Of a DNA stretch of 64,000 nt, positions 1 to 64,000 are shown piece by piece. The position numbers and the translations under genes are program-made. How positions within the stretch are numbered: the first letter of the stretch is position 1; the number at the start of each line of letters is the position of its first letter. The notes under the pieces were generated by a model that saw nothing but the letters and a program-made list of their open reading frames with translations, ran no database searches and was not told where the DNA came from. The stretch comes from a virus (lineage: Duplodnaviria; Heunggongvirae; Uroviricota; Caudoviricetes), in the IMG/VR virus record IMGVR_UViG_3300042568_000774, one strand, 5' to 3'.

Positions 1-213
1 AAATCCTCCAAGTTGGATTTATAAATTGGAAAAATATCCTTCAGAGATAGTTTAAGTGTCTCGTCTATTTTTTTATTTGAATCTAACAAACTCTTAACTT
101 TTCCACTAACAAAATCATAAATTAAGTTTGTAAATGGGATTGACGCTCGAGATACCCCCAAGTCCTCCTTAAGTAATTTTTTATATTGAGATTCAGTTAT
201 TACTATTTTCATA

Positions 214-942
214 TTGATAAATACTTTGATATTTCATATCATTAATGAAATACATAAAATTATGATAAAAAATACAACACCTTACATCGGTAAAATCAGA
301 TTAAAATTTGAAAAATACCCTGAATACACCGGGAAATCAAAATTAAATAAAATTCATTTAGATTTAGGTTTCACCAAATTGGTATCAAGAATCACACCTC
401 TACAGAATTTAGAAGGGTGGTTGATTAACCCTGAATCAATTTATTTAATAAACAAATATACCGGAGGAATAATTAAAGACCATACATTTGGTGATAACAA
501 TGAACACTCATTACCAAATTCATTCTTATCTAAAGATGGAACTTACATCGGTGATGTTGATAGAGGTTGGTGGTATTATAAAAACAATATGAAAGTTTGT
601 GACCAATACCCACACGGAGTTGCCGAACGTTATGATGATGAAGATAACCTAATTGGTTATCACGGATATTCTCATAGAGGTGGTCAAACATTCAAAATTG
701 GTGATAGATTATTTGACGCGTCTTATAAACCAAAAGAAGAAGATTATGAAGAGTGGGAATGGGCCGGATGGCAATTAAAATTTGAAGAATCGCATTCCAA
801 AGGTGATGATTTAGATAAAAAATGGATGGACAAAGAAGGAATTGGTTATGTCATACCATTTAACAAACGAGGTAGTAAAGTTATTGATAATTTTGAAGAA
901 TGTCTTCAAGCGGCAATTAATATGTCTAAAGACCTATCATAA
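214..942 (+). CDS. hypothetical protein (242 aa)
   Basis: Long ORF with W/Y/D-rich composition. Followed by a hairpin terminator at 941-975. No recognisable domain. Confidence 0.5.
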   Translation: MINTLIFHIINEIHKIMIKNTTPYIGKIRLKFEKYPEYTGKSKLNKIHLDLGFTKLVSRITPLQNLEGWLINPESIYLINKYTGGIIKDHTFGDNNEHSLPNSFLSKDGTYIGDVDRGWWYYKNNMKVCDQYPHGVAERYDDEDNLIGYHGYSHRGGQTFKIGDRLFDASYKPKEEDYEEWEWAGWQLKFEESHSKGDDLDKKWMDKEGIGYVIPFNKRGSKVIDNFEECLQAAINMSKDLS

Positions 943-975
943 AAAAAGAACCCCCTTAATTGGGGGGTTTGTTTA
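941..975. terminator. bidirectional rho-independent terminator (AAAAAAAGAACCCCCTTAATTGGGGGGTTTGTTT)
   Basis: An A-run, a C5 and G6 inverted repeat with a TTAATT loop, then a T-rich run. It lies between convergent ORFs 214..942(+) and 973..1245(-). The shadow ORF 842..1024 is simply this hairpin translated (KTPLIGGF). Confidence 0.7.
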
Positions 976-1245
976 TCTTCTTCTTCTTATAAATCTATAT
1001 TCTTCTTTGAATCGTTTAATATAATCAGGTAATTTAATTGGTTCTTTTTCTTCTTTTTTAGGAGGTCTTTCACTTTTAATTTTAATAATGTTATATTCTT
1101 CTTTGAATTTTTTAACATACTCGGGTATTTTAATTGGTTCCCCTTCTTCTTTTTTACCCCCCTTTTCAGGTATAACAACAGCACGATTATACTCCTTAAG
1201 AAAGTCCATATTGATTTGTTTTTCTTCTAATATTTTCTCAACCAT
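973..1245 (-). CDS. K/E-rich small protein with a tandem 32-33 aa repeat (PKKEE.EPIK.P.Y.K.FKEEY x2)
   Basis: The ORF overlies a tandem nucleotide repeat of about 96 bp at 1000-1200. The coding status is uncertain. Confidence 0.4.
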   Translation of the reverse strand: MVEKILEEKQINMDFLKEYNRAVVIPEKGGKKEEGEPIKIPEYVKKFKEEYNIIKIKSERPPKKEEKEPIKLPDYIKRFKEEYRFIRRRR

Positions 1246-1260
1246 TTAAATTGTTTTTTA

Positions 1261-2082
1261 TTACTTCAATAAGTTATAGTATTCTTTAAAGTGTTTGATT
1301 CTATCAGGTAATCCAATAGTTCCACCATTTACTCTTTTAGTTACTGCAGTTACAGTAGCGTCGTCAGCACCTTTATCACAAATAGACCAAAGTTTATTTG
1401 AGTCAAAGAAGAATGCCGCAGAAGCTAATGGGTATTTTGTTGCAACTAAATCAGGATTAGATACAGTATCTTCACCAATAAATTTAGCAAAGTTTGTGTA
1501 GTTTGATTTCCCTGTTAATTGGATATAACCACGACCTCTGAATTTGAAACCGTCTTTTGTTGATTCATCACCATTACCCATTCTTCCACCATACACTTTT
1601 GATGCAATTTTTTCAGGGTTTCTTGCGTAAGATTCCGCTAAGTTACCCGGGAAATATTTTGGGAATATCTTTTTAAGACCATCCGCAGAATAGTTAACAT
1701 TTTCTGATACCGCTTTGAACCCACCTGATTCGTGACCACATTGAGCCAAGAAGTGAGCTAATCTTAATGCGTTTGTAATATTGAATTTTTTTGCAGTGTC
1801 AGGAATCTGAGCAATTACTGCCTCAGGGATATGTCCTTTTAATTTTTCTAATTTGAATGGTCCACCTGTTGGGATAACTACATCTTCTTTGATTATTTCA
1901 CCCGGAAACATTTTTTTCCAAGTTCCTTCACCAACGATTCCATCAGCAGTTAATCCATTTTTAGTTTGCCAGTCTTTAACTAACTTTTCAGTACCAGGTC
2001 CGAACACACCATCAGCGGCCGTACCTAATTTTGTTTGTAATTTTTTTACGTCGTCTCCTTTAGACCCTACTTTTAATAACAT
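1261..2082 (-). CDS. endolysin / peptidoglycan hydrolase: N-terminal PG_binding_1-like repeats plus a GH19/lysozyme-like catalytic domain
   Basis: The N-terminus reads LQTKLGTAADGVFGPGTEKLV...GLTADGIVGEGTW, a peptidoglycan-binding repeat. The motif LAHFLAQCGHESGGF is typical of the GH19-like phage lysin family. An ATG is confirmed at 2082. Confidence 0.7.
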   Translation of the reverse strand: MLLKVGSKGDDVKKLQTKLGTAADGVFGPGTEKLVKDWQTKNGLTADGIVGEGTWKKMFPGEIIKEDVVIPTGGPFKLEKLKGHIPEAVIAQIPDTAKKFNITNALRLAHFLAQCGHESGGFKAVSENVNYSADGLKKIFPKYFPGNLAESYARNPEKIASKVYGGRMGNGDESTKDGFKFRGRGYIQLTGKSNYTNFAKFIGEDTVSNPDLVATKYPLASAAFFFDSNKLWSICDKGADDATVTAVTKRVNGGTIGLPDRIKHFKEYYNLLK

Positions 2083-2125
2083 AATTTTTAATTTTTACTC
2101 TAGTTTATTTTTATTTATAAATATC

Positions 2126-3118
2126 TTAATAACCGATTGAAGTTGAATTTGAATAACCGGTATTAATTAAATAATAATTTGATGACCCTCCATTTACCGG
2201 AGAGTTGATTGTTATACTTTGAACACCCGGATATGTTATTCGTAAATCCGTTGTTGATGTGTTTATTATATTGTATTGAGCCGCAGTGAAAAGTCGTGTA
2301 TTAGGTAACAAATCATTCCAAGTGGGTAATCTACCTATCCTTTTCATAAAAATGTGATATGCGTCAGATATGTTAATTCTACCATCATTATTTACATCAT
2401 AACGATAATAATCCAATGATGTGAATGTTCTTGAGATTGCTTTGGTGTTTGCGCCATAAGCGTCACTATTTTGTAATGTTGTTACCGGAGTTGGTACGTC
2501 AATTTGAAGATACCATTCAATCGAAGGATTAGATACTTCATTAATCACATATCTACCATTAGCATCTGTATATACGGTTTTAACATACTCCCAATTTGTA
2601 AATGTTACAATATATTCAAATTCTAACACATAAGGTAATGATACATTAGGCAAATCATTCCATTTACCACCCCCAACAAACTGAATGTAATCTTCATTAT
2701 TTGAGTTATTTGGTTCACCACCATTCCAGTTAGACCAACTAAACGGTTCACCCGTTACCCATCTCCATTGACCTTCTACAACTTCATCAGTCAATCCAAT
2801 CCAACCATTAGGCCATAAATTAAATAAAAAGTTGTTTTCGGCTAGTGAAGTTGATGTAACTAAATGACCACCCATATTTAAACAAGCCTGTCTCGCATCG
2901 GTCCAAGTCATAGAACCCGTAGACCTATAGTATGAATGTCCGTTATAATTGTTTTGAGATGTAAATCCGTTTAACGTTGGTGTTGTTCTTTTATATAATT
3001 TTACACCAACATTTTGAGCCCCACCACCTCCAGCGTTATAGATATAACCTGAATATGTAAAATTCTGACCAAAAGATATTGATGTGATAAAAAATAATAT
3101 AAAAAATAATTTATTCAT
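2126..3118 (-). CDS. secreted C-type lectin domain (CTLD) protein with a dockerin/EF-hand-like Ca-binding loop
   Basis: Signal peptide MNKLFFILFFITSISFGQ. Canonical CTLD motifs are present: CLNMGGHLVT, WIGLTD, GQWRWVTGEPF, NWNGGEPNN (EPN), EDYIQF, GKWNDLPN (WND). DVNNDGRINISDAYHIF is dockerin-like. Confidence 0.7.
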   Translation of the reverse strand: MNKLFFILFFITSISFGQNFTYSGYIYNAGGGGAQNVGVKLYKRTTPTLNGFTSQNNYNGHSYYRSTGSMTWTDARQACLNMGGHLVTSTSLAENNFLFNLWPNGWIGLTDEVVEGQWRWVTGEPFSWSNWNGGEPNNSNNEDYIQFVGGGKWNDLPNVSLPYVLEFEYIVTFTNWEYVKTVYTDANGRYVINEVSNPSIEWYLQIDVPTPVTTLQNSDAYGANTKAISRTFTSLDYYRYDVNNDGRINISDAYHIFMKRIGRLPTWNDLLPNTRLFTAAQYNIINTSTTDLRITYPGVQSITINSPVNGGSSNYYLINTGYSNSTSIGY

Positions 3119-3565
3119 TTATATGTCTAACGCGTTTTGTATAGCTTTTTTTAATGCCGATGAAAAGGCAGATTTTTCAAATGGTAAGTTTTCATCTTGT
3201 AATTCGATGAATGTTGATTTAACATCAGTATTAGCGTCGCCAACACCTTTGTATTCTTTACCATCCATAGTAATAACTAATGTAACCACTGTCTTTTTTC
3301 TTTTTCTTTCAAATGGGCCTAGTGATATTCCTGTTGAAGGAGCTTCAATACTTTCAATTAACACTGAAACAGGTTTACCATCTTCACAAATAGTTTTATT
3401 AACTGACAATATTTCTTCAGTTATTTGTTTAACCCCCAACGTAAATCTTTTTGGGTTAATCCCCTCAATTTCTCCGTTATTTTTAACGTCTTTCACTGAA
3501 TAACAATCCTGTGAGTAAACTGATGTTACGAATAACAATCCGATAAGTAATAATAATTTTTTCAT
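3119..3565 (-). CDS. secreted hypothetical protein (148 aa)
   Basis: N-terminal signal peptide MKKLLLLIGLLFVTSVYSQ. Co-oriented with its neighbours. Confidence 0.5.
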   Translation of the reverse strand: MKKLLLLIGLLFVTSVYSQDCYSVKDVKNNGEIEGINPKRFTLGVKQITEEILSVNKTICEDGKPVSVLIESIEAPSTGISLGPFERKRKKTVVTLVITMDGKEYKGVGDANTDVKSTFIELQDENLPFEKSAFSSALKKAIQNALDI

Positions 3566-3567
3566 AT

Positions 3568-4362
3568 TTAAAAATCTAAATTTCCACCTATTAAGACATT
3601 ATTCATAATCCCAAATTTAGGTGTTGTGTTTATGTTCATTCTCCAATTAATATTCATCTTAAACCATTTTGATACGTTTACCGATAAAGAATTTCCAACC
3701 ACTGAATTGAATGTTGTTGAAGTTCCTAATGTTCCCAAACCTAAATCGTAATATGGTGAACATATTGTTATAAATGTTTCAGGAGTCCATTTAATATTGT
3801 TGGATAATTTAATTTCTTTATTAGCCATTAATACAGTATAAGGAACTAATATAAAATAAACGTATTTATGGTCTTCAAGCACTGATGAACCAATTTGAAC
3901 TCCAAAATTTATTTTATCAGTTAAAAACATTTTAGTAACACTACCCCCTAAATTAATCGTAGTACCCATCTTACCAAAATTAAAATGATAATACAAGTTT
4001 TTATTTTTATAGTAAGAAGAATAGGATTGTTGTGTTAAATCAAATGTTAAAACCGCATTAACCCCAAATCCTTTACCATCATTTATTTTACTCCATCCCA
4101 AACTTGTACCATATCTCCATCCATCTTCATATGTAGGATTTTGAATTAATGCAAAATCTGCGGATGTTAACATAGGGTTAGGTTTAATTATAGAACCACC
4201 ACCAAATGATTTGGATTGAGCTCCAATTATATTATTTTGGGAATTTCCAAATAGTTGATTAGAGCTAGGTGATGAACTAGAGGGAGGAGGTGGTGGAGTT
4301 GTTTGTCCAAATAGATTACCCCAAATTAGTAAAGGTATCAGTATTAATAATATTTTTCTCAT
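3568..4362 (-). CDS. secreted protein, possibly an outer-membrane beta-barrel (264 aa)
   Basis: Signal peptide, a Pro/Ser-rich linker (TTPPPPPSSSSPSS), then alternating hydrophobic beta-like segments. The C-terminus ...NLDF ends in Phe, as many OMPs do. Confidence 0.45.
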   Translation of the reverse strand: MRKILLILIPLLIWGNLFGQTTPPPPPSSSSPSSNQLFGNSQNNIIGAQSKSFGGGSIIKPNPMLTSADFALIQNPTYEDGWRYGTSLGWSKINDGKGFGVNAVLTFDLTQQSYSSYYKNKNLYYHFNFGKMGTTINLGGSVTKMFLTDKINFGVQIGSSVLEDHKYVYFILVPYTVLMANKEIKLSNNIKWTPETFITICSPYYDLGLGTLGTSTTFNSVVGNSLSVNVSKWFKMNINWRMNINTTPKFGIMNNVLIGGNLDF

Positions 4363-5843
4363 AAAAGTGCTTTAGCCCCTATTAGGACTTGATAGTTTAA
4401 TGTTTGGTCGTTTATTTGGTTTATACCACTAAAACTTAAATTAAGTTTAAATTTTTTAGTTATTTTATAATCGGCAGCAACAAATGGTACGGCTAAAAAC
4501 CCTGATTTATGCCACAGACCTTCATAATAATACACATAAGGTGAATACACCATAACAAACATAGTTGTCATATTCATTTTCTTATTTAGTTTAAATCCAC
4601 CTAAAACCCCTGCTAATGTTGATAAACTTTGGAATTTAGATTCTCCAATATTACCCATTGTTAAATTAACACCAACAGTCCCTGTTATTTTACCAAATTG
4701 ATAAGATTCCATAACTGAAACAGTATTAAAAAAATCTTTATCAAAATTAATCATTGAGGAGTTTGCCAATATTGTTGTTGATTTTTTATGACGATAAGAA
4801 ACAAATAGTGTTAAGTTTGAATTGTTAATTGAGGTTGTAAAGTTTAATAAAGCCCCTTTTGCAAATGTATTTTTAGTGTTTGAACTAATAATACTCATAT
4901 TAACTCTAAGCTGTGCTGGGTCAGAACCTGTTGCACTTGATATTGTAACAATATCTCCGGTCATCATTAAACTACCTTTTTTAACTGCCGCAACTTTACT
5001 TTTAGTTGAACTTGAACTTTGTGTTGAACTACTTGTTGCATCATCAACTTTGGATTCTTCTTTATCTTTTTTCTCAACAGCGTCAGCTCTTACCGAATTA
5101 ACACCACCAGTTATATTACTAAAACCCCCTGAATTTTGATTACTTCCTGTTGGATTATTAGTATTTGGTGTTGTGGGGTTATTAGTATTTGGTGTTACAG
5201 GCGACTGAGACGGTTGACCTCCTGTTGTAGATGGGACAGTTGGACTTGAAGTCGTTCCTCCTTGCGGATTAGTTCCATTTCCAACTCCTGAACCATTGTT
5301 TTGATTTCCCCCGCTTTGCGAAGTTCCTGTATTTCCGTTAGTAGTTGTTGAATTTCCTCCGTTATTATTAGTTGTTCCATTATTTTTTGTTTTAGGATTA
5401 TCCCCATTTTCGTCATTATTTGATGATACTTTTTCATCCGCCTGAATAACACCTTCAATAGACGCACCACCAATGGAAGACACTGATGAAATATCTCCTA
5501 AAGCGGATAAGACAGTCGTAATAACAGCGATATTGTTTTGTGCTACAATGGCATTTACTGTGGTATTTTGAGATAAACCAATACCACTACAAGGACCTGC
5601 GGGATTTTGAGAATTAACTTGATTAATCCAATTCTCTAAAGCCCCCGATTGTAATTGAGAAGGTGTAAAACTTTGGGTTTGTCCATTATAGCTTAAGGCA
5701 ACACTCCCATTTGGATTTGGGATGTATATTTCTTTGGTTTTCAAAGTACAAGGGTCTTCATACGAATATGTAAACCCTTGTCCCAATGAATACACTGATG
5801 ACAATAAAAAAAGTAATATTATAATTGCTTTTTTCATTTTCAT
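4359..5843 (-). CDS. secreted low-complexity (N/G/T/S/P/Q-rich) protein with a beta-rich C-terminal domain (494 aa)
   Basis: Signal peptide MKMKKAIIILLFLLSSVYSLGQ. A long disordered N/G/T/S-rich linker precedes a beta-strand-like C-terminal domain. ATGA stop/start overlap with the upstream gene. Confidence 0.5.
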   Translation of the reverse strand: MKMKKAIIILLFLLSSVYSLGQGFTYSYEDPCTLKTKEIYIPNPNGSVALSYNGQTQSFTPSQLQSGALENWINQVNSQNPAGPCSGIGLSQNTTVNAIVAQNNIAVITTVLSALGDISSVSSIGGASIEGVIQADEKVSSNNDENGDNPKTKNNGTTNNNGGNSTTTNGNTGTSQSGGNQNNGSGVGNGTNPQGGTTSSPTVPSTTGGQPSQSPVTPNTNNPTTPNTNNPTGSNQNSGGFSNITGGVNSVRADAVEKKDKEESKVDDATSSSTQSSSSTKSKVAAVKKGSLMMTGDIVTISSATGSDPAQLRVNMSIISSNTKNTFAKGALLNFTTSINNSNLTLFVSYRHKKSTTILANSSMINFDKDFFNTVSVMESYQFGKITGTVGVNLTMGNIGESKFQSLSTLAGVLGGFKLNKKMNMTTMFVMVYSPYVYYYEGLWHKSGFLAVPFVAADYKITKKFKLNLSFSGINQINDQTLNYQVLIGAKALL

Positions 5844-5846
5844 TTT

Positions 5847-6194
5847 TTAATTTAATGTGCTTGAGATAGAATTACCATCTTCTTCGTCCACTTTTTGAAT
5901 TAACATTTTATCTCTATCTTCAGAGTTAAACCAATAATCAACAACTTTATTTAAGTTACCAACAAAGGCTCCTAATAAAATTAATAACATTTCTTTCCAA
6001 TCCTCACCAATAGTGAATCCTAAAAAAATACCTAAATTAATACCAAAAATGATGAAAAAGAATAAGAATAATACTATTCCTGTAATTTTCCAACGATTAT
6101 TTTGCATTTGTTGCAACATAAAATAGAATCTGTTTTTATCATCTACTTTAACATATTCGGATTTACCTCCGAAAAAATCTTTTAATTTACTCAT
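5847..6194 (-). CDS. small membrane protein (2 predicted TM helices)
   Basis: Hydrophobic stretch ITGIVLFLFFFIIFGINLGIFLGFTIG followed by LLILLGAFVG. Holin-like topology is possible but unproven. Confidence 0.45.
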   Translation of the reverse strand: MSKLKDFFGGKSEYVKVDDKNRFYFMLQQMQNNRWKITGIVLFLFFFIIFGINLGIFLGFTIGEDWKEMLLILLGAFVGNLNKVVDYWFNSEDRDKMLIQKVDEEDGNSISSTLN

Positions 6195-6199
6195 AATTT

Positions 6200-6913
6200 T
6201 TAACTTTTAAATATTCCTTTTTTAATCATTTTAGAAACCACTCTAGACGCTCCGGTTTCAAGAGCTTTTTTTGTTGATATACCAATTGTTGATTGGTTAA
6301 ATTTTATTTCATCAACACCGTCTAATAATGAGGCCGTTTTAACAGTGGACGCTTCACCTAAACCACTACCGGTAATTATTTCCCCGGTTTCCGCATCTAC
6401 AAATCTAACTTGTAAACCTAAACGAGTAGTTTGAGTTGTTTTAGAACCATCGGTCATTTTAACTTGTTCATCTTCTGATACAGAGAAGTCATATACTTCA
6501 ATGTAAACAAAGTATTTTGCCAAAATGACATTACCCTTAACTTCTATTTTATTACTTGAGATTCCTTTATCAGATGCTTTATCTTGAGCAATCATTTTGT
6601 TTTTGATTTCTGATTTATCTTCAGTAAACATAAATCTATCTGTTGATTCTAAAAATTCTAAAACAATATTTGCAACTCCAAGACCAACACGTTTGTCTTT
6701 TAACTCCGGATACATCTCATAAAGTTCCTCATTGATACCAATCTTCAAAACATGAATTGGTAATACAATATCTCCGGTATAATCTCCAACAACATCAATT
6801 GATTGTTTTTTCTCAAAATCCGCTTTATATTCTTCAGTTTTAACTGTTCCTATTGTCTGACTAAAAGAACATAAACTCACAAATAAAGTTGTTATTAAAA
6901 ATAACTTCTTCAT
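6200..6913 (-). CDS. secreted/lipoprotein-like hypothetical protein (237 aa)
   Basis: Signal peptide MKKLFLITTLFVSLCSFSQ with a possible lipobox Cys. Confidence 0.5.
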   Translation of the reverse strand: MKKLFLITTLFVSLCSFSQTIGTVKTEEYKADFEKKQSIDVVGDYTGDIVLPIHVLKIGINEELYEMYPELKDKRVGLGVANIVLEFLESTDRFMFTEDKSEIKNKMIAQDKASDKGISSNKIEVKGNVILAKYFVYIEVYDFSVSEDEQVKMTDGSKTTQTTRLGLQVRFVDAETGEIITGSGLGEASTVKTASLLDGVDEIKFNQSTIGISTKKALETGASRVVSKMIKKGIFKS

Positions 6914-6914
6914 C

Positions 6915-7250
6915 TTACCAAGGGTCTTCTTCCTTTGGTTTAGCCGGAGCAGCCGGAGCTGTTGTTGGTGCCGCTTGTTTTTCTACAGTTTTTTCTTTAA
7001 TAATAGTTGTTGTTCCACCACCTTGTTGTTTTTGTTGGTTAGTGTTATTATTTGTTAAATTTACCACAACAGGTGCAGGCGCTACCTGTTCTGTTTTAGC
7101 GTCTTTTTCTTCTTCAGAGTGACCACCGAAAAGCTGCGTACTTAACCAAACACCTCCTCCCGCTACCACAGTAGTTAAAGTTCCGATAATTGTTTTTTTT
7201 AATCCTGACCAAGTCCCGTCTGATTCAGGTGCGTTTGTTTCTTCTGACAT
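6915..7250 (-). CDS. small TM protein with a Pro/Ala/Thr/Lys-rich tail
   Basis: One hydrophobic helix (IIGTLTTVVAGGGVWLSTQLF) followed by a low-complexity tail. Confidence 0.4.
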   Translation of the reverse strand: MSEETNAPESDGTWSGLKKTIIGTLTTVVAGGGVWLSTQLFGGHSEEEKDAKTEQVAPAPVVVNLTNNNTNQQKQQGGGTTTIIKEKTVEKQAAPTTAPAAPAKPKEEDPW

Positions 7251-7311
7251 TTTAATTAATTTTTATTGTTTATTTTCCTATAAGGCTGTGGGGTCTTAAC
7301 AACCCCGAAAA

Positions 7312-9201
7312 TTATTTTTTAATCAATATTTTAGAAGTCATTGGTAAATCTTTCTTTCTTAATACTGCGATATATTCACCACTAGGTAAATAACCTAAAT
7401 TTGACATGTAAGTATATTCTCCTTCCGGCATTGATTGATTAACTATTACTTTAATCTCTCTACCATCTAAAGAATAAATCCCTAACCATGTATTCCCGTT
7501 TTCTGTAACTCTAAATTTTACATTTACCAAATCATCAACAGGATTTGGATAAACTGTCATATCACCAATTAATTTTCCAATATTCCCAACTCTCATAATT
7601 TGAACAATTCCATCCGTTGGTGTAATTTTAAGGTCTCTTGCAAATGTATCACCAGCATGTTTTCTAGTCACATATAACGGACTTACCATCCAATCACTTT
7701 GAATTTGTTTTGAAATGAATTGTAGAGTAAACGCCAATTCATTGTCATTTAACAATTTTGTATTAAGTGTCGGGTCATATCCCCCCCATTCAACTACATT
7801 ATCGTTAGGATTCATAAATGATAACCAACCACCAATTTTAGATTCCGCTCTAATCCCTTTGAAATCTAATAATTCACTATTATAATTCATCGCCAATTGT
7901 AATGAACCTAATTGTCTTCCGTTTGTTTTAACTGATACCGGAACTTCAACTAAATTTTCTTCATTAACTGATAAATTTGGATAGTGAACCTCAATAGTGT
8001 TTAATGTATTATTATCATATGTTGTAGTAACATCGATAATGTGTAATGGTGCGTTAGCAGGATTTATAATTTCAATTGGTGTCATACGAGCCATTTGGAA
8101 TCCTGTTCCGTTTGCGTCACCCGGAGCTGCTACGTAGAATGTTACTGAGTTTCCTGCTCCTGGTAAGATGTTGAACACTAAATCAGTTACACCCTGAATT
8201 GTAGATTGTAATGAAGTTGTTGCTCCGTTAATAGATGCGTATTCTGAAACACTAAAGAATTTAATATCCTTAACCGAGTTTGGCCAAGAAGTAAATCTTC
8301 CTGATACTCTTCCAAATACACCATAAACGTCTGATACAGTAATGTTGTTATCACCATTTACGTCAGCCGTATAAAAATCAAATCCTGTAGGTGTATCTTG
8401 ACCTAACACGAATCTGTTAATTTTTTGCGAATCAGACACGGAGATAATATTTCCTGTCGCCAATGTTGAACCGTTAACTCTAATTCTAACATCCCAACTT
8501 GTGATGTCTATTGGTAAGTTAGTGAACGTAAAGTTACCATCAACATCTGTTGTTGAAGTTGTTACCGTAGTCCAAGTTGATGCGGTCATTAATTTTTTCT
8601 CTAAAATAACAGGAATGTTTTTAGCACCTGAACCAGTTACGTTAGTGAATGTACCACTATAAGAAAATGTTTGTGGTAAGAATACACCACCAAAGTTTTG
8701 TAATGTAAGTGCGTAATCCATACCCGCTTGATTTGTAGCTGTTTGTGGGAATGTTTGCACACCTGAAAAAGTCATTGGTGTTGTAGACGTTAACGACGCA
8801 AATCCCGCAACGTGAGTTAAGTTTAACTTAACAAACGCACCATTTGGTATCGTAAACGAGGATAAGTTTCCGGTATATGACATAGTGATTGTCACAAACC
8901 CCACAGCTGGATTATCCACAAATTGTAGATACTGTGCATAAGATGTGTTTAATGACGTAACGTTTGAAACACCTGAAAAGGTGTTTTTGTCATAAAACAC
9001 TCTGAATTGTGCTGCGGTAATAAGTTCGGTTGTGTTGTTGTAAAAACACAAACCAACTTCAGTATTACCAGCGGCTGTTGTTGCTATTTGATAGGTCGCA
9101 TCAAGTGTCACGAAAGCCCCTGTTGTAGTTGGGGTTGGACAAACCTGTGAGAAACCTACTAAACCAACAAATAAAAATAGTAAGGTTACTAATTTTTTCA
9201 T
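7312..9201 (-). CDS. large secreted protein with a T9SS C-terminal sorting domain (Por_Secre_tail-like) and a dockerin-like loop
   Basis: Signal peptide MKKLVTLLFLFVGLVGFSQ. The C-terminus ...VYPNPVDDLVNVKF...GEYIAVLRKKDLPMTSKILIKK matches the type-A T9SS CTD pattern. DVNGDNNITVSDVYGVF is dockerin-like. ATG confirmed at 9201. Confidence 0.7.
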   Translation of the reverse strand: MKKLVTLLFLFVGLVGFSQVCPTPTTTGAFVTLDATYQIATTAAGNTEVGLCFYNNTTELITAAQFRVFYDKNTFSGVSNVTSLNTSYAQYLQFVDNPAVGFVTITMSYTGNLSSFTIPNGAFVKLNLTHVAGFASLTSTTPMTFSGVQTFPQTATNQAGMDYALTLQNFGGVFLPQTFSYSGTFTNVTGSGAKNIPVILEKKLMTASTWTTVTTSTTDVDGNFTFTNLPIDITSWDVRIRVNGSTLATGNIISVSDSQKINRFVLGQDTPTGFDFYTADVNGDNNITVSDVYGVFGRVSGRFTSWPNSVKDIKFFSVSEYASINGATTSLQSTIQGVTDLVFNILPGAGNSVTFYVAAPGDANGTGFQMARMTPIEIINPANAPLHIIDVTTTYDNNTLNTIEVHYPNLSVNEENLVEVPVSVKTNGRQLGSLQLAMNYNSELLDFKGIRAESKIGGWLSFMNPNDNVVEWGGYDPTLNTKLLNDNELAFTLQFISKQIQSDWMVSPLYVTRKHAGDTFARDLKITPTDGIVQIMRVGNIGKLIGDMTVYPNPVDDLVNVKFRVTENGNTWLGIYSLDGREIKVIVNQSMPEGEYTYMSNLGYLPSGEYIAVLRKKDLPMTSKILIKK

Positions 9202-9298
9202 TTAGGTTTTTTTTTATTTTAAATTTATTTACTCTGATGATAAATATCATAAAATCGCAATATAGAACTTAACCGAACTATTTATTTATAAAAAACTT

Positions 9299-9745
9299 AT
9301 GAAATATTTTGTAGTCCTATTCTTGGTTTTATTTAACTACAACGTTGTAGCACAAATTAAAGTTGATAACGTTGGTGATGGATGGGTAGATAAAGTTAAT
9401 CAAGCAATAACCTTAATTAAAAAAGTTGATAGTGAAAAATACGATAAGTTAATTGAGGTATGTGACCACGTAACTTTTTGGAATGGTAATTTCTCAACAT
9501 CAGAAAATGACCACACAATTATGATATCTCAAGCAGATATAATGAGGGGGTCTGTAAATAATGTAGCAGCGGTTTTAGTACACGAATCGAGACATCTTAT
9601 GTTTAGAAAATTAGGAGTTAAAATGTCAGAGATTGATGAAGAAACAATGGTTTACATATATGAATTAGATTTTTTACAAAAAATTCCCGGTGTTGAACCA
9701 TTTTTAATTGAGAATGCAAAAAAAAGAATTATTAAACCAAAATAA
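9299..9745 (+). CDS. small secreted protein with an HExxH motif (putative Zn-metallopeptidase-like)
   Basis: Signal peptide MKYFVVLFLVLFNYNVVAQ. VLVHESRHLMF contains HESRH. A TATTTATAAAAAACTT box lies upstream of the ATG. Confidence 0.45.
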   Translation: MKYFVVLFLVLFNYNVVAQIKVDNVGDGWVDKVNQAITLIKKVDSEKYDKLIEVCDHVTFWNGNFSTSENDHTIMISQADIMRGSVNNVAAVLVHESRHLMFRKLGVKMSEIDEETMVYIYELDFLQKIPGVEPFLIENAKKRIIKPK

Positions 9746-9751
9746 AAAAGG

Positions 9752-9937
9752 TTACTTATTTAAAGTAACCTTTCTTGTAACCTTCTTGGTTTTAACCACA
9801 GGTTTTTTATATTTAATTTCAACCTCGTAAGGTCCAAACTTATTCTTTGAAGTGTCGTATCTCCAAATAATTGTTTCATCGGGGTCATCAAAAACTTGTT
9901 CCCATTTTTTACCTAATTCTTTTACTACTAAACTCAT
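9752..9937 (-). CDS. small hypothetical protein (61 aa)
   Basis: ORF only. Its 3' end overlaps a hairpin at 9748-9773. Confidence 0.3.
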   Translation of the reverse strand: MSLVVKELGKKWEQVFDDPDETIIWRYDTSKNKFGPYEVEIKYKKPVVKTKKVTRKVTLNK

Positions 9938-9973
9938 AGGACAAAATTAAATAATATTTATGATATTTCAAAA

Positions 9974-10171
9974 TTATTCTTCTTCTTTTTTATGTTTTTT
10001 CCATTCAAACCAAAAAGCTAATAAAACTAATAAGTTCATACCACAAGATGCTAATATTTCATGAATGTCTTGATAGATATTCAAACTTAAATGAATATGC
10101 CCAACAACCCAAAATGGGACTGCCAAATTACTACCCATCCATATTATAAAAAATATTAAAAATTTCTTCAT
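9974..10171 (-). CDS. small membrane protein (65 aa)
   Basis: Two hydrophobic segments and a charged KKHKKEEE tail. Confidence 0.4.
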   Translation of the reverse strand: MKKFLIFFIIWMGSNLAVPFWVVGHIHLSLNIYQDIHEILASCGMNLLVLLAFWFEWKKHKKEEE

Positions 10172-10182
10172 AGTAATAAATA

Positions 10183-11097
10183 CTATTCATTTTCAGACAT
10201 TTCAATTAATTCTTTATAAATGCTTTGTTTTTGTTTTTTATTCATCTCATAAGCTCTCGCCAATCTTGTTAAACCAATACCCGCTCCAAATCTTGGAAAG
10301 AAGTTCAAAGATAAGAATTCTTCCAATTCTTTTTCAACTCTGTCTTTTCCAAACAATTCAAACAACTTATCGGAATAACCCCCATCTTCAATTGTGTAAA
10401 ACATTTCTTTCATCTTTTTAACATCACAACTTCTCTCAGCAGAGCCAATAGTTTCTTGTCCAAACATAATCACATCCACTTTGTTAAAGATGTTATCTTC
10501 TCCGTGTTTCATATTCCAAAATGGATTGGTTCGTATTGGGAAGTTTTGAAGTGAGATAATATCACCTTTTTCTTTCCACATTTTTGATTCGTGTTCATCT
10601 TCTAATATTTTAACACCACCGTATTCCTCACACACATCTTCATAATTAACTTCAACCGGTGTTGTGAATCCTAAAAATTGTAACAATTCAAGTTCTAACG
10701 CAACTAAATCTTCCATAGTCCCTTTTGATTCAAATTCAAACATTGGAAAGATTAATTCGTGACGACCCGGGATTGGATTCTTTTCTTCTCTGTATGATGT
10801 TGAAATACAGAATACTCCATCCCATTCAGGATTTTTTAATAATTCATACTCCAACCACATTTGTCCGGTTTGAGGTAATGGCCAAATTTCACTACTATAT
10901 TCAAATGTTTTCACTGAATGTGGATTTTCGCAAGCAGCTAAAATAGATAATCGTGATTGAGATGGAACCTCAATAAAGTTCTTGTTAACAAAGAACGTTC
11001 TCATTTTTTGTACCAATTCGTGGTAAGTTTTTGTGTTTTTCATAGTTTTAATATTTAAGGTTAATTGTTCACATATGGGCAAAAAAAATCCCTTCAA
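10183..11097 (-). CDS. class II aminoacyl-tRNA-synthetase-like catalytic core / AsnA (aspartate-ammonia ligase)-like protein
   Basis: Motif-like segments match the class II aaRS core fold: FIEVPSQSRL, FCISTSYREEKNPIPGRHELIFPMFEFE, GAGIGLTRL. The length (304 aa) fits AsnA-like enzymes. Confidence 0.5.
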   Translation of the reverse strand: MKGFFLPICEQLTLNIKTMKNTKTYHELVQKMRTFFVNKNFIEVPSQSRLSILAACENPHSVKTFEYSSEIWPLPQTGQMWLEYELLKNPEWDGVFCISTSYREEKNPIPGRHELIFPMFEFESKGTMEDLVALELELLQFLGFTTPVEVNYEDVCEEYGGVKILEDEHESKMWKEKGDIISLQNFPIRTNPFWNMKHGEDNIFNKVDVIMFGQETIGSAERSCDVKKMKEMFYTIEDGGYSDKLFELFGKDRVEKELEEFLSLNFFPRFGAGIGLTRLARAYEMNKKQKQSIYKELIEMSENE

Positions 11098-11112
11098 TAT
11101 AGAAGGGATTTA
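11081..11112. terminator. hairpin terminator (AATCCCTTC-loop-GAAGGGATT)
   Basis: A-run then a 9-bp inverted repeat, downstream of the minus-strand gene 10183..11097. Confidence 0.55.
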
Positions 11113-11264
11113 CTTGTTAAGTAATATAATTGTTCGGCGTGTATAATTCATATCGTTTCATTGGTAATAAATATACTATATTCAGATAAAAAAACAAGTA
11201 TATTAAATTTTTTTATTTAAAATAAATTTATTTACAAAGATACTTATATAATTATTATTAAAAT

Positions 11265-11450
11265 ATGAACGACGAACAAAAAGCACAACTGTACAGTCAA
11301 CTAACATACAATTATGATAGATTGGCAAATGAAATCGCCTCAATTAAAGGTGAAAGTATTGATTTAAATTCTCAACAACAGGAAAGAATTCAAAAACTCC
11401 AAATGGAACAACATAAAATTATGAGTAGAGTTCAACAATTAATGAATTAA
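11265..11450 (+). CDS. small hypothetical protein (61 aa)
   Basis: ORF with coiled-coil-like Q/E-rich sequence. Confidence 0.35.
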   Translation: MNDEQKAQLYSQLTYNYDRLANEIASIKGESIDLNSQQQERIQKLQMEQHKIMSRVQQLMN

Positions 11451-11477
11451 CTATATTTATAAATAAAAACAAAAATT

Positions 11478-11810
11478 ATGTTATTAGCAAAAATTAATCC
11501 AGCAGCTGAAAAAGTTACAGAAGTAACACCATTTAGTTCTACAACAATCTCATTAGAGTATATGACTGCGATTGCAAGACCTTACGTAGCGGGAGCTACT
11601 CAAACAAACTTTGCACTTGAATTTGGAACAATTACCGAAGTTGAGGGTGTTGTAACATCATTTCAATCAAGAACACAATCTAATTTAACTTTAACCTCAG
11701 ATGAATTATCGACATGGGGTACTAATGATGAGGTTTTATTATCCATCATAGCAGGAAAATTAAATGTAAGTGTTGAAAGTTACGTAAACGTAGAAAGAAA
11801 TAACTTCTAA
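11478..11810 (+). CDS. hypothetical protein (110 aa)
   Basis: TATATTTAT box at 11452-11460 upstream of the ATG. Terminator at 11815-11845 downstream. Confidence 0.5.
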   Translation: MLLAKINPAAEKVTEVTPFSSTTISLEYMTAIARPYVAGATQTNFALEFGTITEVEGVVTSFQSRTQSNLTLTSDELSTWGTNDEVLLSIIAGKLNVSVESYVNVERNNF

Positions 11811-11814
11811 AAAC

Positions 11815-11845
11815 ATAAAACCCCTCAACAGAGGGGTTTTTTATT
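11815..11845. terminator. bidirectional terminator (AAAACCCCTCAACAGAGGGGTTTTTTATTT)
   Basis: Perfect CCCCTC/GAGGGG stem flanked by A and T runs, between convergent genes. Confidence 0.75.
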
Positions 11846-12536
11846 TAACAAACTCTACTTCGTTTGTTTCCGGATTCCAATTAATAGTCATTGGTTTTTG
11901 AGAATAAACATATCGTTCATCTAATACCGCAGAATTAAAGTGATGAGTATCACCTTTTCTAACGTAACCATAACCGGTGTGGATATGACCAACATTGTGA
12001 ATTTTCACATTCAATCTCTCTAATCTCTCAACTAATAACTCACAACCTAAATTATCATATCTTCTACCATCAACGGTATCTAAGATTCCAAACGCTGGCC
12101 CATGAGTAAGTAAGATGTCAGTATCATCAGGAATTCCTTCCCATTTACCCGAAAGAGCTAAACCATTTTTCTGTAGGTTAAACGCCCAATCGTGAAACCA
12201 AGGTTGCCAAGGACTACCATAAATTTTAACTTCTCTTTCATCACCAACTTTTATTACCAATTCACTGTCTTGAAGATATGTAATTCCGGTGTAAAAATCT
12301 AAAATTTCTTTTACCTTCTCAACATTGTCTTGGAAACCCCAATCGTGATTTCCGGCAATAAATACCTTGTGAGTATAACCTTCAATATCGTTGAACCACT
12401 TACAGAACTCTCTGATTTCGTGTTCGTATCCCATTGAAGAAATATCTCCACTATGAACTAACAAATCTCCTCCCGGTAAGTCTACAGTTATTTGTTTGTG
12501 TTTGTTGTGCGTATCACTTATTAATGTAATTTTCAT
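11841..12536 (-). CDS. calcineurin-like metallophosphoesterase
   Basis: MKITLISDTHNKH ... GDISSMGY ... AGNHD ... motifs (DxH, GDxxD, GNH[DE]). Confidence 0.8.
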   Translation of the reverse strand: MKITLISDTHNKHKQITVDLPGGDLLVHSGDISSMGYEHEIREFCKWFNDIEGYTHKVFIAGNHDWGFQDNVEKVKEILDFYTGITYLQDSELVIKVGDEREVKIYGSPWQPWFHDWAFNLQKNGLALSGKWEGIPDDTDILLTHGPAFGILDTVDGRRYDNLGCELLVERLERLNVKIHNVGHIHTGYGYVRKGDTHHFNSAVLDERYVYSQKPMTINWNPETNEVEFVK

Positions 12537-12544
12537 AATTTTTA

Positions 12545-12706
12545 ATTTTCGTCATAATCTTTTCTTTCTTCTTCTTCGTTAAAAAATTCTTTTCCTTCAT
12601 AATCCGGATAATTTTTTTTCATATAATCAATCCCTTTAACCCATAGGATTATTATCCCCAAGAACACCAATCCCAATACAATACCAAATATAGTTTCAAT
12701 ACTCAT
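12545..12706 (-). CDS. possible small TM protein (54 aa, not in the ORF track)
   Basis: Translated by hand as MSIETIFGIVLGLVFLGIIILWVKGIDYMKKNYPDYEGKEFFNEEEERKDYDEN. One TM helix plus an acidic tail. Confidence 0.3.
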
Positions 12707-13208
12707 TATTTTTATTTATTAAAGATTCAATTTTTTTTATTATTGTTTTATATGTTTTTTTATCTCTGTGTGGGTCACCATACCCGATTGGGGGGTCAAT
12801 AATTTCACCACCAAATTGTTTGAATTTTTGATAGTATTGTAATACCGATGATAAGTTATATTTTTTAACGTGTCCCCATCCCCAAGAACCTTGAATAATG
12901 TATATGGTTGAGTTTGGAAAAGTTCTTTTAATTGTATTCATTAAATCTTTAATCCCAACGTCTTTGTAATTGTCGTTAACACCTATACAAAGAGAAACTG
13001 TTTTAACATTACGTGATATTGGATAAGGTAATACTTTTTTAGTTAAACCATACACCCCAATACCGCTCTTTGATAATTTTCTAATCTGTTTTATTTGTTT
13101 AGAATGTTTACTCAAATAAAATGTTTGAGAATCTCCAATCAGTACGTGTTCTTGACTATACGACAAAAATACAAAAAAAATTAATATGAACCTAATTAAT
13201 CCCACCAA
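12696..13208 (-). CDS. SGNH/GDSL-like hydrolase (putative)
   Basis: Signal-like N-terminus, then GDSQT (block I), IGVNDN (block III GxND) and a C-terminal DPH (DxxH-like). Confidence 0.45.
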   Translation of the reverse strand: MVGLIRFILIFFVFLSYSQEHVLIGDSQTFYLSKHSKQIKQIRKLSKSGIGVYGLTKKVLPYPISRNVKTVSLCIGVNDNYKDVGIKDLMNTIKRTFPNSTIYIIQGSWGWGHVKKYNLSSVLQYYQKFKQFGGEIIDPPIGYGDPHRDKKTYKTIIKKIESLINKNNEY

Positions 13209-13831
13209 CCTTCAATATTTTCTTCCATTATTTTGAATAACAATTTTCTTGCTCTGTCGTGATTGATATAACCAATATCCATTGCGATTAATTGTTTATC
13301 CCCCTCACGACCTTTTCTATCAATAAGACCCTCACCATTAATTACTCTTTTGTAGATTAATGGGTATTTTTTGAAGTAATCATCAAAATTCTCTTCCAAT
13401 GTTCTTGATTCCCAAGATGATAATCTTTCGTCACCCGGAACTGGTTCAAACCAATGTTTGGTTTTATGATAATCCGAGTATTCTGATGAATAAAATTCAT
13501 CTTGAACTAATTTCATCAATTTTACACACAATCTCATTCGTTTTGCATCTAATTGAGCCCGAGTATGTAAATCTCTACGTCCAATATAGTCCGCCTGTGA
13601 AGATAATTTATGTTTCATTATCTCAAAGATGTAATGACTATCCCAATTTCGGTCTTTCCATATGATTGGGAACCAATAAATTAGGTTTTTCACACCTCTT
13701 TTAAATTCAAGATGTAAATACTTCCCTTCGTGGTTCCACCATAATGGAATAAAACGTAATTTTCTTACAATCCACGATTCTTTTTCTCTTTTTTCCGCCC
13801 ATTGGTCGAATATGTCTTTTTCTGGTTCCAT
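13196..13831 (-). CDS. hypothetical protein (211 aa)
   Basis: W/R-rich ORF with no recognisable domain. Overlaps the downstream gene by 13 nt. Confidence 0.5.
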   Translation of the reverse strand: MEPEKDIFDQWAEKREKESWIVRKLRFIPLWWNHEGKYLHLEFKRGVKNLIYWFPIIWKDRNWDSHYIFEIMKHKLSSQADYIGRRDLHTRAQLDAKRMRLCVKLMKLVQDEFYSSEYSDYHKTKHWFEPVPGDERLSSWESRTLEENFDDYFKKYPLIYKRVINGEGLIDRKGREGDKQLIAMDIGYINHDRARKLLFKIMEENIEGWWD

Positions 13832-13984
13832 TTTTTAATATTTTCTACAAAGATAACACATTTATTTAAATAAAAAAAGGAATTAGTGAAAAACTAACTC
13901 CTTTTTTGGGAAAGATATATAGGCACTCTGATGTGAGTGATAGAATTTATAAATATAGGTAAAAATGAAAAAAATAACTATAAA

Positions 13985-14209
13985 TCACATTATAACACCA
14001 TTTTTTTCTATTTTTTCACTTTGTTCATTGTAATTTACACTAAAATTATTAGATAATGTGATTTTTAAGTCCTCAGTCATCTCAAATCTCCATTTATTTA
14101 GGAAATTTTTGAATAAATTATCCGAACATTTCATATGGTAGTGTGTTTCTGAAGAGTATAAAACTCTATTGACCCAATTAAACTCTTCCGACATCTTAAA
14201 AACATCCAT
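13985..14209 (-). CDS. small hypothetical protein
   Basis: ORF only. Confidence 0.3.
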   Translation of the reverse strand: MDVFKMSEEFNWVNRVLYSSETHYHMKCSDNLFKNFLNKWRFEMTEDLKITLSNNFSVNYNEQSEKIEKNGVIM

Positions 14210-14210
14210 A

Positions 14211-14474
14211 TTACTTAAATTTACCCATGTTTTTACTTATATTCATCAAATCACCCATCATTTTACTCATATCAGGCAATTGACCATGATTCATACCACC
14301 AAATGGGGTGTTTTTAAGTTCAGTAAAGGTTTTGAAGAGTGTTTTACCATATTTCTTCCACCAATATATAATACAACCACAAACGGCAATCTGTACTATA
14401 ATAAAAATTGTTAAAATTACATTTAGATACATAGTTTTTTCTTTAATTATACAAACTTTATTGATAAAGGTCAA
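14211..14474 (-). CDS. small membrane protein (87 aa)
   Basis: Hydrophobic core LNVILTIFIIVQIAVCGCIIYWW. Confidence 0.4.
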   Translation of the reverse strand: MTFINKVCIIKEKTMYLNVILTIFIIVQIAVCGCIIYWWKKYGKTLFKTFTELKNTPFGGMNHGQLPDMSKMMGDLMNISKNMGKFK

Positions 14475-14497
14475 ATATTGAACTATATTTATAACAT

Positions 14498-14767
14498 ATG
14501 AAGAAAGCTTTTGAATATTTTTTAAACAAATTATTAAAAAAAGAAATTGACCTCCTTTTTGGTGTTGATAGTACCATTGTTGTAAATTATATCAAATATT
14601 CCACAAATAACAAATCATTAACTATAGATTGTAAACTTTTAACCACAGACCCGGAGATGTGTATTGAAACATATCCATTAGGGTTAGAGTCGTTAGTTAT
14701 GGAGAGTTGGAATTGGATGGGTTATCAAGAAAATATTACACTAACACACTCAATAGACCTTAAATAA
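14498..14767 (+). CDS. hypothetical protein (89 aa)
   Basis: TATATTTAT box at 14484-14492, immediately upstream of the ATG. Confidence 0.45.
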   Translation: MKKAFEYFLNKLLKKEIDLLFGVDSTIVVNYIKYSTNNKSLTIDCKLLTTDPEMCIETYPLGLESLVMESWNWMGYQENITLTHSIDLK

Positions 14768-14954
14768 ATAAGTATAATTCAGTTTGTATTAAACCTTCTA
14801 ATACAAATTCATTAAACACGTCTTCAACGACCTCCGAAAAATCTCTTTTAGGTCCATTGTTTTTAATTCTAGTTACTTCATTTGAGAATTCTTTGAATAC
14901 TCCTGAAATGTGAGCGAAATAGTACATTTCCTCAACGTGTTCTTCGTTTGACAT
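14760..14954 (-). CDS. small hypothetical protein
   Basis: ORF only. Confidence 0.3.
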   Translation of the reverse strand: MSNEEHVEEMYYFAHISGVFKEFSNEVTRIKNNGPKRDFSEVVEDVFNEFVLEGLIQTELYLFI

Positions 14955-15076
14955 AATATAATAAAGGGGTTTAATAGGTTATTTATACCCATAATTATAG
15001 TCATTTTTATTTTTTTTGTCAATTACATTTGATTATTATTAAATTTAAAGTTATATTTTCTAAAAACATTTAAAAT

Positions 15077-15502
15077 ATGAGAAAAATTCAAACAGGTGAT
15101 ACTGTAAAAGTACACTACACAGGTAAATTAGAAGATGGGTCTGTTTTTGATTCATCATTAACTGAAGGTCGTGAACCAATTGAAGTAACTTTAGGCCAAG
15201 GACAATTAATTCCGGGATTTGAAGCTGGTTTAATGGACATGAGCGAAGGTGAGAAAAAAACGGTTGAAATCGAATCTGCAGATGCTTATGGTGAACCAAG
15301 AGCCGAAATGATAAATGAAGTACCAAAAGCAAATGTTCCTGAAGGAGTACAAGCCGGAGAAATGTTGCAAGGTATGGGACCACAAGGTCCGGTTAATGTT
15401 AAAGTTGTTTCAGTTACTGAAGATACCGTTACATTAGACGCAAATCACCCGTTAGCAGGTAAAAAATTAATCTTTGATTTAGAAATTGTTAGTATCTCTT
15501 AA
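15077..15502 (+). CDS. slyD: FKBP-type peptidyl-prolyl cis-trans isomerase (SlyD-like)
   Basis: GDTVKVHYTGKLEDGSVFDSS...EPIEVTLGQGQLIPGFEAGLMDM..., with a C-terminal ...GKKLIFDLEIVSI, a typical SlyD/FKBP signature. ATG confirmed at 15077. Confidence 0.85.
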   Translation: MRKIQTGDTVKVHYTGKLEDGSVFDSSLTEGREPIEVTLGQGQLIPGFEAGLMDMSEGEKKTVEIESADAYGEPRAEMINEVPKANVPEGVQAGEMLQGMGPQGPVNVKVVSVTEDTVTLDANHPLAGKKLIFDLEIVSIS

Positions 15503-15588
15503 TGAGATATTAACATTTTTTTGTTAATAAACTTGTGAGTTAATTTTTTTATTCATACTTTTGTTAAAACATTAAAACTTAAAAAATT

Positions 15589-15930
15589 ATGAACGAAAAA
15601 CTAAAAAGATTGAAAGACAAAGTTACACCAATATTTAAGAGTGTAACAATTTATGGTATTATTTTGTGTTCTGTTGTTGCGGCGTTCTTTGTGGGAGTTT
15701 TTTACAACCAAATGGTCAACAAAAACAAATCATCAAAAGTTCAAGTTAGAACAATTGTTAAGTCAGAAGTTAATTTGGCAATCGATGAAAACAACCATTT
15801 AATAGTTATTGACAAAAAAACAGGTAATTATAGTATATACCAAGATTCAATTGGGAAAACTATTTTTAAGCTATACGCCAAAAACGTATGGGGTCAAAAC
15901 AACACTGTTACGACATCAACTATAAAATAA
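15589..15930 (+). CDS. single-pass membrane protein (113 aa)
   Basis: N-terminal TM helix IYGIILCSVVAAFFVGVFY. It sits immediately upstream of the SLT-domain gene and may be a membrane partner, holin or spanin. This is speculative. Confidence 0.45.
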   Translation: MNEKLKRLKDKVTPIFKSVTIYGIILCSVVAAFFVGVFYNQMVNKNKSSKVQVRTIVKSEVNLAIDENNHLIVIDKKTGNYSIYQDSIGKTIFKLYAKNVWGQNNTVTTSTIK

Positions 15931-15936
15931 AGAACT

Positions 15937-16497
15937 ATGAAAATACGTGGAATAATCTTATTTACAACATTAATTTTGTCAATGATTGTGTTAACAACTT
16001 CGTTCAAAATAATGAACAATAAAGTGGAAAAAAATCCAAGTATTGAACTTTCTAAATTGGGGAACTCAGATTTGAGTTCCCCAACTCCGTTAAAGATGTA
16101 TGAGTTAATTAATCATTATTCAGATATCTACGAAATACCAAAACATATAGCGTTTAACGTAGCTTATTTAGAAACAAGATATAAGGGTCCATTTGATTGG
16201 AAATATAAACCCGGTCAAACGTCTTATGCTGGCGCTGTTGGTCCAATGCAGATTATGCCAGCAACCGCAAATTATGTTCACAGACAAAAAATTTCCAAAG
16301 GTAATTTAAAAAATGATATTGAACTTAATATTCGGACAAGTATGAAATTACTTCATCAATTACATCGTAGATATGGTAATTGGAAAATTGTTTGTGGTTG
16401 TTATAATACCGGAAGGCCAATAGTTAATGGATATGCTTTGTTCTGTGTGAACAATAAAAATTATCAAAAAAATTGGGTATACATTAAAGGAATTTAA
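15937..16497 (+). CDS. lytic transglycosylase (SLT domain) with an N-terminal TM anchor
   Basis: AFNVAYLETRYKG ... SYAGAVGPMQIMPATANY matches the SLT catalytic motif (E...S.AGA.G.MQ). N-terminal hydrophobic helix. Confidence 0.7.
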   Translation: MKIRGIILFTTLILSMIVLTTSFKIMNNKVEKNPSIELSKLGNSDLSSPTPLKMYELINHYSDIYEIPKHIAFNVAYLETRYKGPFDWKYKPGQTSYAGAVGPMQIMPATANYVHRQKISKGNLKNDIELNIRTSMKLLHQLHRRYGNWKIVCGCYNTGRPIVNGYALFCVNNKNYQKNWVYIKGI

Positions 16498-16883
16498 TCG
16501 TACATTTTTGATTCATCATCCGGGTGATGTTTTTCAAACTTTTTGATTAACTCACCTGATTTTGCATTTGCTTCATCTTCATTTTGCCCGCCAATATCAC
16601 CACCTCTTTCTCTACCGAGTATAGTTCGTTGATACTCATGAATCCATTCGTGAGTTAAAGTTCTTAAAATGTCTCTATTCATTCTCCCTTTAGATAATAC
16701 AGATATTTCACTATTATCATTTCTAACACCTGTTGTCATATTTTCAGTTCTATCTCCTCTAAAAATAATAGTAACGTCTTTTTTTAAGGGGTATTGTTTT
16801 TGTAGATAATTCATGTAATCATTGTAGAAACCATAATTATCTGTAGGTATGTCTGAATCAATATGTTTAATAATAACTTTCAT
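16494..16883 (-). CDS. hypothetical protein with HEWIHE (HExxH-like) motif
   Basis: TLTHEWIHEYQ. A TATATTTAT box lies upstream of the ATG at 16883. Confidence 0.4.
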   Translation of the reverse strand: MKVIIKHIDSDIPTDNYGFYNDYMNYLQKQYPLKKDVTIIFRGDRTENMTTGVRNDNSEISVLSKGRMNRDILRTLTHEWIHEYQRTILGRERGGDIGGQNEDEANAKSGELIKKFEKHHPDDESKMYD

Positions 16884-16933
16884 AGTTATAAATATATCGG
16901 ATTTTCATAGTATTTATATATAAAATATAATAT

Positions 16934-17659
16934 ATGTCAAAAAAATTAATAATAACTGAAGAAGAGAAAAACAATATAAAATCTTTATATAATGTTAACG
17001 AACAATTTGAGTTTGATAAAATTATTGATTATCTAAAAGATGTTTTAAAAAATAAAGATAAGTATTTTGATAAATTTAAAAACACTGTTAATGATTTAAC
17101 TTCAGATTCAGATGATTCAAAAACTGAACCACTTGATAATATCACCGATAAAGGTCAAAAATTATTAGATAATCAATCATTTCAGGATAAATTGGATGAA
17201 ATTTCAAAATTAATTAATATTGATAAAGATTCTATAATAAAACTAATGAATATGGAATCCACATTAGACCCACAAAATAAAAATAGTATTGGATGTGTTG
17301 GGTTAATTCAATTTTGTCCGGATTTAAAAGGTGGTAGTACAAAAACAATTGGTGGTAAATCATATAATTTAGAAGAATTGCGTAATAATTTAGATAAACA
17401 AATGGAAGCAATTAAAGAATTTTGGTTAACAGGATATAAGTCCGGTAAAATAAAAGAACCTAAAGATTTATATATTTACAACTTTTTTCCTATCGCCGCA
17501 GGTAAATCTGATGATTTTATACTACAAGCTAAAGGATTGTCTGCCAAAAAAGTCGCAAATTCAAACCCAATATTTAATAAAACTTTGGGTAAACCAATAA
17601 ACACACCTTTAACTGTTGGTGATTTAGAAAACTATTATAAAAAAACCGGAATGGTTTAA
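16934..17659 (+). CDS. hypothetical protein (241 aa)
   Basis: Upstream TATTTATATATAAAAT box. Terminator at 17660-17692. Confidence 0.5.
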   Translation: MSKKLIITEEEKNNIKSLYNVNEQFEFDKIIDYLKDVLKNKDKYFDKFKNTVNDLTSDSDDSKTEPLDNITDKGQKLLDNQSFQDKLDEISKLINIDKDSIIKLMNMESTLDPQNKNSIGCVGLIQFCPDLKGGSTKTIGGKSYNLEELRNNLDKQMEAIKEFWLTGYKSGKIKEPKDLYIYNFFPIAAGKSDDFILQAKGLSAKKVANSNPIFNKTLGKPINTPLTVGDLENYYKKTGMV

Positions 17660-17692
17660 AACAATAAAACCGACATCAGTCGGTTTTTTTAT
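17660..17692. terminator. bidirectional terminator (AAAACCGACATCAGTCGGTTTTTTTATT)
   Basis: ACCGAC/GTCGGT stem followed by a T7 run, between convergent genes. Confidence 0.75.
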
Positions 17693-18033
17693 TGTAATAA
17701 ACTTAACAAAACATAACTTAATTTATATCCCGTAAATGCACCTAACGCCGATGGTATCGGGAACACAATTAATTTACCCAAGTCGGTAACATATTTTGGT
17801 CGGTTTACAATTTTACCCATAAAGAAGTAATATATCAGATACCCCATTAATACTGCAATATCTGTCCGTGTTGCAATAAAAACTACTAATGTAGCTCCCA
17901 AGAACCCAAAGGTAAAATTATCTCTTACACCTTCCCAAACTTCCTTATTTGAGGCGGTTTTATATTCCCTAACTATTTTTTTTATTTTTACCTTATTTTT
18001 TCTAAAGTAATCGTGTTTATTCAATTCGGTCAT
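17689..18033 (-). CDS. membrane protein (114 aa, 2-3 TM)
   Basis: Hydrophobic segments FGFLGATLVVFIA and LMGYLIYYFFMG. Confidence 0.45.
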   Translation of the reverse strand: MTELNKHDYFRKNKVKIKKIVREYKTASNKEVWEGVRDNFTFGFLGATLVVFIATRTDIAVLMGYLIYYFFMGKIVNRPKYVTDLGKLIVFPIPSALGAFTGYKLSYVLLSLLQ

Positions 18034-18214
18034 TCTTAACTTGTTTATATAATTCTTCTAAATTTTGTTCATCTAATTCTGTTGTTGTGAATTGTTCGTT
18101 TGATAATTCACATAGGTAGAAGTGGTGATTCACATTGTATTGTTTTCCTCTGTAATTTAATGTGGATGGTTCCGACATTAGTTTCATTTCTCTTCCGGTT
18201 AATGGACTTTTCAT
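18017..18214 (-). CDS. small hypothetical protein (65 aa)
   Basis: ORF overlaps both neighbours by a few nt, suggesting a coupled operon. Confidence 0.35.
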   Translation of the reverse strand: MKSPLTGREMKLMSEPSTLNYRGKQYNVNHHFYLCELSNEQFTTTELDEQNLEELYKQVKNDRIE

Positions 18215-18215
18215 A

Positions 18216-19427
18216 TTAGTTACTCAAAGGTGCTTTAATTGTTGGATGTGATTCATAGTTCTCAATTTGGAATTGAGCTATTGATTGATACTCCATACTA
18301 ATTCCTGTTATTGGACAAGGACTAAATTTTAGTGTTGGTAATGGAAAAGGTTTTCTTGTATGTAAACCCGGACTGATGTTATACTTTCCGAAATATTCAG
18401 ATAATCCACCACCAAACGGCATTAATTCATCAACCGCTTTATTATAATTTTCTTCACCCATCGCTTGTTTTAACAATTCTGTTCTTTCTTCGTGAGTGTA
18501 TTTTCTTCCAATCTGTTCTTTTGCTTGTTCAATATGATTTGAATATAAATGAACATCACCAAGATTTCCAATCAACTCTTCCGGAACCATATTAACTTCT
18601 TTTGCAATTATCTCCAATAACAATCCATAAGATGCAATATTAAATGGTAGACCTAAAAATGTGTCTACACTTCTTTGATTCCACATTAAAGAGATTGCTC
18701 TTTTTGGAGTTGAGTTTTTAGTAATTTCTTCAACAATATAAAGATTCTCTAATTCAACATCAGTATGTTTCAAAACCCATTGAACTCTCTCTTCCCAACT
18801 CAACTCTCTTGTATAAACTTGAAATCCATAATGACAAGGTGGAAGTACCATTTGGTCTAATTCCCCAACATTCCAAGCATTAACCATTAATCGTCTTGAG
18901 TCCGGGTTTGTTTTAAGGTCTTTGATTAGATTCGCAATTTGGTCAACTTCGTAGGTACTCATCCTCATATCAAAATCATCATCACTTATTGAGTTCCATT
19001 TTCTCCATTGCTTACCGTAAATTGGACCTAAATTACCCCACTTCTTAGCAAACTCATCATCTGTTTTGATTGCTTCAATAAAACTTTCCTTTGAATGCAC
19101 AATCGGAATTCTATAAGAAAACCCATCGGCAAAGGCAGGTTGAGAATCTGAATACTTCTTATAAGCATCACCATTCCAAATATTACATCCATTATCAACC
19201 AACCATTTGATGTTTGTATTCCCCTGAAGAAACCAAAGAAGTTCTGTGACGATTGATTTCCACGGCATCTTTTTGGTTGTAAGTAATGGGAATCCTTCCG
19301 ACATTTTATGTCTGATTTGTCTTCCGAATACTGAGATTGTTCCCGTCCCGGTTCTGTCTTTCTTTTCTACACCATTATCCAATATGTCTTGGAGTAAGTC
19401 CTGATATTGTTTATCTATGTTATTCAT
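18216..19427 (-). CDS. thyA: thymidylate synthase (ThyA-type) with internal insertions
   Basis: DRTGTGTISVFGRQIRHKMSEGFPLLTTKKMPWKSIVTELLWFLQGNTN, PPCHYGFQVY, DTFLGLPFNIASY, HLYSNHIEQ are canonical ThyA motifs. The true ATG is at 19427 (MNNIDKQYQ); the ORF-track start at 19436 is a TTG. The protein is about 400 aa against about 264-316 for typical ThyA. Confidence 0.85.
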   Translation of the reverse strand: MNNIDKQYQDLLQDILDNGVEKKDRTGTGTISVFGRQIRHKMSEGFPLLTTKKMPWKSIVTELLWFLQGNTNIKWLVDNGCNIWNGDAYKKYSDSQPAFADGFSYRIPIVHSKESFIEAIKTDDEFAKKWGNLGPIYGKQWRKWNSISDDDFDMRMSTYEVDQIANLIKDLKTNPDSRRLMVNAWNVGELDQMVLPPCHYGFQVYTRELSWEERVQWVLKHTDVELENLYIVEEITKNSTPKRAISLMWNQRSVDTFLGLPFNIASYGLLLEIIAKEVNMVPEELIGNLGDVHLYSNHIEQAKEQIGRKYTHEERTELLKQAMGEENYNKAVDELMPFGGGLSEYFGKYNISPGLHTRKPFPLPTLKFSPCPITGISMEYQSIAQFQIENYESHPTIKAPLSN

Positions 19428-19590
19428 AAATCCCAAATACTTTTTCTTTTTCGTTTTATTTTATTCAGTAGTAACTGAAGTATCAGTACTATCATCTTCT
19501 TCATCATCTAATTCTTTAACTCGTTGATACCACATTGGATTTGGTAATCCGCTATAATAGTCCCACAATTCATCGTCGGTTGATTGTGTA

Positions 19591-19785
19591 TTATTCATTC
19601 AAATATTTATTAAATGTTTCTTTCGCATTATCAAAATTAGCGTCATCCTCATCTATAAAAGTCGTAATAATAAAAGTCGCCTCTTCTTCAGTACATTTAG
19701 TTTCAATTATATTAATATAAGTTTCCACCGGGACTCCCAGTCCTACAGCAACTATTTCGTCCATTAAATCGTAAAATCCTCCCAT
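19591..19785 (-). CDS. small acidic protein (64 aa)
   Basis: ORF, D/E-rich. Confidence 0.35.
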   Translation of the reverse strand: MGGFYDLMDEIVAVGLGVPVETYINIIETKCTEEEATFIITTFIDEDDANFDNAKETFNKYLNE

Positions 19786-20009
19786 TATTCTAATCCTTCT
19801 TCTAATTCAAGGTTTTGACCTTCTTCAACTTTACTATCAATGTATTCACGAAGTTCTTTCATATGTTGTAAGAACCCCAATCTTAATCTGTGGAATTCCT
19901 CATCTTTGATTTCATCCCAATCACTATAACTTTCAAAACAATAATCAAAACCTTCTCCATCCATTCTGTATTGGACTGATTGCCAATTTTCTAATTCATC
20001 GTATGTCAT
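19785..20009 (-). CDS. small acidic protein (74 aa)
   Basis: ORF, E/D/W-rich. Overlapping stop/start with the downstream gene. Confidence 0.35.
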   Translation of the reverse strand: MTYDELENWQSVQYRMDGEGFDYCFESYSDWDEIKDEEFHRLRLGFLQHMKELREYIDSKVEEGQNLELEEGLE

Positions 20010-20177
20010 CTGTGTGTTTTATTATTAATCTGTTTATTTTCCCTATTTTATTAAAACTATCCGCCCATTCTGCGTGGGTCTTTGGTTCACCAAATACTTC
20101 CAAATAGATTTCTTTGGACAAAGGTAATGTTTCAGAATAAGTTTTCCAATTAACTTCAATTTTTTTATCCATTTTAA

Positions 20178-20633
20178 TTATAATTTATTCATCCACAAAA
20201 AATATTCTGTAGTGTTTGACGACCCTGTTGATATATCAACAAATCTTGACCCAACAATCTGACCCGATGTGATGTTATAATCATTTATGTTTCCACTTAA
20301 ATTACCCCAAGGCGTATAGTTCAAAGTTAAGTTATATCCAGACCCTGTCAGATACAAACTATAGGTTGTGGTATAGTTATTATACTTATAAGTTGTTGGT
20401 GTCAGAAAACGAAGGGTATCGTTTTTTGGGAGTATTTGACCCATCTGTCCAATTCTATAATTCGTAATAACCCACGTTTGTCCAACCAAATTTTGACTTG
20501 TTATTCCATTACCGTTTGGTGGGGGAACAATAATAACATTACCGTTGCTGTTCTCATTTGGTCCATTTGGGATTTCTTGGACATAACACGAAGTCATTAA
20601 TAACCCTAATAATAATACTAATACTTTTTTCAT
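20178..20633 (-). CDS. lipoprotein (151 aa)
   Basis: MKKVLVLLLGLLMTSC lipobox. N/T/Y-rich mature part. Confidence 0.5.
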   Translation of the reverse strand: MKKVLVLLLGLLMTSCYVQEIPNGPNENSNGNVIIVPPPNGNGITSQNLVGQTWVITNYRIGQMGQILPKNDTLRFLTPTTYKYNNYTTTYSLYLTGSGYNLTLNYTPWGNLSGNINDYNITSGQIVGSRFVDISTGSSNTTEYFLWMNKL

Positions 20634-20841
20634 CTTAACTTAATTTTTTTTGTAAGTTTTGCCAATAACCTTCTTCAAGTTGATATCTACGAACAACCTC
20701 AACTTCATCTGGGAATCCCAACGATAGTTTTATTTGATTACCCATATCAGCACTCATAATGGTTTTAAATAAGTTTGTCATAAATGACCCTGATGTCCCT
20801 CTCATAAAGAACACAAATTCTAATTCAGCTTGTTCCATATC

Positions 20842-21159
20842 TTAATTAATTAATTCATCTATATCTATGTTGTTATCTTCCAATATTTCGTAAATTCTAT
20901 CAAATACCTCTTGAATACCATCAAATTCGTCATATTCTTTATCATCATCTTCAAATCTTCTTATAACCTTTTTTCTTAAATTTTGGGTTATTTCAAATAG
21001 TGCGGACGCCATATCCAAAGATTTAACCGCTCTCATATGGGCCATTCTGTCATCCGGGTCGTTTAAGTTATACGATAATGTTGCTTTCATATTCTTGTTG
21101 TTTTTCAAATTGTTTTCTACCAATACATTTAGTTTCTTCTTTTGTTTCCCACAGACCAC
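20842..21159 (-). CDS. hypothetical protein (105 aa)
   Basis: ORF. Overlaps 21068..21289, which has a Cys/His-rich possible Zn-binding segment. Which of the two is expressed is unclear. Confidence 0.3.
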   Translation of the reverse strand: MVCGKQKKKLNVLVENNLKNNKNMKATLSYNLNDPDDRMAHMRAVKSLDMASALFEITQNLRKKVIRRFEDDDKEYDEFDGIQEVFDRIYEILEDNNIDIDELIN

Positions 21160-21249
21160 CTCTTTTATATGGTGGTATCATATGACAATTGTGAGACTTG
21201 TCGTGTTTCATTGAATGTCCGATAATCATATCATTAAAATGATTCCTAA

Positions 21250-21669
21250 CTATCCAGGGACATTCTTTGCAAGATTTTTTGTTATCCATTTGTTATCCGA
21301 ATTTAAAATATATTCACCAACAAAATCATTTCCACGTCCCCATTCATTGGGCGCAATTAACGATAATGTTAATTCTCCGGCAAAGTTATATAAAAAATAT
21401 GACTTTCCAACTATCGGCTCAAAAGAAATTTTAGATTCCCACACCATAATGGAAGTATTATATTCATCATACATCTTTTCAATCCGTTCTCTAATCTCTT
21501 GTTGTTCTCTATTAAAGACATCCATCATCTTTTTTGACGCTAAACTTCTGAACAAGGGAACATTCGGTAAATCAAAACCTTGACCACCAGCACTTGTTGG
21601 ATACTCCTTTAATTTTGCGTCGTATCCATTCTTTTCATTCCAAACTACTAAATCCGGTTTCTTATCCAT
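21250..21669 (-). CDS. hypothetical protein (139 aa)
   Basis: ORF, no domain recognised. Confidence 0.45.
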   Translation of the reverse strand: MDKKPDLVVWNEKNGYDAKLKEYPTSAGGQGFDLPNVPLFRSLASKKMMDVFNREQQEIRERIEKMYDEYNTSIMVWESKISFEPIVGKSYFLYNFAGELTLSLIAPNEWGRGNDFVGEYILNSDNKWITKNLAKNVPG

Positions 21670-21672
21670 TGA

Positions 21673-21933
21673 CTAATCTAAATAATTTAAATCTGTATTT
21701 TTTTCAATCATAACCTCATGACCTAATAAATCAGATAATTGTTGAGACAGTTTATTACACGTTAAAATTTCCGTTTCTGTTTTTTCAAAATTTATCACAA
21801 CAAATAATGCGGGAGAATCTTTAACCCATTTATCGTTTTTGTCCAATCTACTTCTATCCCAAGTATTATATTCTTTAATTTTTGCTTTGGGACAAAAACA
21901 CTTTAAAGCTTTTTCAAATACCTCTCGTCTCAT
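21673..21933 (-). CDS. hypothetical protein (86 aa)
   Basis: ORF. Confidence 0.4.
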   Translation of the reverse strand: MRREVFEKALKCFCPKAKIKEYNTWDRSRLDKNDKWVKDSPALFVVINFEKTETEILTCNKLSQQLSDLLGHEVMIEKNTDLNYLD

Positions 21934-22029
21934 ATCACAAATATAATAAAAATATTTTTAATAAAAAGTTGTTGTAATAAGATTTTTTATATATCTTTGT
22001 CCAATATTAATAATCTAAAACATTTAAAA

Positions 22030-22254
22030 ATGGGAAAACCAAGTTCAAAAGGGAAGTATGTTGTTAAAGTAGGTCTTAACGACATTTATGTGTTAGCAAC
22101 AAAAAAACCGGACACAACAAAAAAACACGGATATTCTATGACTTTTGATTACAGAATCTACAAAAATGGAAAATTAGTAGAGAAAGGATTAAAATCAAAA
22201 GATGCCGCTGTGGCAAAAGCGTTAACTTTATCTCCAACAAAACAAACCGCATAA
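22030..22254 (+). CDS. small basic protein (start probably MGKPSSKGKY)
   Basis: K-rich. Its stop overlaps the ClpP-like ATG (TAATG), suggesting translational coupling. Confidence 0.4.
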   Translation: MGKPSSKGKYVVKVGLNDIYVLATKKPDTTKKHGYSMTFDYRIYKNGKLVEKGLKSKDAAVAKALTLSPTKQTA

Positions 22255-22988
22255 TGAATTACGGAAAAGAATTTAAAAAGTTCGCAATGAGCGACAGAGG
22301 AATTTCAGGTCTTAATTTAGATTACTACCAAAAACATATCGAGGGTGTAACCCCTTATATTTTGGAAGAAAGAGAAATGAGAGCAACACAACTTGATATT
22401 TTCTCACGACTTATGATGGACCGAATTATTTGGGTTTCAGGACCTGTTGAGAGTCAGATGGCATCTATCATCCAAGCACAACTTATCTTCTTGGAAACCA
22501 CAGATAAAAAGGATATTAGTATGTATCTTGACACTCCGGGTGGAAGTGTTTTATCAGGTCTTGGAATTAGAGACACAATGAACTACATCAAACCGGATGT
22601 TGCAACATTAAATGTTGGGATGTGTGCGTCAATGGGTTCAGTATTGGTATCTTCAGGGGCAAAAGGAAAAAGAAGTTCATTAATCTTCTCAAAAATTATG
22701 ACACATATGGTGTCTCACGGAACACAAGGAAATGTTCAAGACACTCGTATAAACCAATTAGAAGCTGAGAAGTATAACTATATGTTATTCAAAATCTTGG
22801 CGGAGAATTGTGGGAAAACATTTGAAGAAATGTATGAGTCATCAAGAAACGACAAATGGTTCAACTCAGATGAGGCGAAAGAGTTTGGGTTAATTGATAA
22901 CATTGTTGGGTTAGAGACAAATAAATCTATGACTGAAATGATGGTTGGATTCGACGAGTTCTACTCTAAAGAAATTTTAAAACGATAA
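22254..22988 (+). CDS. clpP: ClpP-family (S14) serine protease, either a prohead-protease-like or a phage-encoded ClpP
   Basis: MYLDTPGGSVLSGLGIRDTMNYIKPDVATLNVGMCASMGSVLVSSGAKGKRSSLIFSKIMTHMVSHG gives Ser (GMCASMG) and His (MTHM) catalytic context like ClpP. ATG confirmed. Confidence 0.8.
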   Translation: MNYGKEFKKFAMSDRGISGLNLDYYQKHIEGVTPYILEEREMRATQLDIFSRLMMDRIIWVSGPVESQMASIIQAQLIFLETTDKKDISMYLDTPGGSVLSGLGIRDTMNYIKPDVATLNVGMCASMGSVLVSSGAKGKRSSLIFSKIMTHMVSHGTQGNVQDTRINQLEAEKYNYMLFKILAENCGKTFEEMYESSRNDKWFNSDEAKEFGLIDNIVGLETNKSMTEMMVGFDEFYSKEILKR

Positions 22989-23025
22989 ATATATAAAAAA
23001 CCTTTAATCTTAATTTAATAATTTT

Positions 23026-23316
23026 ATGAAAAAAATACTTGTAATAATTGCATTGTTGTTATCAACACAAATTTATTCACAATCAACTCAAGTTGATAAA
23101 CTTCCTGAACCAATGGAATATGGTCAAAAAATATTCTACGATAAAGAAGGTCATTTGATTGTCGAAACAAAAAAGAATTTATCTCAAGAAGAAATTGAGA
23201 CCGTGAAACAATATGTTAAAACGTATTATAAAAAATACGATTGGTCCGCACCTGAGATTTTTGATAAATCTTTTTTATCAAGAAAAGAAGTGTTACGTTT
23301 TTATAAAATTAAATAG
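23026..23316 (+). CDS. small secreted protein (96 aa)
   Basis: Signal peptide MKKILVIIALLLSTQIYSQ. Terminator at 23322-23350. Confidence 0.5.
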   Translation: MKKILVIIALLLSTQIYSQSTQVDKLPEPMEYGQKIFYDKEGHLIVETKKNLSQEEIETVKQYVKTYYKKYDWSAPEIFDKSFLSRKEVLRFYKIK

Positions 23317-23321
23317 TAAAT

Positions 23322-23350
23322 AAAAAACCCTCTGGAATGGAGGGTTTTTG
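23322..23350. terminator. bidirectional terminator (AAAAAACCCTCTGGAATGGAGGGTTTTTG)
   Basis: CCCTC/GAGGG stem flanked by A and T runs. Confidence 0.7.
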
Positions 23351-23469
23351 GGTCTTGATAATTTATAAATAAATTAATTCTATTAATAATAAATAATATT
23401 TTAAATATAATAACTAGTTACGCTTGCTCTAGTAAAAAATAAATATCTCAATTTTTACAAAAATCCCAA

Positions 23470-23880
23470 CTATTTATAAATTGTTTTTACCGGAAAATGA
23501 AAATTATCTTCAAACCATCTTTTGAAAGGTTCTTCCCATCGGTCTCCAAAAATACCATCTAATTGCCTTGATAAATGAGAATCTTCAAATTCAACTATTG
23601 GTGATTCTTTTATACTCTTATTTAATATTCTACGGTCGTATTCGTGTCCATCTCTAGGTAAATTTGATTCTTCATCATACCAATAATTTTTATTGTACCA
23701 TCTAAATAAAGTGTTCTCACCATAATCGTAATCACCTTCATAGAACTCGGCAGCGTAATCAACATCATTACCCATATCATCTGAACCATATGTCCAACCA
23801 ATATTTGCAACATCAAAAACGCTATCAAGATGTTTTACAACCAAATCATCAATTCTATTTTCTGATATAATAAATTTCAT
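23470..23880 (-). CDS. N-motif family protein, core type (MKFIISENRIDDLVVKHL ... KRWFEDNFHFPVKTIYK)
   Basis: Has both the conserved N-terminal MK.II(S/T)EN motif and the C-terminal WFE..F..VK.I motif. A TATATTTATATAT box sits directly upstream of the ATG. Confidence 0.6.
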   Translation of the reverse strand: MKFIISENRIDDLVVKHLDSVFDVANIGWTYGSDDMGNDVDYAAEFYEGDYDYGENTLFRWYNKNYWYDEESNLPRDGHEYDRRILNKSIKESPIVEFEDSHLSRQLDGIFGDRWEEPFKRWFEDNFHFPVKTIYK

Positions 23881-23976
23881 ATATATAAATATAATATTTT
23901 TCCATTATAAAATAAAAAATCACCAATGAAGGTGATTATTTTCCACTAAAACAGGTATATTATCAATTATTTTCCA

Positions 23977-24270
23977 TTAAGGATTATGTAAGATATATGT
24001 TTTATCCTTTGTCAAATACTTAAAAATACAATTATCTTCGGTCACAAAAGGATAAAACCCCGTGATATCATTAATAAAATTATCAATTATTACTTCCTTA
24101 CCACTTTTTAATACTAAAATTCTGTGAAACGTTAATTGATTGTATTCAGTATACTTCACATTTTTAACAATTATTTCGTAATTTTTCTTTTTAGTGATAC
24201 GAACAACAAATTTAACATCCGGATATAATACTTTGATTAACTTTCTTAAACCATTTAATTTATCCATCAC
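23977..24270 (-). CDS. hypothetical protein (97 aa)
   Basis: ORF. ATGA overlap with the upstream gene. Confidence 0.4.
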   Translation of the reverse strand: MMDKLNGLRKLIKVLYPDVKFVVRITKKKNYEIIVKNVKYTEYNQLTFHRILVLKSGKEVIIDNFINDITGFYPFVTEDNCIFKYLTKDKTYILHNP

Positions 24271-24956
24271 ACCTTAAAAGGATTTTTATGTTTTATTTTT
24301 TCCGATATAAATTTATTTTCACTCATCACACCACAATTAAGTATTGGTTTTACGTCAACTCCAATGGACCAAGAAACAAACATTTGAGATAATTGGTCTC
24401 TACCACTATTTTTGGATATTTCTTTCCACCACGATTCATTAAACATTGTTGATTTAAGATTGTTTTTACGAATCATAAATCCTGTCTCAAATAATCCGTA
24501 ATTTCTTGGGAATGCCATTGAATGGTATTTGTTCATTTGTTTATTAACTATTTCAGGATAATCCAATTTTAATATTAAAACCACTTGTCCCTCGTCATAT
24601 ATACAATCTCTTTCAGGATGAGGAAAACACATTACTGACGAATTTCCAAAATTAATTTCCTTTAACAATTCATTAACTTCAGTAAATTTTGGTTCTAAAC
24701 AATGGTCAATCCAAATACTAATATCGTGTGGTGGTAACACCAAATGAGGATTCATTTTAATATATCGGGCTTTCTTACGATTATCTAAATTATCATTTAA
24801 AAAATCAACCAATTTAACTTCCCAAACATCGGATTTAAAATCATTGTCATCAGTAAATAAAATATAACGAACATTAGGGTCATAGTTAGTCAGAGGTATG
24901 AAATTATCATACCCCCCAATATTTGCACTATAAACTATAACTTTGATGTCAGACAT
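24267..24956 (-). CDS. hypothetical protein, possibly glycosyltransferase-like (start MSDIKVIVYSANIGGYDNF)
   Basis: The first 16 aa in the ORF track (MKTPLIGGF...) are the terminator hairpin at 24975-25003 translated. The real ATG is at 24956, preceded by a CCTATATTTATGTTT box. Function is a guess. Confidence 0.45.
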   Translation of the reverse strand: MSDIKVIVYSANIGGYDNFIPLTNYDPNVRYILFTDDNDFKSDVWEVKLVDFLNDNLDNRKKARYIKMNPHLVLPPHDISIWIDHCLEPKFTEVNELLKEINFGNSSVMCFPHPERDCIYDEGQVVLILKLDYPEIVNKQMNKYHSMAFPRNYGLFETGFMIRKNNLKSTMFNESWWKEISKNSGRDQLSQMFVSWSIGVDVKPILNCGVMSENKFISEKIKHKNPFKV

Positions 24957-24974
24957 AAACATAAATATAGGAAA

Positions 24975-25003
24975 TAAAAAACCCCCAATCAAGGGGGTCT
25001 TCA
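24975..25003. terminator. bidirectional terminator (AAAAAACCCCCAATCAAGGGGGTCTTC)
   Basis: C5/G5 stem. Confidence 0.7.
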
Positions 25004-25385
25004 TTAATCTTCAGATGACGCTATCAAGTAGTAGTTAATCCCTTGAAACTTGAAATAAATGTTTCTTAAATTGGTAACCGGTGGAGCGGCACTCCATAAT
25101 TCGGTTTTACCTGATTCATTATCCATTGGTTTCATTATACATTTCTTGTCCGTGAACTTAATTGTTCTTGTAATTTGTTCTTCCATACACTAATTTTTAT
25201 AAAAATAGTTAATATGTTTGGAACTGTAAATGTATTTTTAGAATTGTGACTTCAATCTTGATAATATTTCGTTGTTTTTATTCATTAGTTTTAATTTTTT
25301 TACAACGTTTCCTCTGTTTTTTTTAGGTTTTCCTTCTTTTTTTGATTTAGACATGGTATAAGTTTAATAATAAGTATATGTTTAA

Positions 25386-25970
25386 TTAAAATTCGTAAGA
25401 ACTTGACACATAACGTCCACCTAAATTTATTTTAAACAATCCTTCAGGAAAATTGAAAGTGTCTAAAGTTTCTCTTAAGTTATTTCCTAATATTTTTAAA
25501 TTTTCTTCTCTTTGGTTACACTCATACCAAGAACACATAGTTGGCTTACAATTTTGTTTAAGACCAAATACAATATCATATTGAGTATCATTCAAATCTC
25601 TAACTACTTTTACTGATGCAATACATTCAGAACCTTCAGTATTTTTAAAAGATTTTTTCACTTCTTTATTAAAAACACTATCAATCCATTGTTTTTCACC
25701 CTCAACCAAAATTTTACCTCCGTAATTCATTATATTAACACCAAATAAATTATTAACCAATGATACTAAATCATCGTTAAACTCTTTTAATTTATTACCA
25801 GTATCAATTTTATCTAAACGACCTGATATCAAATCGTCCATTTGGATGTAGTAATCTAATCTATAGGAATATCCGGTATTTCTAACTTTAACAATAACAC
25901 CTTCAGGTGAATTTTTAAGTGAATACCTTTCTATTAATTTTATTATGTTTTCCTCTATATTATTTTCCAT
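25386..25970 (-). CDS. hypothetical protein (194 aa)
   Basis: ORF. The N-terminus MENNIEENIIKLIERY loosely resembles the family N-motif. Confidence 0.45.
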   Translation of the reverse strand: MENNIEENIIKLIERYSLKNSPEGVIVKVRNTGYSYRLDYYIQMDDLISGRLDKIDTGNKLKEFNDDLVSLVNNLFGVNIMNYGGKILVEGEKQWIDSVFNKEVKKSFKNTEGSECIASVKVVRDLNDTQYDIVFGLKQNCKPTMCSWYECNQREENLKILGNNLRETLDTFNFPEGLFKINLGGRYVSSSYEF

Positions 25971-26398
25971 TAATGTTTCTGAATTGTCTTAACTTCAAAT
26001 CCATATGTTTTTTCAAACCAATCTTTGAGTAAATCATCAAAATATTGATTAAACATTGTTTCTATATTTGGGAATGAATAATGCTCTCCGTATCGTAGTA
26101 TTGGTAAATTATCTTTATCACCCACATCACCTTCGTCAATTTGATATTGCATAACCCAATCATCATCTTCAAAGTCGTTTTCTATATCGTGATAAAAATT
26201 TAAAACATCAAAATCAACATACCCTCCTTTTTCTTGAACCCAATAATCATACGATTTTTCGGTGTGGTCCAAATTAGAATACGGTTCCATCAACTTTTCA
26301 AAGACGGAATATAATTTATCGTATTTAATTTTTACATCCATGTTACCAAGTTCTACAAGCCCAATATCTCGCTTTCCAACGTGGTCCTGGATTATCAC
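25970..26398 (-). CDS. N-motif family-related acidic protein (C-terminal ...DLLKDWFEKTYGFEVKTIQKH)
   Basis: Shares the family C-terminal WFE..YG.EVK.I motif. The N-terminal start is uncertain. Confidence 0.45.
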   Translation of the reverse strand: MIIQDHVGKRDIGLVELGNMDVKIKYDKLYSVFEKLMEPYSNLDHTEKSYDYWVQEKGGYVDFDVLNFYHDIENDFEDDDWVMQYQIDEGDVGDKDNLPILRYGEHYSFPNIETMFNQYFDDLLKDWFEKTYGFEVKTIQKH

Positions 26399-26714
26399 AA
26401 TTGTGACGGGCTCTAAAAGATTTTCTTCTTTCCGGATTATTTTTTTTAATGGTCATTCTTTTTCCTTTCGCAGATTTACCACCAAAGCCAAAGTTTACCT
26501 TAACAACATTTCCTTTATCGTTCTTAACATACACTTTGAATTTTTTAACATCACCTTGCATGATTTTTCCAAGTTTAACTTTTCTTCCTTGGTATTCGGC
26601 TTCAGTTAATAAGTCACCAACAACAAAGTTGGTTTCCTCAACTGAACCATAAAAACTATCATCCAAATTGTTGAATAGTTTATTGTACTGAGATTCTGTA
26701 ATTATTATTTTCAT
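26343..26714 (-). CDS. N-motif family protein (MKIIITESQYNKLFNNL...) with a basic C-terminus
   Basis: The N-terminal nucleotide sequence ATGAAAATAATAATTACAGAATCTCAGTA is identical to that of 26717..27394. The C-terminus is Lys/Arg/Cys/Trp-rich. Confidence 0.6.
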   Translation of the reverse strand: MKIIITESQYNKLFNNLDDSFYGSVEETNFVVGDLLTEAEYQGRKVKLGKIMQGDVKKFKVYVKNDKGNVVKVNFGFGGKSAKGKRMTIKKNNPERRKSFRARHNCDNPGPRWKARYWACRTW

Positions 26715-26716
26715 AT

Positions 26717-27394
26717 TTATTTTAAGTTTTTTGAAATTTTTATTGCTGTATTAATACTATTAACGTCACTTAAAATATCGTCTAATAGTTCAAGTAAAGA
26801 TTTTAAAGCTCGTTTTATATCGGAATTATTTATTTTTAACATTAAATCCCTAACATATTTAACAACTTTAGTTAAAGATTCAATCATTTCATATCCAAAT
26901 ATTTTAGCTAATACTAATATTATATTATACTTCCATTTGGTTTTTGATAAAAGAAGCACGGTTTGCTTATAAATCCCTAATTTTTTCCCAATTAATAATA
27001 TTTCTTCCGGAGTTTTACGTAAAACCGATTTGACACCTTGTCTAGCCATAATAGGTAACGCATTACCCGCAACCGGTAATGCTGCTGCACCTAAAGTAAC
27101 AACACCTAATGTCGCCATTTCAAGTTTTTCATCATCATTTTTTGCGTAAAAAAATCTAACCCCATAGGACAATGCGTGAGACACATCAATTCCTGCCGAT
27201 ATTAAATTACCGATTCCCGGCACTCCGTCTATTATTCCTGAAATAACGTCAACAACATCGTCAAAAGACAAATTATCTAATGATACAGATTTATTATTTT
27301 TTCTCATTAATTCTTTATTATATTGAGTATCTGATTTTTCATCAGGTTGCTCAAATAATTGACGATACTGAGATTCTGTAATTATTATTTTCAT
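26717..27394 (-). CDS. N-motif family protein (MKIIITESQYRQLFEQ..., 225 aa) with hydrophobic or TM-like central segments
   Basis: Conserved N-motif. ATGA overlap with the upstream gene. GIIDGVPGIGNLISAGIDV and LGVVTLGAAALPVAG are hydrophobic. Confidence 0.6.
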   Translation of the reverse strand: MKIIITESQYRQLFEQPDEKSDTQYNKELMRKNNKSVSLDNLSFDDVVDVISGIIDGVPGIGNLISAGIDVSHALSYGVRFFYAKNDDEKLEMATLGVVTLGAAALPVAGNALPIMARQGVKSVLRKTPEEILLIGKKLGIYKQTVLLLSKTKWKYNIILVLAKIFGYEMIESLTKVVKYVRDLMLKINNSDIKRALKSLLELLDDILSDVNSINTAIKISKNLK

Positions 27395-28209
27395 TTCTTT
27401 TTGTAACTTGTCATTGTTGGTTTATTTCCTGTCCCTATCTTTGGGTCTTTCTTTTCTGCTCTTCTTTTTTGTTGAGTCATTTTCTTTTTATCTTCCTTAT
27501 CGTATGATGATGCAATTTTTGGAGTTTCCTTTGAAACTTTTTTTGATGGTCTACATTTTGGATAAGCTTTCCCATCAGCATCCTTTCGTCCACAAGGTGG
27601 ATGTTTCCCTTTAACTTTTTTACTAACATCTACCCATTTCTCTTTAAACCATCTCCCTAAATCTTCATTCATTTCTTCATCAGAACAACGTTCCAAATAG
27701 TAGTTGTAAATTTCATCTTCAAAATGAGTTTCTAATGTTTCTAAAAAATCACTTTTATCCATTCCTTGAAAATCATCAACATCGTCAAAATATGTTCTGG
27801 CCTCCGAGATTACTCCACTCATAAAAGAATATTCGTCATCGTAATCACACGGATACATGGTTTCCATCAAATTATCCAAAAATATTTGAACACCTTTTAA
27901 TCTTCTTTTAATTGAAGCATTCATTTCCAATATTTTATACTGACTTTCAGTTATAATTATTTTCATATTAGTTTTGTTATTTTGTTTTTGACTCCTCAAT
28001 TGGTTTTCTATAATATCGTGTTTACGTTTTAATTTAACTCTCATTATTCCAATAACAATTTCAAATTTTTTAAATTCTTCCGACCTTGGGGTAATAGAAT
28101 ATTTTTTATTAAATTCATTAATTTCTTTAATAGTGTCGGATAATTGCTCACGACTTTCGCAAGAAATTAATTTCTTAATAAGAGATGAATATTCTAATCT
28201 TTTGTTCAT
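27391..28209 (-). CDS. N-motif family protein with the motif internal (…NNKTN-MKIIITESQYKILEMN…)
   Basis: The likely ATG is at 28209 (MNKRLEYSS), one nucleotide after the upstream stop. The MKIIITESQY motif lies about 80 aa in, using different codons from the neighbouring copies. An alternative internal start is at 27966. Confidence 0.5.
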   Translation of the reverse strand: MNKRLEYSSLIKKLISCESREQLSDTIKEINEFNKKYSITPRSEEFKKFEIVIGIMRVKLKRKHDIIENQLRSQKQNNKTNMKIIITESQYKILEMNASIKRRLKGVQIFLDNLMETMYPCDYDDEYSFMSGVISEARTYFDDVDDFQGMDKSDFLETLETHFEDEIYNYYLERCSDEEMNEDLGRWFKEKWVDVSKKVKGKHPPCGRKDADGKAYPKCRPSKKVSKETPKIASSYDKEDKKKMTQQKRRAEKKDPKIGTGNKPTMTSYKKK

Positions 28210-28210
28210 T

Positions 28211-28531
28211 TTAAAATTTTCTAAATAACTTAACCGGGTCAATCCCATAAGTTTTTTTTAACCACTTCTTAACTAATTGTTTTGCATCCCACTCATCACC
28301 GGTAAATATTTCAACATCTCTAACCATTTCCCAAGGAATTACTGCTCCTTGATTATCTTTAGTATAATGAAACACAATATCTTTTCCTGTTAAATTATGG
28401 TCAGCGTCTCTTACAAAATAAACAAGGTCCGGATGATTTTTACTCTCACCTCTTTTTAGACCACCATATTCTTTTGATAAATACTTGTCAATAAGTTCTT
28501 CTCGTTTTGATTCTGTTATTATAAACTTCAT
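28211..28531 (-). CDS. N-motif family protein, core type (MKFIITESKREELIDKYL ... KKWLKKTYGIDPVKLF)
   Basis: Has both N- and C-terminal family motifs. ATG at 28531. Confidence 0.6.
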   Translation of the reverse strand: MKFIITESKREELIDKYLSKEYGGLKRGESKNHPDLVYFVRDADHNLTGKDIVFHYTKDNQGAVIPWEMVRDVEIFTGDEWDAKQLVKKWLKKTYGIDPVKLFRKF

Positions 28532-28578
28532 TTCCATAAATATTTGAAACTATAGAAATAATTCGTTATATTTGCTTT

Positions 28579-29586
28579 ATGGAGAAAATAATCAACTTAT
28601 TAATTAACAATTGGACAAAAGGTGTGGATACTTACACCCACAATGGGTCTACTTGGTTAATATTTAGTGAATCCAAACAATGGGTGATTGAATTAACCGA
28701 AAGCAAAACCTTATGGTATAATTACAACTTCTTCAAAGAATTATTTAGTTTAACCTCAATGGATGTTGTGGATAATCAACATTACATAACCAAATGGGTG
28801 GAAGATAATTTAATAAATAAGGTTAAAGACACCATTTTGGAAAGAAACATTACAGAAGGTGAAGTTGATGACATCATCCAAGATGGAGTAAAAGAAACGT
28901 CCAGCAATGTAATGTTATTCCAATCAATGAAGGTTGAAGACACCATTCAAAATGGGGTGAAGGAAACTATTACCTCTGAAAAACGTAGTAGATTGACCGC
29001 AGAAAATATTATTGAGAATGGTGTGAGACACACAGAGATTGGTTGGCACCAATGCAACAATATTGATGATGCAATTGAAAAGGGTGTGAAGGAAACTATG
29101 TTTAATCAAGGACATAAACAACTCACAGTTAAAAATATAATTGAAAATGGGGTGAAGGAAACTAATAAATCATTACGAATAGATGGTTCTTTAGTTATTG
29201 AAGACACCATTCAAAATGGGGTGAAGTTGACACAATTTAATGATAACGAAAATAAAAGTTGGGTTGAGGGTGTTATTAAAAATGGTGTGAAAGAAACAAA
29301 AACACCCGGTAAAGATGGAGATATTCTGTCAACCATTGAATGGATGAAAGAAAATAAATCCAATAGTTATACCAAAATGATTGATGATGTTATTGATAAT
29401 GGTGTTAAGGAAACAAAAGTATGTCATTACACCGACCCTAAAACCAATCTTGTTCACGTTAGGTGGCCAGATGAGATTGATGATGTTATTGAGAATGGTA
29501 TAAAGGGAACCTTTGACACTGAGTTTATGCCAAAGGCAATCGTTGAAGACATTATACAAAATGGAACAAAAAACCCCTCCGTTTAA
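28579..29586 (+). CDS. repeat protein with about 10 copies of a roughly 22-25 aa repeat, D.I(Q/E)NGVKET (335 aa)
   Basis: The unit (V/I)EDTIQNGVKETxxxxxxxL recurs through the C-terminal 250 aa. The N-terminal about 70 aa are homologous to those of 42702..43430. Confidence 0.6.
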   Translation: MEKIINLLINNWTKGVDTYTHNGSTWLIFSESKQWVIELTESKTLWYNYNFFKELFSLTSMDVVDNQHYITKWVEDNLINKVKDTILERNITEGEVDDIIQDGVKETSSNVMLFQSMKVEDTIQNGVKETITSEKRSRLTAENIIENGVRHTEIGWHQCNNIDDAIEKGVKETMFNQGHKQLTVKNIIENGVKETNKSLRIDGSLVIEDTIQNGVKLTQFNDNENKSWVEGVIKNGVKETKTPGKDGDILSTIEWMKENKSNSYTKMIDDVIDNGVKETKVCHYTDPKTNLVHVRWPDEIDDVIENGIKGTFDTEFMPKAIVEDIIQNGTKNPSV

Positions 29587-29598
29587 AGAGGGGTTTTA
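29569..29598. terminator. bidirectional terminator (AAAAAACCCCTCCGTTTAAAGAGGGGTTTT)
   Basis: CCCCTC/GAGGGG stem between convergent genes. Confidence 0.75.
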
Positions 29599-29600
29599 AT

Positions 29601-30065
29601 TTATATTTCTTCTCCAAAAATATCATCAGTCCAATTCTGTGGAACAATGATAATGATATATCCTTGTTTAACTTCCAATAACGATTCCGGTATAATGTTT
29701 GAAAGGTCTTCAATAAGTTCCGGTGATTCTTTAAATACGATTCTTAATTTACCATCAGGTGCGGTATCCACAACCTTATGTCTATTAGATTCCATAATTT
29801 CTTTAAATGTGTCAAGACCTGTTTTTTCAAACTCTTCTTCTTCCTCATCTTCAATATCCGCATCACCACCCAAAAATCTATCAGGGATGTTGCTTTGACC
29901 ACCACTTTTTAAGTATTCAACTTCATCATCAGTCATACCTTCAATACCAACTTCATTATATAAGTCTAATATAATATCATAGTAATCATAATCAAATTGT
30001 TCATTGATAACTCTCTTAATTATTTGTCTTAAATCTGACTCCGTTAATTTTATAATCTTTTTCAT
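29601..30065 (-). CDS. N-motif family protein, LTE variant (MKKIIKLTESDLRQIIKRVINEQ), acidic
   Basis: Conserved N-motif, D/E-rich body (run of EEEEE). Confidence 0.55.
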   Translation of the reverse strand: MKKIIKLTESDLRQIIKRVINEQFDYDYYDIILDLYNEVGIEGMTDDEVEYLKSGGQSNIPDRFLGGDADIEDEEEEEFEKTGLDTFKEIMESNRHKVVDTAPDGKLRIVFKESPELIEDLSNIIPESLLEVKQGYIIIIVPQNWTDDIFGEEI

Positions 30066-30085
30066 ATTTTTTTAATTGGCGAATA

Positions 30086-30397
30086 TTATTTCTTTTTTTT
30101 ACTTTTACATTTTGAACAGTCCGACTTGGCATTAGGAAACCATTTATTAAGTTTAGTATTGGCTTTTTCATTTTTATATAACGAAATCCAATCAGGTATT
30201 TTTTTACCTGTTTGTGTTTTTGTTTCATCACTTTTAGTTTCCCAAAGGCATTCAGCACCAATTCTATATTTGTATGGGTCACCAGGAAATGGGCTTTTGT
30301 ATTCTTTCCAACAAGAAGTATCAACTGAATCTTCTTTTAAAATTTTTTTAATTAAATTTGTTAACTCACGTTCGGTTAATCTTAATGTCTTTCTCAT
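30086..30397 (-). CDS. N-motif family protein, LTE variant (MRKTLRLTERELTNLIKKILKED), Cys- and Lys-rich
   Basis: Conserved N-motif. An ATATTTATTGAT box lies upstream of the ATG. Confidence 0.55.
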   Translation of the reverse strand: MRKTLRLTERELTNLIKKILKEDSVDTSCWKEYKSPFPGDPYKYRIGAECLWETKSDETKTQTGKKIPDWISLYKNEKANTKLNKWFPNAKSDCSKCKSKKKK

Positions 30398-30412
30398 ATC
30401 AATAAATATACG

Positions 30413-30447
30413 GAAAAATAAAAACCCACCGGTTATGGTGGGATTTA
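30413..30447. terminator. hairpin terminator AAAAACCCACCGGTTATGGTGGGATTT
   Basis: The 18-bp palindromic core CCCACCGGTTATGGTGGG is identical to the copies at 30993-31027 and 32290-32319. Confidence 0.75.
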
Positions 30448-30450
30448 ATA

Positions 30451-30954
30451 TTAACCTCTTCTTCCTGATGATGTTCCTCGTCCACCACTTTGTGGTCTAA
30501 CCGAAGGTGTTTCAGGTCTATATTCTCGTTGAGGTCTAACTGACGGAGTTTCAGTTCTTCCACCTTGTTGAGGTCTAACTGAAGGTGTTTCATCTCTACG
30601 ATACTCTCTACCTCGATAACCATTATTTCTTGCAACTCTATATCCATTATTATAATACACCGGATATGAATAATAATAATTATGAATTCGTGGTCTCCAA
30701 TATGGGTCATCAAAATAAACCCACCAATTATATCCATAATACCAATTATTTCCCCAATAAAATCTCCAATTATTATAATAATACGGGTCTAATTGGTTTG
30801 AAAAGGTAGATAATGGAACTTGAACTTGTTGTCCCAATTCATTAACGGCCAAGATATGTGTTATTCTTGGTTGAGATGAAACATTTTGATAATTACCACA
30901 AGATGATAAACCTAATGTAAAAACCAAAAGCAATAATAACATAATTTTTTTCAT
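30451..30954 (-). CDS. Tyr/Trp/Asn-rich lipoprotein with C-terminal tandem repeats (R.ETPSVRPQ..GGR x3-4)
   Basis: The ATG at 30954 gives MKKIMLLLLLVFTLGLSSC (lipobox). A tandem nucleotide repeat of about 42 bp at 30460-30600 encodes ETPSVRPQ repeats. Aromatic-rich YYNNWRFYWGNNWYYGYNWW. Confidence 0.55.
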   Translation of the reverse strand: MKKIMLLLLLVFTLGLSSCGNYQNVSSQPRITHILAVNELGQQVQVPLSTFSNQLDPYYYNNWRFYWGNNWYYGYNWWVYFDDPYWRPRIHNYYYSYPVYYNNGYRVARNNGYRGREYRRDETPSVRPQQGGRTETPSVRPQREYRPETPSVRPQSGGRGTSSGRRG

Positions 30955-30992
30955 AACATCTTTTTTATTATAAATATCAATAATCATTCCAA

Positions 30993-31027
30993 ACAAAAAA
31001 CCCACCGGTTATGGTGGGTTATTATTT
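30993..31027. terminator. hairpin terminator AAAAAACCCACCGGTTATGGTGGGTTATTATTT
   Basis: Same palindrome as at 30413. Flanks the lipoprotein gene on the other side. Confidence 0.75.
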
Positions 31028-31817
31028 AGTTATTAACTGTTGGAGAAGAAGAAGGTGGTGGACCTACTTTTTTTCGTTCTAAAATTTCCATACAAGTTAG
31101 AGTACAACATCCTATTTTACCATCAATGTCTTTTGATGTACAAACTCCGGTAGTACCATCAGAATATTGTTTAAACCAAAGTTTTTTATTTCGTGAACAG
31201 AATTGTTGGAGTTGTTTTATTCGGTTAGGACTCACATCCGCAAATGAATTAGGTTTTAGTAGTTTAGCTTTACAAAACTTTTTTGGTTTAGGTGTTGGAG
31301 TAGGTTTTGTTTGGTTATTACCAGTACCTCCGGTAATTTTTACCGGTGAATTTTGTTTTTTACATTCAACACCATTTGCGGTAATTTTAATTTGAGTATT
31401 TAAAATAAAACGATTATTATAATCATAATTAGTTATCTCATAACATTTACCTGCTTTAGAATCTGATTGAATTTTAAACAAAAATGAACCCGGCTCTTTA
31501 AATTTCTCACCATTGAAGATGATAACAATTTTTCCTTTACCAAAAGGGTCATTTCTCAATTGATTTAATAATCCTGTTGAAATTTTTTCATCAGATGGGT
31601 TACTCAAAAACTTTTCAATTCCCGGACTTTGTTCCCCTTTGTCATATCTATGAGTATTTTGGTCATCAGATTGTTCGCTAACCAATGGTTTTGCATCCCC
31701 AAGTGTGGCTTTAATTAATTTTGAGAAATTTTCGTTTACAACTTTCATTCCCCCTTTGTGCTGTTCAAGAATTGCTTGTTTTTCCTGTTCAGTCAAATTA
31801 TTTAATATATGTTTCAT
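31026..31817 (-). CDS. hypothetical Cys-containing protein (263 aa)
   Basis: ORF. A Pro/Thr/Lys-rich linker (TKPTPTPKPKK) separates two Cys-containing halves. Confidence 0.5.
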   Translation of the reverse strand: MKHILNNLTEQEKQAILEQHKGGMKVVNENFSKLIKATLGDAKPLVSEQSDDQNTHRYDKGEQSPGIEKFLSNPSDEKISTGLLNQLRNDPFGKGKIVIIFNGEKFKEPGSFLFKIQSDSKAGKCYEITNYDYNNRFILNTQIKITANGVECKKQNSPVKITGGTGNNQTKPTPTPKPKKFCKAKLLKPNSFADVSPNRIKQLQQFCSRNKKLWFKQYSDGTTGVCTSKDIDGKIGCCTLTCMEILERKKVGPPPSSSPTVNN

Positions 31818-31872
31818 AATATCTTTTTAATATAAATATATCACACTTCCAAAAAAAGGGACGGAAAGACAT

Positions 31873-31902
31873 AAAAAAACCCACCAATTAAGGTGGGTTT
31901 TC
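31873..31902. terminator. hairpin terminator AAAAAAACCCACCAATTAAGGTGGGTTTTC
   Basis: A variant of the CCCACC...GGTGGG palindrome family. Confidence 0.7.
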
Positions 31903-31915
31903 AATAGTATATTAA

Positions 31916-32254
31916 TTATTCGATTTCAGACAAAAAATCCATAATATCCGATGTTATATCCAATTGTCTATAATCAGATTGACTGCTCTCATCATCGTTA
32001 TTAGCATAATTAATCATTTCGGCAACAGATGAAAGTAATTCTGCGGTCTTTTCTCTCCCAATAATTGAAACTGATGTCATAACAAATTTTCCTAATTGTG
32101 AGGACATTTTATCAAAATACCCAAAATTTTTTCCACGATTATCCTCATAATTGAAGTATTCTTTTAATTTTTTAGGATTTGATTTTCCTTCTATTATCAC
32201 TTTTTTAACCAAACGATTTAAGTCGTTTTCAGTTAATCTTACAACTTTTTTCAT
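31916..32254 (-). CDS. N-motif family protein, LTE variant (MKKVVRLTENDLNRLVKKVIIEG)
   Basis: Conserved N-motif. A TATATTTATATATAAA box lies about 20 nt upstream of the ATG. Confidence 0.55.
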   Translation of the reverse strand: MKKVVRLTENDLNRLVKKVIIEGKSNPKKLKEYFNYEDNRGKNFGYFDKMSSQLGKFVMTSVSIIGREKTAELLSSVAEMINYANNDDESSQSDYRQLDITSDIMDFLSEIE

Positions 32255-32289
32255 ATTTTTTTTTGTGTTTTATATATAAATATATCCAA

Positions 32290-32319
32290 AAATAAAAAAC
32301 CACCGGTTATGGTGGATTA
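32290..32319. terminator. hairpin terminator AAAAAACCACCGGTTATGGTGGATTAATT
   Basis: Third copy of the CCACCGGTTATGGTGG palindrome. Confidence 0.7.
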
Positions 32320-32320
32320 A

Positions 32321-32638
32321 TTAGGCACATTGTTTATCGTAAATTTCTTGGAGGTAGTCGGCAAAATTATCTACCATAAAATAATATAAATCGTCTTTAG
32401 TTTTAGAATCAATCTTTCCACCATTTTCATAATAGTAATCGTCAATCAAATCCAATACTAACATATCACACATCTCACCAATAAAATCTCCTAATGTACT
32501 ATAATCACAAGGATTATAATTCTCCATAATAAAATCTAAATGACCTTTAAGCTCATCGTAGTTAAATCTTCTACGAAGTGCCGCTGGAATATTCTCCATC
32601 AACATTTTATTCTGTCTTTCTGTGATTATTATTCTCAT
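32321..32638 (-). CDS. N-motif family protein (MRIIITERQNKMLMENI...), acidic/aromatic
   Basis: Conserved N-motif. Stop/start TAATATG junction with the upstream gene. Confidence 0.55.
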   Translation of the reverse strand: MRIIITERQNKMLMENIPAALRRRFNYDELKGHLDFIMENYNPCDYSTLGDFIGEMCDMLVLDLIDDYYYENGGKIDSKTKDDLYYFMVDNFADYLQEIYDKQCA

Positions 32639-32639
32639 A

Positions 32640-33686
32640 TTAATCTACATTAATTATTTTAGTAGGAAATTCTGTAAATACGGCGGTATTAAAATTATGG
32701 GTATAATTGTTATTATCAAATATTAAAATTTTATTAGGGTTAACAAATAAAATTTTATCAACCAATGATTTGTTCTTATAATCTCTCATACCATAAGTTT
32801 TAATAAAATAAGGACCTTCTTTTTTACCAGCATATGAAATTAATGGTTTTATTTGATAGTTGATACCATCAATTGTTACGTCAACACCTTCATATCTATC
32901 CATTTTAGAACCAGAAGGATAAAAAGTAACATCATCACCATTAAGTAATTCTTTAGCCAATTCCTCACTTTTATAACCATTTTCAATTGATTGCCATTGA
33001 CGTTCAACCAAAGGTTCAATAAAGTCAGAATTTTCTCTAAATTCATTAGCCAACCAATTAACAATATCCAAATCACTATCTGATTTAGAATATCTTTGGT
33101 TTATCATGTTTTGGATTTCTGTTTTTGTGTCAAAATAATTTAGGATAGACCAATCATCATCATTACCCAATTTTTCACCAATGGTATAAATACCTCTGAC
33201 ACCAGCAGAAAATATTTTATCTTCGTTATTCCATTTACCCGGACCATTATTATCCGGTGAAAATGCCAATTCCAAAGCCTTACGGATTTGGTAAGGTTTT
33301 ATTTCCTGTTTAATGTTGGTTTTAGATGAGTCAATTAATCCATGAAAAAGGTCAAGTTGTTTAGAAGTTAATTTATTACTAAAAATAAAAGGGGAATTAG
33401 TTTTACTTACGTGAACATCATTCCTATCAAATTCAAAGATACCGTTAGGCCCATCAAACCATACCTTATCACTTTGATTTGGTTTTTTATATTCGGTTTG
33501 TCCAAATTGGGTACCATTAAAAAATACTCTGAAATTTTCAGTACTAAATTTATCATTAGGGATAACCTCAATTGATTTATAATCATAAGTTGGATTCTCT
33601 TCCGAATAATCGAAAGAACGGGTAACTTCATTAATTAACTTATTATGATATAAATTAATTTGATATTCGGTAACTTTAATTTTCAT
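32640..33686 (-). CDS. N-motif family protein, long (MKIKVTEYQINLYHNKLINE..., about 348 aa)
   Basis: ATG at 33686. The preceding 16 codons in the ORF track are upstream sequence. An ATATTTATT box lies upstream. Confidence 0.5.
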   Translation of the reverse strand: MKIKVTEYQINLYHNKLINEVTRSFDYSEENPTYDYKSIEVIPNDKFSTENFRVFFNGTQFGQTEYKKPNQSDKVWFDGPNGIFEFDRNDVHVSKTNSPFIFSNKLTSKQLDLFHGLIDSSKTNIKQEIKPYQIRKALELAFSPDNNGPGKWNNEDKIFSAGVRGIYTIGEKLGNDDDWSILNYFDTKTEIQNMINQRYSKSDSDLDIVNWLANEFRENSDFIEPLVERQWQSIENGYKSEELAKELLNGDDVTFYPSGSKMDRYEGVDVTIDGINYQIKPLISYAGKKEGPYFIKTYGMRDYKNKSLVDKILFVNPNKILIFDNNNYTHNFNTAVFTEFPTKIINVD

Positions 33687-33687
33687 A

Positions 33688-34002
33688 TTAGTAGTTTTTA
33701 GGAATAAATATTGAGTAAGAAGCTTTAGGTTCATCTAATTTATAGGCAACATATTCTTTACAGATGTCCGCCAAATCAGCTATAAAAATGCCAAACATAT
33801 TTTTAGCGGTATTTAAATCCCCATAATCAAATCTTATTTCATCTTTTTCCGTATTATATTCAAAAGCGATACGACCATCATCATTCTTATATTCAAATAA
33901 AACGTGGGGTGATGTCATATTCACCGGTCGTCTTCCGTGTTTCTTATAACCCTTATAGGTCATATCAAAATATTTAAAGATAAGTCGTTTCTTTCTATCC
34001 AT
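33688..34002 (-). CDS. hypothetical protein (104 aa)
   Basis: ORF immediately upstream of the 32640 gene (2-nt spacing). Confidence 0.45.
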   Translation of the reverse strand: MDRKKRLIFKYFDMTYKGYKKHGRRPVNMTSPHVLFEYKNDDGRIAFEYNTEKDEIRFDYGDLNTAKNMFGIFIADLADICKEYVAYKLDEPKASYSIFIPKNY

Positions 34003-34073
34003 ATAGATAAATATCTAACATTATTAATTTGACCATAACAAAAATAACTCGTATTATTAAATAAAAAAATATT

Positions 34074-34436
34074 ATGGAAAAAATTTATGTAAGAAAATGT
34101 GAGAGATATACCGTATGGGAGGCCTCACAACCAATCGAAGTTAACATCGAAAAACTTAAACAATGTGAACCACCATTCGAGGGGGAAACAGAACAAGACC
34201 TTTTAGAATATTTAAGAGATAATGTTTACAGAAATTATGATTGGGCATCTGACAATGAAGATGTTTATGGTGAAGAAGCTTACGATTTAACATTTGATGA
34301 ATGTTATGATATGGAAGTTTATGATGACACAAGAAACAAATACTCACAAGAATGGATGGATGTGGGATTACCGGATGCTGAATATAGAAGAGTAGGTGGA
34401 TTCAATATCGTTGCAACAAATGTAGATGAATCATAA
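34074..34436 (+). CDS. acidic hypothetical protein (120 aa)
   Basis: D/E/Y/W-rich. Terminator at 34434-34468. Confidence 0.5.
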   Translation: MEKIYVRKCERYTVWEASQPIEVNIEKLKQCEPPFEGETEQDLLEYLRDNVYRNYDWASDNEDVYGEEAYDLTFDECYDMEVYDDTRNKYSQEWMDVGLPDAEYRRVGGFNIVATNVDES

Positions 34437-34468
34437 AAAAAAACCCACTATAAAAGGTGGGGTTAATT
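34434..34468. terminator. bidirectional terminator AAAAAAAAACCCACTATAAAAGGTGGGGTT
   Basis: CCCAC/GTGGG stem. Confidence 0.7.
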
Positions 34469-34478
34469 TTTGTGATAA

Positions 34479-34766
34479 TTATCTGTTTGGTATAAAACAA
34501 AATGGTCTACCATCTTTGTGTACGGTATAACCTTGATATTCCGGTGACACTGTCCCATTATATGTAATTTTATCAATAGGTCCACGTAACATTGAACCCC
34601 CACCTGTAAGCGGGTTACGTGGTCCATCACCTGGACGCGGATAATCACCACCTTCAGATTTCATAACACTGCTACATATTGGTAGTCCCATCGATTCTTC
34701 TTCTTTAATCACTCTTCGAACAACTTTTGCCAAATCGGATTCAGATAATCTTAAAACTCTTTTCAT
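34479..34766 (-). CDS. N-motif family protein, LTE variant (MKRVLRLSESDLAKVVRRVIKEE), Gly/Pro-rich body
   Basis: Conserved N-motif. An ATATATTTATATATAAAT box lies about 30 nt upstream. Confidence 0.55.
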   Translation of the reverse strand: MKRVLRLSESDLAKVVRRVIKEEESMGLPICSSVMKSEGGDYPRPGDGPRNPLTGGGSMLRGPIDKITYNGTVSPEYQGYTVHKDGRPFCFIPNR

Positions 34767-34809
34767 TTTTATTTTTATTAAACGTTTAATTTATATATAA
34801 ATATATGGA

Positions 34810-35238
34810 TTAACCAATATTGTTTGCGGTTGTCCCATATTTTTGATTAAAAATATTTAAAAATGATTTACCCCAAACATCCATGCCACCAAACATATCA
34901 ACAAGTTCGTCAATAAGTTCTTCTCCCAACCATAGGGTATCAAATCGAGATTCGGTGATATCCGGCAAATCATAACAAGGTTCAGGTAATTCGCCCATAA
35001 GCTCTTCAGGGTAATCCCCATTATCATTATAGTTCTCACCATCAACCAACTTAAATAAATAATCATCGTGTTCTCTATCGGGAAGAACAAAACCAATCGC
35101 ATAAATGTCGCAACATACTCCCCACCCACAATTAAAGTCAGCCCAATTATAATCCATGTCATCAAACCCATCCAAAGTTTGATTCAGATATTTTAAAATA
35201 ACATTTGTTAATTTAGATTCGTCAATAATATATTCCAT
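34810..35238 (-). CDS. N-motif family protein (MEYIIDESKLTNVILKYLN...), strongly acidic (D/E/Y/W/C-rich)
   Basis: N-motif variant. Very acidic body, DNA-mimic-like composition. The 50-bp GC-rich repeat (copy 1) lies 13 nt upstream. Confidence 0.55.
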   Translation of the reverse strand: MEYIIDESKLTNVILKYLNQTLDGFDDMDYNWADFNCGWGVCCDIYAIGFVLPDREHDDYLFKLVDGENYNDNGDYPEELMGELPEPCYDLPDITESRFDTLWLGEELIDELVDMFGGMDVWGKSFLNIFNQKYGTTANNIG

Positions 35239-35250
35239 GATAATAAATAT

Positions 35251-35320
35251 CCCCCGACACCAAAAAAAGGGGCGGGGGATTTGAAATCGACCGGAGGGAG
35301 TTCGGGGTGGGATTAGTCCT
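35251..35320. repeat. GC-rich intergenic repeat, copy 1 (…CCAAAAAAAGGGGCGGGGGATTTGAAATCGACCGGAGGGAGTTCGG…)
   Basis: About 85% identical to copies at 36626-36680 and 37798-37850. Stands out sharply from the AT-rich background. Confidence 0.7.
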
Positions 35321-35849
35321 TACCAAATAACTCCAAGAACTTCTCACGATTGCTCTTTTCGGGGGGAAAGATAAATGACTGAACGTGAAAGGTTACATAA
35401 TCAATATCACTATAAGTCATCTTAAAATAATCATTAAATAATTTCCCATATTCATTCTTACTTTTCTTCATCCCGTTTGTCTCATCAAAATAGATATCCA
35501 CTCCAACCAAATACTTATATATCGGATTGAAAGTATTTACGTCATATACACTATTCTCTCTATAACCAATAGATACAACATCTTTAATTTCAGGACATAA
35601 CTTTAAGATAACATCCTTAAATGTTTCGGGAATTGAAATCTCCTTATTGTAAGGAGATTCAAAATTATTTGGGTCAACAGCATTACCACTTGTACCATAG
35701 TGACCAATCTCGGCCAACCTATCACCTATGGGTGTAATCGTTGCCCTTTGACCATAAATTGCGTAAGTTAAATCATCTTCATTCTCCATACTATCTCTAT
35801 ATTTGAATTGGTAATAATCTTTCCGGTAGATATTGTTCCGGACAAACAA
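35313..35849 (-). CDS. hypothetical protein (178 aa)
   Basis: ORF. Its 3' end overlaps repeat copy 1. Confidence 0.45.
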   Translation of the reverse strand: MFVRNNIYRKDYYQFKYRDSMENEDDLTYAIYGQRATITPIGDRLAEIGHYGTSGNAVDPNNFESPYNKEISIPETFKDVILKLCPEIKDVVSIGYRENSVYDVNTFNPIYKYLVGVDIYFDETNGMKKSKNEYGKLFNDYFKMTYSDIDYVTFHVQSFIFPPEKSNREKFLELFGKD

Positions 35850-36222
35850 TGGTTACACTACCAATGTAATATGGATACTGTAATAAATAATCCACACTCA
35901 TCTCTGATATCTCTCTATAGTTCAACACAATATACGGAGTGGTTACCTTATTATCAATTTTGATTCGAACCTTTTCAAAATCAAATTGCATAAAACGATA
36001 TTCGTCTTTAACTTTACCCATCAGTTTTACAACCGTTGAGGTTTCACTCTCAGAACTAACCGAACCGGCAATCAAAAAGAACGAACCCGAAGTATGAGTT
36101 TCCGTAACATCACGATTCACCAACTGTCGTAAATAAATTTTATCTGTGTGATAATTTTTGTACTCAACTCTTTCACAACCAATCATCAACAACACAGCAA
36201 ATAATAACAATAACTTTTTCAT
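35797..36222 (-). CDS. lipoprotein (141 aa)
   Basis: MKKLLLLFAVLLMIGC lipobox. Confidence 0.5.
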   Translation of the reverse strand: MKKLLLLFAVLLMIGCERVEYKNYHTDKIYLRQLVNRDVTETHTSGSFFLIAGSVSSESETSTVVKLMGKVKDEYRFMQFDFEKVRIKIDNKVTTPYIVLNYREISEMSVDYLLQYPYYIGSVTIVCPEQYLPERLLPIQI

Positions 36223-36250
36223 CTTAATATATTTTTAAACAAAGATATAA

Positions 36251-36284
36251 ATAAAAAACCCCACAATCAAGTGGGGGTATATTT
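36251..36284. terminator. bidirectional terminator AAAAAACCCCACAATCAAGTGGGGGTAT
   Basis: CCCCAC/GTGGGG stem. Confidence 0.7.
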
Positions 36285-36605
36285 TTATTCAGATATTTTA
36301 TTTATGTGAACCGTGACATTGGGTAACCATTGTTCCATAGCATATTCAATTGAACCATAAACCAAATCAAATTCTTCTCTATCCCTTAAGACATACATAT
36401 CAAGATAGACATCAATACCGTTGGACATTTTAAGTTTATCAACAATTATTTTATCAACCGATGATACCTCATCAATTTCATCCATCTCACCCAATCCCCA
36501 TTCTTCATCGGACATTACTCTCAAGTTGTTTAATTCATCATCAATCAAACCCTGAACGAGTTGTTTTAATGATTCAATCTTATTTTCTGTTATAATAAAT
36601 TTCAT
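36285..36605 (-). CDS. N-motif family protein, core type (MKFIITENKIESLKQLVQGLIDDE...), acidic
   Basis: ATG at 36605, preceded by TATATTTATTTAT. The ORF-track extension to 36629 is upstream sequence. Repeat copy 2 lies 20 nt upstream. Confidence 0.6.
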   Translation of the reverse strand: MKFIITENKIESLKQLVQGLIDDELNNLRVMSDEEWGLGEMDEIDEVSSVDKIIVDKLKMSNGIDVYLDMYVLRDREEFDLVYGSIEYAMEQWLPNVTVHINKISE

Positions 36606-36625
36606 ATAAATAAATATACGACATT

Positions 36626-36680
36626 CCAAAAAAAGGGGGCGGGGGGATTGACAAACGACCGGAGGGAGTCCGGTTCCGGA
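36626..36680. repeat. GC-rich intergenic repeat, copy 2 (CCAAAAAAAGGGGGCGGGGGGATTGACAAACGACCGGAGGGAGTCCGGTT)
   Basis: Nearly identical to copy 3. Contains the ACCGGA-GGGAG-TCCGGT hairpin and a TTGACA hexamer. Confidence 0.7.
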
Positions 36681-36728
36681 GAGACAATAAAAGTTGTATA
36701 ATTAAAAAATTATTTTTACATTTGTAAA

Positions 36729-37154
36729 ATGGAAAATAGTATAACAATTTTATTAGATAGATGTTTTGAGTGTGGGACAATAGGGGATATTGATTTCCAT
36801 CACGTTGTTCCCAAGAGTAAAGGGGGAACTCAAATGATACCCTTATGTTTATCTTGTCATTCAAAGGTTCACGGAGAACATATGTTAGAAATTAGAAAAC
36901 TTGCCGTGGAAGCCAAAAAGAAAAAAATGAAAGATTTTAATGAAAATGGAATACCTCATAATTTTGGTAGAAAAAATGGGTCAAAAGAAAGTGAGGAAAC
37001 ATTTATGAATAAACAAACAACCAAAGATATCATTTATCTATTGTCGTTTGAGGGTAATACTTTAAGGGGTATTGCGGAAATGGTTAAATGTTCGACAAAA
37101 ACAGTTCAAAAAGTTAAAAATATTGTTAATGAATTAAAAAACCCCACTCGTTGA
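36729..37154 (+). CDS. HNH endonuclease (homing-endonuclease-like) with a C-terminal HTH-like segment
   Basis: CFECGTIGDIDFHHVVPKSKGGTQ..PLCLSCHSKVH matches the HNH motif (C..C...HH..P...GG....LC..CH..H). It is the only plus-strand gene in this stretch of the array and sits between repeat copies 2 and 3. Confidence 0.7.
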   Translation: MENSITILLDRCFECGTIGDIDFHHVVPKSKGGTQMIPLCLSCHSKVHGEHMLEIRKLAVEAKKKKMKDFNENGIPHNFGRKNGSKESEETFMNKQTTKDIIYLLSFEGNTLRGIAEMVKCSTKTVQKVKNIVNELKNPTR

Positions 37155-37165
37155 AGTGGGGGTTC
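37135..37165. terminator. bidirectional terminator AAAAACCCCACTCGTTGAAGTGGGGGTTC
   Basis: CCCCACT/AGTGGGG stem. Confidence 0.7.
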
Positions 37166-37167
37166 AA

Positions 37168-37422
37168 TTAATTTCCAAACTCAACCTCAGTGTCAATATT
37201 TGACATTTCATCATTAACGATGTCTTGTTCTGATAGTTCTTCACCCAAAGTAGAATACAAACTACCAAGTGAATCCATATCCCATAGATTATCACTAAGA
37301 TATTCTTTTACTTCTTCTTCGGTCTTACCCAATAACTCAGGATAATTATCCGTGTCAATCTCAACTGACTCTCTTGTTCTGTATGTGGTATAAGATTCCA
37401 CAACATTAACTGTTAATTTCAT
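37168..37422 (-). CDS. small acidic protein (84 aa)
   Basis: E/D-rich ORF. Confidence 0.4.
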   Translation of the reverse strand: MKLTVNVVESYTTYRTRESVEIDTDNYPELLGKTEEEVKEYLSDNLWDMDSLGSLYSTLGEELSEQDIVNDEMSNIDTEVEFGN

Positions 37423-37425
37423 ATC

Positions 37426-37707
37426 TTACTCAGCAGAATCAAATATCTTATTCCATCTCTTACCTTCTTCGTATGGATTACTAACATACTTGTTAAGTTC
37501 TTCCATCGCCTCACTTACATTTGTAAATGGAATCTCTTTACATCCCACTCTAACAACACACCCCACACTCAAGAAACGAAGTTCAATAGTGTACTCTCTT
37601 AAGATTTGTTGTTTGTTTGGTTTATACTCTTCCTTTGTGTACTCTCTGTCCATCATTGGTCTGTCCCCAATTTCTCTCGGTCTTTCTGTTACGTCTTCTC
37701 CGTACAT
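37426..37707 (-). CDS. small hypothetical protein (93 aa)
   Basis: ORF. Repeat copy 3 lies about 90 nt upstream. Confidence 0.4.
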   Translation of the reverse strand: MYGEDVTERPREIGDRPMMDREYTKEEYKPNKQQILREYTIELRFLSVGCVVRVGCKEIPFTNVSEAMEELNKYVSNPYEEGKRWNKIFDSAE

Positions 37708-37797
37708 AATATTTTTGATTTAATAATTTATAATACCCAAACATAGACATTTGACTTTTAATAGTCAAATCTCATATTCCGATATACGATATGACTA

Positions 37798-37850
37798 ATC
37801 AAAAAAAGGGGGCGGGGGGATTGACAAACGACCGAAGGGAGTCCGGTTTA
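37798..37850. repeat. GC-rich intergenic repeat, copy 3 (AAAAAAAGGGGGCGGGGGGATTGACAAACGACCGAAGGGAGTCCGGTT)
   Basis: Near-identical to copy 2. Followed by the terminator at 37863-37897. Confidence 0.7.
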
Positions 37851-37862
37851 TACGAGAGATAA

Positions 37863-37897
37863 CAAAAAACCCCCAACTACATAAGCGGGGGGTTTCA
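37863..37897. terminator. terminator AAAAAACCCCCAACTACATAAGCGGGGGGTTTC
   Basis: C5/G6 stem. Confidence 0.65.
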
Positions 37898-37902
37898 ATA
37901 TA

Positions 37903-38766
37903 TTAGTTAATCATAAACTTAACATCATTATCTCCAATCATACCATAAAGTTTATTCTTGGATAATCCCTTATTATATACCTCCTTGACAATTACCTCAT
38001 AACACTTGTCGATGTTCTTACTAACAGGTAACTCACCCATTTGAAGTGTCTTGTTGATTAATCTCTTAATATCAAGGTTGGGGGTGTACATAACATTAAT
38101 ATATGCTTTGATGTATTGTCTCTTCCCACTATTAATAATACTTGGAATCAATGAGTTCAATATTTTTAAATCCCTATCAACATACTCATACATCTCATCG
38201 GTCAATAATAAATCCCCCTCCTTGAATTGTTGATACCAAACGTATCTATAATCACCCTTATACCTATTGATGATTGTTAAGATAGTTTCGTGTTCCAACA
38301 TATCATACTTCTCAAATAATTCTTTATATAGAATATATGGTTTAATCCCTAATAAACATTTGGAATACATAAAATTGGTAATGTCCCAAGTCTTAGATGC
38401 CGTATTCAATAACTCAACAATTGAAAGAGATTTTTCCATAACCTCAATGTCGAAGTCCTCACGGATAATAAAAGATACCGGTAACTCCAATTCAGTACAA
38501 GCACTATATCTGTGTTGCCCCTCGATAATCTTATATGGTTTTCCATCATTAGATACATTATCAATCCCAATGATAATAGCAGATTCCAAAATCTGTTTCT
38601 TACTCAATGATTCCTTAATGTTGTTTAGATTGGTTTGGTCTATTTCTCGGTTTCCCTTAATGAAACCAAATAGATGGTAGTCTTTGGTTATATAAACCTT
38701 TGTTAATTCTTGAACATTTCCGTAGATTGGAAATGTCATAGTTTTCTCTTCGAAAATCTCTGTCAT
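37903..38766 (-). CDS. ParB/Srx-superfamily (DUF262-like) nuclease-domain protein
   Basis: GKPYKIIEGQHRYSAC matches the (D/E)GQ(H/Q)R motif of ParB-like and DUF262 N-terminal domains. 287 aa. Confidence 0.55.
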   Translation of the reverse strand: MTEIFEEKTMTFPIYGNVQELTKVYITKDYHLFGFIKGNREIDQTNLNNIKESLSKKQILESAIIIGIDNVSNDGKPYKIIEGQHRYSACTELELPVSFIIREDFDIEVMEKSLSIVELLNTASKTWDITNFMYSKCLLGIKPYILYKELFEKYDMLEHETILTIINRYKGDYRYVWYQQFKEGDLLLTDEMYEYVDRDLKILNSLIPSIINSGKRQYIKAYINVMYTPNLDIKRLINKTLQMGELPVSKNIDKCYEVIVKEVYNKGLSKNKLYGMIGDNDVKFMIN

Positions 38767-38971
38767 AATAAATTGTTTTTAAATTCTTTATTGTCGTCAA
38801 ACGACCGTTTAATTTCTATTTACCAACCTTAACGTGCGCACGCTCTACTTGTTAGTCTGATACAAAGATAAAAACAATATTAAAAAAAAAAACCATTTTT
38901 ACAAAAAAAATCCCAAAAATTTTTTTTCACTATTTGAGTATATTCAGGAATCAAAAGATTTTTACCGGAAA

Positions 38972-39000
38972 ATAAAAAACCCCTCCGTAAAGAAGGGGTC
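38972..39000. terminator. terminator AAAAAACCCCTCCGTAAAGAAGGGGTC
   Basis: CCCCTC/GAAGGGG stem. Confidence 0.65.
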
Positions 39001-39350
39001 TATCTTATTTGTTACACCATCCGAAACAAATCTTTCCGAAGGTTATTCTACTAATGAAATTACAAATCATTCTCATACCAAAATTATTTATTAGTTTATT
39101 AATCAATTATAAATATAAACAAACTAATCCACACTATCAACCGGGGGGACGATTTTTTCCCAAAAATTTTTTATGGTTTTTTTTAACGAATACTTTGTTT
39201 AAGGGATTATCCCCCCTATTTGACTGTCAATATGTCATATATGGAGGGGGGATACGGGGGAGGGAGGGGGTAGCCCCCGGTATAGGGGGTAATGTAGGGA
39301 GGAGTTATCAAAAGTTATTGATACCTCCCCTCCGGTATGATGTTAATAAG

Positions 39351-39791
39351 TTATTGTAATATGTAATGGTCACGTCTGATGTTACGTGGTATGAATACTT
39401 GTTCCCCTCTGAAGTTCTCGTAAGGGTAAGTGATACTAAAACCTTCCGGTAGTTCTTCATTCATATTAGTAAGTAGTTCTTCAATCTTTGCTGAGGTATC
39501 GTATGATAGGTCTTTAATGTGGGGGAACTTATCATAACTAAATGGTCCACCTAATGAATACATGGGATAAGGTCCTTCATTTTCTATTATTCTTTTCCAA
39601 GTATCATCTGTGTCTGCGTCAAAGAACTTGGCCAACTTATCATAGTCAACCATGAAGTCGATGTTTAACATTGTGTCGTACTTAAGAAAGTCCTCTGATG
39701 GTTTCCATCCTACGATGAAAGGGAATCTACGACTGATTGCCTTAATCATCTTATCGAGAGCACGTTCTTGTTTTTTAGTTAGTTGTTCCAT
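39351..39791 (-). CDS. hypothetical protein (146 aa)
   Basis: ORF within the GC-rich island. Confidence 0.45.
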   Translation of the reverse strand: MEQLTKKQERALDKMIKAISRRFPFIVGWKPSEDFLKYDTMLNIDFMVDYDKLAKFFDADTDDTWKRIIENEGPYPMYSLGGPFSYDKFPHIKDLSYDTSAKIEELLTNMNEELPEGFSITYPYENFRGEQVFIPRNIRRDHYILQ

Positions 39792-40230
39792 ATGTTAATA
39801 AATACTTTGATTGGGGGAAAAATAATACATTAATTATTTGGTGGTGTCAAATGTTATTCGTACCTTTGTATCACTGAATTGGTAATCAACCCAACAGGGG
39901 GCGGACCGGATGGTGGAAGAGTGGACTCCACAGCGCTTTATATTTTTTATATAAATCCCCCATTTACTGAGAATATGATAATCGAACCTACATACTTCTG
40001 AAAATAATTCGTAAAGAATTATCTTATTTGTTGTGAATGTGATAATTTCTTCTTATCTTTGTATATTAAAACATTTATACTATGATGATTATATTCGATA
40101 TCCTTATTGGGATTAGTGTTCTCCTATTCATTGGAGAGGTTGTTGCTCAGAAACTTCCTGAAGGGAATTCCTTTGTGAAGTGGTGGAGAACTCATATCAT
40201 TGGAAAACTTCCTGATGATGACCCCCGCTT

Positions 40231-40560
40231 TTAGTCACCACTTGCAATATAGTCCTCGACACATTGAAGTGAGTGTTCTCTAATCTCCATTGTCATTCCT
40301 GTCAGGTCCTCACTTGACAGAGGGGAATCTATATTTATCTTCTCTATAATATCCCCCATCTCACACTCGGTTAATAATAAAACCCTTTGGTTGAGTGGCT
40401 TTCTTTGTCCCGGAAAGTTAATGTGATTGTATTCACACATTCCTGTATACTGCTCATAACTATAATTCACAACATACTTATCCCCCGTTTTAATTACCTC
40501 AGTCGTGAAATCATTTAGAGATTTCTGACCCTTACTTATACTTGTTCTGTTTTGGTACAT
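40231..40560 (-). CDS. hypothetical protein (109 aa)
   Basis: ORF within the GC-rich island. Confidence 0.4.
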   Translation of the reverse strand: MYQNRTSISKGQKSLNDFTTEVIKTGDKYVVNYSYEQYTGMCEYNHINFPGQRKPLNQRVLLLTECEMGDIIEKINIDSPLSSEDLTGMTMEIREHSLQCVEDYIASGD

Positions 40561-41372
40561 ATAATAAACACTTATTTGTTAATAAATATAAGGGTCTAAT
40601 GTTTATTCTACATACTCATGGGGGGAATTGTTGATAACTTTTTATGTTAAATTTCTTGATTTTGTCAAAATGTCAGGTCTGCTTTGTGATGGGGATAATC
40701 CTTTTACCCACTTTTCCCCCCATTTAATGTGCAGGATTTACCACTTTTTACCACCGAATAGTGTCATGACGCTATGTCAGTGACCACTTTTTCCCCCCTG
40801 TAGGTACTCTCAGGACCAATAAATTAGGTATATACGTTTCCCAGTAAATTATGTTAGTTATGGTGTATGATGCGGTGGAACACGTAGTGTGTTAGGAAGA
40901 TTACTTCAACGACCCGTCAGGTGGTATTAATTGACCACTAATGGACGAACTCAATAGGGTATAATATGGGACACTACAGAGACACTTGACACTCTTAAAA
41001 GTTATGTTTCGTATCAGTGTAGTCAGTTTAAAACTCACAAGAATGATACAAAAGATAACTTACCATAACATCCACTAATTGTTCATTTCATTCCCTTGTT
41101 CATTGCAAATGAACATTATCTAATAATGAACACCATAACGGATTACTAATCGTGTCTGTAGTTTGTCCCCCTTCTTTGTGGGGGGGAATTGTTCCCCCTT
41201 AATGGGGGGGGAATTGTTTACTTGACTATTAATGGTCAATAGTAAAATGATTATAACATTAAAACGCTATAAAGTATGTTTATACCATAATATGGTTATA
41301 AAATAGTAAAGGATGAAACTATGAGTGAATTCCGGAGTGAAACGTAGGACTATGAACGAATAGATTTATCGT

Positions 41373-41846
41373 TTAGTATTTTTTGAATACTACATACATA
41401 ATATATCCACCATCATAAAAGTATCCATAATCTTTTATTACCATATTAAACTCTTCACCTATTCGTGGGAATCTATTTGTTACGATACTCTCTATAACTT
41501 CTGATTCGGACATATCTTTATATTGTGGTTTGTTATATACTGCTGACCAACAAGAATCTACCCATCCTTCGTAGAATACTATTATATCATTATCTAATTC
41601 GTTTTGAATATATACTTGGTCATCATAACCGTCCCAATCATCCACTAACATATCGTAATCAGGTTTCTCTATATTGTGGTTTGGATTTTCATTAACTTGT
41701 TTGAAGAAATTATCTATTATCTCCATTCTTGTAATATCTGACATTGAACAGGACTTATATTGTTCTTCCCCCATTTTTTCGAATCGGTTCTCATCAATTG
41801 AATCCATCATTTCTTTTATCCTATGTATATTCTCGTGTAAGTTCAT
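41373..41846 (-). CDS. N-motif family protein, MNL variant (MNLHENIHRIKEMMDSI...), acidic/aromatic
   Basis: Conserved N-motif. ATG confirmed, preceded by TATATTTATTAGT. Confidence 0.55.
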   Translation of the reverse strand: MNLHENIHRIKEMMDSIDENRFEKMGEEQYKSCSMSDITRMEIIDNFFKQVNENPNHNIEKPDYDMLVDDWDGYDDQVYIQNELDNDIIVFYEGWVDSCWSAVYNKPQYKDMSESEVIESIVTNRFPRIGEEFNMVIKDYGYFYDGGYIMYVVFKKY

Positions 41847-42001
41847 ACTAATAAATATAAAAAAAAGGAGAATGTTACTTCCCCCTTTTCGTAGTAAGTA
41901 TGTTTAATTACTCTGTATATTTTTTTCATAACTCAAATATATATAATTTCCCCCACGTTATCAATAGAAATGTTTTATCTTTGTATGATATTTATATTGA
42001 T

Positions 42002-42271
42002 ATGAAAATGATTATAACTGAAAGTAGAATGTATAATGTGTTTGTGAAATATATTGATTCACAATATGACTTATCATACAATATTAAAACCCGAGAATTT
42101 ATAGATAAAAATAATAATATCTTTGGATATGTTGGGGGAGGAGTTTTTTATTATGGTGGTTTATCTACGGAATTAAACTTGGAAGGGTTCTTTGGTAATA
42201 AAACAAATAAGATGTTAAAAATTTATTTGAGAGATAAATTTCCTGATACACCTATATACTCTATTGAATAA
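42002..42271 (+). CDS. N-motif family protein on the plus strand (MKMIITESRMYNVFVKYID...)
   Basis: ATG at 42002, preceded by GATATTTATATTGAT. Recent paralogue of 42284..42652: the N-terminal nucleotides are near-identical, and both genes are followed by the TCCCCACGCTTT repeat. Confidence 0.55.
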   Translation: MKMIITESRMYNVFVKYIDSQYDLSYNIKTREFIDKNNNIFGYVGGGVFYYGGLSTELNLEGFFGNKTNKMLKIYLRDKFPDTPIYSIE

Positions 42272-42283
42272 TCCCCACGCTTT

Positions 42284-42652
42284 ATGAAAATGATTATAAG
42301 TGAAAGTAAAATGAATCGTATTGTAACCAAATGGTTAAACAATAACTATGGTGATTTGAGAAAGTATAATGCTAAAGGTAGTTATATGTATACCCACTAT
42401 AAGGATGATGATGGGTTAACCATATTCACATATAATCGTAGTTCAGATGTGGTTACCATAATAAATCCCGACTTAGAAAATGATTTAAAAACTATATTTG
42501 GTCTTGATGGAGATAAACTAAATGATATATTTATTCCTTGGTTTAAAGAAAGATATAAAATAAAACCTCGTTTAGTTAAATTTCAGGAAACTACTTACCA
42601 TTGTAATGACTGTGGTAGATATCATACAACAAAATATCATATAGAAGATTAA
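42284..42652 (+). CDS. N-motif family protein on the plus strand (MKMIISESKMNRIVTKWLNNNYG...), C-terminal CNDCGRYH zinc-ribbon-like
   Basis: Conserved N-motif. C..C...H near the C-terminus. Confidence 0.55.
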   Translation: MKMIISESKMNRIVTKWLNNNYGDLRKYNAKGSYMYTHYKDDDGLTIFTYNRSSDVVTIINPDLENDLKTIFGLDGDKLNDIFIPWFKERYKIKPRLVKFQETTYHCNDCGRYHTTKYHIED

Positions 42653-42701
42653 TTCCCCACGCTTTTTGTTTATTTAATTTATTCTTCCTATCTTTGCTCT
42701 T

Positions 42702-43430
42702 ATGATTTCAGATAGAACCAAACAATTTATTTTTAACAACCTAATTCAGGACTTGTCTAATGTAGAAATGATTAGACACGACCAATCCTTGTGGTTTATT
42801 GATAGAGAGAAAAAATATTGGTATTTGGAATTGGTAAAGACCGGGAAACTATATTGGAGATATCAGTTCTTCACCGAATTCTTTAATATGTATTCCATTG
42901 ATAGAGAGGTATATGAACCCATTATTAAAGAATTTGTGGAGTTAGTTCTTAATTGTGACGTAACATCAACAAAAACCACGATGTCAGTATCATCTAAAAT
43001 GGTGTCTACAGTATTAAAAAATAATGAATCCCCCCGTTTAATCGCCGGGTCAATTCCTAACACATCAATGGATTCAGTTTTAAATAACGGAATAACCTCA
43101 ACAGAGGTGGAGTTCGGAGTTTTTAGAAATGAAATAGTGGAGGATGCTCTAAATGATGGTATAACATTAAGTCGTCCGGCAAATAAATCATTAACAATTG
43201 TGGATTCGGTTTTAAATGAGGGTGTAACATCTATGGGATTTACCAATAGGGATAAACCTTTTATTGTAGATTCAGTTCTATCTAATGGTATAACCTCAAC
43301 CCACGAAATTGCCGGATTGTCGGATGATATTGTGGATTCGGTTTTAACTAATGGTGTAACCACAAAACTTCGTGGAGGTAAGTCAACTGAACAAATAGAA
43401 TCCGTTCTTAAAAATGGGATAACATATTAA
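42702..43430 (+). CDS. repeat protein with about 7 copies of (V/I)DSVL.NG(I/V)TST, paralogous to 28579..29586
   Basis: The N-terminal domain (W.I.RE..YW.LEL...GKLYWRYQFFTEFF) aligns with the N-terminus of 28579..29586. The repeats are the same NG(V/I)(K/T)(E/S)T type. Confidence 0.6.
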   Translation: MISDRTKQFIFNNLIQDLSNVEMIRHDQSLWFIDREKKYWYLELVKTGKLYWRYQFFTEFFNMYSIDREVYEPIIKEFVELVLNCDVTSTKTTMSVSSKMVSTVLKNNESPRLIAGSIPNTSMDSVLNNGITSTEVEFGVFRNEIVEDALNDGITLSRPANKSLTIVDSVLNEGVTSMGFTNRDKPFIVDSVLSNGITSTHEIAGLSDDIVDSVLTNGVTTKLRGGKSTEQIESVLKNGITY

Positions 43431-43490
43431 AATATTGTTTAATCCCCCAATTATTACACATTTCGGTAATATTCGTGATTATTACACATT

Positions 43491-43922
43491 TTAGTAATTA
43501 ACTAATATCTCAACCAACTCATCAAGTATTTGTCCCGGTAAACTTTCATAATTAACTTTGAAATCACCTAAGTTAGAATAATTACTATCTGAAGAATAAA
43601 CATCGACATAAAGTTGTTTTCTACCTAAATATTCTATTTGTCTTAATTCATCTTCATCTTCACTATATAAAATTGGTGCGGAATTAACCTCAACAAGACC
43701 AAAACCATTTCCACCCAACTCATCGGAAATTTGGGAAACTTTTTCTTTAATATAATTTACTTTGTCAATCTCTTTTAAGTATGGCTCAATCAAATAATAA
43801 TTCCCCGCCATTTTAATGGCGTCAGCAACACCCATCTTGTCAATCAAATGTCTAATGGTTTCACCTCTGTCATTTTCAGAGATTAAGGTATTAATTCTTT
43901 GTATGTTTTCTATTAAGTTCAT
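43491..43922 (-). CDS. N-motif family protein, MNL variant (MNLIENIQRINTLISEN...)
   Basis: ATG at 43922. The ORF-track start at 43931 is a GTG. Confidence 0.5.
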   Translation of the reverse strand: MNLIENIQRINTLISENDRGETIRHLIDKMGVADAIKMAGNYYLIEPYLKEIDKVNYIKEKVSQISDELGGNGFGLVEVNSAPILYSEDEDELRQIEYLGRKQLYVDVYSSDSNYSNLGDFKVNYESLPGQILDELVEILVNY

Positions 43923-43923
43923 A

Positions 43924-44280
43924 TTATTCACAGTTTACCACTTTTTTATGAAATATATCCACCGACTTTCCTGTGAAATCATAAACTATATTCCACACCT
44001 CATCAATTAATGAATCATATTTGTTTGCTACCGATTGAGTTACCGGAAAAAAGTCAGTACCATATCCCCCGATGAATGTGATGTCAACTCGATAATGTAA
44101 ATACTTATTATCCGAATGTGGTAGTTTTGTCCTATTGTCCGGATGTTTAACTTTTATTTCACAGATAATGTCTCGGTTTTTATTAACCATCATCTTATTT
44201 AATAAGCTCTCTAATATCGGTGACAAATCTTTTGTTGCCTCCTCTATTAGTATTCTTTTTATGGTGTCCTGTAACTTCAT
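43924..44280 (-). CDS. N-motif family-related protein (MKLQDTIKRILIEEATKDL...)
   Basis: The N-terminus is a hybrid of the family variants. Stop and start abut the neighbouring genes. Confidence 0.5.
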   Translation of the reverse strand: MKLQDTIKRILIEEATKDLSPILESLLNKMMVNKNRDIICEIKVKHPDNRTKLPHSDNKYLHYRVDITFIGGYGTDFFPVTQSVANKYDSLIDEVWNIVYDFTGKSVDIFHKKVVNCE

Positions 44281-45038
44281 TATCCAATATTTGCTCCGGT
44301 TATTTGTCTAACCCCATATTCGGGGAAATGTTTCTTAAAGTAATCCTGTACCGCATATCTGTAATGTCTTGACACATACCCAAAAGGAACAAATTGAACT
44401 AATTCATCATGTAATGAATAGTCCCACCATATTTGTTCGTTCTTTTTATCGTATCTCATTAAAATTTTGCTAGGGTCTTTATCATTAAACAATATAATTA
44501 CATTATCATTCTCATCGTATGCGTTCATTGCCATATCTAAAAACTTAACCATAGTTTTTCCCCACTTTGGATATTCTTCCTCATACTCCTGGTCAAAAGA
44601 AGCTCTTGAAACAAAAGCATCTTTACCCTCGCTCATCATATGTTTAAACACTCGTTTTATATGTTTTGGTAAAAAATTAATCGGTATTACTTTTGCTCTG
44701 ATTGTTTCTAATCCTTGTCTTGCCGCTTTCTGTGCTCTGTGGTGCCCATCTATAATTGTTATGAACTCCCCATCATCATTAACAAAGATTAATATAGGAT
44801 ATTGTAAGTCAGCACTTTCTATCTTTCTAACCTCATCTTCATCCCCATCCCACAATAATAAGTGCGGCTTTAATTCTTCTACAGATATTTTCCTCACCGG
44901 AATATCTTCTGTGGCGTTTAATAAATCAATAAGGGTGATTTTATCCCCCTCGTCATTTTCCCAAGATGTATCATGTAACCCTTCATTGATTACTCCCATC
45001 ATCTGATGGATTCTATGTATGTTTTCTTGTAGGTTCAT
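44280..45038 (-). CDS. N-motif (MNLQENIHRIHQMMG) fused to a ParB/Srx-like nuclease domain (DGHHR)
   Basis: ILIFVNDDGEFITIIDGHHRAQKAARQGL is the classic ParB N-terminal domain DGHHR box. ATG confirmed at 45038. Confidence 0.6.
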   Translation of the reverse strand: MNLQENIHRIHQMMGVINEGLHDTSWENDEGDKITLIDLLNATEDIPVRKISVEELKPHLLLWDGDEDEVRKIESADLQYPILIFVNDDGEFITIIDGHHRAQKAARQGLETIRAKVIPINFLPKHIKRVFKHMMSEGKDAFVSRASFDQEYEEEYPKWGKTMVKFLDMAMNAYDENDNVIILFNDKDPSKILMRYDKKNEQIWWDYSLHDELVQFVPFGYVSRHYRYAVQDYFKKHFPEYGVRQITGANIG

Positions 45039-45788
45039 TTATAGTAAATCAATAATGTCTTTAACAATTTCTGTTTTATTTCTTCTTTTACCATCCTCAT
45101 TGTACACACTTACAATATGTTTGGCAATCTCTTTGTTTTTAACATCCTCTTCTTTAGTTAATGGAACATACTTATTCCAATCATTCTCCATGTCTAATCC
45201 ACCCCAACCTTTCATTTCTTCAGTATCAGGTAAATCTTCCTTATCAAATTTTCCACCTTCACCTTGTTTCATTCTTTGTAACTTATCAATAAGCTCGGTT
45301 TCTTTTTCTTTTGTATGATTGTGGTTTCCACTTTGCAATCCTTGAATGATTTGGTCCATAAATCCTGTCCATCTCTCTGTGTTACCTTTTCTTAATAACT
45401 CCTCCGATTTTTCAGAATCTTGTGATGGCATTAATAAAATTACATTAGGATATTGGGTTAATAATTCTTTAACACCATCATTGTAAACGTGTCCCCCACC
45501 AAAATCTAATATTGATGGCGTATTGTATTTCTCAAAATCTGGTGATAAAACTGATTTTACCAACTCAAACTCTTTTCCCTCACCATAACCAAACTTTTCT
45601 TGTAACTTGTCAAGTATAACATACTCAACCCCAAGTTGTTGGGCAAGTTCTTCAGCTACGGTTGATTTTCCCACTGTTGGTGGCCCAATTAAGATGATTC
45701 TATTTGTTCCGGAATAACCTTTTTGTTCTTGCTCAACAAGTAATCCCATCATCTGTTTGATTCTATTTGTTTGTTCATGTAAGTTCAT
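45039..45788 (-). CDS. N-motif (MNLHEQTNRIKQMMG) fused to a P-loop kinase-like domain
   Basis: ATG at 45788, preceded by TATATTTATTATT. Walker A: RIILIGPPTVGKSTVAEELAQQLGVEYVILD, like shikimate kinase or polynucleotide-kinase-type P-loop kinases. Its stop abuts the downstream ATG (TAAATG). Confidence 0.55.
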   Translation of the reverse strand: MNLHEQTNRIKQMMGLLVEQEQKGYSGTNRIILIGPPTVGKSTVAEELAQQLGVEYVILDKLQEKFGYGEGKEFELVKSVLSPDFEKYNTPSILDFGGGHVYNDGVKELLTQYPNVILLMPSQDSEKSEELLRKGNTERWTGFMDQIIQGLQSGNHNHTKEKETELIDKLQRMKQGEGGKFDKEDLPDTEEMKGWGGLDMENDWNKYVPLTKEEDVKNKEIAKHIVSVYNEDGKRRNKTEIVKDIIDLL

Positions 45789-45855
45789 AATAATAAATAT
45801 AATGTTTGGCGGAATTGTTTTTATTTTATATCTTTGCACTACTAATAATGATAAA

Positions 45856-46224
45856 ATGGACGAACAACTTTACATAACCAAACTTATTCCACACATTAAA
45901 AAGTATCTTAAAAAACACCCTATAACCGGAATGGTTGAAAGGGAAGAGTGGTTTCAATTTAAATATAGAGTTACCGGAGTTACATATAAAGAGGATGACT
46001 ATTCTTGGAAAAGAAGATTTTATGTTAACATTGAAGTGTCTGATAAATATTGGAGTTATCGTTCTGTGTCGGGAACTTACGAATGGCTTAATACAGGATA
46101 CTATTGGTCAGCAAGAAGAAGAAACCAATACATCAGAACTTATGTAGGTGAAAATTTAAAAACAACCATTGATTTATTTTCAATTTGTACAAGAATAGAA
46201 ATTGGAAAAATAAAAATGGTTTAG
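45856..46224 (+). CDS. hypothetical protein (start MDEQLYITKL..., about 123 aa)
   Basis: ATG at 45856. W/Y/R-rich. Confidence 0.45.
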   Translation: MDEQLYITKLIPHIKKYLKKHPITGMVEREEWFQFKYRVTGVTYKEDDYSWKRRFYVNIEVSDKYWSYRSVSGTYEWLNTGYYWSARRRNQYIRTYVGENLKTTIDLFSICTRIEIGKIKMV

Positions 46225-46283
46225 AAGTAATATAACTGAATAAAAATACCCTATAAACCAAAAACTTTTTGTATCTTTGACCT

Positions 46284-46586
46284 ATGAAATTACTTAAATA
46301 CTTAATCATCCGTCTAACAACCAAAGGTTCTGATAATGCCATCAAGGTGTATAATACTTTGTACCCTGCCGCACCGGCAGAGACCAAGTATGTTGAAGTA
46401 CCTAAATATGTACGAGTACCTGAACCACAATCTCCGGTTCAAGTACCCAATTCACCTATGAAACCTGTGGACAAACGAGAAGAACTTGAGGAGTCGTTAT
46501 CTTACTTGAACAACAAGAAAGTTAAAACCAAACAGGACAAAGAATCCATTGAAATCATCAAGTCAATCTTGAAGAATATGAAATAA
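46284..46586 (+). CDS. hypothetical protein (100 aa)
   Basis: ORF. Followed by the TGCCCGT/ACGGGCA hairpin at 46585-46610, with a partial second copy at 46623-46637. Confidence 0.45.
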   Translation: MKLLKYLIIRLTTKGSDNAIKVYNTLYPAAPAETKYVEVPKYVRVPEPQSPVQVPNSPMKPVDKREELEESLSYLNNKKVKTKQDKESIEIIKSILKNMK

Positions 46587-46637
46587 AAAATGCCCGTTAT
46601 TACGGGCATTATATTTGTTTAGAATAACGGGCATTTA
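46585..46637. terminator. terminator hairpin AAAAAATGCCCGTTATTACGGGCATT plus a partial duplicate (AATAACGGGCATTT)
   Basis: 7-bp perfect stem between convergent genes. The right arm is duplicated 20 nt downstream. Confidence 0.65.
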
Positions 46638-47015
46638 TATATAATCGTCAGTTATTTGAGCAACCTCTAATCCTGTATTTTCCTCAAACCATTCCTTGAA
46701 TACGGGTTTCCATCTATTACCAAATAAAGATGTTAGTTCCCCACCAACTTTTGGATATATTAAAAGTAAAGGACATTTATAATTATGTAGATGACCATAA
46801 CCCGCAAAGAATTCATCTTCCGGACCAGCATTTGCATTACACCCATAATAGATATAAGAATCTTGGTCATTAATAAAAAAATTAACATCACCATATTGTT
46901 CAACATCTCTTTGATAAACATCGGGATAAGACCACCCATAATCCGGATAAAAGGTTTCATCCAAATATTTACGTATTATCTGATTAACTCTATTTTCTGA
47001 TATTATTACTTTCAT
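46635..47015 (-). CDS. N-motif family protein, core type (MKVIISENRVNQIIRKYLDETF ... KPVFKEWFEENTGLEVAQI)
   Basis: Both N- and C-terminal family motifs are present. Confidence 0.6.
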   Translation of the reverse strand: MKVIISENRVNQIIRKYLDETFYPDYGWSYPDVYQRDVEQYGDVNFFINDQDSYIYYGCNANAGPEDEFFAGYGHLHNYKCPLLLIYPKVGGELTSLFGNRWKPVFKEWFEENTGLEVAQITDDYI

Positions 47016-47344
47016 TAGTTTAATATAGATTTATTTACATGTTGGACATAGTGAACCGGTAATTCAAAAAAATCTGAAAACCATTCACCAACAATATCTT
47101 TAAGTTGTTTTGGCGTATAACTAAAAAAACTAAGTGGATTGGTAACATCTTCACAAATATACAATATTTTATCAGTATCACCATAAAGCATAATAACACC
47201 ATCACCATTACGATATTCAATACGCTTATGTTCCCCCCTTGAATCTGTCATATAATTCACATCTTCATACATATTGGAGAACGCATTGTCCAATTCTTGT
47301 TTGGCTAATTTATCACGTCTACTTTCAGTTATTATTACTTTCAT
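47015..47344 (-). CDS. N-motif family protein, core type (MKVIITESRRDKLAKQELDN ... IVGEWFSDFFELPVHYV)
   Basis: Family motifs present. ATGA overlap with the upstream gene. Confidence 0.6.
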   Translation of the reverse strand: MKVIITESRRDKLAKQELDNAFSNMYEDVNYMTDSRGEHKRIEYRNGDGVIMLYGDTDKILYICEDVTNPLSFFSYTPKQLKDIVGEWFSDFFELPVHYVQHVNKSILN

Positions 47345-47955
47345 TATTTTATAATTCTAAATCTTAATAATGGTTTTCCGTTAATTAATACATCACCTTT
47401 TTCATTTGTATCAATTGTCTTAACAACAACCTTTTTGTTTTTAAATTTACCCCCCATTAGAGTATCACCAACTTTAATATCTAACTTAATCATTTCACTT
47501 AATGTTAATTCTTCTTCTTCATCATGATGATTCCAAGTATCACCACCTGTTCCTTTGTATATTAATCTAACGGCATCCGCCGGAACATCTTCAAAGGTAA
47601 CAATATGTTTAGTATCTCCACCATCAAAATGAGCATCTTTATACCATTGTACACGAGCTCTTTCAGTATCAATTACCCATATGTCATCATCATAAGTTGA
47701 ATCAAACATATCTTTTTTCTTAATACTATCTGTCGCAAATACCGCAGGAACACATTCTTCATCTTCCCCGTAATTACTATCGGCATAAATTAAATAACAT
47801 TCCCCCAAAGATACTTGAAGACCTGTAGTTGAAATATTCTCTCTATTTGAAGGATTGGATGAATGAACAACATATCTTCCGGGAGTAATTTCTTCACCCT
47901 TCACACGTTGTTCTTGTAGTTTTTTATATTGTGATTCTGTTATTATTAATTTCAT
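47344..47955 (-). CDS. N-motif family protein (MKLIITESQYKKLQEQ..., about 203 aa)
   Basis: ATG at 47955. ATGA overlap with the upstream gene. Confidence 0.55.
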   Translation of the reverse strand: MKLIITESQYKKLQEQRVKGEEITPGRYVVHSSNPSNRENISTTGLQVSLGECYLIYADSNYGEDEECVPAVFATDSIKKKDMFDSTYDDDIWVIDTERARVQWYKDAHFDGGDTKHIVTFEDVPADAVRLIYKGTGGDTWNHHDEEEELTLSEMIKLDIKVGDTLMGGKFKNKKVVVKTIDTNEKGDVLINGKPLLRFRIIK

Positions 47956-47956
47956 A

Positions 47957-48262
47957 TTACGATTCAACATATTTTACTTTAACCCCAAATTTATCTTCAA
48001 ACCAATCTCTAATAAATGGTTGGGCATCATCTTCATTTGGAAAGTATGTTAATCCAAAATCTTTCACAAAGTTGGAATCAATATATAATCTAAAATCTTC
48101 AAAGTCATATTCCATCATAACATCAGACAATTCATAATCATCCGCATTATCAGGGTAATACAATATTATAAAATTATCAACATCAGCATAATCATACTTC
48201 ATTGTATTCAGATAATTTAATTGTATATCCCGGAGTTTATTTTCTGTTACAATTACTTTCAT
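47957..48262 (-). CDS. N-motif family protein, core type (MKVIVTENKLRDIQLNYLN ... FIRDWFEDKFGVKVKYVES)
   Basis: Both family motifs present. Confidence 0.6.
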   Translation of the reverse strand: MKVIVTENKLRDIQLNYLNTMKYDYADVDNFIILYYPDNADDYELSDVMMEYDFEDFRLYIDSNFVKDFGLTYFPNEDDAQPFIRDWFEDKFGVKVKYVES

Positions 48263-48570
48263 TAGTCCCTTACCATTTTAACTTCCATACCCCAATCTGA
48301 GCCATATTTATCAATATCAAAACCAAACATTGAATTAATATCATTTCTTATTTGTCTTCCCACATAACTTGGACTGTGAGTCATCTTACCATCAATGAAG
48401 TCAATGTTTACTATATTTCTAACAATATCATTCTCACCCTTACTATTTGGTTCACTTGCTAACCTAATTTTTTTTGTTGTAAAAAATACCCTTTTAACCA
48501 TAGGATATCCATTAAGAATATACTTCTCAATTGAACTATTTAACTTATTTTCAGTAATTATTACTTTCAT
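48262..48570 (-). CDS. N-motif family protein, core type (MKVIITENKLNSSIEKYILNGYP...)
   Basis: Family N-motif. ATGA overlap. Confidence 0.6.
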   Translation of the reverse strand: MKVIITENKLNSSIEKYILNGYPMVKRVFFTTKKIRLASEPNSKGENDIVRNIVNIDFIDGKMTHSPSYVGRQIRNDINSMFGFDIDKYGSDWGMEVKMVRD

Positions 48571-49169
48571 TAGTTTCTGTTTCCAATATTATTTAATCTT
48601 GAGTTATAAACACTTCTGTATGTACTTTTTAGCCTATCACTTGAAAATCCTTCTATTTCAGTTCGTCTATATGCCGTCTCCTTATCTAAATAATCAATCA
48701 TTTCTTCTCTACTTAACTTATCAGTATCAATCATCTGATAACATTTACGATTAGAATCTGTTTCAAACGACTCAAAAATCTCAAATTCAGGATGATTAAC
48801 TTCCTGACCAAACTTGCTAGCATAATTATCATCATACCATTCAGTTATTACATTAAGTATATAAGCTTTCCTTACCTGTAAAACATTTGATAAAAAATCA
48901 ATCTCTTTATCATTAACATATAAATCACCTGAAAAAAATTCATCGGTTTCATCATCTATATGATATCTAGCCTCAATTACAACATTACCTCCTTTACACC
49001 ATTCTTCATTGAAAATACCATAATTCTCATCAAGTGGTGGAATAATTCGGGTAGTTTGAGACATCAATTTATCCATGTGTCGGATAATTGTTTTCTCAAT
49101 GTTTGGATTAGATTTTGTATATCTTCTACTAACTTCCTCTCGTAATATTTTTCTAATTAAATCTTTCAT
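48570..49169 (-). CDS. N-motif family-related protein (MKDLIRKILREEVSRRY..., about 199 aa)
   Basis: ATG at 49169, preceded by GATATTTATATTG. The ORF-track extension is upstream sequence. Confidence 0.5.
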   Translation of the reverse strand: MKDLIRKILREEVSRRYTKSNPNIEKTIIRHMDKLMSQTTRIIPPLDENYGIFNEEWCKGGNVVIEARYHIDDETDEFFSGDLYVNDKEIDFLSNVLQVRKAYILNVITEWYDDNYASKFGQEVNHPEFEIFESFETDSNRKCYQMIDTDKLSREEMIDYLDKETAYRRTEIEGFSSDRLKSTYRSVYNSRLNNIGNRN

Positions 49170-49192
49170 ACAATATAAATATCCCATAAATT

Positions 49193-49225
49193 AAAAACCC
49201 CCACTGTTAAGTGAGGGTTTATTTT
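49193..49225. terminator. terminator AAAAACCCCCACTGTTAAGTGAGGGTTTATTTT
   Basis: CCCCCACT/AGTGAGGG imperfect stem. Confidence 0.65.
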
Positions 49226-49580
49226 ATAATACCTCGGTTAGTATTCTCCATTCTTTTAATGTGTTACCATCAAAGGTCGCCTCAATTGGTTTACCTTTTA
49301 ATTTCTCCACAGAATCAACCTTAGCATCTCTCAGTAACTTTGAAACATATCTCATAATTTCAGCATACCAAACATCTCTGTCCGACTCTGACCACTTAGA
49401 ATGTTCTGAACAACTAATCATCTCAGCATCCCACTGAGCCCTTGAATCACCAACACCCCAACTTCCATTACCTAATGTAACGTGAATACCTAACATTGCA
49501 TCTTGATATCCACCAACCCCAAACTTTACCGCTTCAATTTTCCCTAATTTTTTTTCCATTACTCTACAGATTTTTGACAA
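49224..49580 (-). CDS. hypothetical protein (118 aa)
   Basis: ORF. Confidence 0.45.
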   Translation of the reverse strand: MSKICRVMEKKLGKIEAVKFGVGGYQDAMLGIHVTLGNGSWGVGDSRAQWDAEMISCSEHSKWSESDRDVWYAEIMRYVSKLLRDAKVDSVEKLKGKPIEATFDGNTLKEWRILTEVL

Positions 49581-49620
49581 ATGTAAGCATAAAAAAAGGA
49601 ACTAACAAATAGTTCCTCAT

Positions 49621-49992
49621 TTATTTTTTATTAAATTCCTCGTCACTTCTATACTTTAGATTTCGGATTTCACCATAATTTCTTTTGCTAAATCTATCAG
49701 AATACACTTTAAAAATTTGTTTAATTAAATCATCTTTAATTAAATCATATACGTTATGTGAACCAACCATATTACTAATCAAATCATAAAACTTCTCATC
49801 ATTTACCACGGCTAAATTAATCTCAGGGTAATATCTTGAAATAACATTTTGTCTCGTACCAGGTGTTAAAAATTCTATATAAAATTTATCAATACTTCTT
49901 GATTGAAAAGAATCATACTTATCAATGTTAAGCCCATCAAAGACAAAATCCTTTAATAAATTTAATTTATCCTCACTAATTTTAATTTTCAT
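49621..49992 (-). CDS. N-motif family protein (MKIKISEDKLNLLKDFVFDG...)
   Basis: N-motif variant. A TATATTTATAGAT box lies upstream of the ATG. Confidence 0.55.
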   Translation of the reverse strand: MKIKISEDKLNLLKDFVFDGLNIDKYDSFQSRSIDKFYIEFLTPGTRQNVISRYYPEINLAVVNDEKFYDLISNMVGSHNVYDLIKDDLIKQIFKVYSDRFSKRNYGEIRNLKYRSDEEFNKK

Positions 49993-50411
49993 ATCTATAA
50001 ATATAACACGAGGGTAATTATTTCTATTTTTTACTCTTAAAAATAAAACGAGAGTAAATATTTTAATTTTTTACTCTCGTTCATATTACTTATTTTCTTT
50101 TTTTATTAGTTCTTTAACAAAACTTTGAAGTTCAAGTAATTCAGGGTCAGTTTCAAATAAATAACGAGTTTTCATATCATAGTAGTTCTCTCGGATATCT
50201 GATATACACCATCCAAGAAACACAAACCATAATTTAATCCTTATTTTTATTTTTTTTAACATCTTTAATATAATCTTTGATTGAATCAACTATTACAATT
50301 ACACACATAATTGCAACAATTGAAAACATAAAATATCCGGGTTCTACGGGGTCTTGAGGGTACATTTTTAAGTAATTTACAATAAATACTTTAATTAATG
50401 TAAATATTTTT

Positions 50412-50882
50412 TTATTTTATTAAATTAATAACTATAAAAGTTGCAATTATTCCAAAAATTAACCCAATTGTAAATGCTTTAATTGAATAATCTGATTTAA
50501 CTGGTTCTTCAACTACCTCAACAGGTTTTGGTTTGTTGTATTTCTTTCTGTAGTATGGTTTTTTCTTTTTAACCGGTTTGTCCTCAGTCGCACCCAATAC
50601 AGATTCTTTAACTATCACAGGTTTTGTTTTGATAACTTTTTCAGGGTTTACGATTACTCTTTTTTCTTTGTCGAATAATTCTTGTTCGACGTGTTCGCTT
50701 AATTTTCTTGAACTCATTTCGTTTGTTTTTTTGATTAATGTTAATGGTGGTGAAGGGATGAACTTACTTCCACCTTTGGATGGTTTTAAGAAACTCCAAT
50801 AATTCTTTTGGAAGTTGACTAATTGTTCCCGGTATTCATCCATTGATTGTCCGGGATATGGGACAGGTAATAACTTACCCAT
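50412..50882 (-). CDS. K/P-rich protein with a C-terminal TM anchor (156 aa)
   Basis: C-terminus AFTIGLIFGIIATFIVINLIK. Confidence 0.45.
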   Translation of the reverse strand: MGKLLPVPYPGQSMDEYREQLVNFQKNYWSFLKPSKGGSKFIPSPPLTLIKKTNEMSSRKLSEHVEQELFDKEKRVIVNPEKVIKTKPVIVKESVLGATEDKPVKKKKPYYRKKYNKPKPVEVVEEPVKSDYSIKAFTIGLIFGIIATFIVINLIK

Positions 50883-51088
50883 TAATATTCTGATTTACTT
50901 GTATCAATTACAAGAAAAGCTATTGCCGGGATGGCAAACATCACATTAACAGAAAACATTAAAATAATACAACCTATAGATAAAAGGTCGTATTTGTTCT
51001 TGACTATAAATTTTTTAAAATTATCCATAGCACAAAGATAAATAAAAAACCCCAAGAATTCAACTCTTGAGGTTATTTTTTTTAACAT
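50882..51088 (-). CDS. small membrane protein (68 aa)
   Basis: Two hydrophobic segments. Confidence 0.35.
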   Translation of the reverse strand: MLKKITSRVEFLGFFIYLCAMDNFKKFIVKNKYDLLSIGCIILMFSVNVMFAIPAIAFLVIDTSKSEY

Positions 51089-51285
51089 TTACAAATTCCG
51101 TCCCCACCTTTGGAAGGGTTACAGACACATTCCTGCTTTGGTTTACCTGTAATCAGTGTATAGTCAGGGAATAAAGTCATCAATGATTTAATCTCATCAA
51201 CTTTTCCGGCACTATCAATAATTGTAATAGTTTTGTTTTCTGTATTGATTTTATATTCCATAATTTTACCTATTAAACCAACCAT
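51082..51285 (-). CDS. small Cys-containing protein (67 aa)
   Basis: ORF. C-terminus ECVCNPSKGGDGICKC. Confidence 0.35.
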   Translation of the reverse strand: MVGLIGKIMEYKINTENKTITIIDSAGKVDEIKSLMTLFPDYTLITGKPKQECVCNPSKGGDGICKC

Positions 51286-51420
51286 CTATAACTCCACTCT
51301 TAATATCAGGGTAGTATTTAAGTAAGAACGCAACCACTAATATAGTTAATAGAGGTTTCCAATGTTTTTTACCAAATGTTTTTAAATCTTTAATAAATTC
51401 TTTCATCTTTGTTTTTTTAT

Positions 51421-52140
51421 TTATTTTTTATGGAATTCAATAATATCCCACTTACCTTTTTTTGTTTCAACAAGTGCGGTACAGTTCTCACACCAATCCC
51501 CACTATTCATATAATTATCTTTTAACTCCGGCTGATGAATGTGTCCACATACGGCAACATCACATCCTTTTTTGTAAGTTAATAGTATTGCGTTATGTTC
51601 AAAATCATTAATAAAGTTAACGGCTTTCTTAACACCATTCTTAATATCTTTGGAGATGGAATAATAAGGTAACCCTCTCATCTCACGATATTTGTTATAA
51701 ACTCTATTCATCCATAATGCTAAGTCATAACCTATTGAACCAATGTGAGCCAACCATTTTGCTTTGGTGATGAATACATCCAAAACATCTCCGTGAAACA
51801 CATACATCTTACGACCATCTATGGATGTGAAGGTATAATCCTCAGTGATTGTTAGATTGGATAATTGAAATGGAATAAAATCTTTCAGGAACTCATCGTG
51901 ATTTCCTCTGAGCCAAATAACATTCACACCTTTCTCACTCATCTTCATTATCTTTCTCAATACTTTGGTATGACTTTCCTTCCATTTCCCACCTCTTTTA
52001 AGAGCCCAACCATCAACGATATCCCCATTCAAAATTAAGGTCTCTGTGGTGTTTTTTTCAAGAAATTCTATAACATCGTTGGCTCTACTTGATTTAGAAC
52101 CCAAGTGAATGTCTGATAGAATTATTGTTTTGTATTTCAT
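51421..52140 (-). CDS. calcineurin-like metallophosphoesterase (LpxH/YbbF-like)
   Basis: ILSDIHLG ... LILNGDIVDGW ... WLRGNHDEF motifs. Its ATG overlaps the GT2 stop by 1 nt (TAATG). Confidence 0.75.
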   Translation of the reverse strand: MKYKTIILSDIHLGSKSSRANDVIEFLEKNTTETLILNGDIVDGWALKRGGKWKESHTKVLRKIMKMSEKGVNVIWLRGNHDEFLKDFIPFQLSNLTITEDYTFTSIDGRKMYVFHGDVLDVFITKAKWLAHIGSIGYDLALWMNRVYNKYREMRGLPYYSISKDIKNGVKKAVNFINDFEHNAILLTYKKGCDVAVCGHIHQPELKDNYMNSGDWCENCTALVETKKGKWDIIEFHKK

Positions 52141-52850
52141 TATGTCCAGTAATTATGTTCCTTTGTGAAGAACTCATCGTTGTTTCTATTAACCCAAGAT
52201 TTAATCATCATCTTAACCATATAGAATAAACCTTTGTTCTTGAATCGTCTTGATGTGGTATAAACAATTTTGTCCGCCACATAAAACTTATTTGGTTTTA
52301 TCTTTGAACTTAAATGATAATCCTCAGCAAACTTGTCATCCGAATTAAATCCTCCCAATGAATTGAATGCCTCTAAATTAAATAACATAAATCCTCCGAC
52401 CGCAAAGGGTGTAGAAAATTTGGTCAGGTATTGGATAACATCAAATGATTGATACACATAATTGTATTGACCATCGTCAGTTCTCATTTTAGTTGTGGAT
52501 AAATGATAATCATTTTTTTTCATTTGTTCAACAATTTCTTTCAATAAACTAAATTCCTTAATGAAAATATCTGCATCCAAAAATAAAACATAAGGTGTCT
52601 TTATTTTTTTGGTTCCGTTGTTTCTGGCTTCAGCGGGAAATCCTCCCTTAACTATCTTTATATTAATATTATTATGAAATGAATTAAGGATACATTTTTG
52701 TGTGAATCCATCGTCCGTTGAAGAATCGGCAACCATTACATTCACACCTTTGATATTGCTTTGCAAGTTTATTAACTCCAAAGTTTTCTTTATGATTAAC
52801 CCCTCGTTTTTACAGGGTATTACTATTGTTAAATCTTTACTTAAACTCAT
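52140..52850 (-). CDS. family 2 glycosyltransferase
   Basis: LTIVIPCKNEG ... VMVADSSTDDG ... VLFLDADIFI (DxD). The likely ATG is at 52850 (MSLSKDL), preceded by GTATATTTATAGGT. The ORF-track start at 52904 is probably upstream sequence. Confidence 0.7.
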   Translation of the reverse strand: MSLSKDLTIVIPCKNEGLIIKKTLELINLQSNIKGVNVMVADSSTDDGFTQKCILNSFHNNINIKIVKGGFPAEARNNGTKKIKTPYVLFLDADIFIKEFSLLKEIVEQMKKNDYHLSTTKMRTDDGQYNYVYQSFDVIQYLTKFSTPFAVGGFMLFNLEAFNSLGGFNSDDKFAEDYHLSSKIKPNKFYVADKIVYTTSRRFKNKGLFYMVKMMIKSWVNRNNDEFFTKEHNYWT

Positions 52851-52909
52851 ACCTATAAATATACCGGAAGTAAATTTTTGGTATGGATATTTATTGTTAA
52901 ACATTACTT

Positions 52910-53500
52910 ATGAAAAACATTCTATTATTACTACTTACCCTAATCACATTCACATCATTCTCACAAAAAGTATTACGAGATAGTATTGTGGTTAAAACAC
53001 CAATATTTGAGATTGTATATTCAGAGAAATTGGAACAACCTAAATTTATTCGTTATACCGTTCAGTGTCCAAATGGAACTGCGTCAAGAGCCGGAATGGA
53101 CTTCTATGTGTGTGATTCAATTAAAACATCCGATAATGGTGACTACGAGAAAAACCCTTACGATAAAGGTCATCTTGCACCTGCTGCCGACTTTAATTGT
53201 GATAAACAAACTCTTCATAAAACATTCACTTATCTGAATTGCTCACTACAACAAGAAAACCTTAACAGAACTACTTGGAGATTACTTGAGGTAAGAGAAC
53301 GAGAACTAGCAAAAATAAATAAAGTAGTTGTTGTTGAAATCAGATGTATTTTCGGACCAAAATCAATTAAACTTCCATCCGGAGCAACCGTTCCAACCGC
53401 TTATAGAAAAACAATTAAGTATGATGGAAAGACAGAAGTATATTACTTCAAAAATGAAAAACCATTATCAACCGACTTCACAAAGTATAAAGTAAAATAA
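52910..53500 (+). CDS. secreted DNA/RNA non-specific endonuclease (Endonuclease_NS family)
   Basis: Signal peptide MKNILLLLLTLITFTSFSQ. DKGHLAPAADF (RGH-type active-site motif) and NCSLQQENLNRTTWRLLE (N..PQ..N...W) match the Serratia-nuclease-type family. Confidence 0.7.
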   Translation: MKNILLLLLTLITFTSFSQKVLRDSIVVKTPIFEIVYSEKLEQPKFIRYTVQCPNGTASRAGMDFYVCDSIKTSDNGDYEKNPYDKGHLAPAADFNCDKQTLHKTFTYLNCSLQQENLNRTTWRLLEVRERELAKINKVVVVEIRCIFGPKSIKLPSGATVPTAYRKTIKYDGKTEVYYFKNEKPLSTDFTKYKVK

Positions 53501-53530
53501 AAAAACCCTCCGATGTGGAGGGTTTTGTTT
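53499..53530. terminator. bidirectional terminator AAAAAAACCCTCCGATGTGGAGGGTTTTGTTTT
   Basis: CCCTCC/GGAGGG stem. Confidence 0.75.
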
Positions 53531-53884
53531 TTATAATCCTAATTTTTCTCTTTTTGTTTTAACATTATTCACACCTAACTCTGCGTATAGTTTTTGAATC
53601 TCACCATACGACTTATACCATCTTGGTATTGCTCCAACATCTTTAATATAATACCCCATTAAACAAGTACTTAAACTTGAAGAAATATATGGGTTACCAC
53701 TTGAACATAACATACAACCCGGTTTAGCACCGTCCAATAGATATGGGTCACTCTTTCTAACTTTCTCAATGAACTCTAAAACATCTTCGTCTTTTGGGGG
53801 AAATCCTGTTACAGATAGATTAACACCTTCATACGCCGCAAAGGATACAAAACCAACAATCAAAAATAATACTAATACTATCAT
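53531..53884 (-). CDS. membrane-anchored hypothetical protein (117 aa)
   Basis: N-terminal TM helix MIVLVLFLIVGFVSFAA. Confidence 0.45.
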   Translation of the reverse strand: MIVLVLFLIVGFVSFAAYEGVNLSVTGFPPKDEDVLEFIEKVRKSDPYLLDGAKPGCMLCSSGNPYISSSLSTCLMGYYIKDVGAIPRWYKSYGEIQKLYAELGVNNVKTKREKLGL

Positions 53885-53893
53885 AACTTTATC

Positions 53894-54730
53894 TTATTTT
53901 AATCCGTACAACACTTGTGTGTTAGTTCCTAATTGTGTAGTTGGTACTTGACCTTTCCATTTCTCAATCCATTGTTGTTGTAACAACATAGGTGTTAATG
54001 TTTGTTGTCTTAATCTGTTAGATTCCGCCTCAGCTCTTGCGTTTGCCAATAATGCCTCAGCGTTACCATTAGCCGTCGCCACCTTAATTTTTGCCTCAGC
54101 TTCAGCCTGTTTTACTTTGTTCTCAGCCATCAATGCCGATTGTACCGCGTTGTTCTTAGCGTTAATCGCTTTCTTGAATGAATCCGGATATACTAAATTA
54201 GATGTAAACTGATTGATTACGAACCCTTCTTTTAGTAATTGACCTTCTAACAATCGTCTAACTTCAACTTCAAACACTTCTCTATTCCCAATTAACCCAT
54301 CAGCAGTATACTTATTAGTGGCCAAACGGAATGCGTCATACACAGCTGTCTTTAAGAATCCTTCCTCAATTTCTTCTAAACTTCTTCTGTATTTAGCAAA
54401 TATTCCCGGAACTTTCTCTCTCTGTACTGAATAGTTCATAATTGGAGAAACGCTAAATTCCGAACCATCCTTACTATTCACCACAAATGAATTATCATCT
54501 TTGTATTCTTTGTGTTGGATAAACGTTGGAAACTCATAAATCTTTGTAGTAATAGGATTATAAAATACTACACCCGTACACTCGGTGACATCATTCACCC
54601 CTTTACCACTTCCGTACATATCAACTTTGACACCTACGTGACCCGCATCAATTCTCTCACAAGAATTTACCAAGAATAAACTTGCGAACACTAACCCTAA
54701 TAACACTAAAATAATTTTACCTCTACTCAT
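53894..54730 (-). CDS. SPFH/band-7 (prohibitin/HflK-like) domain protein
   Basis: N-terminal TM helix, an SPFH-like core (…YPDSFKKAINAKNNAVQSALMAENKVKQAEAEAKIKVATANGNAEALLANARAEAE…) and a C-terminal coiled-coil, typical of the family. Confidence 0.65.
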   Translation of the reverse strand: MSRGKIILVLLGLVFASLFLVNSCERIDAGHVGVKVDMYGSGKGVNDVTECTGVVFYNPITTKIYEFPTFIQHKEYKDDNSFVVNSKDGSEFSVSPIMNYSVQREKVPGIFAKYRRSLEEIEEGFLKTAVYDAFRLATNKYTADGLIGNREVFEVEVRRLLEGQLLKEGFVINQFTSNLVYPDSFKKAINAKNNAVQSALMAENKVKQAEAEAKIKVATANGNAEALLANARAEAESNRLRQQTLTPMLLQQQWIEKWKGQVPTTQLGTNTQVLYGLK

Positions 54731-54793
54731 TTTTTTTACTTTTTTAAATTTTTAATTGGATACAAAGATAATACTTTGTTTAATATATCCAAA

Positions 54794-55039
54794 TTATTTT
54801 TCATCTTTTTTATTTTCTTCGTCTTTATAAGTAAAGACACCTTTCATATTCTTCAAGAACATTGTAATATTCTCCCCAAAATAAAATATTGGACCAACAG
54901 TTATTAACGCCAACAATAAAAATCCAACATAGAACCATAACGTGTCAGATAAATTCATTAAATAGAATGAAAAATCAACCAACTCAATCCAAATAGAGAT
55001 TCCTATAATAACACCAATAAATTTTAATAAGTTTTTCAT
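54794..55039 (-). CDS. small membrane protein (81 aa)
   Basis: Two TM helices. Confidence 0.4.
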   Translation of the reverse strand: MKNLLKFIGVIIGISIWIELVDFSFYLMNLSDTLWFYVGFLLLALITVGPIFYFGENITMFLKNMKGVFTYKDEENKKDEK

Positions 55040-55040
55040 A

Positions 55041-55262
55041 TTATTTTTGAATTAACATATTCGTATTTGCCATTGGTACTCTTAACACCGGAACTACTCC
55101 CCCGTTTTCCCCTGATTTTTGCATTACCTCGTAATACCCATTTTCTACTTTTACTGTTGGAACATTATCAAATGTTTCTAAAAGCATTCCTGATTCTCTT
55201 GAACCTGACAACAATTGGACTTTCTTTGTTGTACTATTAAACGTTAATGTTTGTATATTCAT
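55041..55262 (-). CDS. small hypothetical protein (73 aa)
   Basis: ORF. Confidence 0.35.
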   Translation of the reverse strand: MNIQTLTFNSTTKKVQLLSGSRESGMLLETFDNVPTVKVENGYYEVMQKSGENGGVVPVLRVPMANTNMLIQK

Positions 55263-55314
55263 AATTTTAATTTATTTAATAATTTTATACTTGGTTTATT
55301 TAAAAAGTTTCAAA

Positions 55315-55899
55315 TTAAAACCATTCATGTACTACTACACCTAAGTTTATAATATCATCAACTATTTTTTTTCGAGATTCAGTTGATTCAGCCGGCATAG
55401 CTCGTTCATGAAATTCAACGTAAATTTCCTTTATATTTGTAATTGTTTTTTCATCTATCATTTTTCGTAAGATAGCGAATTCAGAACCTTCTATATCCAT
55501 CTTACATATTATGTTTGAATCTTTTGGCAATTCAGAAACAAACTTACTAAAATCGATACTTTTAACTTTAACCTGAGTTTCATAACCTGGCCAGTAGAAT
55601 CCGATTCCATTAATTGAAGATGCCCATCCATCTATATCAGATTGTCCATCTGTTGGGGAACCTGTTCGACTATTTTTATGATTTTCTTGGTTAAACAATA
55701 CAAATCCATCCTCAATCCATACTGCAACATTATGAGGAGTAATATTTAAGGGTATTTTCTTTATACGTTCTTCTATTTTACATTCAGGATTTGCCTCAAA
55801 CGTATGAATCTCAAATGTATCATCAATAACTCCTTTAGCTTGGAATTCGAGTAACCCTTCACAGAGATGGGTTCCACAATCTAAAAAAATGTTTTTCAT
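55315..55899 (-). CDS. FkbM-family methyltransferase
   Basis: FLDCGTHLCEG (SAM-binding-like) and ICKMDIEGSEFAILRKM (FkbM IDxEGxE signature). Confidence 0.6.
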   Translation of the reverse strand: MKNIFLDCGTHLCEGLLEFQAKGVIDDTFEIHTFEANPECKIEERIKKIPLNITPHNVAVWIEDGFVLFNQENHKNSRTGSPTDGQSDIDGWASSINGIGFYWPGYETQVKVKSIDFSKFVSELPKDSNIICKMDIEGSEFAILRKMIDEKTITNIKEIYVEFHERAMPAESTESRKKIVDDIINLGVVVHEWF

Positions 55900-56771
55900 A
55901 ATTTTAATTTTTTTAATAATTTATTTAATTTAGTAACCCTTTGAGTTACAGTTACTTTTGGTAATTCAATCTCAGCACAGGGATTACTTCTCTCGGGGTA
56001 ATCAGATATCCGTAACGACATTTGATTTTGATACAATTCTCTCTGTCTTTCTATTATTTGTTGTTGTAACGATTGTTGATAAAATACTTCTGCACCCATT
56101 ACAACATCATATTGTCCCGGTCGTATTCCACGTTGTTGGTTCAAATATCTTTCTTGTTCTCTTCTACTTTCCATCTCGCGAGGTGTAATATCTCCTCTTA
56201 ATTCAAGTAATTCTCTTTGTTCACCACCTCTATCCGTATATGTATAAACTGATAAATCAACTTTGGGAGTTACCCTTTCATATCGTCTATCTCTTGTCTT
56301 AACCAACCATTCTTTTAATTCTTCAATCCTTGGGTGATTTTTTCTGTAACTACTAGTAGTCATTGTTTGATATTCATACAATAAATCAAAATAACTTCTA
56401 ACAATAGTTCTATATGGAGTAACAATAATAATATCAAAATTAAATCGAGTTGTCAAATCATACCAATTTAATACTTCATCGGTCGATTCTATAATCGCCC
56501 CAATAAGTATCTCTAATCTTTGGTAATCATCTTTCAACCTATAAACCAAAAAATAATTACCGACACCCCAATACTTCGTAAAATAAACATCAGATAACAT
56601 CGTATTGTTTTGTCTAACATTTTCTCTTACGGTGATATCCAAAATTCTATTGATTGTTCTCGTTCTTCTGTCTTGGTCTTCCTTAAAATCACGATTCCAA
56701 TCAGGATTACGTGAGTAACCCCGGTCAAATCTTTCTCCTATGTCGTAACTTCTTTGTGCCATACAGGGCAA
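55896..56771 (-). CDS. R/E/Q/Y-rich hypothetical protein (291 aa)
   Basis: Composition differs from its neighbours. ATGA overlap with the downstream gene. Confidence 0.5.
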   Translation of the reverse strand: MPCMAQRSYDIGERFDRGYSRNPDWNRDFKEDQDRRTRTINRILDITVRENVRQNNTMLSDVYFTKYWGVGNYFLVYRLKDDYQRLEILIGAIIESTDEVLNWYDLTTRFNFDIIIVTPYRTIVRSYFDLLYEYQTMTTSSYRKNHPRIEELKEWLVKTRDRRYERVTPKVDLSVYTYTDRGGEQRELLELRGDITPREMESRREQERYLNQQRGIRPGQYDVVMGAEVFYQQSLQQQIIERQRELYQNQMSLRISDYPERSNPCAEIELPKVTVTQRVTKLNKLLKKLKL

Positions 56772-56819
56772 AGATAAAACAAATAAATTTAATAAACTAT
56801 TTATTAGTAAAATATTTTT

Positions 56820-57299
56820 ATGGAACCAAGTATATTTGAAAAAATGAGTGATAGAGTTATATTCTCAATATCTAAAGAAATTGTTAATGAAGTTGACGTA
56901 GATACTGTTGAAAATTCAGCTGATTGGATGTTTTATCAAGCCGTTGAATCAGTTTGTAAAATGTATTCAATTGACCCATCTATTCAAGACACTGATTTTC
57001 TTTTTAATATTATAAAATTAAATGAATCCATGTTTGATGAAGGTTCTCTAACGTCAAAATTAGATAGACCTACATTAAAAAATTATGAATATGATTGGGT
57101 TGTTACAATGAAGACAATTGTTAACGAATATTATAGAAACACAATTTCATTATACACCGATAAAGATGATGTTAATAGTGTTTTATATTCATTAAAAAGT
57201 GAAGGTACTTTAGATGTTTTTGATGGTGATTTATTTGAAGAAGACACTAGAGATAGTGAAATGTTAGACGATGAACTTGATAATGTAAGTCAAATTTAA
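56820..57299 (+). CDS. acidic hypothetical protein (159 aa)
   Basis: D/E-rich. Confidence 0.45.
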   Translation: MEPSIFEKMSDRVIFSISKEIVNEVDVDTVENSADWMFYQAVESVCKMYSIDPSIQDTDFLFNIIKLNESMFDEGSLTSKLDRPTLKNYEYDWVVTMKTIVNEYYRNTISLYTDKDDVNSVLYSLKSEGTLDVFDGDLFEEDTRDSEMLDDELDNVSQI

Positions 57300-57301
57300 A
57301 A

Positions 57302-58387
57302 CTATCCCTTATAATGTCTTTGGTATGATTTGAATCTTTGTCTACTTGATTCATCCTTATCAACCTCAAAAAAATATTTTTCAACATTAGGGTCATTAAT
57401 CAATTTAAGGTAATCACCATAAACTTGACTTCTATCAATAGATAATCGTTTCTTTACCAAACTTCTTTTAATACCTAATCCCTCAACATTTTTCTTATAC
57501 AACCAATAAGGTATTTTGATATAAACAAACCCTTCTTTACCTTCAACCGGTCCTAATATTTCTATTTGAGATTTTGGTAACTTTGAGAAATAAATGTAAA
57601 TATTATATGATTCAGCACCATCCATGAATAAACCTGAATTATCCAAAAACTCTTTGATATTCAAAACCTCAATCATATTAGGTAAATCTTTAGTAATCAT
57701 ATAAGCACCTATCATCGCCTTTTCTTCAGGAAGATAAACCAACTTATTAAAGTCAGGTGTAGTATCAACCGGTTCTTCTTGTTCATTTAATCTTGATTGT
57801 AATGGCGGATTTAACAAGAACTTTTCGTTAACCCATCTTCTTAATTCATTTTCAACAAAATATTCGGGAACTTCTTCATCATCCGGTTTTTCACTGGCAA
57901 TGTTTGCAATATGTTTCGCAAACTTAACTTTATATCTATCATCTAACATATTCATTAGTCCGTCAGAGATAAAAAAGATTTTAGATAAAGGGTCAGACAA
58001 ATTAATATCACCTTCAGCAATCTTAAACGATTTAAGAATTGCCTTACCCCAAAAGGTTTTATAGTTTTCTGTTTCAGTTAAACTTGGAGCTAATATTTTA
58101 TTTACCGCTCTTACAACTCCGGCAATCGCACCCGCAACAAATAGTTGAGGAATAAACCAAGGTAGTAATCTAATGGTAGCCTTTACACCACCTTCACCAA
58201 CGTGTTTAAATATTCTTCTTTTAGTTGCACTTTCAACTATGGCTTTTAATTGACCAAAAGTAATCTTACCTTGTGCCTTACAAAATTTCTCACTATCACA
58301 AATACTTTTGACAGTTGTTTTTGATGGCTCTACCTCCACGTCCTCTAATATTTTAGAATATTGAATTTCTTTAACTATAATTCTCAT
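57302..58387 (-). CDS. N-motif family protein, long (MRIIVKEIQYSKILEDVEVE..., 361 aa)
   Basis: N-motif variant. An ATATATTTATAAAT box lies upstream. Central hydrophobic segment LLPWFIPQLFVAGAIAGVV. Confidence 0.5.
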   Translation of the reverse strand: MRIIVKEIQYSKILEDVEVEPSKTTVKSICDSEKFCKAQGKITFGQLKAIVESATKRRIFKHVGEGGVKATIRLLPWFIPQLFVAGAIAGVVRAVNKILAPSLTETENYKTFWGKAILKSFKIAEGDINLSDPLSKIFFISDGLMNMLDDRYKVKFAKHIANIASEKPDDEEVPEYFVENELRRWVNEKFLLNPPLQSRLNEQEEPVDTTPDFNKLVYLPEEKAMIGAYMITKDLPNMIEVLNIKEFLDNSGLFMDGAESYNIYIYFSKLPKSQIEILGPVEGKEGFVYIKIPYWLYKKNVEGLGIKRSLVKKRLSIDRSQVYGDYLKLINDPNVEKYFFEVDKDESSRQRFKSYQRHYKG

Positions 58388-58418
58388 ATTTATAAATATA
58401 TTTGCAATCTAAAATATT

Positions 58419-59237
58419 ATGGAAAAACACAAATTACTTTCGTTAGTTAGAAAAACCGGAAAATCATTTATCAATAAAAACCCTACAGGAGTATATCGAG
58501 ACATTCTTAACGATAACAATTTTGAATCGTTATCTTTTATACTAAAAGCAAAAGATTTAGTTATGTTTTCATTATTAGTTCCTCGTTTTAATATGGGTTC
58601 AGATATTGATGAGGACTATGATAGAATTGAAAATAATATGTTCACTATTGAATTAGTTGAAATATACAATTCAGAACCTGAAGTTGAATGTCCTGAATGT
58701 GGTGGTCATGGTAATGAAAATTGTGATAATTGTGATGGTACAGGTGAAGTAGAATGTGGTATTTGTGATGGCTCCGGTGAAGAGGATTGTAGATATTGTG
58801 GTGGTTCAGGTATGGATGAAGATGCTGGTGAAGAATGTGATATGTGTGAAGGTGATGGGAAACAAACTTGTGAACATTGTAATGGTCACACTTCCGAATC
58901 TTGTAATTATTGTGGTGGCGATGGTGAGACGGGTTGTTATACTTGTGATTCAACAGGTAAAGTTGAATCATCCGATTCTTCTGAAGTTATATATACTGAT
59001 TTTGTTTCTTGGAGTGGTCGTTGGAAAATGTATTTTGCCAATATAAAACACCACGAACAAATTGATACTGAAGATTCAAATAATTTTTATAACAACAACC
59101 AAACATTAATCATGAGAGAATATTATGAAATATCTGAAGAGTATGAAGGTTATGAAAATGGTGATACATTTTTATTTCATATGAATGAAAACCCTGAATT
59201 AATTAATAGAGATAGTAACGGAGTTGTTAGAATCTAA
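58419..59237 (+). CDS. zinc-finger protein with 8 tandem CxxCxGxG motifs (DnaJ cysteine-rich-domain-like)
   Basis: CPECGGHG, CDNCDGTG, CGICDGSG, CRYCGGSG, CDMCEGDG, CEHCNGH, CNYCGGDG, CYTCDSTG. Acidic flanks. Confidence 0.6.
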   Translation: MEKHKLLSLVRKTGKSFINKNPTGVYRDILNDNNFESLSFILKAKDLVMFSLLVPRFNMGSDIDEDYDRIENNMFTIELVEIYNSEPEVECPECGGHGNENCDNCDGTGEVECGICDGSGEEDCRYCGGSGMDEDAGEECDMCEGDGKQTCEHCNGHTSESCNYCGGDGETGCYTCDSTGKVESSDSSEVIYTDFVSWSGRWKMYFANIKHHEQIDTEDSNNFYNNNQTLIMREYYEISEEYEGYENGDTFLFHMNENPELINRDSNGVVRI

Positions 59238-59238
59238 A

Positions 59239-59727
59239 CTATAAATTAATACGATATTCTTCCAAATGTTTTTGAATTACATTGTGAACCTGCGGTAAAT
59301 AAAATCTTCTTATCCATCTATCATATAAAGCAAGATTATCAAAACCCTCACCCCATTTTATATTAGTAAATTGATTATCAGTAAATTCATTACCTAATCC
59401 ATCCATATATGAAGTGGTATCAACAGGTATTCCTAACTCAACATCCCAAAAAGGAGTTGCATATGTATATGTAGTTTCTTTATCCCAAACACAAATCCAC
59501 TCAACCACACCACTCATTCTATCAAAAGTTATTTCACAATTTTTGTATTTTTTTGGAAATATTTTCTCTCTAATTAAATCAGGAATAATATCGTTTGCCA
59601 TTTTTGTATCAATATAACAATCACTTCGTTTAATTAAATCAAGGTTAGATAATCCGGTCAAATTAGCCGCGGAAGATAAACCACCTTTAGTTATTAAATC
59701 GTTTAATATTTTTTTTCTGTCCTTCAT
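59239..59727 (-). CDS. hypothetical protein (162 aa)
   Basis: ORF. Confidence 0.45.
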   Translation of the reverse strand: MKDRKKILNDLITKGGLSSAANLTGLSNLDLIKRSDCYIDTKMANDIIPDLIREKIFPKKYKNCEITFDRMSGVVEWICVWDKETTYTYATPFWDVELGIPVDTTSYMDGLGNEFTDNQFTNIKWGEGFDNLALYDRWIRRFYLPQVHNVIQKHLEEYRINL

Positions 59728-59767
59728 ATTCTTGTTATATATTTGATAAATATGTATATTTATTATT

Positions 59768-60439
59768 ATGGTATCAGAAAAACTAATAAAATTATATTAC
59801 AACAAACTTAAAAAACCAACCATTATACACGGATTGGTATTACACCCATTTATAATTGACGATAGAATAATTTGGGAAGTTGAAAATCCAAATGACGTGT
59901 CCTATTCGTCAACAGTGGTTGAAGGTCATCTTGAGGAAATGTTATACGAATTTCTTGAACTAGCGGGTGTTGTAAATCGTGAAAAAGTTTCAGGTGGTCT
60001 TGATTGGTCTGTAATAGGCCCAAAATATTGTAGATTAAGTAAACAAGATGTATACATTAGTAAAGAAACCCGTGATAAAATAAACAAATCGTTAGAGAAT
60101 TTTAATGAAATACAATTAAACGATTCAGGTTCAATATTAAACGCTGAATGTTTTGTAAAAAATTGGTCAATAGAATACCCTGATACCGAATCCTTATATT
60201 TTCATTTAGATTTAGAGTTATTTAATCCAAATATAGATAATGAAGATGTTGATGATGATACATTACAAGAATTTATTCAAAGTTTTATATATGACACTGA
60301 TTCCTCTGAACAAGAACAAGACATTATTTCAGAACAAATGAGCATTCTATATAATGAAAAAAATCTCATTGATACCGAGTATATGTTTATAATGCCAATA
60401 ATTGGTTACTATGATTCATTTGGGAATGGATTAACTTAA
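59768..60439 (+). CDS. acidic hypothetical protein (223 aa)
   Basis: GTATATTTATTATT box upstream. D/E-rich C-terminal half. Confidence 0.5.
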   Translation: MVSEKLIKLYYNKLKKPTIIHGLVLHPFIIDDRIIWEVENPNDVSYSSTVVEGHLEEMLYEFLELAGVVNREKVSGGLDWSVIGPKYCRLSKQDVYISKETRDKINKSLENFNEIQLNDSGSILNAECFVKNWSIEYPDTESLYFHLDLELFNPNIDNEDVDDDTLQEFIQSFIYDTDSSEQEQDIISEQMSILYNEKNLIDTEYMFIMPIIGYYDSFGNGLT

Positions 60440-60801
60440 ACAAAAGTTAAATCAGAACAGACCATAGGTAAAAATTGGTCAATATTATCTAATATTTTAT
60501 CTTCAACATCATCTTTAACCCAACTTGGTAAATCCCATATGTTAAATTTACCTTCCCAATCACCTTCAAACCCAATCATAACATCTGCTTTAAGATAAAC
60601 AGATGCTCCATACTTACATTGATTGTATTTTTTACTTTCCCATAAACTTACACGGATTACTTTGAACGTCACTTTCCAATCAGCATAATCATCTTCAGCT
60701 GTTGAATAAGGCATACTGTATTGACCTTGCATTTTGTTGTCTTTATCAACAATTTTACGGATTAACTCACCTAACTTATTTATTTTATCTTCAGTATCCA
60801 T
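60436..60801 (-). CDS. hypothetical protein (121 aa)
   Basis: ORF. Confidence 0.45.
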   Translation of the reverse strand: MDTEDKINKLGELIRKIVDKDNKMQGQYSMPYSTAEDDYADWKVTFKVIRVSLWESKKYNQCKYGASVYLKADVMIGFEGDWEGKFNIWDLPSWVKDDVEDKILDNIDQFLPMVCSDLTFV

Positions 60802-61841
60802 TATATATAATCAGGGAAAAACTCATTGATATATTTATCCACTAAACGACTATCAGGATAATCCGGTATTCTAAAATCAAGATAAGATTCATCACCATTT
60901 TCCATAAAAGTATTCATCATATTTAACCAAGTACTAACATTATTAAGATTATATACATAATACCCCCAATTATTTTTTTCAGCAACATATTTGTGAATAG
61001 AATTAACAACCTCACCCGGATTAAATTTAATTTTGTAAAATTCTATTAATTTTTGAGAACCTTCAAATGGAGGTGAAGCTTCCCATTTAGCACTTTTCAT
61101 ATCAAAGAATGTTTCTAACTCACTAGTAACATAATTGTATACTTCCGTCTCATACGCACTATTATAAGCATTTGAGTGAATACCATATAAGTCACCCGAT
61201 AAATCGCCTAAATAATCATTATCAATTAAATACATAAACGATTCCTCATCACCAATCACATCACCAACATTTTCAGGTGTTAGATAAAAAATACCTTCAT
61301 CATCAGCGTAATTATGAAATAAATCAGGTGTCTCATCATCAACCTCAATTTTCCAATTGGTTAATACGTCCAACATATATTTTTTTAATAGTTCTATGTT
61401 TGCAGGATTTAGTTCTTCAACAACATCTCTATAGATATCATCGGTTGTGTTACCCCATCTATCAAATATATCATCATCTTCACCTAACACCGCTTTGGCA
61501 ACATCTCTAGCTGTAGTATCACGACCACCATCATAAAATAAATCCGCTAAATCCTCTCTATCTTGGACTCTCATGTAATAACCATCACCTGTAGGTATTA
61601 CATCAGATAGTTGAGCAACACAATACTCTAATGTTTTTTTATCATTTACAACATTCAATAAGTAATTTAATATCTCTATCTGATAATCTTCCACGTCAGT
61701 ATCAAATGGGTCAATAAATTGTAATAAATCTTTTTTATGAAAAAATTTTAGTATGTTTTCCACACTTTCAAACATGTCAATAAGGTAATCCATATCACCA
61801 GTGTTAAAGTCGTTTACGTATTTTAAATATTTTTCGTTCAT
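60801..61841 (-). CDS. strongly acidic hypothetical protein (346 aa)
   Basis: D/E/Y-rich. ATGA overlaps on both sides. Confidence 0.5.
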   Translation of the reverse strand: MNEKYLKYVNDFNTGDMDYLIDMFESVENILKFFHKKDLLQFIDPFDTDVEDYQIEILNYLLNVVNDKKTLEYCVAQLSDVIPTGDGYYMRVQDREDLADLFYDGGRDTTARDVAKAVLGEDDDIFDRWGNTTDDIYRDVVEELNPANIELLKKYMLDVLTNWKIEVDDETPDLFHNYADDEGIFYLTPENVGDVIGDEESFMYLIDNDYLGDLSGDLYGIHSNAYNSAYETEVYNYVTSELETFFDMKSAKWEASPPFEGSQKLIEFYKIKFNPGEVVNSIHKYVAEKNNWGYYVYNLNNVSTWLNMMNTFMENGDESYLDFRIPDYPDSRLVDKYINEFFPDYI

Positions 61842-62374
61842 TATATATTAAGATTAAAAATTCTACTGCTATATTTAGGTCTATCAAATATGATTTGTAT
61901 TCCTGTCTGTGATGTTATGTTATCCTTGAAATAATCATTAATACCCCAATTAACCTCATCATCAACTTCCCATCCGTAGTCATCATTATCCAAAGCGTCT
62001 TCTAATGTTTTATGGTCACCGTCTATATCAAGATGACCACCTAAATCATCAACCTTTACTTTAACAACAACATTTGGTTCATCCTCATTTAATCCCCAAT
62101 TTTTAATATCTGTAACCTCAAAGAAAAAATCATATGTACCAAAGTTATCTACATGGTGTGGATTCTGAAGTAATAAACTTTTGGCGAGTTCTTTGGATTC
62201 TTTTTCACCTCTCCATTCAATAAGGTACTTGTAGGCTTGGTTATAGGTAAAGTAATTATTAACATCATCTAATCCAAACATAGAAATAAAATTATCATCA
62301 ACTTTACCACCCATTTTGTCCCAGTATTTGAATAATATGTTTTTGTATTTAGATTCTGTTAATATAAGTTTCAT
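61841..62374 (-). CDS. N-motif family protein (MKLILTESKYKNILFKYWDKMG..., 177 aa), acidic
   Basis: Conserved N-motif. Confidence 0.55.
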   Translation of the reverse strand: MKLILTESKYKNILFKYWDKMGGKVDDNFISMFGLDDVNNYFTYNQAYKYLIEWRGEKESKELAKSLLLQNPHHVDNFGTYDFFFEVTDIKNWGLNEDEPNVVVKVKVDDLGGHLDIDGDHKTLEDALDNDDYGWEVDDEVNWGINDYFKDNITSQTGIQIIFDRPKYSSRIFNLNI

Positions 62375-62424
62375 TTATTATTTCGTTTGTTAAATTATAA
62401 TTATAAATAGTTAAAACTACAGAA

Positions 62425-62775
62425 ATGGCACACCCAATTATTCACGCAAAATCATCCGCCAAAAAGTTTGGTGGAATATGGGAAGATTATATCCACTTAC
62501 ATAACTGGTTGGATTCCACCAAAGGATGGTATGGTCATTCATTACATAGGATGTTCAGACACCATTCTGAAGGGATATTTGAGATGGAACAGAAGTTTGG
62601 TCCAATGTTCACAAATAGTGACGGAAAAGTCGTTTATACACGTTATGTGGGTGAACAACACGTAAAAGAGGATTGTTTTAATTACGTACCATCAGCAAAA
62701 GAATGGATATTAGCAATGGATGCAAAAGAAAAACCTGTTTGGATGACCCGAACTATGGAAATTAACGTAGATTAA
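62425..62775 (+). CDS. His/Trp-rich hypothetical protein (116 aa)
   Basis: ORF. Confidence 0.45.
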   Translation: MAHPIIHAKSSAKKFGGIWEDYIHLHNWLDSTKGWYGHSLHRMFRHHSEGIFEMEQKFGPMFTNSDGKVVYTRYVGEQHVKEDCFNYVPSAKEWILAMDAKEKPVWMTRTMEINVD

Positions 62776-62799
62776 TATATTTATAATAAAAAAAGATTT

Positions 62800-63501
62800 A
62801 TGAATATTCCCCAATTAACACCGGAAGAATTAAAAACCTTACAACTATTCGCATACTATTGTCGCTCATACGGAGCCGATAATGTTTATAGAACATATTA
62901 TTTATCAGCTTGTAGCAAAGATTGGGAAGATGATAGATGGTATTCCCGTGATGTAAATGGAGGTGTAGAAGGTTATGATAGAATAGATGAACTTATTGAA
63001 AAATTAGTTGATGACCAATCAATTATTGATAGATTTACAGAATGTGATGGTTCACAAAGAATTGAAGTTGAGATTGATTGTAAAGAAAAAAGTTTAATCA
63101 TCTACGCTTATCAAACTGTGTATGGAACTGAACCACACGGTAGTGATTACACTTTACCAGATATTAAATCTGAATACGGTGAAGAATATGCAAAAGCTGT
63201 TGAAGAATTATTCACTTATTTAGATGGAAGAGACGCTAGAGTTGAGTTTAGTGGAGGTGGTGACGATGGTTATATTGAAGATGATATGACAGTTGATGGT
63301 GAACAAGAGGATGTACCAAAACCTATTGAAGAATTATTATATTCAATGTTAAATAGTAATTATGCTGGATGGGAAAATAACGAAGGTGGTCAAGGTAGTT
63401 GGGAATTTAACTCAGGTGATAAAACAATATTCTTTGATTTTAACTACAACACCGAAGAAGAAGAAAGTGTTGACTTAGAAGATTACGAAATAAAATTCTA
63501 A
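62800..63501 (+). CDS. acidic hypothetical protein (233 aa)
   Basis: TATATTTATAAT box upstream. Terminator at 63502-63537. Confidence 0.5.
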   Translation: MNIPQLTPEELKTLQLFAYYCRSYGADNVYRTYYLSACSKDWEDDRWYSRDVNGGVEGYDRIDELIEKLVDDQSIIDRFTECDGSQRIEVEIDCKEKSLIIYAYQTVYGTEPHGSDYTLPDIKSEYGEEYAKAVEELFTYLDGRDARVEFSGGGDDGYIEDDMTVDGEQEDVPKPIEELLYSMLNSNYAGWENNEGGQGSWEFNSGDKTIFFDFNYNTEEEESVDLEDYEIKF

Positions 63502-63537
63502 AAATACAAAACCCTCACCGAAGTGAGGGTTTTTTTA
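63502..63537. terminator. bidirectional terminator AAAACCCTCACCGAAGTGAGGGTTTTTTTAT
   Basis: CCCTCAC/GTGAGGG stem with T7. Confidence 0.75.
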
Positions 63538-63729
63538 TAGTCAGGTTGGAAGTTCAATAATAAAATTCTAAAAGAGTTTTAAGTTTTGACCGTTTAGGTT
63601 TGAAAATTTGAATCTTGAGGTTTTAATGTCCGTCTTTATCACAATCATTTATCAATGCTCTCTGAATAATTTGTAAGGAAATGGTAGTTACCATCTTGTC
63701 TTATTAAATCCCTCCCGAACTCTGAACTA

Positions 63730-63966
63730 TTATATCTCGGTATTCTGATTATGGTTATCCAAAATATCCTGAATGTCCTCAATCTGTTCCTCCATAAATT
63801 TAACCATTTCATCTCTATCAACCACTGATACCTCAGCAGTTTTTACCGGTGGATTCTCTCTATTTCGTGAGTAGTAATCAGTACTCACACCTTCTGTACA
63901 ATCCAAAGATTTTAATCTTGCAATTGTAGATTTTAATTCAGACAATCTGAATATTTTATCATACAC
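63730..63966 (-). CDS. small hypothetical protein (78 aa)
   Basis: ORF near the window edge. Confidence 0.35.
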   Translation of the reverse strand: MYDKIFRLSELKSTIARLKSLDCTEGVSTDYYSRNRENPPVKTAEVSVVDRDEMVKFMEEQIEDIQDILDNHNQNTEI

Positions 63967-64000
63967 CGGAGTGTTAGCCTTGTGGATGTTGGTTTTAAGT

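Follow-up and report, generated by a model that had tools for sequence, protein, structure and literature searches.

A conserved TATTTAT box before start codons of a large Bacteroidota phage, a probable promoter for leaderless and short-leader transcripts

Distribution of the box

The window analyzed here is a 64,000-nt stretch of DNA from a large uncultivated phage of Bacteroidota. Its GC content is 31% and its spacers are AT-rich. With corrected starts, 56.7 kb is coding and 7.3 kb (11%) is non-coding. The gene set comprises about 116 genes, of which 67 are unit-initial (upstream gap of at least 20 nt) and 48 are internal and tightly packed. Two types of short box are found ahead of these genes. 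The A-type box belongs to the nnTATTTAT family, and the G-type box is the canonical Bacteroidota sigma-A -7 element, TAHHTTTG.

The A-type motif as such is real. The exact 9-mer TATATTTAT is present in 25 copies, compared to 5.83 expected from dinucleotide shuffles of the window and a shuffle maximum of 13. Copies at a fixed distance from a start codon are further over-represented in the window: 11 for TATATTTAT-N4-ATG (0.125 expected), 16 for TATTTAT-N4-ATG (1.2 expected) and 14 for TATTTAT-N3-TATG (0.33 expected). With corrected starts, 22 of the 25 exact copies are non-coding and 3 are coding, or 1.50 versus 0.026 per kb per strand. The box is thus far rarer inside genes, and the enrichment persists in the intragenic comparison proposed by an earlier, sequence-only reading of this DNA. 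In the 50 nt 5' of the 67 unit-initial genes, TATTTAT occurs 36 times, whereas composition-matched shuffles of the same regions gave 4.8 (maximum 13, n=1000). In co-directional spacers the box has a sense to antisense ratio of 17:3.

We also performed an unbiased 6-mer-by-offset scan on 1917 ORF-opening ATGs from the window and 13 related loci. TATTTA at -11 ranks at the top, with 62 observed and 2.5 expected. An ATG follows after exactly 4 nt in 67 of 349 TATTTAT copies, and 62 of these 67 ATGs open ORFs of at least 60 codons. At the same position GTG is found in 2 cases and TTG in 0.

Could the box be a compositional effect of AT-rich intergenic DNA? The base composition of the window and its spacers is suited to it, and of the 25 exact copies, about 5 would be expected by chance. 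However, the within-region shuffles, the strand bias, the sharp 4-nt spacing, the conservation in orthologues and control phages of similar GC argue against this explanation, which we consider refuted and of negligible probability. The control phages lack the signal: one instance was found in 100 kb of Flavobacterium phage immuto, and one in a 40-kb stretch of megaphage LR756502. The box had been called phage-specific. It is lineage-specific in the sense that it is absent from these two other Bacteroidota-type phage genomes.

Genes preceded by the box are mostly the first of their units. The box had been placed ahead of most start codons; it is real and enriched, but nnTATTTAT lies within 40 nt 5' of only about 31% of genes (36/~116), almost all unit-initial, and the exact 9-mer precedes about 20 of the ~116. 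An A-type or canonical box is found within 40 nt of 43 of 67 unit-initial genes versus 4 of 48 internal genes (Fisher p = 6.5e-10). Genes inside tightly packed operons lack it, contrary to the idea of one box per gene.

The full consensus is t-A-TATTTAT-NNN-T-ATG. T-13 is present in 35, A-12 in 50 and T-1 in 52 of 59 instances. The leading G or C described earlier is not conserved (position -14: A18, C3, G13, T25). No -33 element is visible in the aligned instances. No Shine-Dalgarno-like 5-mer was found in any of the 116 genes, in agreement with the sequence-only reading.

Spacing classes of the box

The spacing had been described as a loose 3-6 or 3-20 nt. Instead, there are three classes: a sharp one at 4 nt, a minor one at 5 nt and a separate one at 9-38 nt. 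In the rigid A-type class, which comprises 17 genes, box and ATG are exactly 4 nt apart (rarely 5). In 8 further genes the canonical TAHHTTTG is located exactly 4-5 nt before the ATG. Together, 25 of the 67 unit-initial genes (~37%) have leaderless geometry. All coordinates listed in the sequence-only reading match its description of the box.

Unless noted otherwise, the rigid A-type boxes below are 4 nt from the ATG. On the minus strand, AGTATTTAT is found at 217..225 (ATG 212; leaderless geometry) and 10176..10184 (ATG 10171), and TATATTTAT at 16888..16896 (ATG 16883), kept in the L004 and L008 orthologues. The box at 23885..23893 (ATG 23880) has a terminator at 23918-23937 just upstream. 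That at 24961..24969 serves the corrected start 24956, with a terminator (24977-25002) within the longest-ORF extension. AATATTTAT at 28536..28544 (ATG 28531) is divergent from the putative G-type promoter of gene 28579. The box at 30402..30410 (ATG 30397) is abutted by a terminator at 30425-30442, and that at 41851..41859 (ATG 41846) by the T-run of a terminator at 41861-41890. A 60-nt C-rich/T-run repeat precedes both GATATTTAT at 35243..35251 (ATG 35238) and the box at 36610..36618 (corrected start 36605).

Farther along this strand, the box at 45793..45801 precedes the corrected start 45788 of a P-loop NTPase-like gene. GATATTTAT at 49175..49183 lies 5 nt before the corrected start 49169, with a terminator upstream (49195-49220); the L004 orthologue has GGTATTTAT-N4-ATG. 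The box at 49997..50005 (ATG 49992) is kept as TATATTTAT-N4-ATG in the L035 orthologue. Those at 52855..52863 and 58392..58400 precede a GT2 glycosyltransferase (corrected start 52850) and a 361-aa gene (ATG 58387), respectively, and the latter overlaps the divergent putative promoter of gene 58419. On the plus strand, TATATTTAT at 14484..14492 is 5 nt before ATG 14498, and the box at 59755..59763 (ATG 59768) is kept in the L001 orthologue (45% aa identity). In addition, a minus-strand box at 11167..11175 lies 5 nt before ATG 11161, which opens a 14-codon mini-ORF. This mini-ORF is followed by a terminator hairpin (11086-11111) and then by a class-II aaRS-like gene (ATG 11042).

G-type boxes occupy the equivalent position. 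On the minus strand, TAATTTTG at 9942..9949 (ATG 9937), TATATTTG at 21938..21945 (ATG 21933) and TATCTTTG at 51033..51040 (ATG 51028) are each 4 nt from the ATG. The last is abutted by a terminator at 51048-51074, and the L003 orthologue has TATATTTG. On the plus strand the distance is 4 nt for TATATTTG at 28567..28574 (ATG 28579), TACATTTG at 36717..36724 (ATG 36729, an HNH endonuclease gene) and TATCTTTG at 46272..46279 (ATG 46284), and 5 nt for TATCTTTG at 42689..42696 (ATG 42702) and TATATTTG at 56831..56838 (ATG 56844). Orthologues of gene 46284 have TACCTTTG in L004 and TATCTTTA in L035 at the same spacing.

In the leadered class, about 19 genes, the A-type box lies 9-38 nt from the ATG. 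The fifth nucleotide 3' of the box is a purine in 18 of 19 and A in 16 of 19. On the plus strand, the box at 11452..11460 is 17 nt before ATG 11478, with a predicted 13-nt A-rich leader that would start with A. Two more are 15 nt from the ATG: GATATTTAT at 52886..52894, which precedes an endonuclease NS gene (ATG 52910) and is conserved in L001, and the box at 62776..62784 (ATG 62800). Gene 62800 and its L001 counterpart have almost identical boxes and leaders, and the proteins are only 37% identical. On the minus strand, GATATTTAT at 30970..30978 follows a terminator (30999-31020) and is 15 nt before ATG 30954, the likely true start. The box at 31832..31840 is 14 nt before ATG 31817, and the L005, L006 and L016 orthologues keep it with a leader of like length. 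The box at 32276..32284, after a terminator at 32300-32315, is 21 nt before ATG 32254. AATATTTAT at 33704..33712 is 17 nt before the corrected start 33686. The distances are 30 nt for 34797..34805 (ATG 34766) and 21 nt for 40582..40590 (ATG 40560).

Corrected starts, terminators and conservation

Use of the box for start correction is supported. The six corrected starts (36605, 52850, 49169, 24956, 33686 and 45788) are plausible: the supposed N-terminal extensions contain terminator hairpins or the box itself, the GT2 domain starts at residue 8 of the 52850 version, and orthologue alignments start at the box ATG.

The box is retained in diverged relatives. For the 361-aa gene, 8 diverged orthologous loci have no other conserved island upstream; orthologues from metagenomic jumbo phages, with 60-79% aa identity, share only TATTTA(T) and the ATG in this region. 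Several other orthologue sets retain the box and its spacing class. The operon-internal family members 47015, 48262 and 42284 have no box in the window. Relatives of these genes that follow a terminator, in L035, L036, L016 and L033, carry it.

The terminators noted earlier are borne out. Terminator-like sites are enriched: about 8-9 would be expected in each 20 kb, and 22, 37 and 20 were found. At 24956, 30397, 41846, 49169 and 51028 the box is abutted by a terminator, which leaves no room for another promoter. Terminator, box and start also form composite repeats at 30385-30445, 30961-31021 and 32259-32319. These repeats, together with the 60-nt repeat upstream of two boxes, raise the question of whether the box is kept mainly as part of a mobile or recombining cassette, its identity due to recombination and not to selection on each copy. 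The PeSLs of T4-like phages are described as composites of a terminator and an early promoter through which hyperplastic regions are shuffled (PMC4122927), and the box genes in the window are ORFans, glycosyltransferases and homing endonucleases. However, in most box instances the flanks are unrelated, and the shared sequence is limited to the ATG and the 7-9-nt box. This is too short for upkeep by homologous recombination, and paralogues are only 25-49% identical. We consider this explanation very unlikely as the main reason for the conservation; it is also compatible with promoter function and not a true alternative. As in PeSL cassettes (PMC2839356, PMC4122927), a stem-loop terminator is directly followed by the putative promoter, and copies of this unit recur between small accessory ORFs where the genome is plastic. 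The phage differs in its promoter consensus and in the fusion of the start codon to the promoter.

The box as a probable core promoter

The sense orientation of the box, its restriction to unit-initial genes, its adjoining terminators and its conservation as an island in diverged orthologues support the promoter reading. We propose that the box is probably a lineage-specific -10-type core promoter whose transcripts would have short leaders or none; a terminator is often joined to it upstream. Published promoter geometry places its register. In F. johnsoniae the -7 element is T-12 A-11 T-8 T-7 T-6 G-5 and lies 4-5 nt from where transcription starts (PMC6847099), and in F. psychrophilum the box is at -12..-5 (PMC9723704). 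The T4 late promoter TATAAATA is at -13..-6, with T-13 weakly conserved (PMC1524935). In both registers, +1 coincides with the first base of the ATG, in line with the likeness to these promoters noted in the sequence-only reading, and we infer that transcription of rigid-class genes starts there. The box would then occupy -13..-5, followed by a 3-nt discriminator-like gap. The frequent T-1 agrees with a YRY start element (PMC12641261): T(-1)A(+1)T(+2) would form a pyrimidine-purine-pyrimidine start whose A and T, with the next G, double as the start codon.

In this mechanism, RNA polymerase would start at the AUG, or no more than 1 nt from it, in the rigid class (17 A-type and 8 TAHHTTTG genes). 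The mRNAs would be leaderless and need decoding from a 5'-terminal AUG. The very short leaders suggested earlier are thus predicted to be short in one class and zero nt in the rigid class. In the second class (~19 genes), the identical box would give transcripts whose leaders are A-rich and about 5-35 nt long. Each box gene or short operon would be its own transcription unit, often with an intrinsic terminator abutting the box upstream, and the composite terminator-promoter cassette would flank accessory genes and ORFans.

The fixed distance between box and AUG would also be expected of an RNA-level signal in a 5' UTR, with transcription starting farther upstream. Such a signal could be a translation enhancer, a standby site used by the SD-independent ribosome of Bacteroidota, or an operator, on an A+U-rich stretch that overlaps the AUG, for a translational repressor of the RegA type. 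In T4, about 30 mRNAs have a RegA operator that overlaps their AUG, and these operators are A+U-rich and unstructured (PMC3014915). Moreover, two adenines of the box, A-6 and A-12, stand where adenines favor translation initiation in F. johnsoniae, and T at -1 is frequent (70%) in the other, non-box unit-initial genes of the phage, so part of the pattern could serve translation. However, the box also lies 9-38 nt from other starts, unlike a spacing-dependent ribosomal signal. Operon-internal members of box gene families lack it, and the leadered genes of the phage are A-rich upstream (50-68% A across -14..-3), not T-rich. Abutting terminators leave no upstream promoter to feed the box except by read-through, phage immuto does not use it, and it matches the consensus of two promoter types in the correct register. 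We therefore regard an RNA-level signal, including the enhancer raised by the sequence-only reading, as unlikely.

Among known systems, Bacteroidota sigma-ABfr promoters (-33 TTTG / -7 TAnnTTTG) share with the phage box the core TA-NN-TTT, its location with respect to the predicted start (-12..-5, 4-5 nt to +1) and the weak or absent upstream element seen in F. johnsoniae. The canonical form is also present in 8 window genes where the A-type box would sit. Unlike these promoters, the dominant phage form ends in AT and not in the near-invariant G-5, shows a one-position shift of its best-conserved bases, and has the start codon as its predicted +1, whereas host mRNAs mostly have leaders with medians of 24-32 nt.

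T4-type late promoters (TATAAATA, recognized by gp55 together with gp33 and gp45) likewise lack a -35 element and consist of a single short AT-rich box. Taking the A of the ATG as +1 puts the two boxes in the same register; they match at 6 of 8 positions, and both have a weakly conserved T-13. The phage box differs in having T at -9 and -8 (A in T4) and an extra invariant T at -5, and it serves accessory ORFans, not recognizable late structural genes. T4 late mRNAs have leaders with Shine-Dalgarno sites. Recognition of the A-type box by host sigma-A is uncertain because it lacks G-5. This lack and the 6/8 match to T4 late slightly favor reading of the A-type box by a specificity factor that is encoded or modified by the phage; for the G-type box, unmodified host sigma-A is slightly favored. 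No gp55, gp33 or gp45 homologue was identified, and Pfam found no sigma factor or RNA polymerase gene in the window or in the 10 kb flanking each of its ends.

A TA-like signal 10-12 bp 5' of start codons is an accepted signature of leaderless genes (PMC3160421). Those of Actinobacteria and Deinococcus-Thermus (Zheng et al. 2011, PMC3160421) similarly combine a -10-like box, a fixed short distance to the ATG and no Shine-Dalgarno sequence. Their consensus is TANNNT, whereas that of the phage is Bacteroidota/T4-like. In the Bacteroidota studied so far, leaderless transcripts are rare (3.7-5.5% of mRNAs), compared to the ~37% (25/67) of unit-initial genes that have the leaderless geometry in this phage.

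Promoters of phiKZ-like virion RNA polymerases (AR9 AAATATATATTAT-N6-G+1; phiKZ late TATG) also belong to jumbo phages and have a highly conserved AT-rich box, with transcription starting a few nt 3' of it. Across the 84 kb examined, we saw no multisubunit phage RNA polymerase. AR9 and phiKZ leaders are 26-491 nt long, none leaderless. The tetranucleotide TATG is common to phiKZ late promoters and the phage box; however, the phiKZ start is the G of TATG, which would destroy the start codon in the window phage.

Enrichment and anatomy of the upstream box

A conserved box is enriched at a fixed distance upstream of start codons. In the window, TATATTTAT is found 25 times compared to 5.8 expected, and it is followed by exactly 4 nt and an ATG 11 times compared to 0.125 expected. 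TATTTAT-N4-ATG is found 16 times compared to 1.2 expected. TATTTAT was observed 36 times in upstream regions, whereas shuffling each 50-nt region gave 4.8. Composition therefore does not explain the box, and chance is excluded as its source. The sequence-only reading, which had proposed such a box, is borne out in this respect, and all the coordinates it gave check out. Once start codons are corrected, non-coding sequence, 7.3 kb in total, accounts for 22 of the 25 TATATTTAT copies. In spacers between co-directional genes, the ratio of sense to antisense boxes is 17:3.

Other parts of that reading required revision. The box had been placed ahead of most start codons; it precedes roughly a third of genes. 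The G or C described in front of it is not conserved in a logo of 59 instances. The spacing is not loose, but consists of a sharp 4-nt class and a small 5-nt class, here called rigid, and a separate class with the box 9-38 nt before the ATG, here called leadered.

The logo was built from non-redundant instances gathered with TATTTAT in the window and related loci. Outside the searched heptamer it contains A at -12 (50/59), T at -13 (35/59) and T at -1 (52/59), with the A of ATG taken as +1. The complete signal is tA-TATTTAT-NNN-T-ATG. A T-rich patch is present at -26 to -24, and no -33 TTTG-like element is found in the logo. In an unbiased scan covering every 6-mer and every offset ahead of 1917 ORF-opening ATGs, TATTTA at -11 ranked first (62 occurrences compared to 2.5 expected), and the next base is T in 62/62 cases. 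The scan also recovered TCTTTG, CTTTGT and TTTGTG one position nearer the ATG. These 6-mers represent the canonical -7 box of Bacteroidota; TAHHTTTG is located exactly 4-5 nt ahead of the ATG in eight window genes. We refer to the TATTTAT form as A-type and the TAHHTTTG form as G-type.

Start codons in the rigid class are 62 ATG, 2 GTG and no TTG. Of 19 leadered cases, 18 have a purine as the fifth base past the 9-mer and 16 have A, indicating that the rule from box to +1 is the same with or without an ATG at that position.

Back-to-back divergent predicted promoters overlap at 58385-58404 and 59738-59763, in spacers of 31-40 nt. There, CATATTTATAAATATATTTG contains boxes of both types on opposite strands, and the divergent gene pairs may compete for polymerase.

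Transcription units, terminators and related loci

A box of either type is present within 40 nt upstream of 43 of the 67 genes with a spacer of at least 20 nt, versus 4 of the 48 tightly packed genes (p = 6.5e-10). Intrinsic terminators are 2.5-4-fold enriched in the window, and a terminator precedes, by 0-25 nt, each of the boxes of 23880, 24956, 30397, 30954, 31817, 32254, 41846, 49169 and 51028 (genes are named by the coordinate of their ATG). At 41846 the T-run of the terminator continues directly into TATATTTAT, and the arrangement is similar at 24956, 30397, 49169 and 51028. Because terminator abuts box at these five genes, there is no room for a second promoter between terminator and gene.

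The box is retained where little else is. Orthologues of the gene for a 361-aa protein (60-79% amino acid identity) have unrelated upstream sequences save TATTTA(T) at the same distance from the ATG. The A-type box and its type are kept in orthologues of 16883, 31817, 49169, 49992, 52910, 59768 and 62800, and the G-type box and its type in those of 46284, 51028 and 56762. The operon-internal family members 47015, 48262 and 42284 lack a box, whereas relatives of these genes placed after a terminator in four related loci (L035, L036, L016 and L033) have one. The box thus follows position in the transcription unit and not the protein. Most related loci are enriched in TATTTAT-N4-ATG, whose ATG nearly always opens an ORF. 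The arrangement hardly ever occurs in 100 kb of Flavobacterium phage immuto or in 40 kb of megaphage LR756502, which argues that it is lineage-specific and does not come with Bacteroidota or with low GC in general.

The reading that best accounts for the box is a promoter element of the -10 type, whose transcripts are predicted to be leaderless (25 window genes) or to have short leaders (about 19); each unit would usually be closed by a terminator. The alternative that it acts in RNA, as a translation signal or a RegA-like operator, is consistent with the fixed spacing and the coincidence of A-6 and A-12 with adenines that favour translation in F. johnsoniae. The second spacing class, the dependence on operon position, the A-rich leaders of other genes and the terminators abutting the box are hard to reconcile with it. 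We also rejected paralogy within the window as the main cause of the repeated upstream sequence, because the window paralogues are just 23-49% identical, over short stretches. The window yielded neither tRNA genes nor any Rfam family at gathering threshold, so the boxes are not within a known RNA element.

The promoter reading is compatible with spread of the box by hitch-hiking on cassettes, which is not opposed to promoter function. In PeSL cassettes (PMC4122927), a stem-loop terminator is followed at once by a promoter, repeatedly between accessory ORFs. The same layout is found here with the predicted promoter: the window units, usually terminator-closed, form PeSL-like terminator-promoter composites, and terminator-box composites are repeated in the window. 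Among related genes the cassette is gained or lost according to operon position, on anecdotal evidence. Homing-endonuclease genes (NUMOD/GIY-YIG, HNH) are found behind box-N4-ATG at 36729-37154 in the window and at 16221-16964 and 2119-2655 in two related loci (L011 and L010, respectively). With their predicted promoters, these genes fit self-contained mobile expression cassettes.

Two further elements are located near boxes. A 60-nt C-rich/T-run repeat, AACCGGACTCCCTCCGGTCG..TCAATCCCCCCGCCCCCTTTTTTTGG, occurs in spacers at 35248-35307, 36616-36675 and 37789-37848 (minus-strand sense) and also in L035. Two copies are directly upstream of A-type boxes, and the repeat folds no better than shuffles (z = +0.47 and -0.53). 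At 11042-11175 (-), an A-type box precedes by 5 nt a 14-codon mini-ORF, MKRYELYTPNNYIT, whose stop codon is followed after 5 nt by an intrinsic terminator (11086-11111) and then by a class-II aaRS-like gene with its ATG at 11042. The layout resembles a leader-peptide attenuator; no antiterminator pairing is evident in this region.

Comparison with known promoters

The two box types differ in their relation to the host promoter. The -7 element of F. johnsoniae is T-12 A-11 T-8 T-7 T-6 G-5, located 4-5 nt from the transcription start, and its -33 element is also weak (PMC6847099); the F. psychrophilum box is at -12 to -5 (PMC9723704). The minority G-type boxes, eight with leaderless spacing, match this element as TAHHTTTG. 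In contrast, the A-type box has A (then T) in place of the near-invariant G-5, and the -33 TTTG of Bacteroidota sigma-A promoters is not found with the phage boxes. The gap to the A of ATG is 4 nt for the G-type and 5 nt for the A-type, counted from TATATTTA. In both TAHHTTTG-N4-ATG and TATATTTA-N5-ATG, the A of the start codon would be +1 under Flavobacterium geometry. The conserved T(-1)A(+1)T(+2) corresponds to the YRY start element known across bacteria (PMC12641261). A TA-like box 10-12 bp upstream of the start codon is an accepted computational signature of leaderless genes (PMC3160421); the phage genes carry a -10-like box at this fixed distance, beyond chance and with no Shine-Dalgarno sequence. 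Leaderless mRNAs account for only 3.7-5.5% in host Bacteroidota, and leaderless geometry is found in about 37% of the unit-initial genes of the phage.

The A-type box also resembles the T4 late promoter, TATAAATA at -13 to -6 with a poorly conserved T-13 (PMC1524935). The phage tATATTTA occupies -13 to -6 of the same A and is identical at 6/8 positions, likewise with no upstream element, whereas positions -9 and -8 consistently differ. T4 late promoters are read by the phage-encoded sigma factor gp55, with gp33 and the sliding clamp, and precede late structural genes, whereas A-type boxes serve accessory genes and ORFans. In the phiKZ late TATG, the G is the transcription start. We rejected this analogy because such a start would remove the start codon here. 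Promoters of phiKZ-like phages are read by a phage-encoded split beta/beta' RNA polymerase. Transcripts of AR9 and phiKZ are leadered, whereas the geometry of the phage box would give no leader. E. coli-type -35/-10 promoters were dropped since they are not enriched (96, 135 and 112 sites compared to 105, 113 and 117 expected). A literature search found nothing relevant on the 9-mer as a phage promoter and no earlier description of leaderless transcription in Bacteroidota phages.

The adjacent location of a canonical box and one without the invariant G suggests a temporal or factor-dependent switch between box types. We tentatively propose, as a possibility we consider rather doubtful, that the A-type TATTTAT defines a class of genes whose expression the phage controls, in a lineage of uncultivated Bacteroidota phages of 200-270 kb. 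The box would be recognized, with no upstream element, by a specificity factor that the phage encodes or modifies (gp55-like or other), and transcripts would begin precisely at the AUG. This would make the mRNAs of dozens of accessory genes leaderless, independent of the host G-5 code and of host leader-dependent signals, and TAHHTTTG in the same spacers would be a host-read (early) class. No sigma factor or RNA polymerase was found by Pfam/PHROGs in about 80 window proteins or by precomputed Pfam in the 10-kb flanks, together about 84 kb of a >200-kb genome.

Of the phage transcription units, about a third may be leaderless, and the phylum makes no use of Shine-Dalgarno pairing. If these units are leaderless, the phages would be a natural system for 5'-AUG-dependent initiation on Bacteroidota ribosomes. 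They could likewise be a source of compact promoter-plus-start parts for genetic work in Flavobacterium and Bacteroides.

Start codons and gene content

Box-N4-ATG is a simple rule for correcting starts that public gene callers set too far upstream. The public call of a GT2 gene (52140-52904 in the window; 1-105 of the compared locus L040) has 254 residues and starts upstream of the box, compared to 236 by the box rule. Longest-ORF starts are also upstream of the box at 24267-25004, 45039-45839 and 50882-51088. The N-terminal extensions of all these traverse a promoter box or a terminator hairpin, and the starts are probably wrong by 6-20 codons, as judged from sequence logic, terminator positions, one Pfam alignment and orthologue alignments.

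The window has 31% GC and about 116 genes by a heuristic call, most of them small and predominantly on the minus strand. The recognizable products are accessory, among them thymidylate synthase, ClpP, FKBP, metallophosphatases, glycosyltransferases, an endolysin-like chitinase/PG-binding protein, SLT, endonuclease NS, an SPFH protein and a Tad6-like protein. A cohesin protein with a type IX secretion C-terminal domain indicates a Bacteroidota host. No close phage relative was found in GenBank; megablast matched only thyA of Flavobacterium phage immuto (82%), and tblastn of the 361-aa protein only weak matches to unannotated megaphages of 635-735 kb. Orthologues of this protein are present on viral contigs in IMG/VR as long as 272 kb, although the initial 50 nt of the window have no exact match in that database. 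Genes of the window are found on JGI metagenome contigs 57-194 kb long and on as many as four that are longer. From gene content, host marker and database relatives, the window is a portion of an uncultivated Bacteroidota jumbo phage. In this large group, whose genes are nearly all of unknown function, the box flags transcription units.

A signal of a different kind stands at a fixed distance from start codons in immuto (NC_055915; L037/L038, roughly 65-75 kb). It reads roughly GGTATCAATAATTA..TAAAAC..AAAGTT-ATG, and its 6-mers are found 7-13 times at constant distances ahead of ATGs that open ORFs. This is apparently a separate promoter or leader cassette, again lineage-specific. In the immuto annotation, lectin and cohesin proteins are two genes apart. 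In the window, the 629-aa protein with a cohesin domain and a type IX secretion C-terminal sorting domain (7312-9201, -) and a 330-aa protein with a C-type lectin domain (2126-3118, -) have a 97-aa segment in common. The product of 214-942 (+), 226 aa in public calls, matches the Tad6 Pfam family (type I Thoeris inhibitor; E = 4e-13), making it a candidate anti-defence gene.

About 15% of the window proteins, otherwise diverse and 89-361 aa long, have the common N-terminus M-K/R-x-I-I/V-T/S/K-E-S/N-Q/K, such as MKIIITESQY. Their ATGs are at 212(-), 23880(-), 26714(-), 27394(-), 27966(-), 28531(-), 32638(-), 36605(-), 42002(+), 42284(+), 47015(-), 47344(-), 47955(-), 48262(-), 48570(-), 58387(-) and 62374(-). 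Starts at 41846(-), 45038(-) and 45788(-) go with this observation as well; a second set of proteins has the N-terminus MNL(Q/H)E-x-x-RI-x-x-MM. The window and 13 related loci contain 59 ORFs of the first type and 18 of the second. Codons differ synonymously, indicating conservation at the peptide level. The (I/L)xE pattern of these peptides recalls T4 prohead-protease or capsid-targeting sites. Finally, three tandem 39-nt copies, 67-81% identical, are found at 30478-30598 within gene 30451-30954, which suggests an internal 13-residue protein repeat.

Follow-up and report, generated by a model that had tools for sequence, protein, structure and literature searches.

The 64,000-nucleotide stretch of viral DNA analysed here (the window) comes from an uncultured giant phage of the Flavobacterium type and raises the question of why about 30 of its small genes, which encode unrelated proteins, open with one of a few interchangeable peptides of 15–22 residues (heads), and what these peptides do.

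A few peptide types open about 30 genes of the window

The window holds 20 heads of type A (MKxIITES...), four of type B (MKKxxRLTESDLxRIVKRVIxE), four of type C (MNLxENIxRIxxMM), and two of type D (MKDLIRKILREE). Regular expressions applied to the six-frame translation matched 19 A, four B, and five C/D N-termini between 23.4 and 62.4 kb, each on the opening Met of an ORF and none out of frame. When head HMMs built from other loci only were run on the window, they recovered 20 A, four B, and five C/D heads, and reversed-sequence controls gave 0, 0, and 1 match. The additional A head, at ~212 on the minus strand, lies outside the range considered originally and belongs to a gene (3..212, minus strand; MKIVITESQYKKLLKED; head-A HMM, 26.2 bits) that is truncated by the left end of the window. 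The original prediction of about 30 genes with shared N-termini was thus borne out, and the set is even larger; the three N-terminal classes that it distinguished are all present, but A and B are one motif in a shifted register (h-T-E-S-x-L-x-x-h-h-x-x-h-h), and C/D form a distinct helix.

Genes named here and below are on the minus strand unless marked (+). In addition to the core WFE family described below, A heads open proteins with a basic body that matches phrog_7595 (26343..26714; MKIIITESQYNKL), a body with a TM-like segment at residues 91-116 (26717..27394), an RRR/PCDY domain (32321..32638), a 330-aa body (32640..33686; MKIKVTEYQ, found by regular expression), acidic bodies (36285..36605, and 61841..62374 with the head MKLILTESKY), and a "TPGRYVVHSS" domain followed by a KOW-like domain (47344..47955); the head HMM placed another (MKIKISEDKL) on 49621..49992, and a weak A head (MRIIVKEIQY) opens 57302..58387, which has a TM-like segment at residues 74-100. 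B heads precede an acidic body of net charge -23 (29601..30065), a basic body (30086..30397; MRKTLRLTERELTNLIKKILKE), and the products of 31916..32254 (head HMM) and 34479..34766. C heads were found at 41373..41846 (head HMM) and on a "GGxxxL" domain (43491..43922), a ParB-like domain (44280..45038), and a P-loop kinase (45039..45788), and D-type heads at 43924..44280 (MKLQDTIKRILIEE; head HMM) and, provided that the second Met is the start, at 48570..49169 (MKDLIRKILREEV). A looser "E-type" head, variants of which occur in related loci, opens an SLT-like transglycosylase (16934..17659 (+); MSKKLIITEEEKNNIKSLYNVNEQ) and the product of 31026..31817 (MKHILNNLTEQEKQAILEQH). Two copies had been described as carrying the motif internally or after an extension. 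The one at 27966 is truly internal: in 27391..28248, a 94-aa N-terminal domain with a homologue in locus L035 precedes the A head, an RRR/PCDY domain, and a DUF5872 C-terminus. The other, a 16-aa extension at 33734, probably reflects no more than an in-frame ATG upstream.

Heads are interchangeable between cargoes and virus-specific

Our data support that heads are a protein-level, interchangeable N-terminal handle on diverse cargo. The N-terminal motif does occur on unrelated bodies, as had been proposed, and one cargo domain can take A, B, or C/D heads. Specifically, the TPGRYVVHSS domain, A-headed in the window, follows C/D heads in L010 and L016; RRR/PCDY, GGxxxL, and DUF5872 bodies were each found with A, B, C, or D heads (the GGxxxL domain, C-headed in the window, is A- or D-headed elsewhere); and the KOW-like domain is headed when N-terminal and unheaded when internal. 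In 845 kb of related phage DNA, 433 of 441 heads (98%) have a Met start, and tagged proteins form 196 orthologue-level clusters (~30 tagged proteins in 40 kb of the window). The cargo types named originally were recovered: the P-loop kinase matches Pfam SKI/AAA_18, the ParB-like protein matches phrog_17560 and phrog_723 (in EL and further jumbo phages, its homologues have no head), the TM-like segments are present in both genes listed above, and the extremely acidic bodies have net charges of -14 to -24. Overall, the cargo includes ART-PolyVal and ParB-like domains, peptidoglycan hydrolases (lysozyme, M23, VanY), kinases, a phosphatase, and a sigma factor; it looks like a set of early-phase effectors and resembles domains predicted to be injected (PMC5512222). 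Heads are virus-specific: the B-head DNA pattern occurs in at least 120 stretches in IMG/VR compared with four in 596 Gb of cellular genomes, all four on MAG contigs. B-head proteins form at least 801 clusters.

Selection acts on the peptide

Heads are selected at the peptide level. The reported codon difference between copies encoding the same peptide is present (ACAGAATCTCAG at 26714/27394 versus ACTGAAAGTCAG at 27966), and in 192 distinct A heads the codons at conserved residues follow genome usage, the Ser8 codons TCA, AGT, and TCT having frequencies of.37,.32, and.20 compared with.35,.27, and.22 in the genome. Heads on unrelated bodies share 61–64% amino-acid identity, and identical head residues use the same codon in.55–.62 of cases versus.48–.52 expected. 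Because synonymous sites are near-random, recent DNA copying is not what maintains the heads. At their 5' ends, the neighbouring genes with starts at 26714 and 27394 have 29 nucleotides in common. Heads are rich in A/T, and codons ending in A are in mild excess.

In a core family part of the motif is structural

Some ten proteins of the window make up one true family (MKYIITES...WFE) comprising 519 clusters at 50% identity and having no match in Pfam, PHROG, or PDB. The subset singled out earlier by its C-terminal WFE motif thus consists of true homologues, with more members than had been stated. A heads open 23470..23880 (preceded by TATATTTAT-N4-ATG), 28211..28531, 42002..42271 (+), 46635..47015, 47015..47344, 47957..48262, and 42284..42652 (+), the last with a Cys-rich tail at its C-terminus; 25970..26338 has a degenerate head (MDVKIKYDKL), and two A-headed proteins are core-like (48262..48570, and 34810..35238, which begins MEYIIDES and is acidic with a net charge of -24). 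K2, I5, E7, F98, W102, W109, and F110 are nearly invariant across the family. In an AF2 model of the 46635..47015 protein, residues 1-4 are below pLDDT 50 and residues 7-21 form a confident helix (pLDDT ~91) that starts at T6-E7-S8. The I-T/S-E-S helix start is also kept in internal copies of the WFE domain (RQFIISES, RFRIITESK, ENITESRRDK). Because T6-E7-S8 starts the predicted helix and I-T/S-E-S is retained internally, at least part of the head motif is, by this model, structural in the core family, at odds with the earlier reading in which Glu7 is invariant purely as a mark for cleavage.

Heads lie between prohead protease and scaffold genes in T4-like relatives

In 80 loci that each have a prohead protease of the T4 gp21 family at their centre, the 2.5 kb following the protease contained 0.32 heads per kb versus 0.02 per kb elsewhere, a 16-fold enrichment directly after the protease and ahead of the scaffold; 34 of 71 heads lay within 500 bp of the protease. 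The gene chain reads gp21-like, heads, gp22-like, gp23-like. In L102, for instance, three small head-bearing genes in a row stand between a Pfam Peptidase_S77 protease (1.9e-27) and, downstream, an acidic scaffold-like protein. One orthologue in the protease–scaffold slot carries a D head (MNIRKIIKEELLKE before VGGYDD) or a B head (...KKIITE before VGGYDD), and that of the cultured T4-like Flavobacterium phage immuto carries another peptide (...STIQE before QGGY); all three peptides end in h-x-E beside the conserved body. The thymidylate synthase and a lectin protein of the window are 60% and 58% identical, respectively, to those of immuto, the first 50 kb of which contain no A, B, or C head. 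In B heads, information content drops from >3 bits to <1 bit directly after V-I-x-E, the Glu of which is 97% conserved. The boundary of the head coincides with a hydrophobic-x-E in all B heads (100%), in 99% of C heads, and in 48% of A heads outside the core family, against a background of 29%.

Neither the window nor the window-clade loci reached contain a gp21-type protease or virion head gene. The sole protease in the window is a ClpP-fold protein (22254..22988 (+); Pfam CLP_protease 1e-52; phrog_94 head maturation protease 3e-31) with best tblastn matches in huge and Lak phages. While its assignment to the ClpP family stands, its proposed role as processing enzyme is not supported, and we rejected it as a gp21-type prohead protease: its fold is that of ClpP and not of the Glu-specific gp21/Peptidase_S77 family. 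Small genes of the window are grouped in short operons, with numerous promoter-like sites and terminators; this layout resembles that of an accessory region, early or hyperplastic, and not that of a head module. The promoter-like TATATTTAT lies 4 nt before the start at 17 sites in the window compared with 3.4 expected, and in 82 distinct cases in 845 kb; such spacing would produce leaderless mRNAs. TATATTTAT is found before genes without heads as well.

Because heads sit on unrelated proteins and the same peptides occur beside a capsid-maturation protease in T4-like relatives, we tentatively propose, at somewhat short of an even chance, that they are address tags that would load many accessory proteins into the capsid. 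The original idea of a capsid-targeting sequence or propeptide gains real, though indirect, support from the small genes between gp21-type protease and scaffold that carry heads ending in (I/L/V)-x-E in T4-like relatives, without a part for ClpP. Counting against such a tag are the accessory-type layout of the window, the lack of a gp21-type protease in the window and the window-clade loci covered, the partly structural motif of the core family, and the lack of A, B, or C heads in the first 50 kb of immuto; moreover, hydrophobic-x-E is a weak motif (~3 per 100 aa by chance), isolated B-head genes have neighbours that mix replication and structural genes, and a sigma factor and proteins with TM-like segments would be odd capsid contents. 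Also, to our knowledge, known packaged sets are all far smaller than the set of tagged proteins.

Alternative explanations

It is unlikely that heads are instead docking or oligomerization helices that serve a non-capsid target without cleavage, their beta-stub and amphipathic helix pairing the tagged proteins mutually or anchoring them to a single hub of host or phage origin (e.g., a chaperone, RNA polymerase, the membrane, or an infection compartment). AF2 does predict an extended N-terminal stub and then a confident helix in core and B proteins (residues 1-8 of the 34479..34766 protein are extended and non-helical, residues 9-25 helical), the exposed Ile-rich stub suggests beta-strand pairing, and the heptad-like spacing of hydrophobic residues, read from logos, fits helix packing; moreover, cargoes as varied as a sigma factor, kinases, and TM proteins suit a cytoplasmic hub better than a capsid, and the window genes lie in accessory-gene arrays. 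However, docking leaves the 16-fold concentration of heads after gp21-type protease genes and the hydrophobic-x-E ending of every head type before linker or body without explanation, and no hub candidate was found.

Quite unlikely, too, is a historical or structural origin, in which the motif is helix 1 of the expanded WFE family, kept for folding without a shared targeting role and spread to other genes via recombination or stop-codon loss within tandem arrays. The window paralogues with their near-invariant residues, the helix start retained in internal copies, the confidently predicted helix 7-21, and the 29 shared nucleotides all fit such an origin, as do fusions such as P0170, which resemble deletions between RIIK-stop and MKVIITES. 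It is opposed by the many unrelated folds that carry heads via a linker, the abrupt stop of conservation after the head, the near-random synonymous sites, the occurrence of B, C, and D heads outside the WFE domain, and the loss of the head once a cargo domain becomes internal.

We regard as very unlikely that heads act as N-terminal degrons or as stability switches for scheduled removal of accessory proteins by an unfoldase-protease, e.g., host ClpX/ClpA with phage ClpP. The ClpP-family gene adjoins the array, heads almost always sit at the N-terminus, a terminal peptide that leads into a flexible linker is well suited to engagement by an unfoldase, and the N-motif 2 of ClpX consists of Met, a basic residue, and three hydrophobic residues. 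Yet known degrons are short and non-helical whereas heads have 15–22 conserved residues with a capped amphipathic helix, the window shows no ClpX/ClpA gene or adaptor, and the clustering beside gp21-type proteases is left unexplained. Least probable of all is an expression leader, an optimal set of the first 10–20 codons, or an optimal nascent peptide, reused across genes to favour the translation in Bacteroidota of mRNAs that are leaderless or lack a Shine-Dalgarno sequence, for although many head genes start 4 nt after TATATTTAT and heads are N-terminal only and A/T-rich with A-ending codons, amino acids are kept while synonymous codons vary (Ser8 uses TCN and AGY at genome frequencies), conservation reaches residue 22 with helix periodicity, unheaded genes also follow the promoter-like site, and housekeeping genes of the window (thymidylate synthase, ClpP, glycosyltransferases) lack heads.

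Relation to known systems and proposed function

The proposed address tags have their closest parallel in the capsid-targeting sequences (CTSs) of T4, N-terminal propeptides of 10–20 residues; the proteases of T4, phiKZ, and SPN3US cut after Glu (PMC5694885, PMC9026906), and the CTS is the only common part of the diverse T-even internal proteins (PMC3012670). In T4, the CTS of IPI/IPII/IPIII, Alt, and gp24 is removed by the gp21 prohead protease. Like CTSs, heads are a short N-terminal peptide common to unrelated, fast-evolving proteins (PMC9026906, PMC5694885, PMC3012670), begin with MK, end in hydrophobic-x-Glu, and in T4-like relatives are encoded beside a Peptidase_S77 protease and scaffold. 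Unlike CTSs, they have no sequence similarity to MKTYQEFIAE, are longer (15–22 aa) with a defined capped helix and several types per genome, and mark ~30 genes in 40 kb rather than a handful. The inner-body or ejection propeptides of the giant phages phiKZ, 201phi2-1, and SPN3US similarly belong to paralogous head-internal proteins processed after Glu, and SPN3US gp53 and gp54 are paralogues with identical N-termini (PMC5694885); these propeptides differ in being mostly >100 aa, in having the motif A/S/G-x-E, and in that the proteins are not small single-domain accessory ones. With polyvalent, predicted injected effectors (Iyer et al. 2017, PMC5512222), the cargo shares ART-PolyVal, ParB-like, lysozyme, DD-peptidase, and kinase domains, HExxH peptidase-like motifs, and transcription factors. 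There, many domains form one giant polypeptide, unlike the separate small tagged proteins here. By analogy, the same logic operates in microcompartment encapsulation peptides, encapsulin cargo-loading peptides, and the N-terminal MIX/FIX/RIX markers of T6SS effectors, each of which uses a linker and a short, conserved helix or marker at a protein terminus to send diverse cargo to one container or delivery machine. Sequences, machines, and organisms all differ from those of the heads, and no microcompartment, encapsulin, or T6SS genes were seen.

For the window phage, we infer prohead targeting, cleavage at Glu, and a gp21-type protease. On this reading, a head begins with a hydrophobic stub (MK-h-I-I or MKKIIRL) that leads into a capped helix start (T/S-E-S) and then a 10–15-residue amphipathic helix; its last residues are usually (I/L/V)-x-E, after which comes a linker that is not conserved. 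During assembly, this peptide would dock its protein on the prohead core or scaffold, as does the CTS of T4 internal proteins, and would then be removed by a gp21-family prohead protease cutting after the Glu. A large, fast-changing set of accessory and effector proteins may thereby be loaded in the capsid and delivered with the DNA.

Short N-terminal heads open ~30 small genes of the window

The window (~31% G+C) contains arrays of small genes at 23.4-62.4 kb, almost all on the minus strand. Many open with one of a few short N-terminal peptides, here termed heads, and we searched for these in six-frame translation using regular expressions, with M-K/R-x-I-I/V-T/S-E for the A head and K..RLTE[SNR][DE]L for the B head. 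This yielded 19 A, 4 B and 5 C/D starts, where C is MNLxENIxRIxxMM and D its relative; all matches sit at an ORF-opening Met, with no match in any other frame. Head HMMs trained solely on other loci regained the same set together with one extra A head at ~212 (-), and gave 0, 0 and 1 matches on reversed sequences. The original observation of ~30 window genes with common N-terminal motifs is confirmed. The ~30 heads include two of D type (MKLQDTIKRILIEE and MKDLIRKILREEV), and two looser "E-type" heads lie at 16934 and 31026 in addition. As had been proposed, the attached bodies (the cargo) include a P-loop kinase and a ParB-like domain along with very acidic bodies and proteins that contain TM-like segments; homologues of the ParB-like domain in other jumbo phages are without a head.

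Two plus-strand genes within the minus-strand arrays, at 28579-29586 (+) and 42702-43430 (+), encode similar proteins. Their N-termini are alike (WT.G...W..F.E...W) and are followed by ~8-10 repeats of a ~25-aa unit with (I/V)(I/E)NG(V/I)(K/T)(E/S)T; the 28579-29586 protein had no match in Pfam or PHROGs. Another plus-strand gene, at 58419-59237 (+), encodes a Cys-rich run of CxxCxGxG-type repeats like the DnaJ zinc-finger region, and a PHROG search with its product gave no match.

Heads are under selection as peptides

The example of adjacent window copies using different codons for the same peptide, from which selection on protein rather than DNA had been argued, was correct, and the argument extends to the related loci. 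Across 192 distinct A heads from these loci, conserved residues are encoded with the same codon preferences as the genome at large; for Ser8, TCA, AGT and TCT account for.37,.32 and.20 of codons compared to.35,.27 and.22 in the genome. Heads on unrelated bodies are 61-64% identical in amino acids, and identical residues share the same codon in.55-.62 of cases, near the.48-.52 expected from codon usage. We conclude that the heads are kept by long-term purifying selection on amino acids and not by DNA copying or as an RNA signal.

Heads are interchangeable modules on diverse cargo

The comparison set of 845 kb consists of the window and 46 related loci, 43 of which were fetched from IMG/VR (contigs of up to 322 kb) by means of a 15-sequence alignment. 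Heads start at Met in 433 of 441 cases in this set, and the 433 Met-starting proteins (median length 130 aa) form 196 orthologue-level clusters. The same cargo occurs under different heads: the TPGRYVVHSS domain is A-headed in the window (47344-47955) and C/D-headed in two other loci (L010 and L016), and RRR/PCDY, GGxxxL and DUF5872 bodies are each found with A, B, C or D heads. Similarly, a KOW-like domain is headed if N-terminal and headless if internal. These exchanges support the idea of an N-terminal handle on diverse cargo.

Heads measure 15-22 aa and end at a sharp boundary. B heads form a self-contained unit of 22 residues, MKK(I/V)IRLTESDLxR(I/L)VKRVIxE, in which the final Glu is 97% conserved and just past which information content drops sharply; there is also a gut-type variant, ...LTESDLHKIVKESVNKIL. 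A profile built from 44-aa N-termini puts the B head on at least 801 protein clusters but says little about cargo, because only short proteins are among the matches listed. As a DNA pattern, the B head has at least 120 occurrences in IMG/VR, spread over contigs that range from 5 to 412 kb, and 4 matches, each of them on a MAG contig, in 596 Gb of cellular genome sequence; it is, therefore, abundant and virus-specific. Isolated B-head genes adjoin replication, homing-endonuclease and structural genes alike and follow no simple positional rule.

Long head-bearing proteins in the related loci carry PG_binding_1, LysM, phage lysozyme, Peptidase_M23 and VanY/M15 domains as well as sigma-70 regions 2 and 4, kinases, ART-PolyVal and a dual-specificity phosphatase. 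An overlapping set of domains was assigned by Iyer et al. to proteins that are injected along with phage DNA (PMC5512222). A literature search on the motif strings returned nothing relevant. We conclude that a common handle on diversified cargo does exist, that it is virus-specific and under strong selection, and that neither Pfam nor PHROGs describes it.

The core family is a new protein family

About 10 window proteins combine the common N-terminus with a C-terminal LFG..W..FK.WFE..G..VK.I motif. That this subset consists of true homologues, as originally suggested, was borne out by a core profile that matched 519 clusters at 50% identity among 1.84 billion representatives. K2, I5, E7, F98, W102, W109 and F110 are near-invariant. 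Because tandem and fused members retain the same start internally (RQFIISES, RFRIITESK, ENITESRRDK), T6-E7-S8 is the start of helix 1, and from the sequence pattern I5 and L/Y10 may form a hydrophobic staple around the T/S N-cap. The MKYIITES...WFE domain had no significant match in Pfam-A, PHROGs or known folds, fold searches with the core model gave nothing informative, and GTDB genomes contained no relatives. Megablast and tblastn searches of 50,697 phage records with the region, the core proteins and short head peptides gave no matches, the short-peptide searches being probably insensitive. Thus, the core family is a new family, in neither Pfam nor PHROGs, and is absent from cultured phages within this collection.

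Relatives of the phage and its promoter-like sites

The best clue to the relatives and host of the phage is its thymidylate synthase (18216-19436 (-)), which contains long insertions and is 60% identical to ThyA of Flavobacterium phage immuto with the same unusual insertions. A C-type lectin protein is 58% identical to an immuto protein, and the phage is thus related to T4-like Flavobacterium phages. The lectin protein is part of an island of secreted, lipoprotein-like and T9SS-type C-terminal-domain proteins at 1261-9201 (-), which resembles the "host-interface island" of Flavobacterium jumbophages (PMC13573597).

Many head genes start exactly 4 nt behind TATATTTAT, an arrangement found 17 times in the window versus 3.4 expected and in 82 distinct cases in related DNA (examples in the window are 23878-23893, 30395-30410, 36603-36618, 41844-41859, 45786-45801, 49990-50005 and 58385-58400). 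The sites mostly have T at -1 and are frequently right behind a GC hairpin with a T-run. With the geometry of a T4 late promoter or a Bacteroidota -7 box, transcription would begin at the A of the ATG and yield leaderless mRNAs. We considered the site as an early/late marker and ruled this out: elsewhere it precedes helicase and polymerase but also tail tube and baseplate hub genes, and because both replication and structural genes follow it, it sets no timing class. A near-identical GC-rich pair, ..ACTCCCTCCGGTCG...CCCCCGCCCC-T-run, at 35240-35310 and 36607-36680 lies directly upstream of head genes at 35238 and 36605 (-); these look like repeated terminator or regulatory cassettes, and an HNH endonuclease gene (36729-37154 (+)) adjoins one of them.

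Heads adjoin a gp21-type protease in T4-like relatives

One B-head locus (L102) encodes a Peptidase_S77 protein (7953-8714; Pfam, 1.9e-27), the family of the T4 prohead protease gp21, followed by three consecutive small head genes and an acidic scaffold-like protein; the large ORFs upstream are read as terminase and portal from size and position alone. We fetched 80 IMG/VR loci with this protease family at their centre. Of the 71 heads in these, 34 are same-strand and ≤500 bp downstream of the protease, and the 2.5 kb after the protease contain 0.32 heads per kb versus 0.02 per kb elsewhere, a 16-fold enrichment. Downstream sequence is long enough in 63 loci, of which 28 have one or more heads there and 16 two or more. 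The gene chain runs from the gp21-like protease through head genes and a 77-aa gene to a gp22-like scaffold and a gp23-like capsid protein. The protease was also found by tblastn in four other head-bearing loci (L080, L098, L120 and L141) and is present in immuto; the protease has matches in 2,136 T4-like phage records, immuto being the closest (40.8%).

Between protease and scaffold lies an orthologue, of the "GGYDD" family, whose N-terminal peptide differs from phage to phage. Its conserved body, starting VGGYDD, follows a D head (MNIRKIIKEELLKE) in one case and a B head (...LEKLVKKIITE) in another, while immuto has another peptide, ...FLKESTIQE, ahead of QGGYVE; all three peptides end in hydrophobic-x-Glu directly ahead of the body. 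A heads occupy this slot in L221 and L224. This conserved "GGYDD...HAG" protein of ~170 aa lies ~0.5-2 kb downstream of the gp21-like protease in loci L172-L251 (e.g. L189 8050-8559), with an immuto counterpart at NC_055915.1 125241-125468. This family is a candidate prohead core protein of Bacteroidota-type T4-like phages; a tblastn search of the phage record collection with the protein gave no matches. Separately, a single B-head gene is flanked by ribonucleotide reductase and gp25/gp6-like baseplate wedge genes in L081 (3376-3864), L113 and L166 (2197-2619), where it follows a terminator and appears to lead the baseplate operon; L081 and L113 have a T4-late-type TATAAATA ahead of the gene and a TM-like segment in its product.

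Heads as candidate capsid-targeting tags

The capsid targeting sequences (CTSs) of T4 internal proteins are N-terminal propeptides of 10-20 residues, and enzymes of the gp21 family cleave on the C-terminal side of Glu (PMC5694885, PMC9026906); the internal proteins of T-even phages vary widely, with the CTS as the sole common part (PMC3012670). Heads resemble the T4 CTS in being short (15-22 aa) and at the extreme N-terminus (433 of 441 at Met). Scored as motif presence only, hydrophobic-x-Glu occurs at the head boundary in 100% of B heads (E22 in 55 of 69), 99% of C heads and 48% of non-core A heads versus 29% in background, and residues 5-7 read I-T/S-E in every A head. In T4, replacing the boundary Glu by Asp prevents processing but not targeting. 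The best explanation, which we hold tentatively and at a little under an even chance, is that heads are protease-removable capsid-targeting tags of the T4 CTS kind. Several observations count against it. Hydrophobic-x-Glu is a weak motif (3 per 100 aa), window head genes lie in short operons, many after hairpin terminators, and ~30 tagged genes in 40 kb far exceed any known packaged set. The original proposal of a capsid-targeting or propeptide handle is, therefore, upheld in part: in T4-like relatives heads adjoin a gp21-type protease and end in hydrophobic-x-Glu, but in the window the genes lie in accessory arrays, and the layout has the look of an accessory or early region. No gp21-type protease was found in the window or L001-L046, stretches without coverage of the head-assembly module, and its presence in the window's phage is presumed. 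The immuto protease as query returned close immuto relatives only, contig extensions gave further accessory genes only, and the first 50 kb of immuto contain no A, B or C heads.

The ClpP-family gene at 22254-22988 (+), which had been flagged beside the heads, did not hold up as the processing enzyme: it matches Pfam CLP_protease (1e-52), has unrelated small genes on either side and shows no link to a Glu-specific cut. Its best PHROG is named "head maturation protease", which reflects the shared ClpP fold only; Glu specificity is not known in this fold. The window also encodes a Band_7/SPFH protein (53894-54730 (-)). Cellular SPFH proteins pair with ClpP-class NfeD proteases, and by analogy such partnering is another possible role for the ClpP-like gene.

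Other readings of the heads were weighed. AF2 placed residues 1-8 of a B-head protein in an extended conformation and 9-25 in a helix; A and B form one pattern in different register and C/D a separate heptad-like helix. That heads are docking or oligomerization helices for a non-capsid target is nonetheless unlikely, set beside their clustering next to the protease. In the core family, some of the A motif plays a structural part, which counts against the capsid-targeting tag; a structural or historical relic spread through recombination is, alongside the sustained selection on amino acids, a rather improbable account. A degron, such as one recognized by ClpX, is very unlikely, and so is an expression leader, with TATATTTAT preceding headed and headless genes alike. 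A ribbon-helix-helix domain was rejected: Pfam scans gave no such family at E up to 0.1, and the head is followed by an unconserved linker with no second helix.

Returning to capsid-targeting tags, a broader proposal is possible, if on balance doubtful. In a Flavobacterium-type T4-like/jumbo lineage, heads A, B and C/D would form a small alphabet of swappable capsid-targeting peptides that load dozens of different small effectors per genome, and hundreds of families across the lineage, into the capsid, where a gp21-type protease would then remove the tags. The loaded effectors would include ADP-ribosyltransferases, nucleases, kinases, cell-wall hydrolases and a sigma factor.

Implications

Heads are present on ~1/3 of accessory genes in window-type phages. 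Should the capsid reading be wrong, they are still an undescribed, virus-specific and strongly selected peptide module that needs explanation. If heads are capsid-loading tags, a 20-residue sequence would mark the whole injected proteome of an abundant group of Bacteroidota phages from aquatic and gut habitats, unannotated families would turn by the hundreds into candidate effectors of host takeover or anti-defence, the diversification of phage internal proteins would be directly testable, and foreign proteins could be packaged by a portable means in non-E. coli phages. The lineage would then carry a tag-addressed, capsid-borne effector arsenal on a scale undescribed for any phage, with the tag as a bioinformatic marker of injected proteins.

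Follow-up and report, generated by a model that had tools for sequence, protein, structure and literature searches.

The best-supported element of a sparsely coding interval in the genome of a tailed virus (positions 38767-41372 of the window, by which we mean the whole 64,000-nt stretch analysed) is a small structured RNA gene at 39874-39948 on the + strand, which the preliminary description of this DNA overlooked. We suspect, with slightly less than even confidence, that the interval as a whole is a composite module of three small genes, the RNA gene and non-coding, control-like regions, conserved in a lineage of jumbo phages. The conserved module measures 2.5 kb, and its carriers are uncultivated giant phages with a Bacteroidota host; related contigs, from freshwater and marine samples, reach ~318 kb. 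Bearing on the host assignment are promoters of the form TAnnTTTG, which a motif scan finds scattered over the whole window, and a T9SS sorting domain on one window ORF; among cultured phages, one of Flavobacterium is nearest, with 32% amino acid identity in one protein. To our knowledge, Bacteroidota jumbo phages are abundant in lakes and oceans, and their control and replication are almost unstudied. The small RNA family has a strikingly invariant core, occurs in many unrelated viral contigs and is absent from Rfam; the RNA is ready to be synthesised, probed and used as bait.

We predict an RNA of ~75 nt from a covariance model, covariation, a promoter and a U-run. Its fold appears to be a helix junction around an invariant core, (G)GAAGAGURGACUCCA. 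The predicted helices are P0 (39874-39882 with 39891-39897), P1 (39898-39903 with 39934-39939) and P2 (39905-39907 with 39912-39914), the core GGAAGAGURGACUCCA occupies 39915-39930 and holds a mini-hairpin, P3, and the U-run lies at 39937-39948, all on the + strand; CCCCC at 39957-39961 is an alternative distal partner. Covariance model R1, built from 30 compact family members with the subfamily of the window's RNA left out, gave one match in the window, at 39890-39943(+) (29.8 bits, E 5.5e-8; the runner-up has E 1.3). In a 13-sequence alignment (A6), 97.6% of cells are paired and there are 17 double-change cells vs 6.4 ± 2.1 in shuffles (0/500), and pairing falls to 32-53% in a control where the 3′ partner is slid. 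The + strand has 50 G.U cells vs 0 A.C cells, and P2 in the wider family (A7) has 51 double-change cells vs 18.5 ± 4.2 (0/500). The closing helix P1 is without family-wide statistical support (mean helix score 3.65 vs 3.56 ± 0.06 with swapped partners), and its register varies across the family.

The RNA lies between ORF146 and ORF50 and is predicted to be an independent transcription unit, made up of a host-type -33/-7 promoter, the ~75-nt RNA and the U-run. This promoter (39838-39868, + strand) consists of a -33 TTG at 39838-39840, a 20-nt spacer and a -7 box, TACCTTTG, at 39861-39868, and is kept in relatives as TAYCTTTGTAYCAC. Among family copies, 30 of 49 have a TAnnTTTG 26-85 nt 5′ of the core, and a T-run follows most copies. 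The general attributes of a small RNA gene are found here: a promoter and a terminator-like 3′ end on one strand, compensatory pairs, and recognition by an independent model. Host RNA polymerase would transcribe the RNA, probably early in infection, and the product would probably act in trans, through an invariant junction offered to a protein or ligand that is itself conserved; no partner or target of the small RNA was found.

Many viral contigs carry family members, frequently 3-5 of them, each under its own promoter. Strong matches in the genome collection lie on MAG contigs, mostly of 1.7-27 kb, and none on any isolate genome. Because an exact 16-mer served to gather the family, part of the core's invariance is built in; copies found later by the model still hold AGAGUAGACUCC nearly unchanged. 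The preliminary description had proposed a search of Rfam, and Rfam 15 at gathering thresholds matched no family over the whole window; at E up to 10, a search with 38500-41600 and with one compact family member gave only sub-threshold matches at chance level. The lambda oop RNA is a phage small RNA that has its own promoter and terminator. The RNA described here shares with it, and with the candidates of Fremin et al. 2023 (PMC10690425), the form of a short independent phage unit with a host-type promoter, covarying helices and a U-run, set beside a non-coding control region. Unlike the oop RNA, it is not evidently antisense to a neighbouring gene, and it differs from known phage small RNAs in a core and junction architecture that match no Rfam 15 family and in being multi-copy in many phages. 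Fremin et al. 2023 predicted candidate structured RNAs in IMG/VR, and the family may already sit among their 10,006 unnamed candidates; relative to Rfam 15 it is previously uncatalogued.

The island had been described as nearly non-coding and GC-enriched, with two short ORFs. We find that ~65% of 38767-41372 is non-coding and ~35% lies under three ORFs, and that the GC enrichment holds in direction and is small (35.2% vs 31.2%). Runs of at least 5 G or C are concentrated here, with 21 of the window's 73 falling in 4% of its length (binomial P ~9e-13), and terminator-like hairpins number 14 vs 2.7 ± 2.0 in shuffles. ORF146 (39351-39791, − strand, 146 aa) and ORF109 (40231-40560, − strand, 109 aa) are conserved, have no assigned function and have counterparts in most related contigs; the ORF146 protein is on record for 95 contigs. 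ORF50 (40082-40234, + strand, 50 aa), which has a hydrophobic N-terminus, is convergent with ORF109 and overlaps it by 4 nt. By tblastn it was recovered only in contig L034 (74% amino acid identity), and ORFs of 47-66 aa that resemble it lie 3′ of the RNA gene in L001, L026, L028, L030, L034 and L035. The ORF50 promoter lies at 40028-40061 (+ strand), with a -7 box, TATCTTTG, at 40054-40061, and a decayed duplicate of the promoter region is found 5′ of it at 39953-39990. The TAnnTTTG scan shows TAYCTTTG repeatedly upstream of window genes and places the host-type -7 box of the ParB-like gene at 38863-38870 (− strand), at the left edge of the module; this gene (ParB_N / phrog_12305; 37903-38766, − strand) is the left neighbour. 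The right neighbour is ORF157 (41373-41846, − strand). The flanking genes are not constant and vary from relative to relative.

Alignment to related phages shows that the island is conserved and contains invariant boxes: among relatives, the non-coding parts share 73-90% nucleotide identity, vs ORF146 and ORF109 amino acid identities that go down to 24-54%. These data already contradict the idea that the non-coding stretches are decaying gene remnants or neutral spacer, which we consider extremely improbable. Short spurious ORFs exist, and relative to L001 the stretch 38938-39150 is extra sequence of this genome (a gap in the blastn alignment), but non-coding conservation is above that of the flanking proteins, invariant blocks 8-40 nt long recur across 25-51 distinct sequences, length is constrained and codon periodicity is absent. 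The preliminary description had named a degraded pseudogene region with no conserved elements as the finding that would count against it, and this is clearly excluded.

Non-coding regions A and C sit either side of the gene trio and have in common inverted copies of GGATTATCCCC and TGWCA-N3-TGWCA. Region A holds the poly-A/T runs already seen at 38880-38930. Its A/T-tract motif, an exact 15-nt direct repeat (family D7), has a first copy within 38903-38934 (TCCCAAAAATTTTTT at 38911-38925) and a second at 39158-39172; L001, L010, L034 and L035 retain the two (TTTTTTCCARAATTTTTTT). Within the genome-specific insert, a terminator scan finds a canonical intrinsic terminator at 39001-38977 (− strand). 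The segment 39143-39237 (+ strand) then combines a G6/C3 hairpin, the second A/T-tract copy, AAGGGATTATCCCC (39201-39214) and TGTCA-N3-TGTCA (39227-39237). The AAGGGATTATCCCC/TGTCA boxes are conserved in L023, L026, L028, L034 and L038, and the same boxes are inverted in region C at 40691-40701(−) and 40664-40675. Beyond them lies a G-run tract (39245-39335, + strand). Its G-tracts at 39245-39302 had been called capable of forming a G-quadruplex, and GGGGGGATACGGGGGAGGGAGGGGG, starting at 39246(+) and spanning 39246-39270, is indeed the window's sole canonical G4 motif (four runs of at least 3 G, loops of 1-7 nt), its G4 folding being predicted only. Alternating G5/C5 hairpins and a GGGAGG...CCTCCC hairpin at 39296-39335 complete the tract. 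In all relatives GGGGGGATAC and further G-runs are kept, and their arrangement differs.

Region C (40561-41372) is a non-coding stretch of ~0.8 kb between ORF109 and ORF157. It is more conserved than the adjacent proteins, has no 3-nt periodicity and yields no ORF with any of genetic codes 11, 4 and 15. In a 25-sequence alignment (A4), its left part (40605-40998) is an array of invariant boxes: GGGGGAATTGTT at 40620, TGWCA-N3-TGTCA at 40659-40676, TGGGGATAATCC at 40688-40699 and TTACCACTTTTTACCACC at 40738-40755, and further CAMTTTTTYCCCC, AGGACCAAT, GCGGTGGAACACGTAGTGTGTTAGG, CTTCAACGACC followed by a covarying hairpin of 3-4 bp, and ATATGGGACAC..AGAGACAC. The left part and the adjoining palindrome together measure 458-462 nt in 20 of the 25 representatives. 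The 13-mer GGGGGGAATTGTT does occur three times (~0.1 expected by chance), at 40620, 41181 and 41206 rather than with the last two at 41179 and 41204 as first given; its second copy is peculiar to this genome. The C-rich repeats are also present, as CCACTTTT(T)nCC at 40708, 40741 and 40784, but their reading as iterons fails, with only the middle copy, TTACCACTTTTTACCACC, invariant in relatives and no array seen by Tandem Repeats Finder. The features first listed are real, yet they are not one element.

At 40999-41061 lies an imperfect palindrome of 63 nt. Relatives carry its inner segment, flanked by GTATCA and TGATAC, in either of two orientations. Alignment A4 contains both haplotypes, inverted blast matches of 87-92% identity lie inside a region aligned at ~72%, and the 22 distinct sequences divide into 5 oriented as in the window and 17 opposite. 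Hybrids reveal that flipping of the inner part is independent of the arms outside it, and the flipped segment is only ~27-40 bp. Imperfect hairpins that flip-flop are familiar from parvovirus and poxvirus termini and, as small hairpin-loop inversions, from plastid DNA. As in those systems, one imperfect palindrome exists in two reverse-complement forms in genomes that are otherwise collinear; unlike the parvovirus and poxvirus termini, this one is internal, with no nickase or resolvase nearby.

Such flip/flop forms are the expected product of hairpin-primed replication, and the island might be a packaging initiation site or a physical genome end, where the palindrome primes hairpin-mediated duplication of a terminal repeat. 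We judge this improbable. Independent contigs do break in or beside the island (L002, L281 and L289-L292), two of them, of ~150 kb, beginning at region A or the ParB-like gene, and short repeated motifs and an AT-rich stretch are present. However, the module is internal, at 49% of a 318-kb contig and 87% of a 215-kb contig, and 47 metagenome contigs end at scattered points of the island, with no stacking on one base. The sole cluster of contig ends lies just right of block 10, the last element of the island, where strains differ in flanking genes; strain-level variation, for example the insert at 38938-39150, explains the breaks equally well. No terminase family was detected in the ~40 window ORFs scanned, all neighbours of the island included.

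The same palindrome could be a site-specific inversion switch, or the gene trio could be a mobile or invertible cassette between the inverted repeats GGATTATCCCC + TGWCA-N3-TGWCA (39201-39237 and 40664-40704); we consider both very unlikely. An inverted 14-nt match (I17), 93% complementary, recurs ~1.5 kb apart, the neighbours of the module vary between phages, and the inner palindrome is known in both orientations, as an invertible segment should be. But conservation runs well past the inverted boxes on both sides, ~25 relatives all show the trio in one orientation with respect to regions A and C, and the flipped piece is small. ORF146, ORF50, ORF109, ORF157 and the ParB-like gene contain no transposase, integrase, invertase or recombinase domain.

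Regions A and C are probably cis-acting sites that sequence-specific proteins bind, and we infer that region C has the look of a cis-acting site for control or replication, though without the defining marks of a classical origin. An origin-like cis-acting site, or nucleoprotein replication origin, is the specific function that we favour, tentatively and at a good deal less than an even chance. The G-run tract would then serve as an R-loop- or G4-prone primer zone, and the melting region would be an AT-rich stretch at 41240-41299, which varies in length and in relatives is packed with TATAC-type dyads; the flipping palindrome would signal hairpin or cruciform formation by the DNA. The preliminary description had expected an origin, a packaging site or a genome end. 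Support for this is anatomy only: dyads, the AT-rich stretch, G/C clamps, fixed box spacing and the flipping palindrome. None of the testable defining features (iterons, DnaA boxes, skew, contig ends) speaks for it. Iterons, as at least 3 tandem direct repeats of ~17-22 bp, are absent from the island, where Tandem Repeats Finder gives only A-rich low-complexity rows at 38861-38910 and the families of direct repeats are short and scattered. DnaA boxes show no enrichment (3 of the window's 42 near-consensus boxes, vs ~1.7 expected). The GC-skew plot that had been proposed shows no inflection within the window, and cumulative skew declines steadily across the island. No recognisable replication gene adjoins the island, and ORF109 and ORF146 show no recognisable likeness to initiators. 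Because iterons, a DnaA-box cluster, a skew inflection and contig-end clustering are missing, we only infer the origin-like label.

Comparison with known origins follows the same lines. With iteron-type origins (lambda ori, P4 ori/crr) the island shares a unique non-coding region, repeated short motifs, AT-rich sequence next to G/C clamps and a palindrome, and, as with P4 ori and crr, related boxes flank a small gene cluster; unlike lambda ori and P4 ori, it has no tandem 17-22-bp direct repeats, recognisable initiator gene, DnaA-box enrichment or skew signal. Transcription-primed, R-loop-type origins include T4 oriF/oriG, ColE1 RNA II and the mitochondrial CSB II G-run. Like these, the island has a G-run tract on one strand of an AT-rich genome, near promoter-like sequence and an easily melted AT-rich region, and what is conserved in the tract is G-richness, not the exact sequence. 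Unlike in these, 2 kb separate the G-run from the AT-rich stretch, and the R-loop or G4 is putative; no promoter into the G-run is established, because no TAnnTTTG lies upstream on the + strand. With its fixed geometry and a hairpin that flips in nature, region C, a compact cis element of 0.8 kb, is so far the strongest candidate that these genomes offer for an origin or master control site.

Joining the small RNA to its surroundings, we can picture the RNA as founding a new, widespread class of structured RNAs carried by phages, whose near-invariant junction, AGAGUAGACUCCA, would persist because it engages a single partner that is conserved universally, be it a small ligand or a piece of host machinery (for instance RNA polymerase, the ribosome or an RNase). 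Its 1-5 promoter-driven copies would manipulate this partner, and the surrounding module would be the replication and control centre of a jumbo Bacteroidota phage lineage, with a G-run/R-loop zone and a flipping hairpin. Taken as one claim, this picture is possible and rather doubtful.

The right ~350 nt of region C is a chain of dyads. After the palindrome comes module X (41080-41132), TGTTCAT-N10-TGTTCAT-loop-ATGAACA-N10-ATGAACA, with CCGGATTACTAATCGTGTC next to it; the perfect palindrome reported near 41090 is found here, as GTTCATTGCAAATGAAC at 41098-41114. The four 7-mers of module X are invariant and its spacers variable, and pair 7 of the central stem covaries (T-A to G-C). Other relatives have, in place of module X, a quasi-palindrome of ~75 nt that is unrelated to it (module Y), and L002 has both. 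Two G/C-run hairpins from the terminator scan follow at 41166-41186 and 41191-41214 (+ strand), the second with the tail UUGUUUAC; in relatives their stems are kept and their loops vary. A dyad, TTGAC-N8-GTCAA, lies at 41222-41239 (+ strand). Beyond the AT-rich stretch, block 10 (41300-41382, + strand) is a long A/U-rich hairpin followed by a U-run; its internal loops are invariant and its apex variable, and it overlaps the stop codon of ORF157. The chain of hairpins would probably halt transcription that enters from either side.

The last hairpin, and plausibly the second G/C-run hairpin, show RNA signatures on the + strand, which runs counter to a purely DNA-level reading of region C. In 51 distinct sequences, block 10 has two compensatory positions and 59 G.U vs 3 A.C cells on the + strand, and its consensus fold is much stabler on that strand (-36.8 kcal/mol) than on the − strand (-21.5). 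These signatures indicate that block 10 acts at the RNA level on the + strand, like a terminator. The preliminary description had offered structured non-coding RNA as an alternative, and the sequence signatures now support it for two parts of the island that had not been singled out: the small RNA at 39874-39948, through covariation, and the hairpin at 41300-41382, through strand-specific G.U pairs.

Region C, possibly with the G-run tract, could be mainly RNA, as a long + strand non-coding RNA or a ~1.1-kb 3′ UTR of the ORF50 mRNA, also antisense to ORF109, in which the boxes are protein- or RNA-binding sites and the 3′ chain of stem-loops ends at a block 10 terminator. We see this as possible, at odds clearly against it. 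It gains from the strand bias of block 10, from the use of block 10 as a 3′ element of + strand ORFs in other phages, from the likeness of the second G/C-run hairpin to a + strand intrinsic terminator and from an interval between ORF50 and region C that has no terminator; stems are preserved although loops and even entire modules change, and constant length is typical of structured RNAs. Against this, RNAalifold predicts only ~55 pairs in the left ~460 nt, with a covariation term of -0.95 and the strands alike, so that this part has no convincing RNA structure in the model. The right half folds about equally well on either strand (z = -5.1 on the + strand, -5.9 on the − strand), the two orientations of the palindrome would convert G.U pairs to A.C mismatches, the + strand of 40054-41941 carries no host-type promoter, and Rfam gives no match.

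Should the origin idea prove wrong, block 10 and the chain of hairpins would still be useful landmarks when metagenomic phage contigs are annotated for recombination junctions and the limits of transcription units. The second G/C-run hairpin (41191-41214, + strand) and the hairpin at 39001-38977(−) each have the form of an intrinsic terminator, a G+C-rich hairpin and then a U-run. Block 10 fits that form loosely: like intrinsic terminators, it and the second G/C-run hairpin are + strand hairpins with U-rich tails, and it follows ORFs in other phages; unlike them, it is 83 nt long and A/U-rich before its tail, UAUUUUUU, and its unpaired internal loops are invariant in 51 distinct sequences. This constraint is far above what termination alone accounts for. 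Exact 19/20-mer matches place block 10 in 14 viral and 62 metagenome stretches, and in L031, L037 and L172 it stands alone, 60-80 nt 3′ of + strand ORFs.

The interval 38767-41372 is a conserved module, and its boundaries agree closely with those of the island marked in the preliminary description. About 25 clearly distinct relatives share one order of elements: region A (~38.9-39.35 kb), ORF146 (39351-39791, - strand), a short non-coding unit, ORF50 (40082-40234, + strand), ORF109 (40231-40560, - strand) and region C (40561-41372). Across these relatives the non-coding parts retain 73-90% nucleotide identity and the module proteins range down to 24-54% identity, and the genes that flank the module vary among phages. 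Specifically, some relatives have ORF157 (41373-41846, - strand) as the right neighbour, and others have an ORF122-like gene there. We rejected a parS/ParB link because a ParB-like gene adjoins the module, as its left neighbour, only in this genome and in L001, a stretch of a related viral contig.

Some of the features first ascribed to the island are borne out and others are altered. Rather than being near-noncoding with two ORFs, it contains three, of 146 aa (-), 50 aa (+) and 109 aa (-); ORF146 and ORF109 have counterparts in relatives, and short ORF50-like ORFs lie at the same position. Sequence families, solved structures and predicted folds yielded nothing decisive on the function of ORF109 or ORF146. 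The GC enrichment is only slight (35.2% versus 31.2%). G/C runs of at least 5 are indeed concentrated here (21 of the 73 in the window, P ~9e-13), the G-quadruplex-capable tract at 39246 is the window's only canonical motif, and every listed motif is there, displaced by 2 nt in the case of two 13-mer copies and by 2-14 nt in that of the C-rich repeats. In addition, terminator-like hairpins are ~5 times commoner in the island than in shuffles.

Between ORF146 and ORF50 there is a predicted + strand promoter (-33 TTG and -7 TACCTTTG, 20-nt spacing). Downstream of it, in order, are the hairpin P0, a G-run, a second, short hairpin (P2), the 16-mer GGAAGAGTGGACTCCA, a short segment that varies and finally a T-run. 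In the 13 sequences of the window's subfamily, 97.6% of the cells at proposed pairs hold standard pairs, and there are 17 double-change cells compared with 6.4 +/- 2.1 in shuffles (0/500); sliding the 3' partners lowers pairing to 32-53%. Compensatory changes occur in four of the seven P0 pairs and in one P2 pair. Read on the + strand, the alignment has 50 G.U cells and not one A.C cell, which assigns the RNA to that strand. A closing helix, P1, is plausible, with examples such as GGGGCG/YGCUUU (window), GUACAG/CUGUAC (L056), ACGGGC/GCUCGU (L057) and UAAGG/CCUUA (L066); its register varies, and a partner-swap permutation control was not significant. The mini-hairpin of the core, GAG-URGA-CUC, varies too little for covariation testing. 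This comparative evidence shows 39874-39948 (+) to be, as far as predicted structure can tell, a genuine and previously uncatalogued small structured RNA gene.

A scan of IMG/VR with the 16-mer returned 81 stretches, ~45 of which have a common layout: a promoter comes first, then optionally a 5' hairpin, then a G-rich strand and a P2 whose sequence and length are free, and last the core, which is invariant, with a T-run behind it. Across the family, P2 has 51 double-change cells compared with 18.5 +/- 4.2 in shuffles (0/500). A covariance model built from 30 compact copies, with the window's subfamily left out, finds exactly one match in the window (E 5.5e-8) and 68 matches in the IMG/VR loci, including some copies that lack the exact 16-mer. 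TAnnTTTG, the -7 box of Bacteroidota promoters, lies 26-85 nt upstream in 30 of 49 copies, and a different repeated phage promoter precedes others. In the multi-copy phages of L044, L046 and L047 (3300012147_000006, 3300012031_000006), every RNA copy stands behind TTGTAACTTTTT-N12-GTTATAC and not TAnnTTTG, which indicates that the family serves under more than one promoter type; it is possibly used in more than one host group. Behind the window's RNA gene, AATCCCCC..TTTACTGAGAATATGATAAT (39953-39990; 40015-40061) is a decayed copy of the ORF50 promoter's -33 region, and both copies of that region are clearer in relatives.

What might such an RNA do? Genes downstream of its copies are unrelated across phages, which rules out a cis-regulatory leader of one gene family. 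We likewise rejected the idea that the RNA comes from the host or imitates one of its RNAs: in 185,579 prokaryotic genomes, the full-length matches are confined to contigs of MAGs (mostly 1.7-27 kb), and isolate genomes contain no full-length match, only the bare 16-mer at chance frequency. No known RNA family in Rfam matched, a blastn search of cultured phage records returned AT-rich noise only, and a literal search for the sequence in the searchable literature gave only irrelevant matches. Likenesses to 5S rRNA loop E, a Cas12a repeat, the glutamine riboswitch, the hammerhead ribozyme and HK022 put RNA were dropped as coincidental or untestable. The family may be among the 10,006 unnamed RNA candidates catalogued in PMC10690425, as far as the accessible part of that source goes. 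Copy number reaches four or five in some contigs, and this multi-copy, promoter-driven organization, together with the invariant junction, points to a trans-acting RNA that would engage one conserved partner.

Region C has a different character in each of its two parts. In the left part (40605-40998), the alignment consists of contiguous invariant boxes of 8-25 nt, between which lie variable spacers of constant length; the stretch that runs from GGGGGAATTGTT through the palindrome described below measures 458-462 nt in 20 of 25 representatives. Hidden coding was rejected for region C, which lacks 3-nt periodicity and has no long ORF in genetic codes 11, 4 or 15. A large structured RNA in the left part was also rejected, with RNAalifold giving ~55 pairs, a covariation term of -0.95 and similar results for the two strands; a small hairpin after CTTCAACGA does covary (CCAC/GUGG versus CCCG/GGGG). 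The pattern is a better fit to recognition of specific sequences at set distances than to an RNA with extensive pairing. Inverted copies of two boxes, GGATTATCCCC and TGWCA-N3-TGTCA, lie in region A, 1.5 kb away. The idea that TGGGGATAA is a DnaA box was discarded, since such near-boxes occur at background frequency. At differing positions of region C (L002, L026, L034), a small hairpin unit rich in G+C, GTGTCGGAGACCGACAC(ATAGTGGA), is either there or missing; L026 has it and L010, which is nearly identical, does not. It has the look of a very small element that moves or expands. A related 23-nt unit forms three tandem repeats in L035 (~6485-6560).

The right part (40999-41382) is a chain of dyads with folding z-scores of -5.1 (+ strand) and -5.9 (- strand). 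The first dyad is a 63-nt imperfect palindrome whose inner segment exists in two reverse-complement forms in relatives that are otherwise collinear; five distinct sequences have it oriented as in the window and 17 the opposite way, and hybrid sequences place the flip between GTATCA/TGATAC arms. At the following position, two alternatives occur, and L002 has both: module X, in which four TGTTCAT half-sites, all invariant, are arranged symmetrically over 53 nt with a covarying seventh pair, and module Y, an unrelated quasi-palindrome of ~75 nt. Next come two G/C-run hairpins whose loops vary, the second of which carries a U-rich + strand tail. Beyond them are the dyad TTGAC-N8-GTCAA, AT-rich sequence that differs in length among relatives, and the terminal hairpin, block 10 (41300-41382, + strand).

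The 83 nt of block 10 form an A/U-rich hairpin in which the internal loops are invariant and the apex varies. Among 51 distinct sequences there are two compensatory positions and, on the + strand, 59 G.U compared with 3 A.C cells; the consensus fold is far more stable on the + strand than on the - strand. In L031, L037 and L172, block 10 occurs alone, 60-80 nt past the stops of + strand ORF122-like genes. The G.U/A.C asymmetry, the strand-specific stability and these lone copies indicate that block 10 works as a + strand RNA, at least as a 3' end element. In L129, L131 and L147 it is accompanied only by the AT-rich stretch of TATAC dyads, and one 308-kb contig has two copies (L028, L037). From these solitary occurrences and paired copies, block 10 behaves as a separately shuffled unit.

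In region A, relatives keep two TTTTTTCCARAATTTTTTT copies, a G6...C5 hairpin, AAGGGATTATCCCC, a TGTCA pair and a G-run tract with GGGGGGATAC. The arrangement of G-runs varies between genomes, so it is G-richness, not exact sequence, that is conserved. This genome has an additional 210-nt insert in region A with its own terminator.

The island had been proposed as a replication origin, packaging site or genome end, and none of the testable defining features of these was found. There are no tandem iterons, DnaA-like boxes in the island are at background frequency, the GC skew has no inflection within 64 kb, and neither a replication gene nor a terminase gene was found among the ~40 window ORFs scanned. 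In the largest contigs the module has an internal position. Many assemblies have a break within the island or next to it, among them two contigs of ~150 kb whose start is at region A; a physical end explains the breaks no better than strain-level variation does. In 47 metagenome contigs the ends are not stacked at one position, and their sole cluster is immediately right of block 10, at a point of difference between strains. Eight of the 47 end ~30-320 nt beyond it (equivalent to window 41414-41700); given that the flanking genes of strains differ there, this cluster suggests a recombination junction at the module boundary. What the island does hold is the RNA-level block 10, a box array of fixed geometry and a dyad chain with a flipping palindrome. 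We infer that regions A and C act in cis, most likely as sites recognized at the DNA level. A replication origin would be their most attractive single function, a proposal we make only tentatively. The main rival, a long + strand non-coding RNA or 3' UTR, is put forward just as tentatively.

Several features bear on the source of this DNA. Its G+C content is ~31%, with dense small ORFs, the majority on the - strand, and TAnnTTTG, commonly as TAYCTTTG, lies upstream of many genes. On the - strand are ORFs for a protein with cohesin and type IX secretion C-terminal sorting domains (7312-9201), a C-type lectin (2126-3118) and a class II aminoacyl-tRNA-synthetase-like protein (10183-11097). Such accessory genes are unusual and are a further sign of a Bacteroidota host. 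A thymidylate synthase is encoded as well, and the window has no tRNA or tmRNA. Freshwater and marine metagenomes supply the close relatives, which are uncultivated viral contigs reaching 318 kb. The sole cultured relative found is a Flavobacterium myovirus (32% aa identity in one protein), and cultured phage records contain no similar DNA at megablast level. Together, the promoter boxes, the type IX sorting domain, the Flavobacterium relative and the contig sizes indicate that the window comes from a jumbo phage with a Bacteroidota host. An HNH endonuclease ORF (36729-37154, + strand), ~1.6 kb left of the module and on the strand opposite to its neighbours, may be a homing element. To the right, a consensus promoter box, TATCTTTG, lies at 41976 inside the ORF listed as 41900-42271 (+), so the true start of that gene is probably further downstream.
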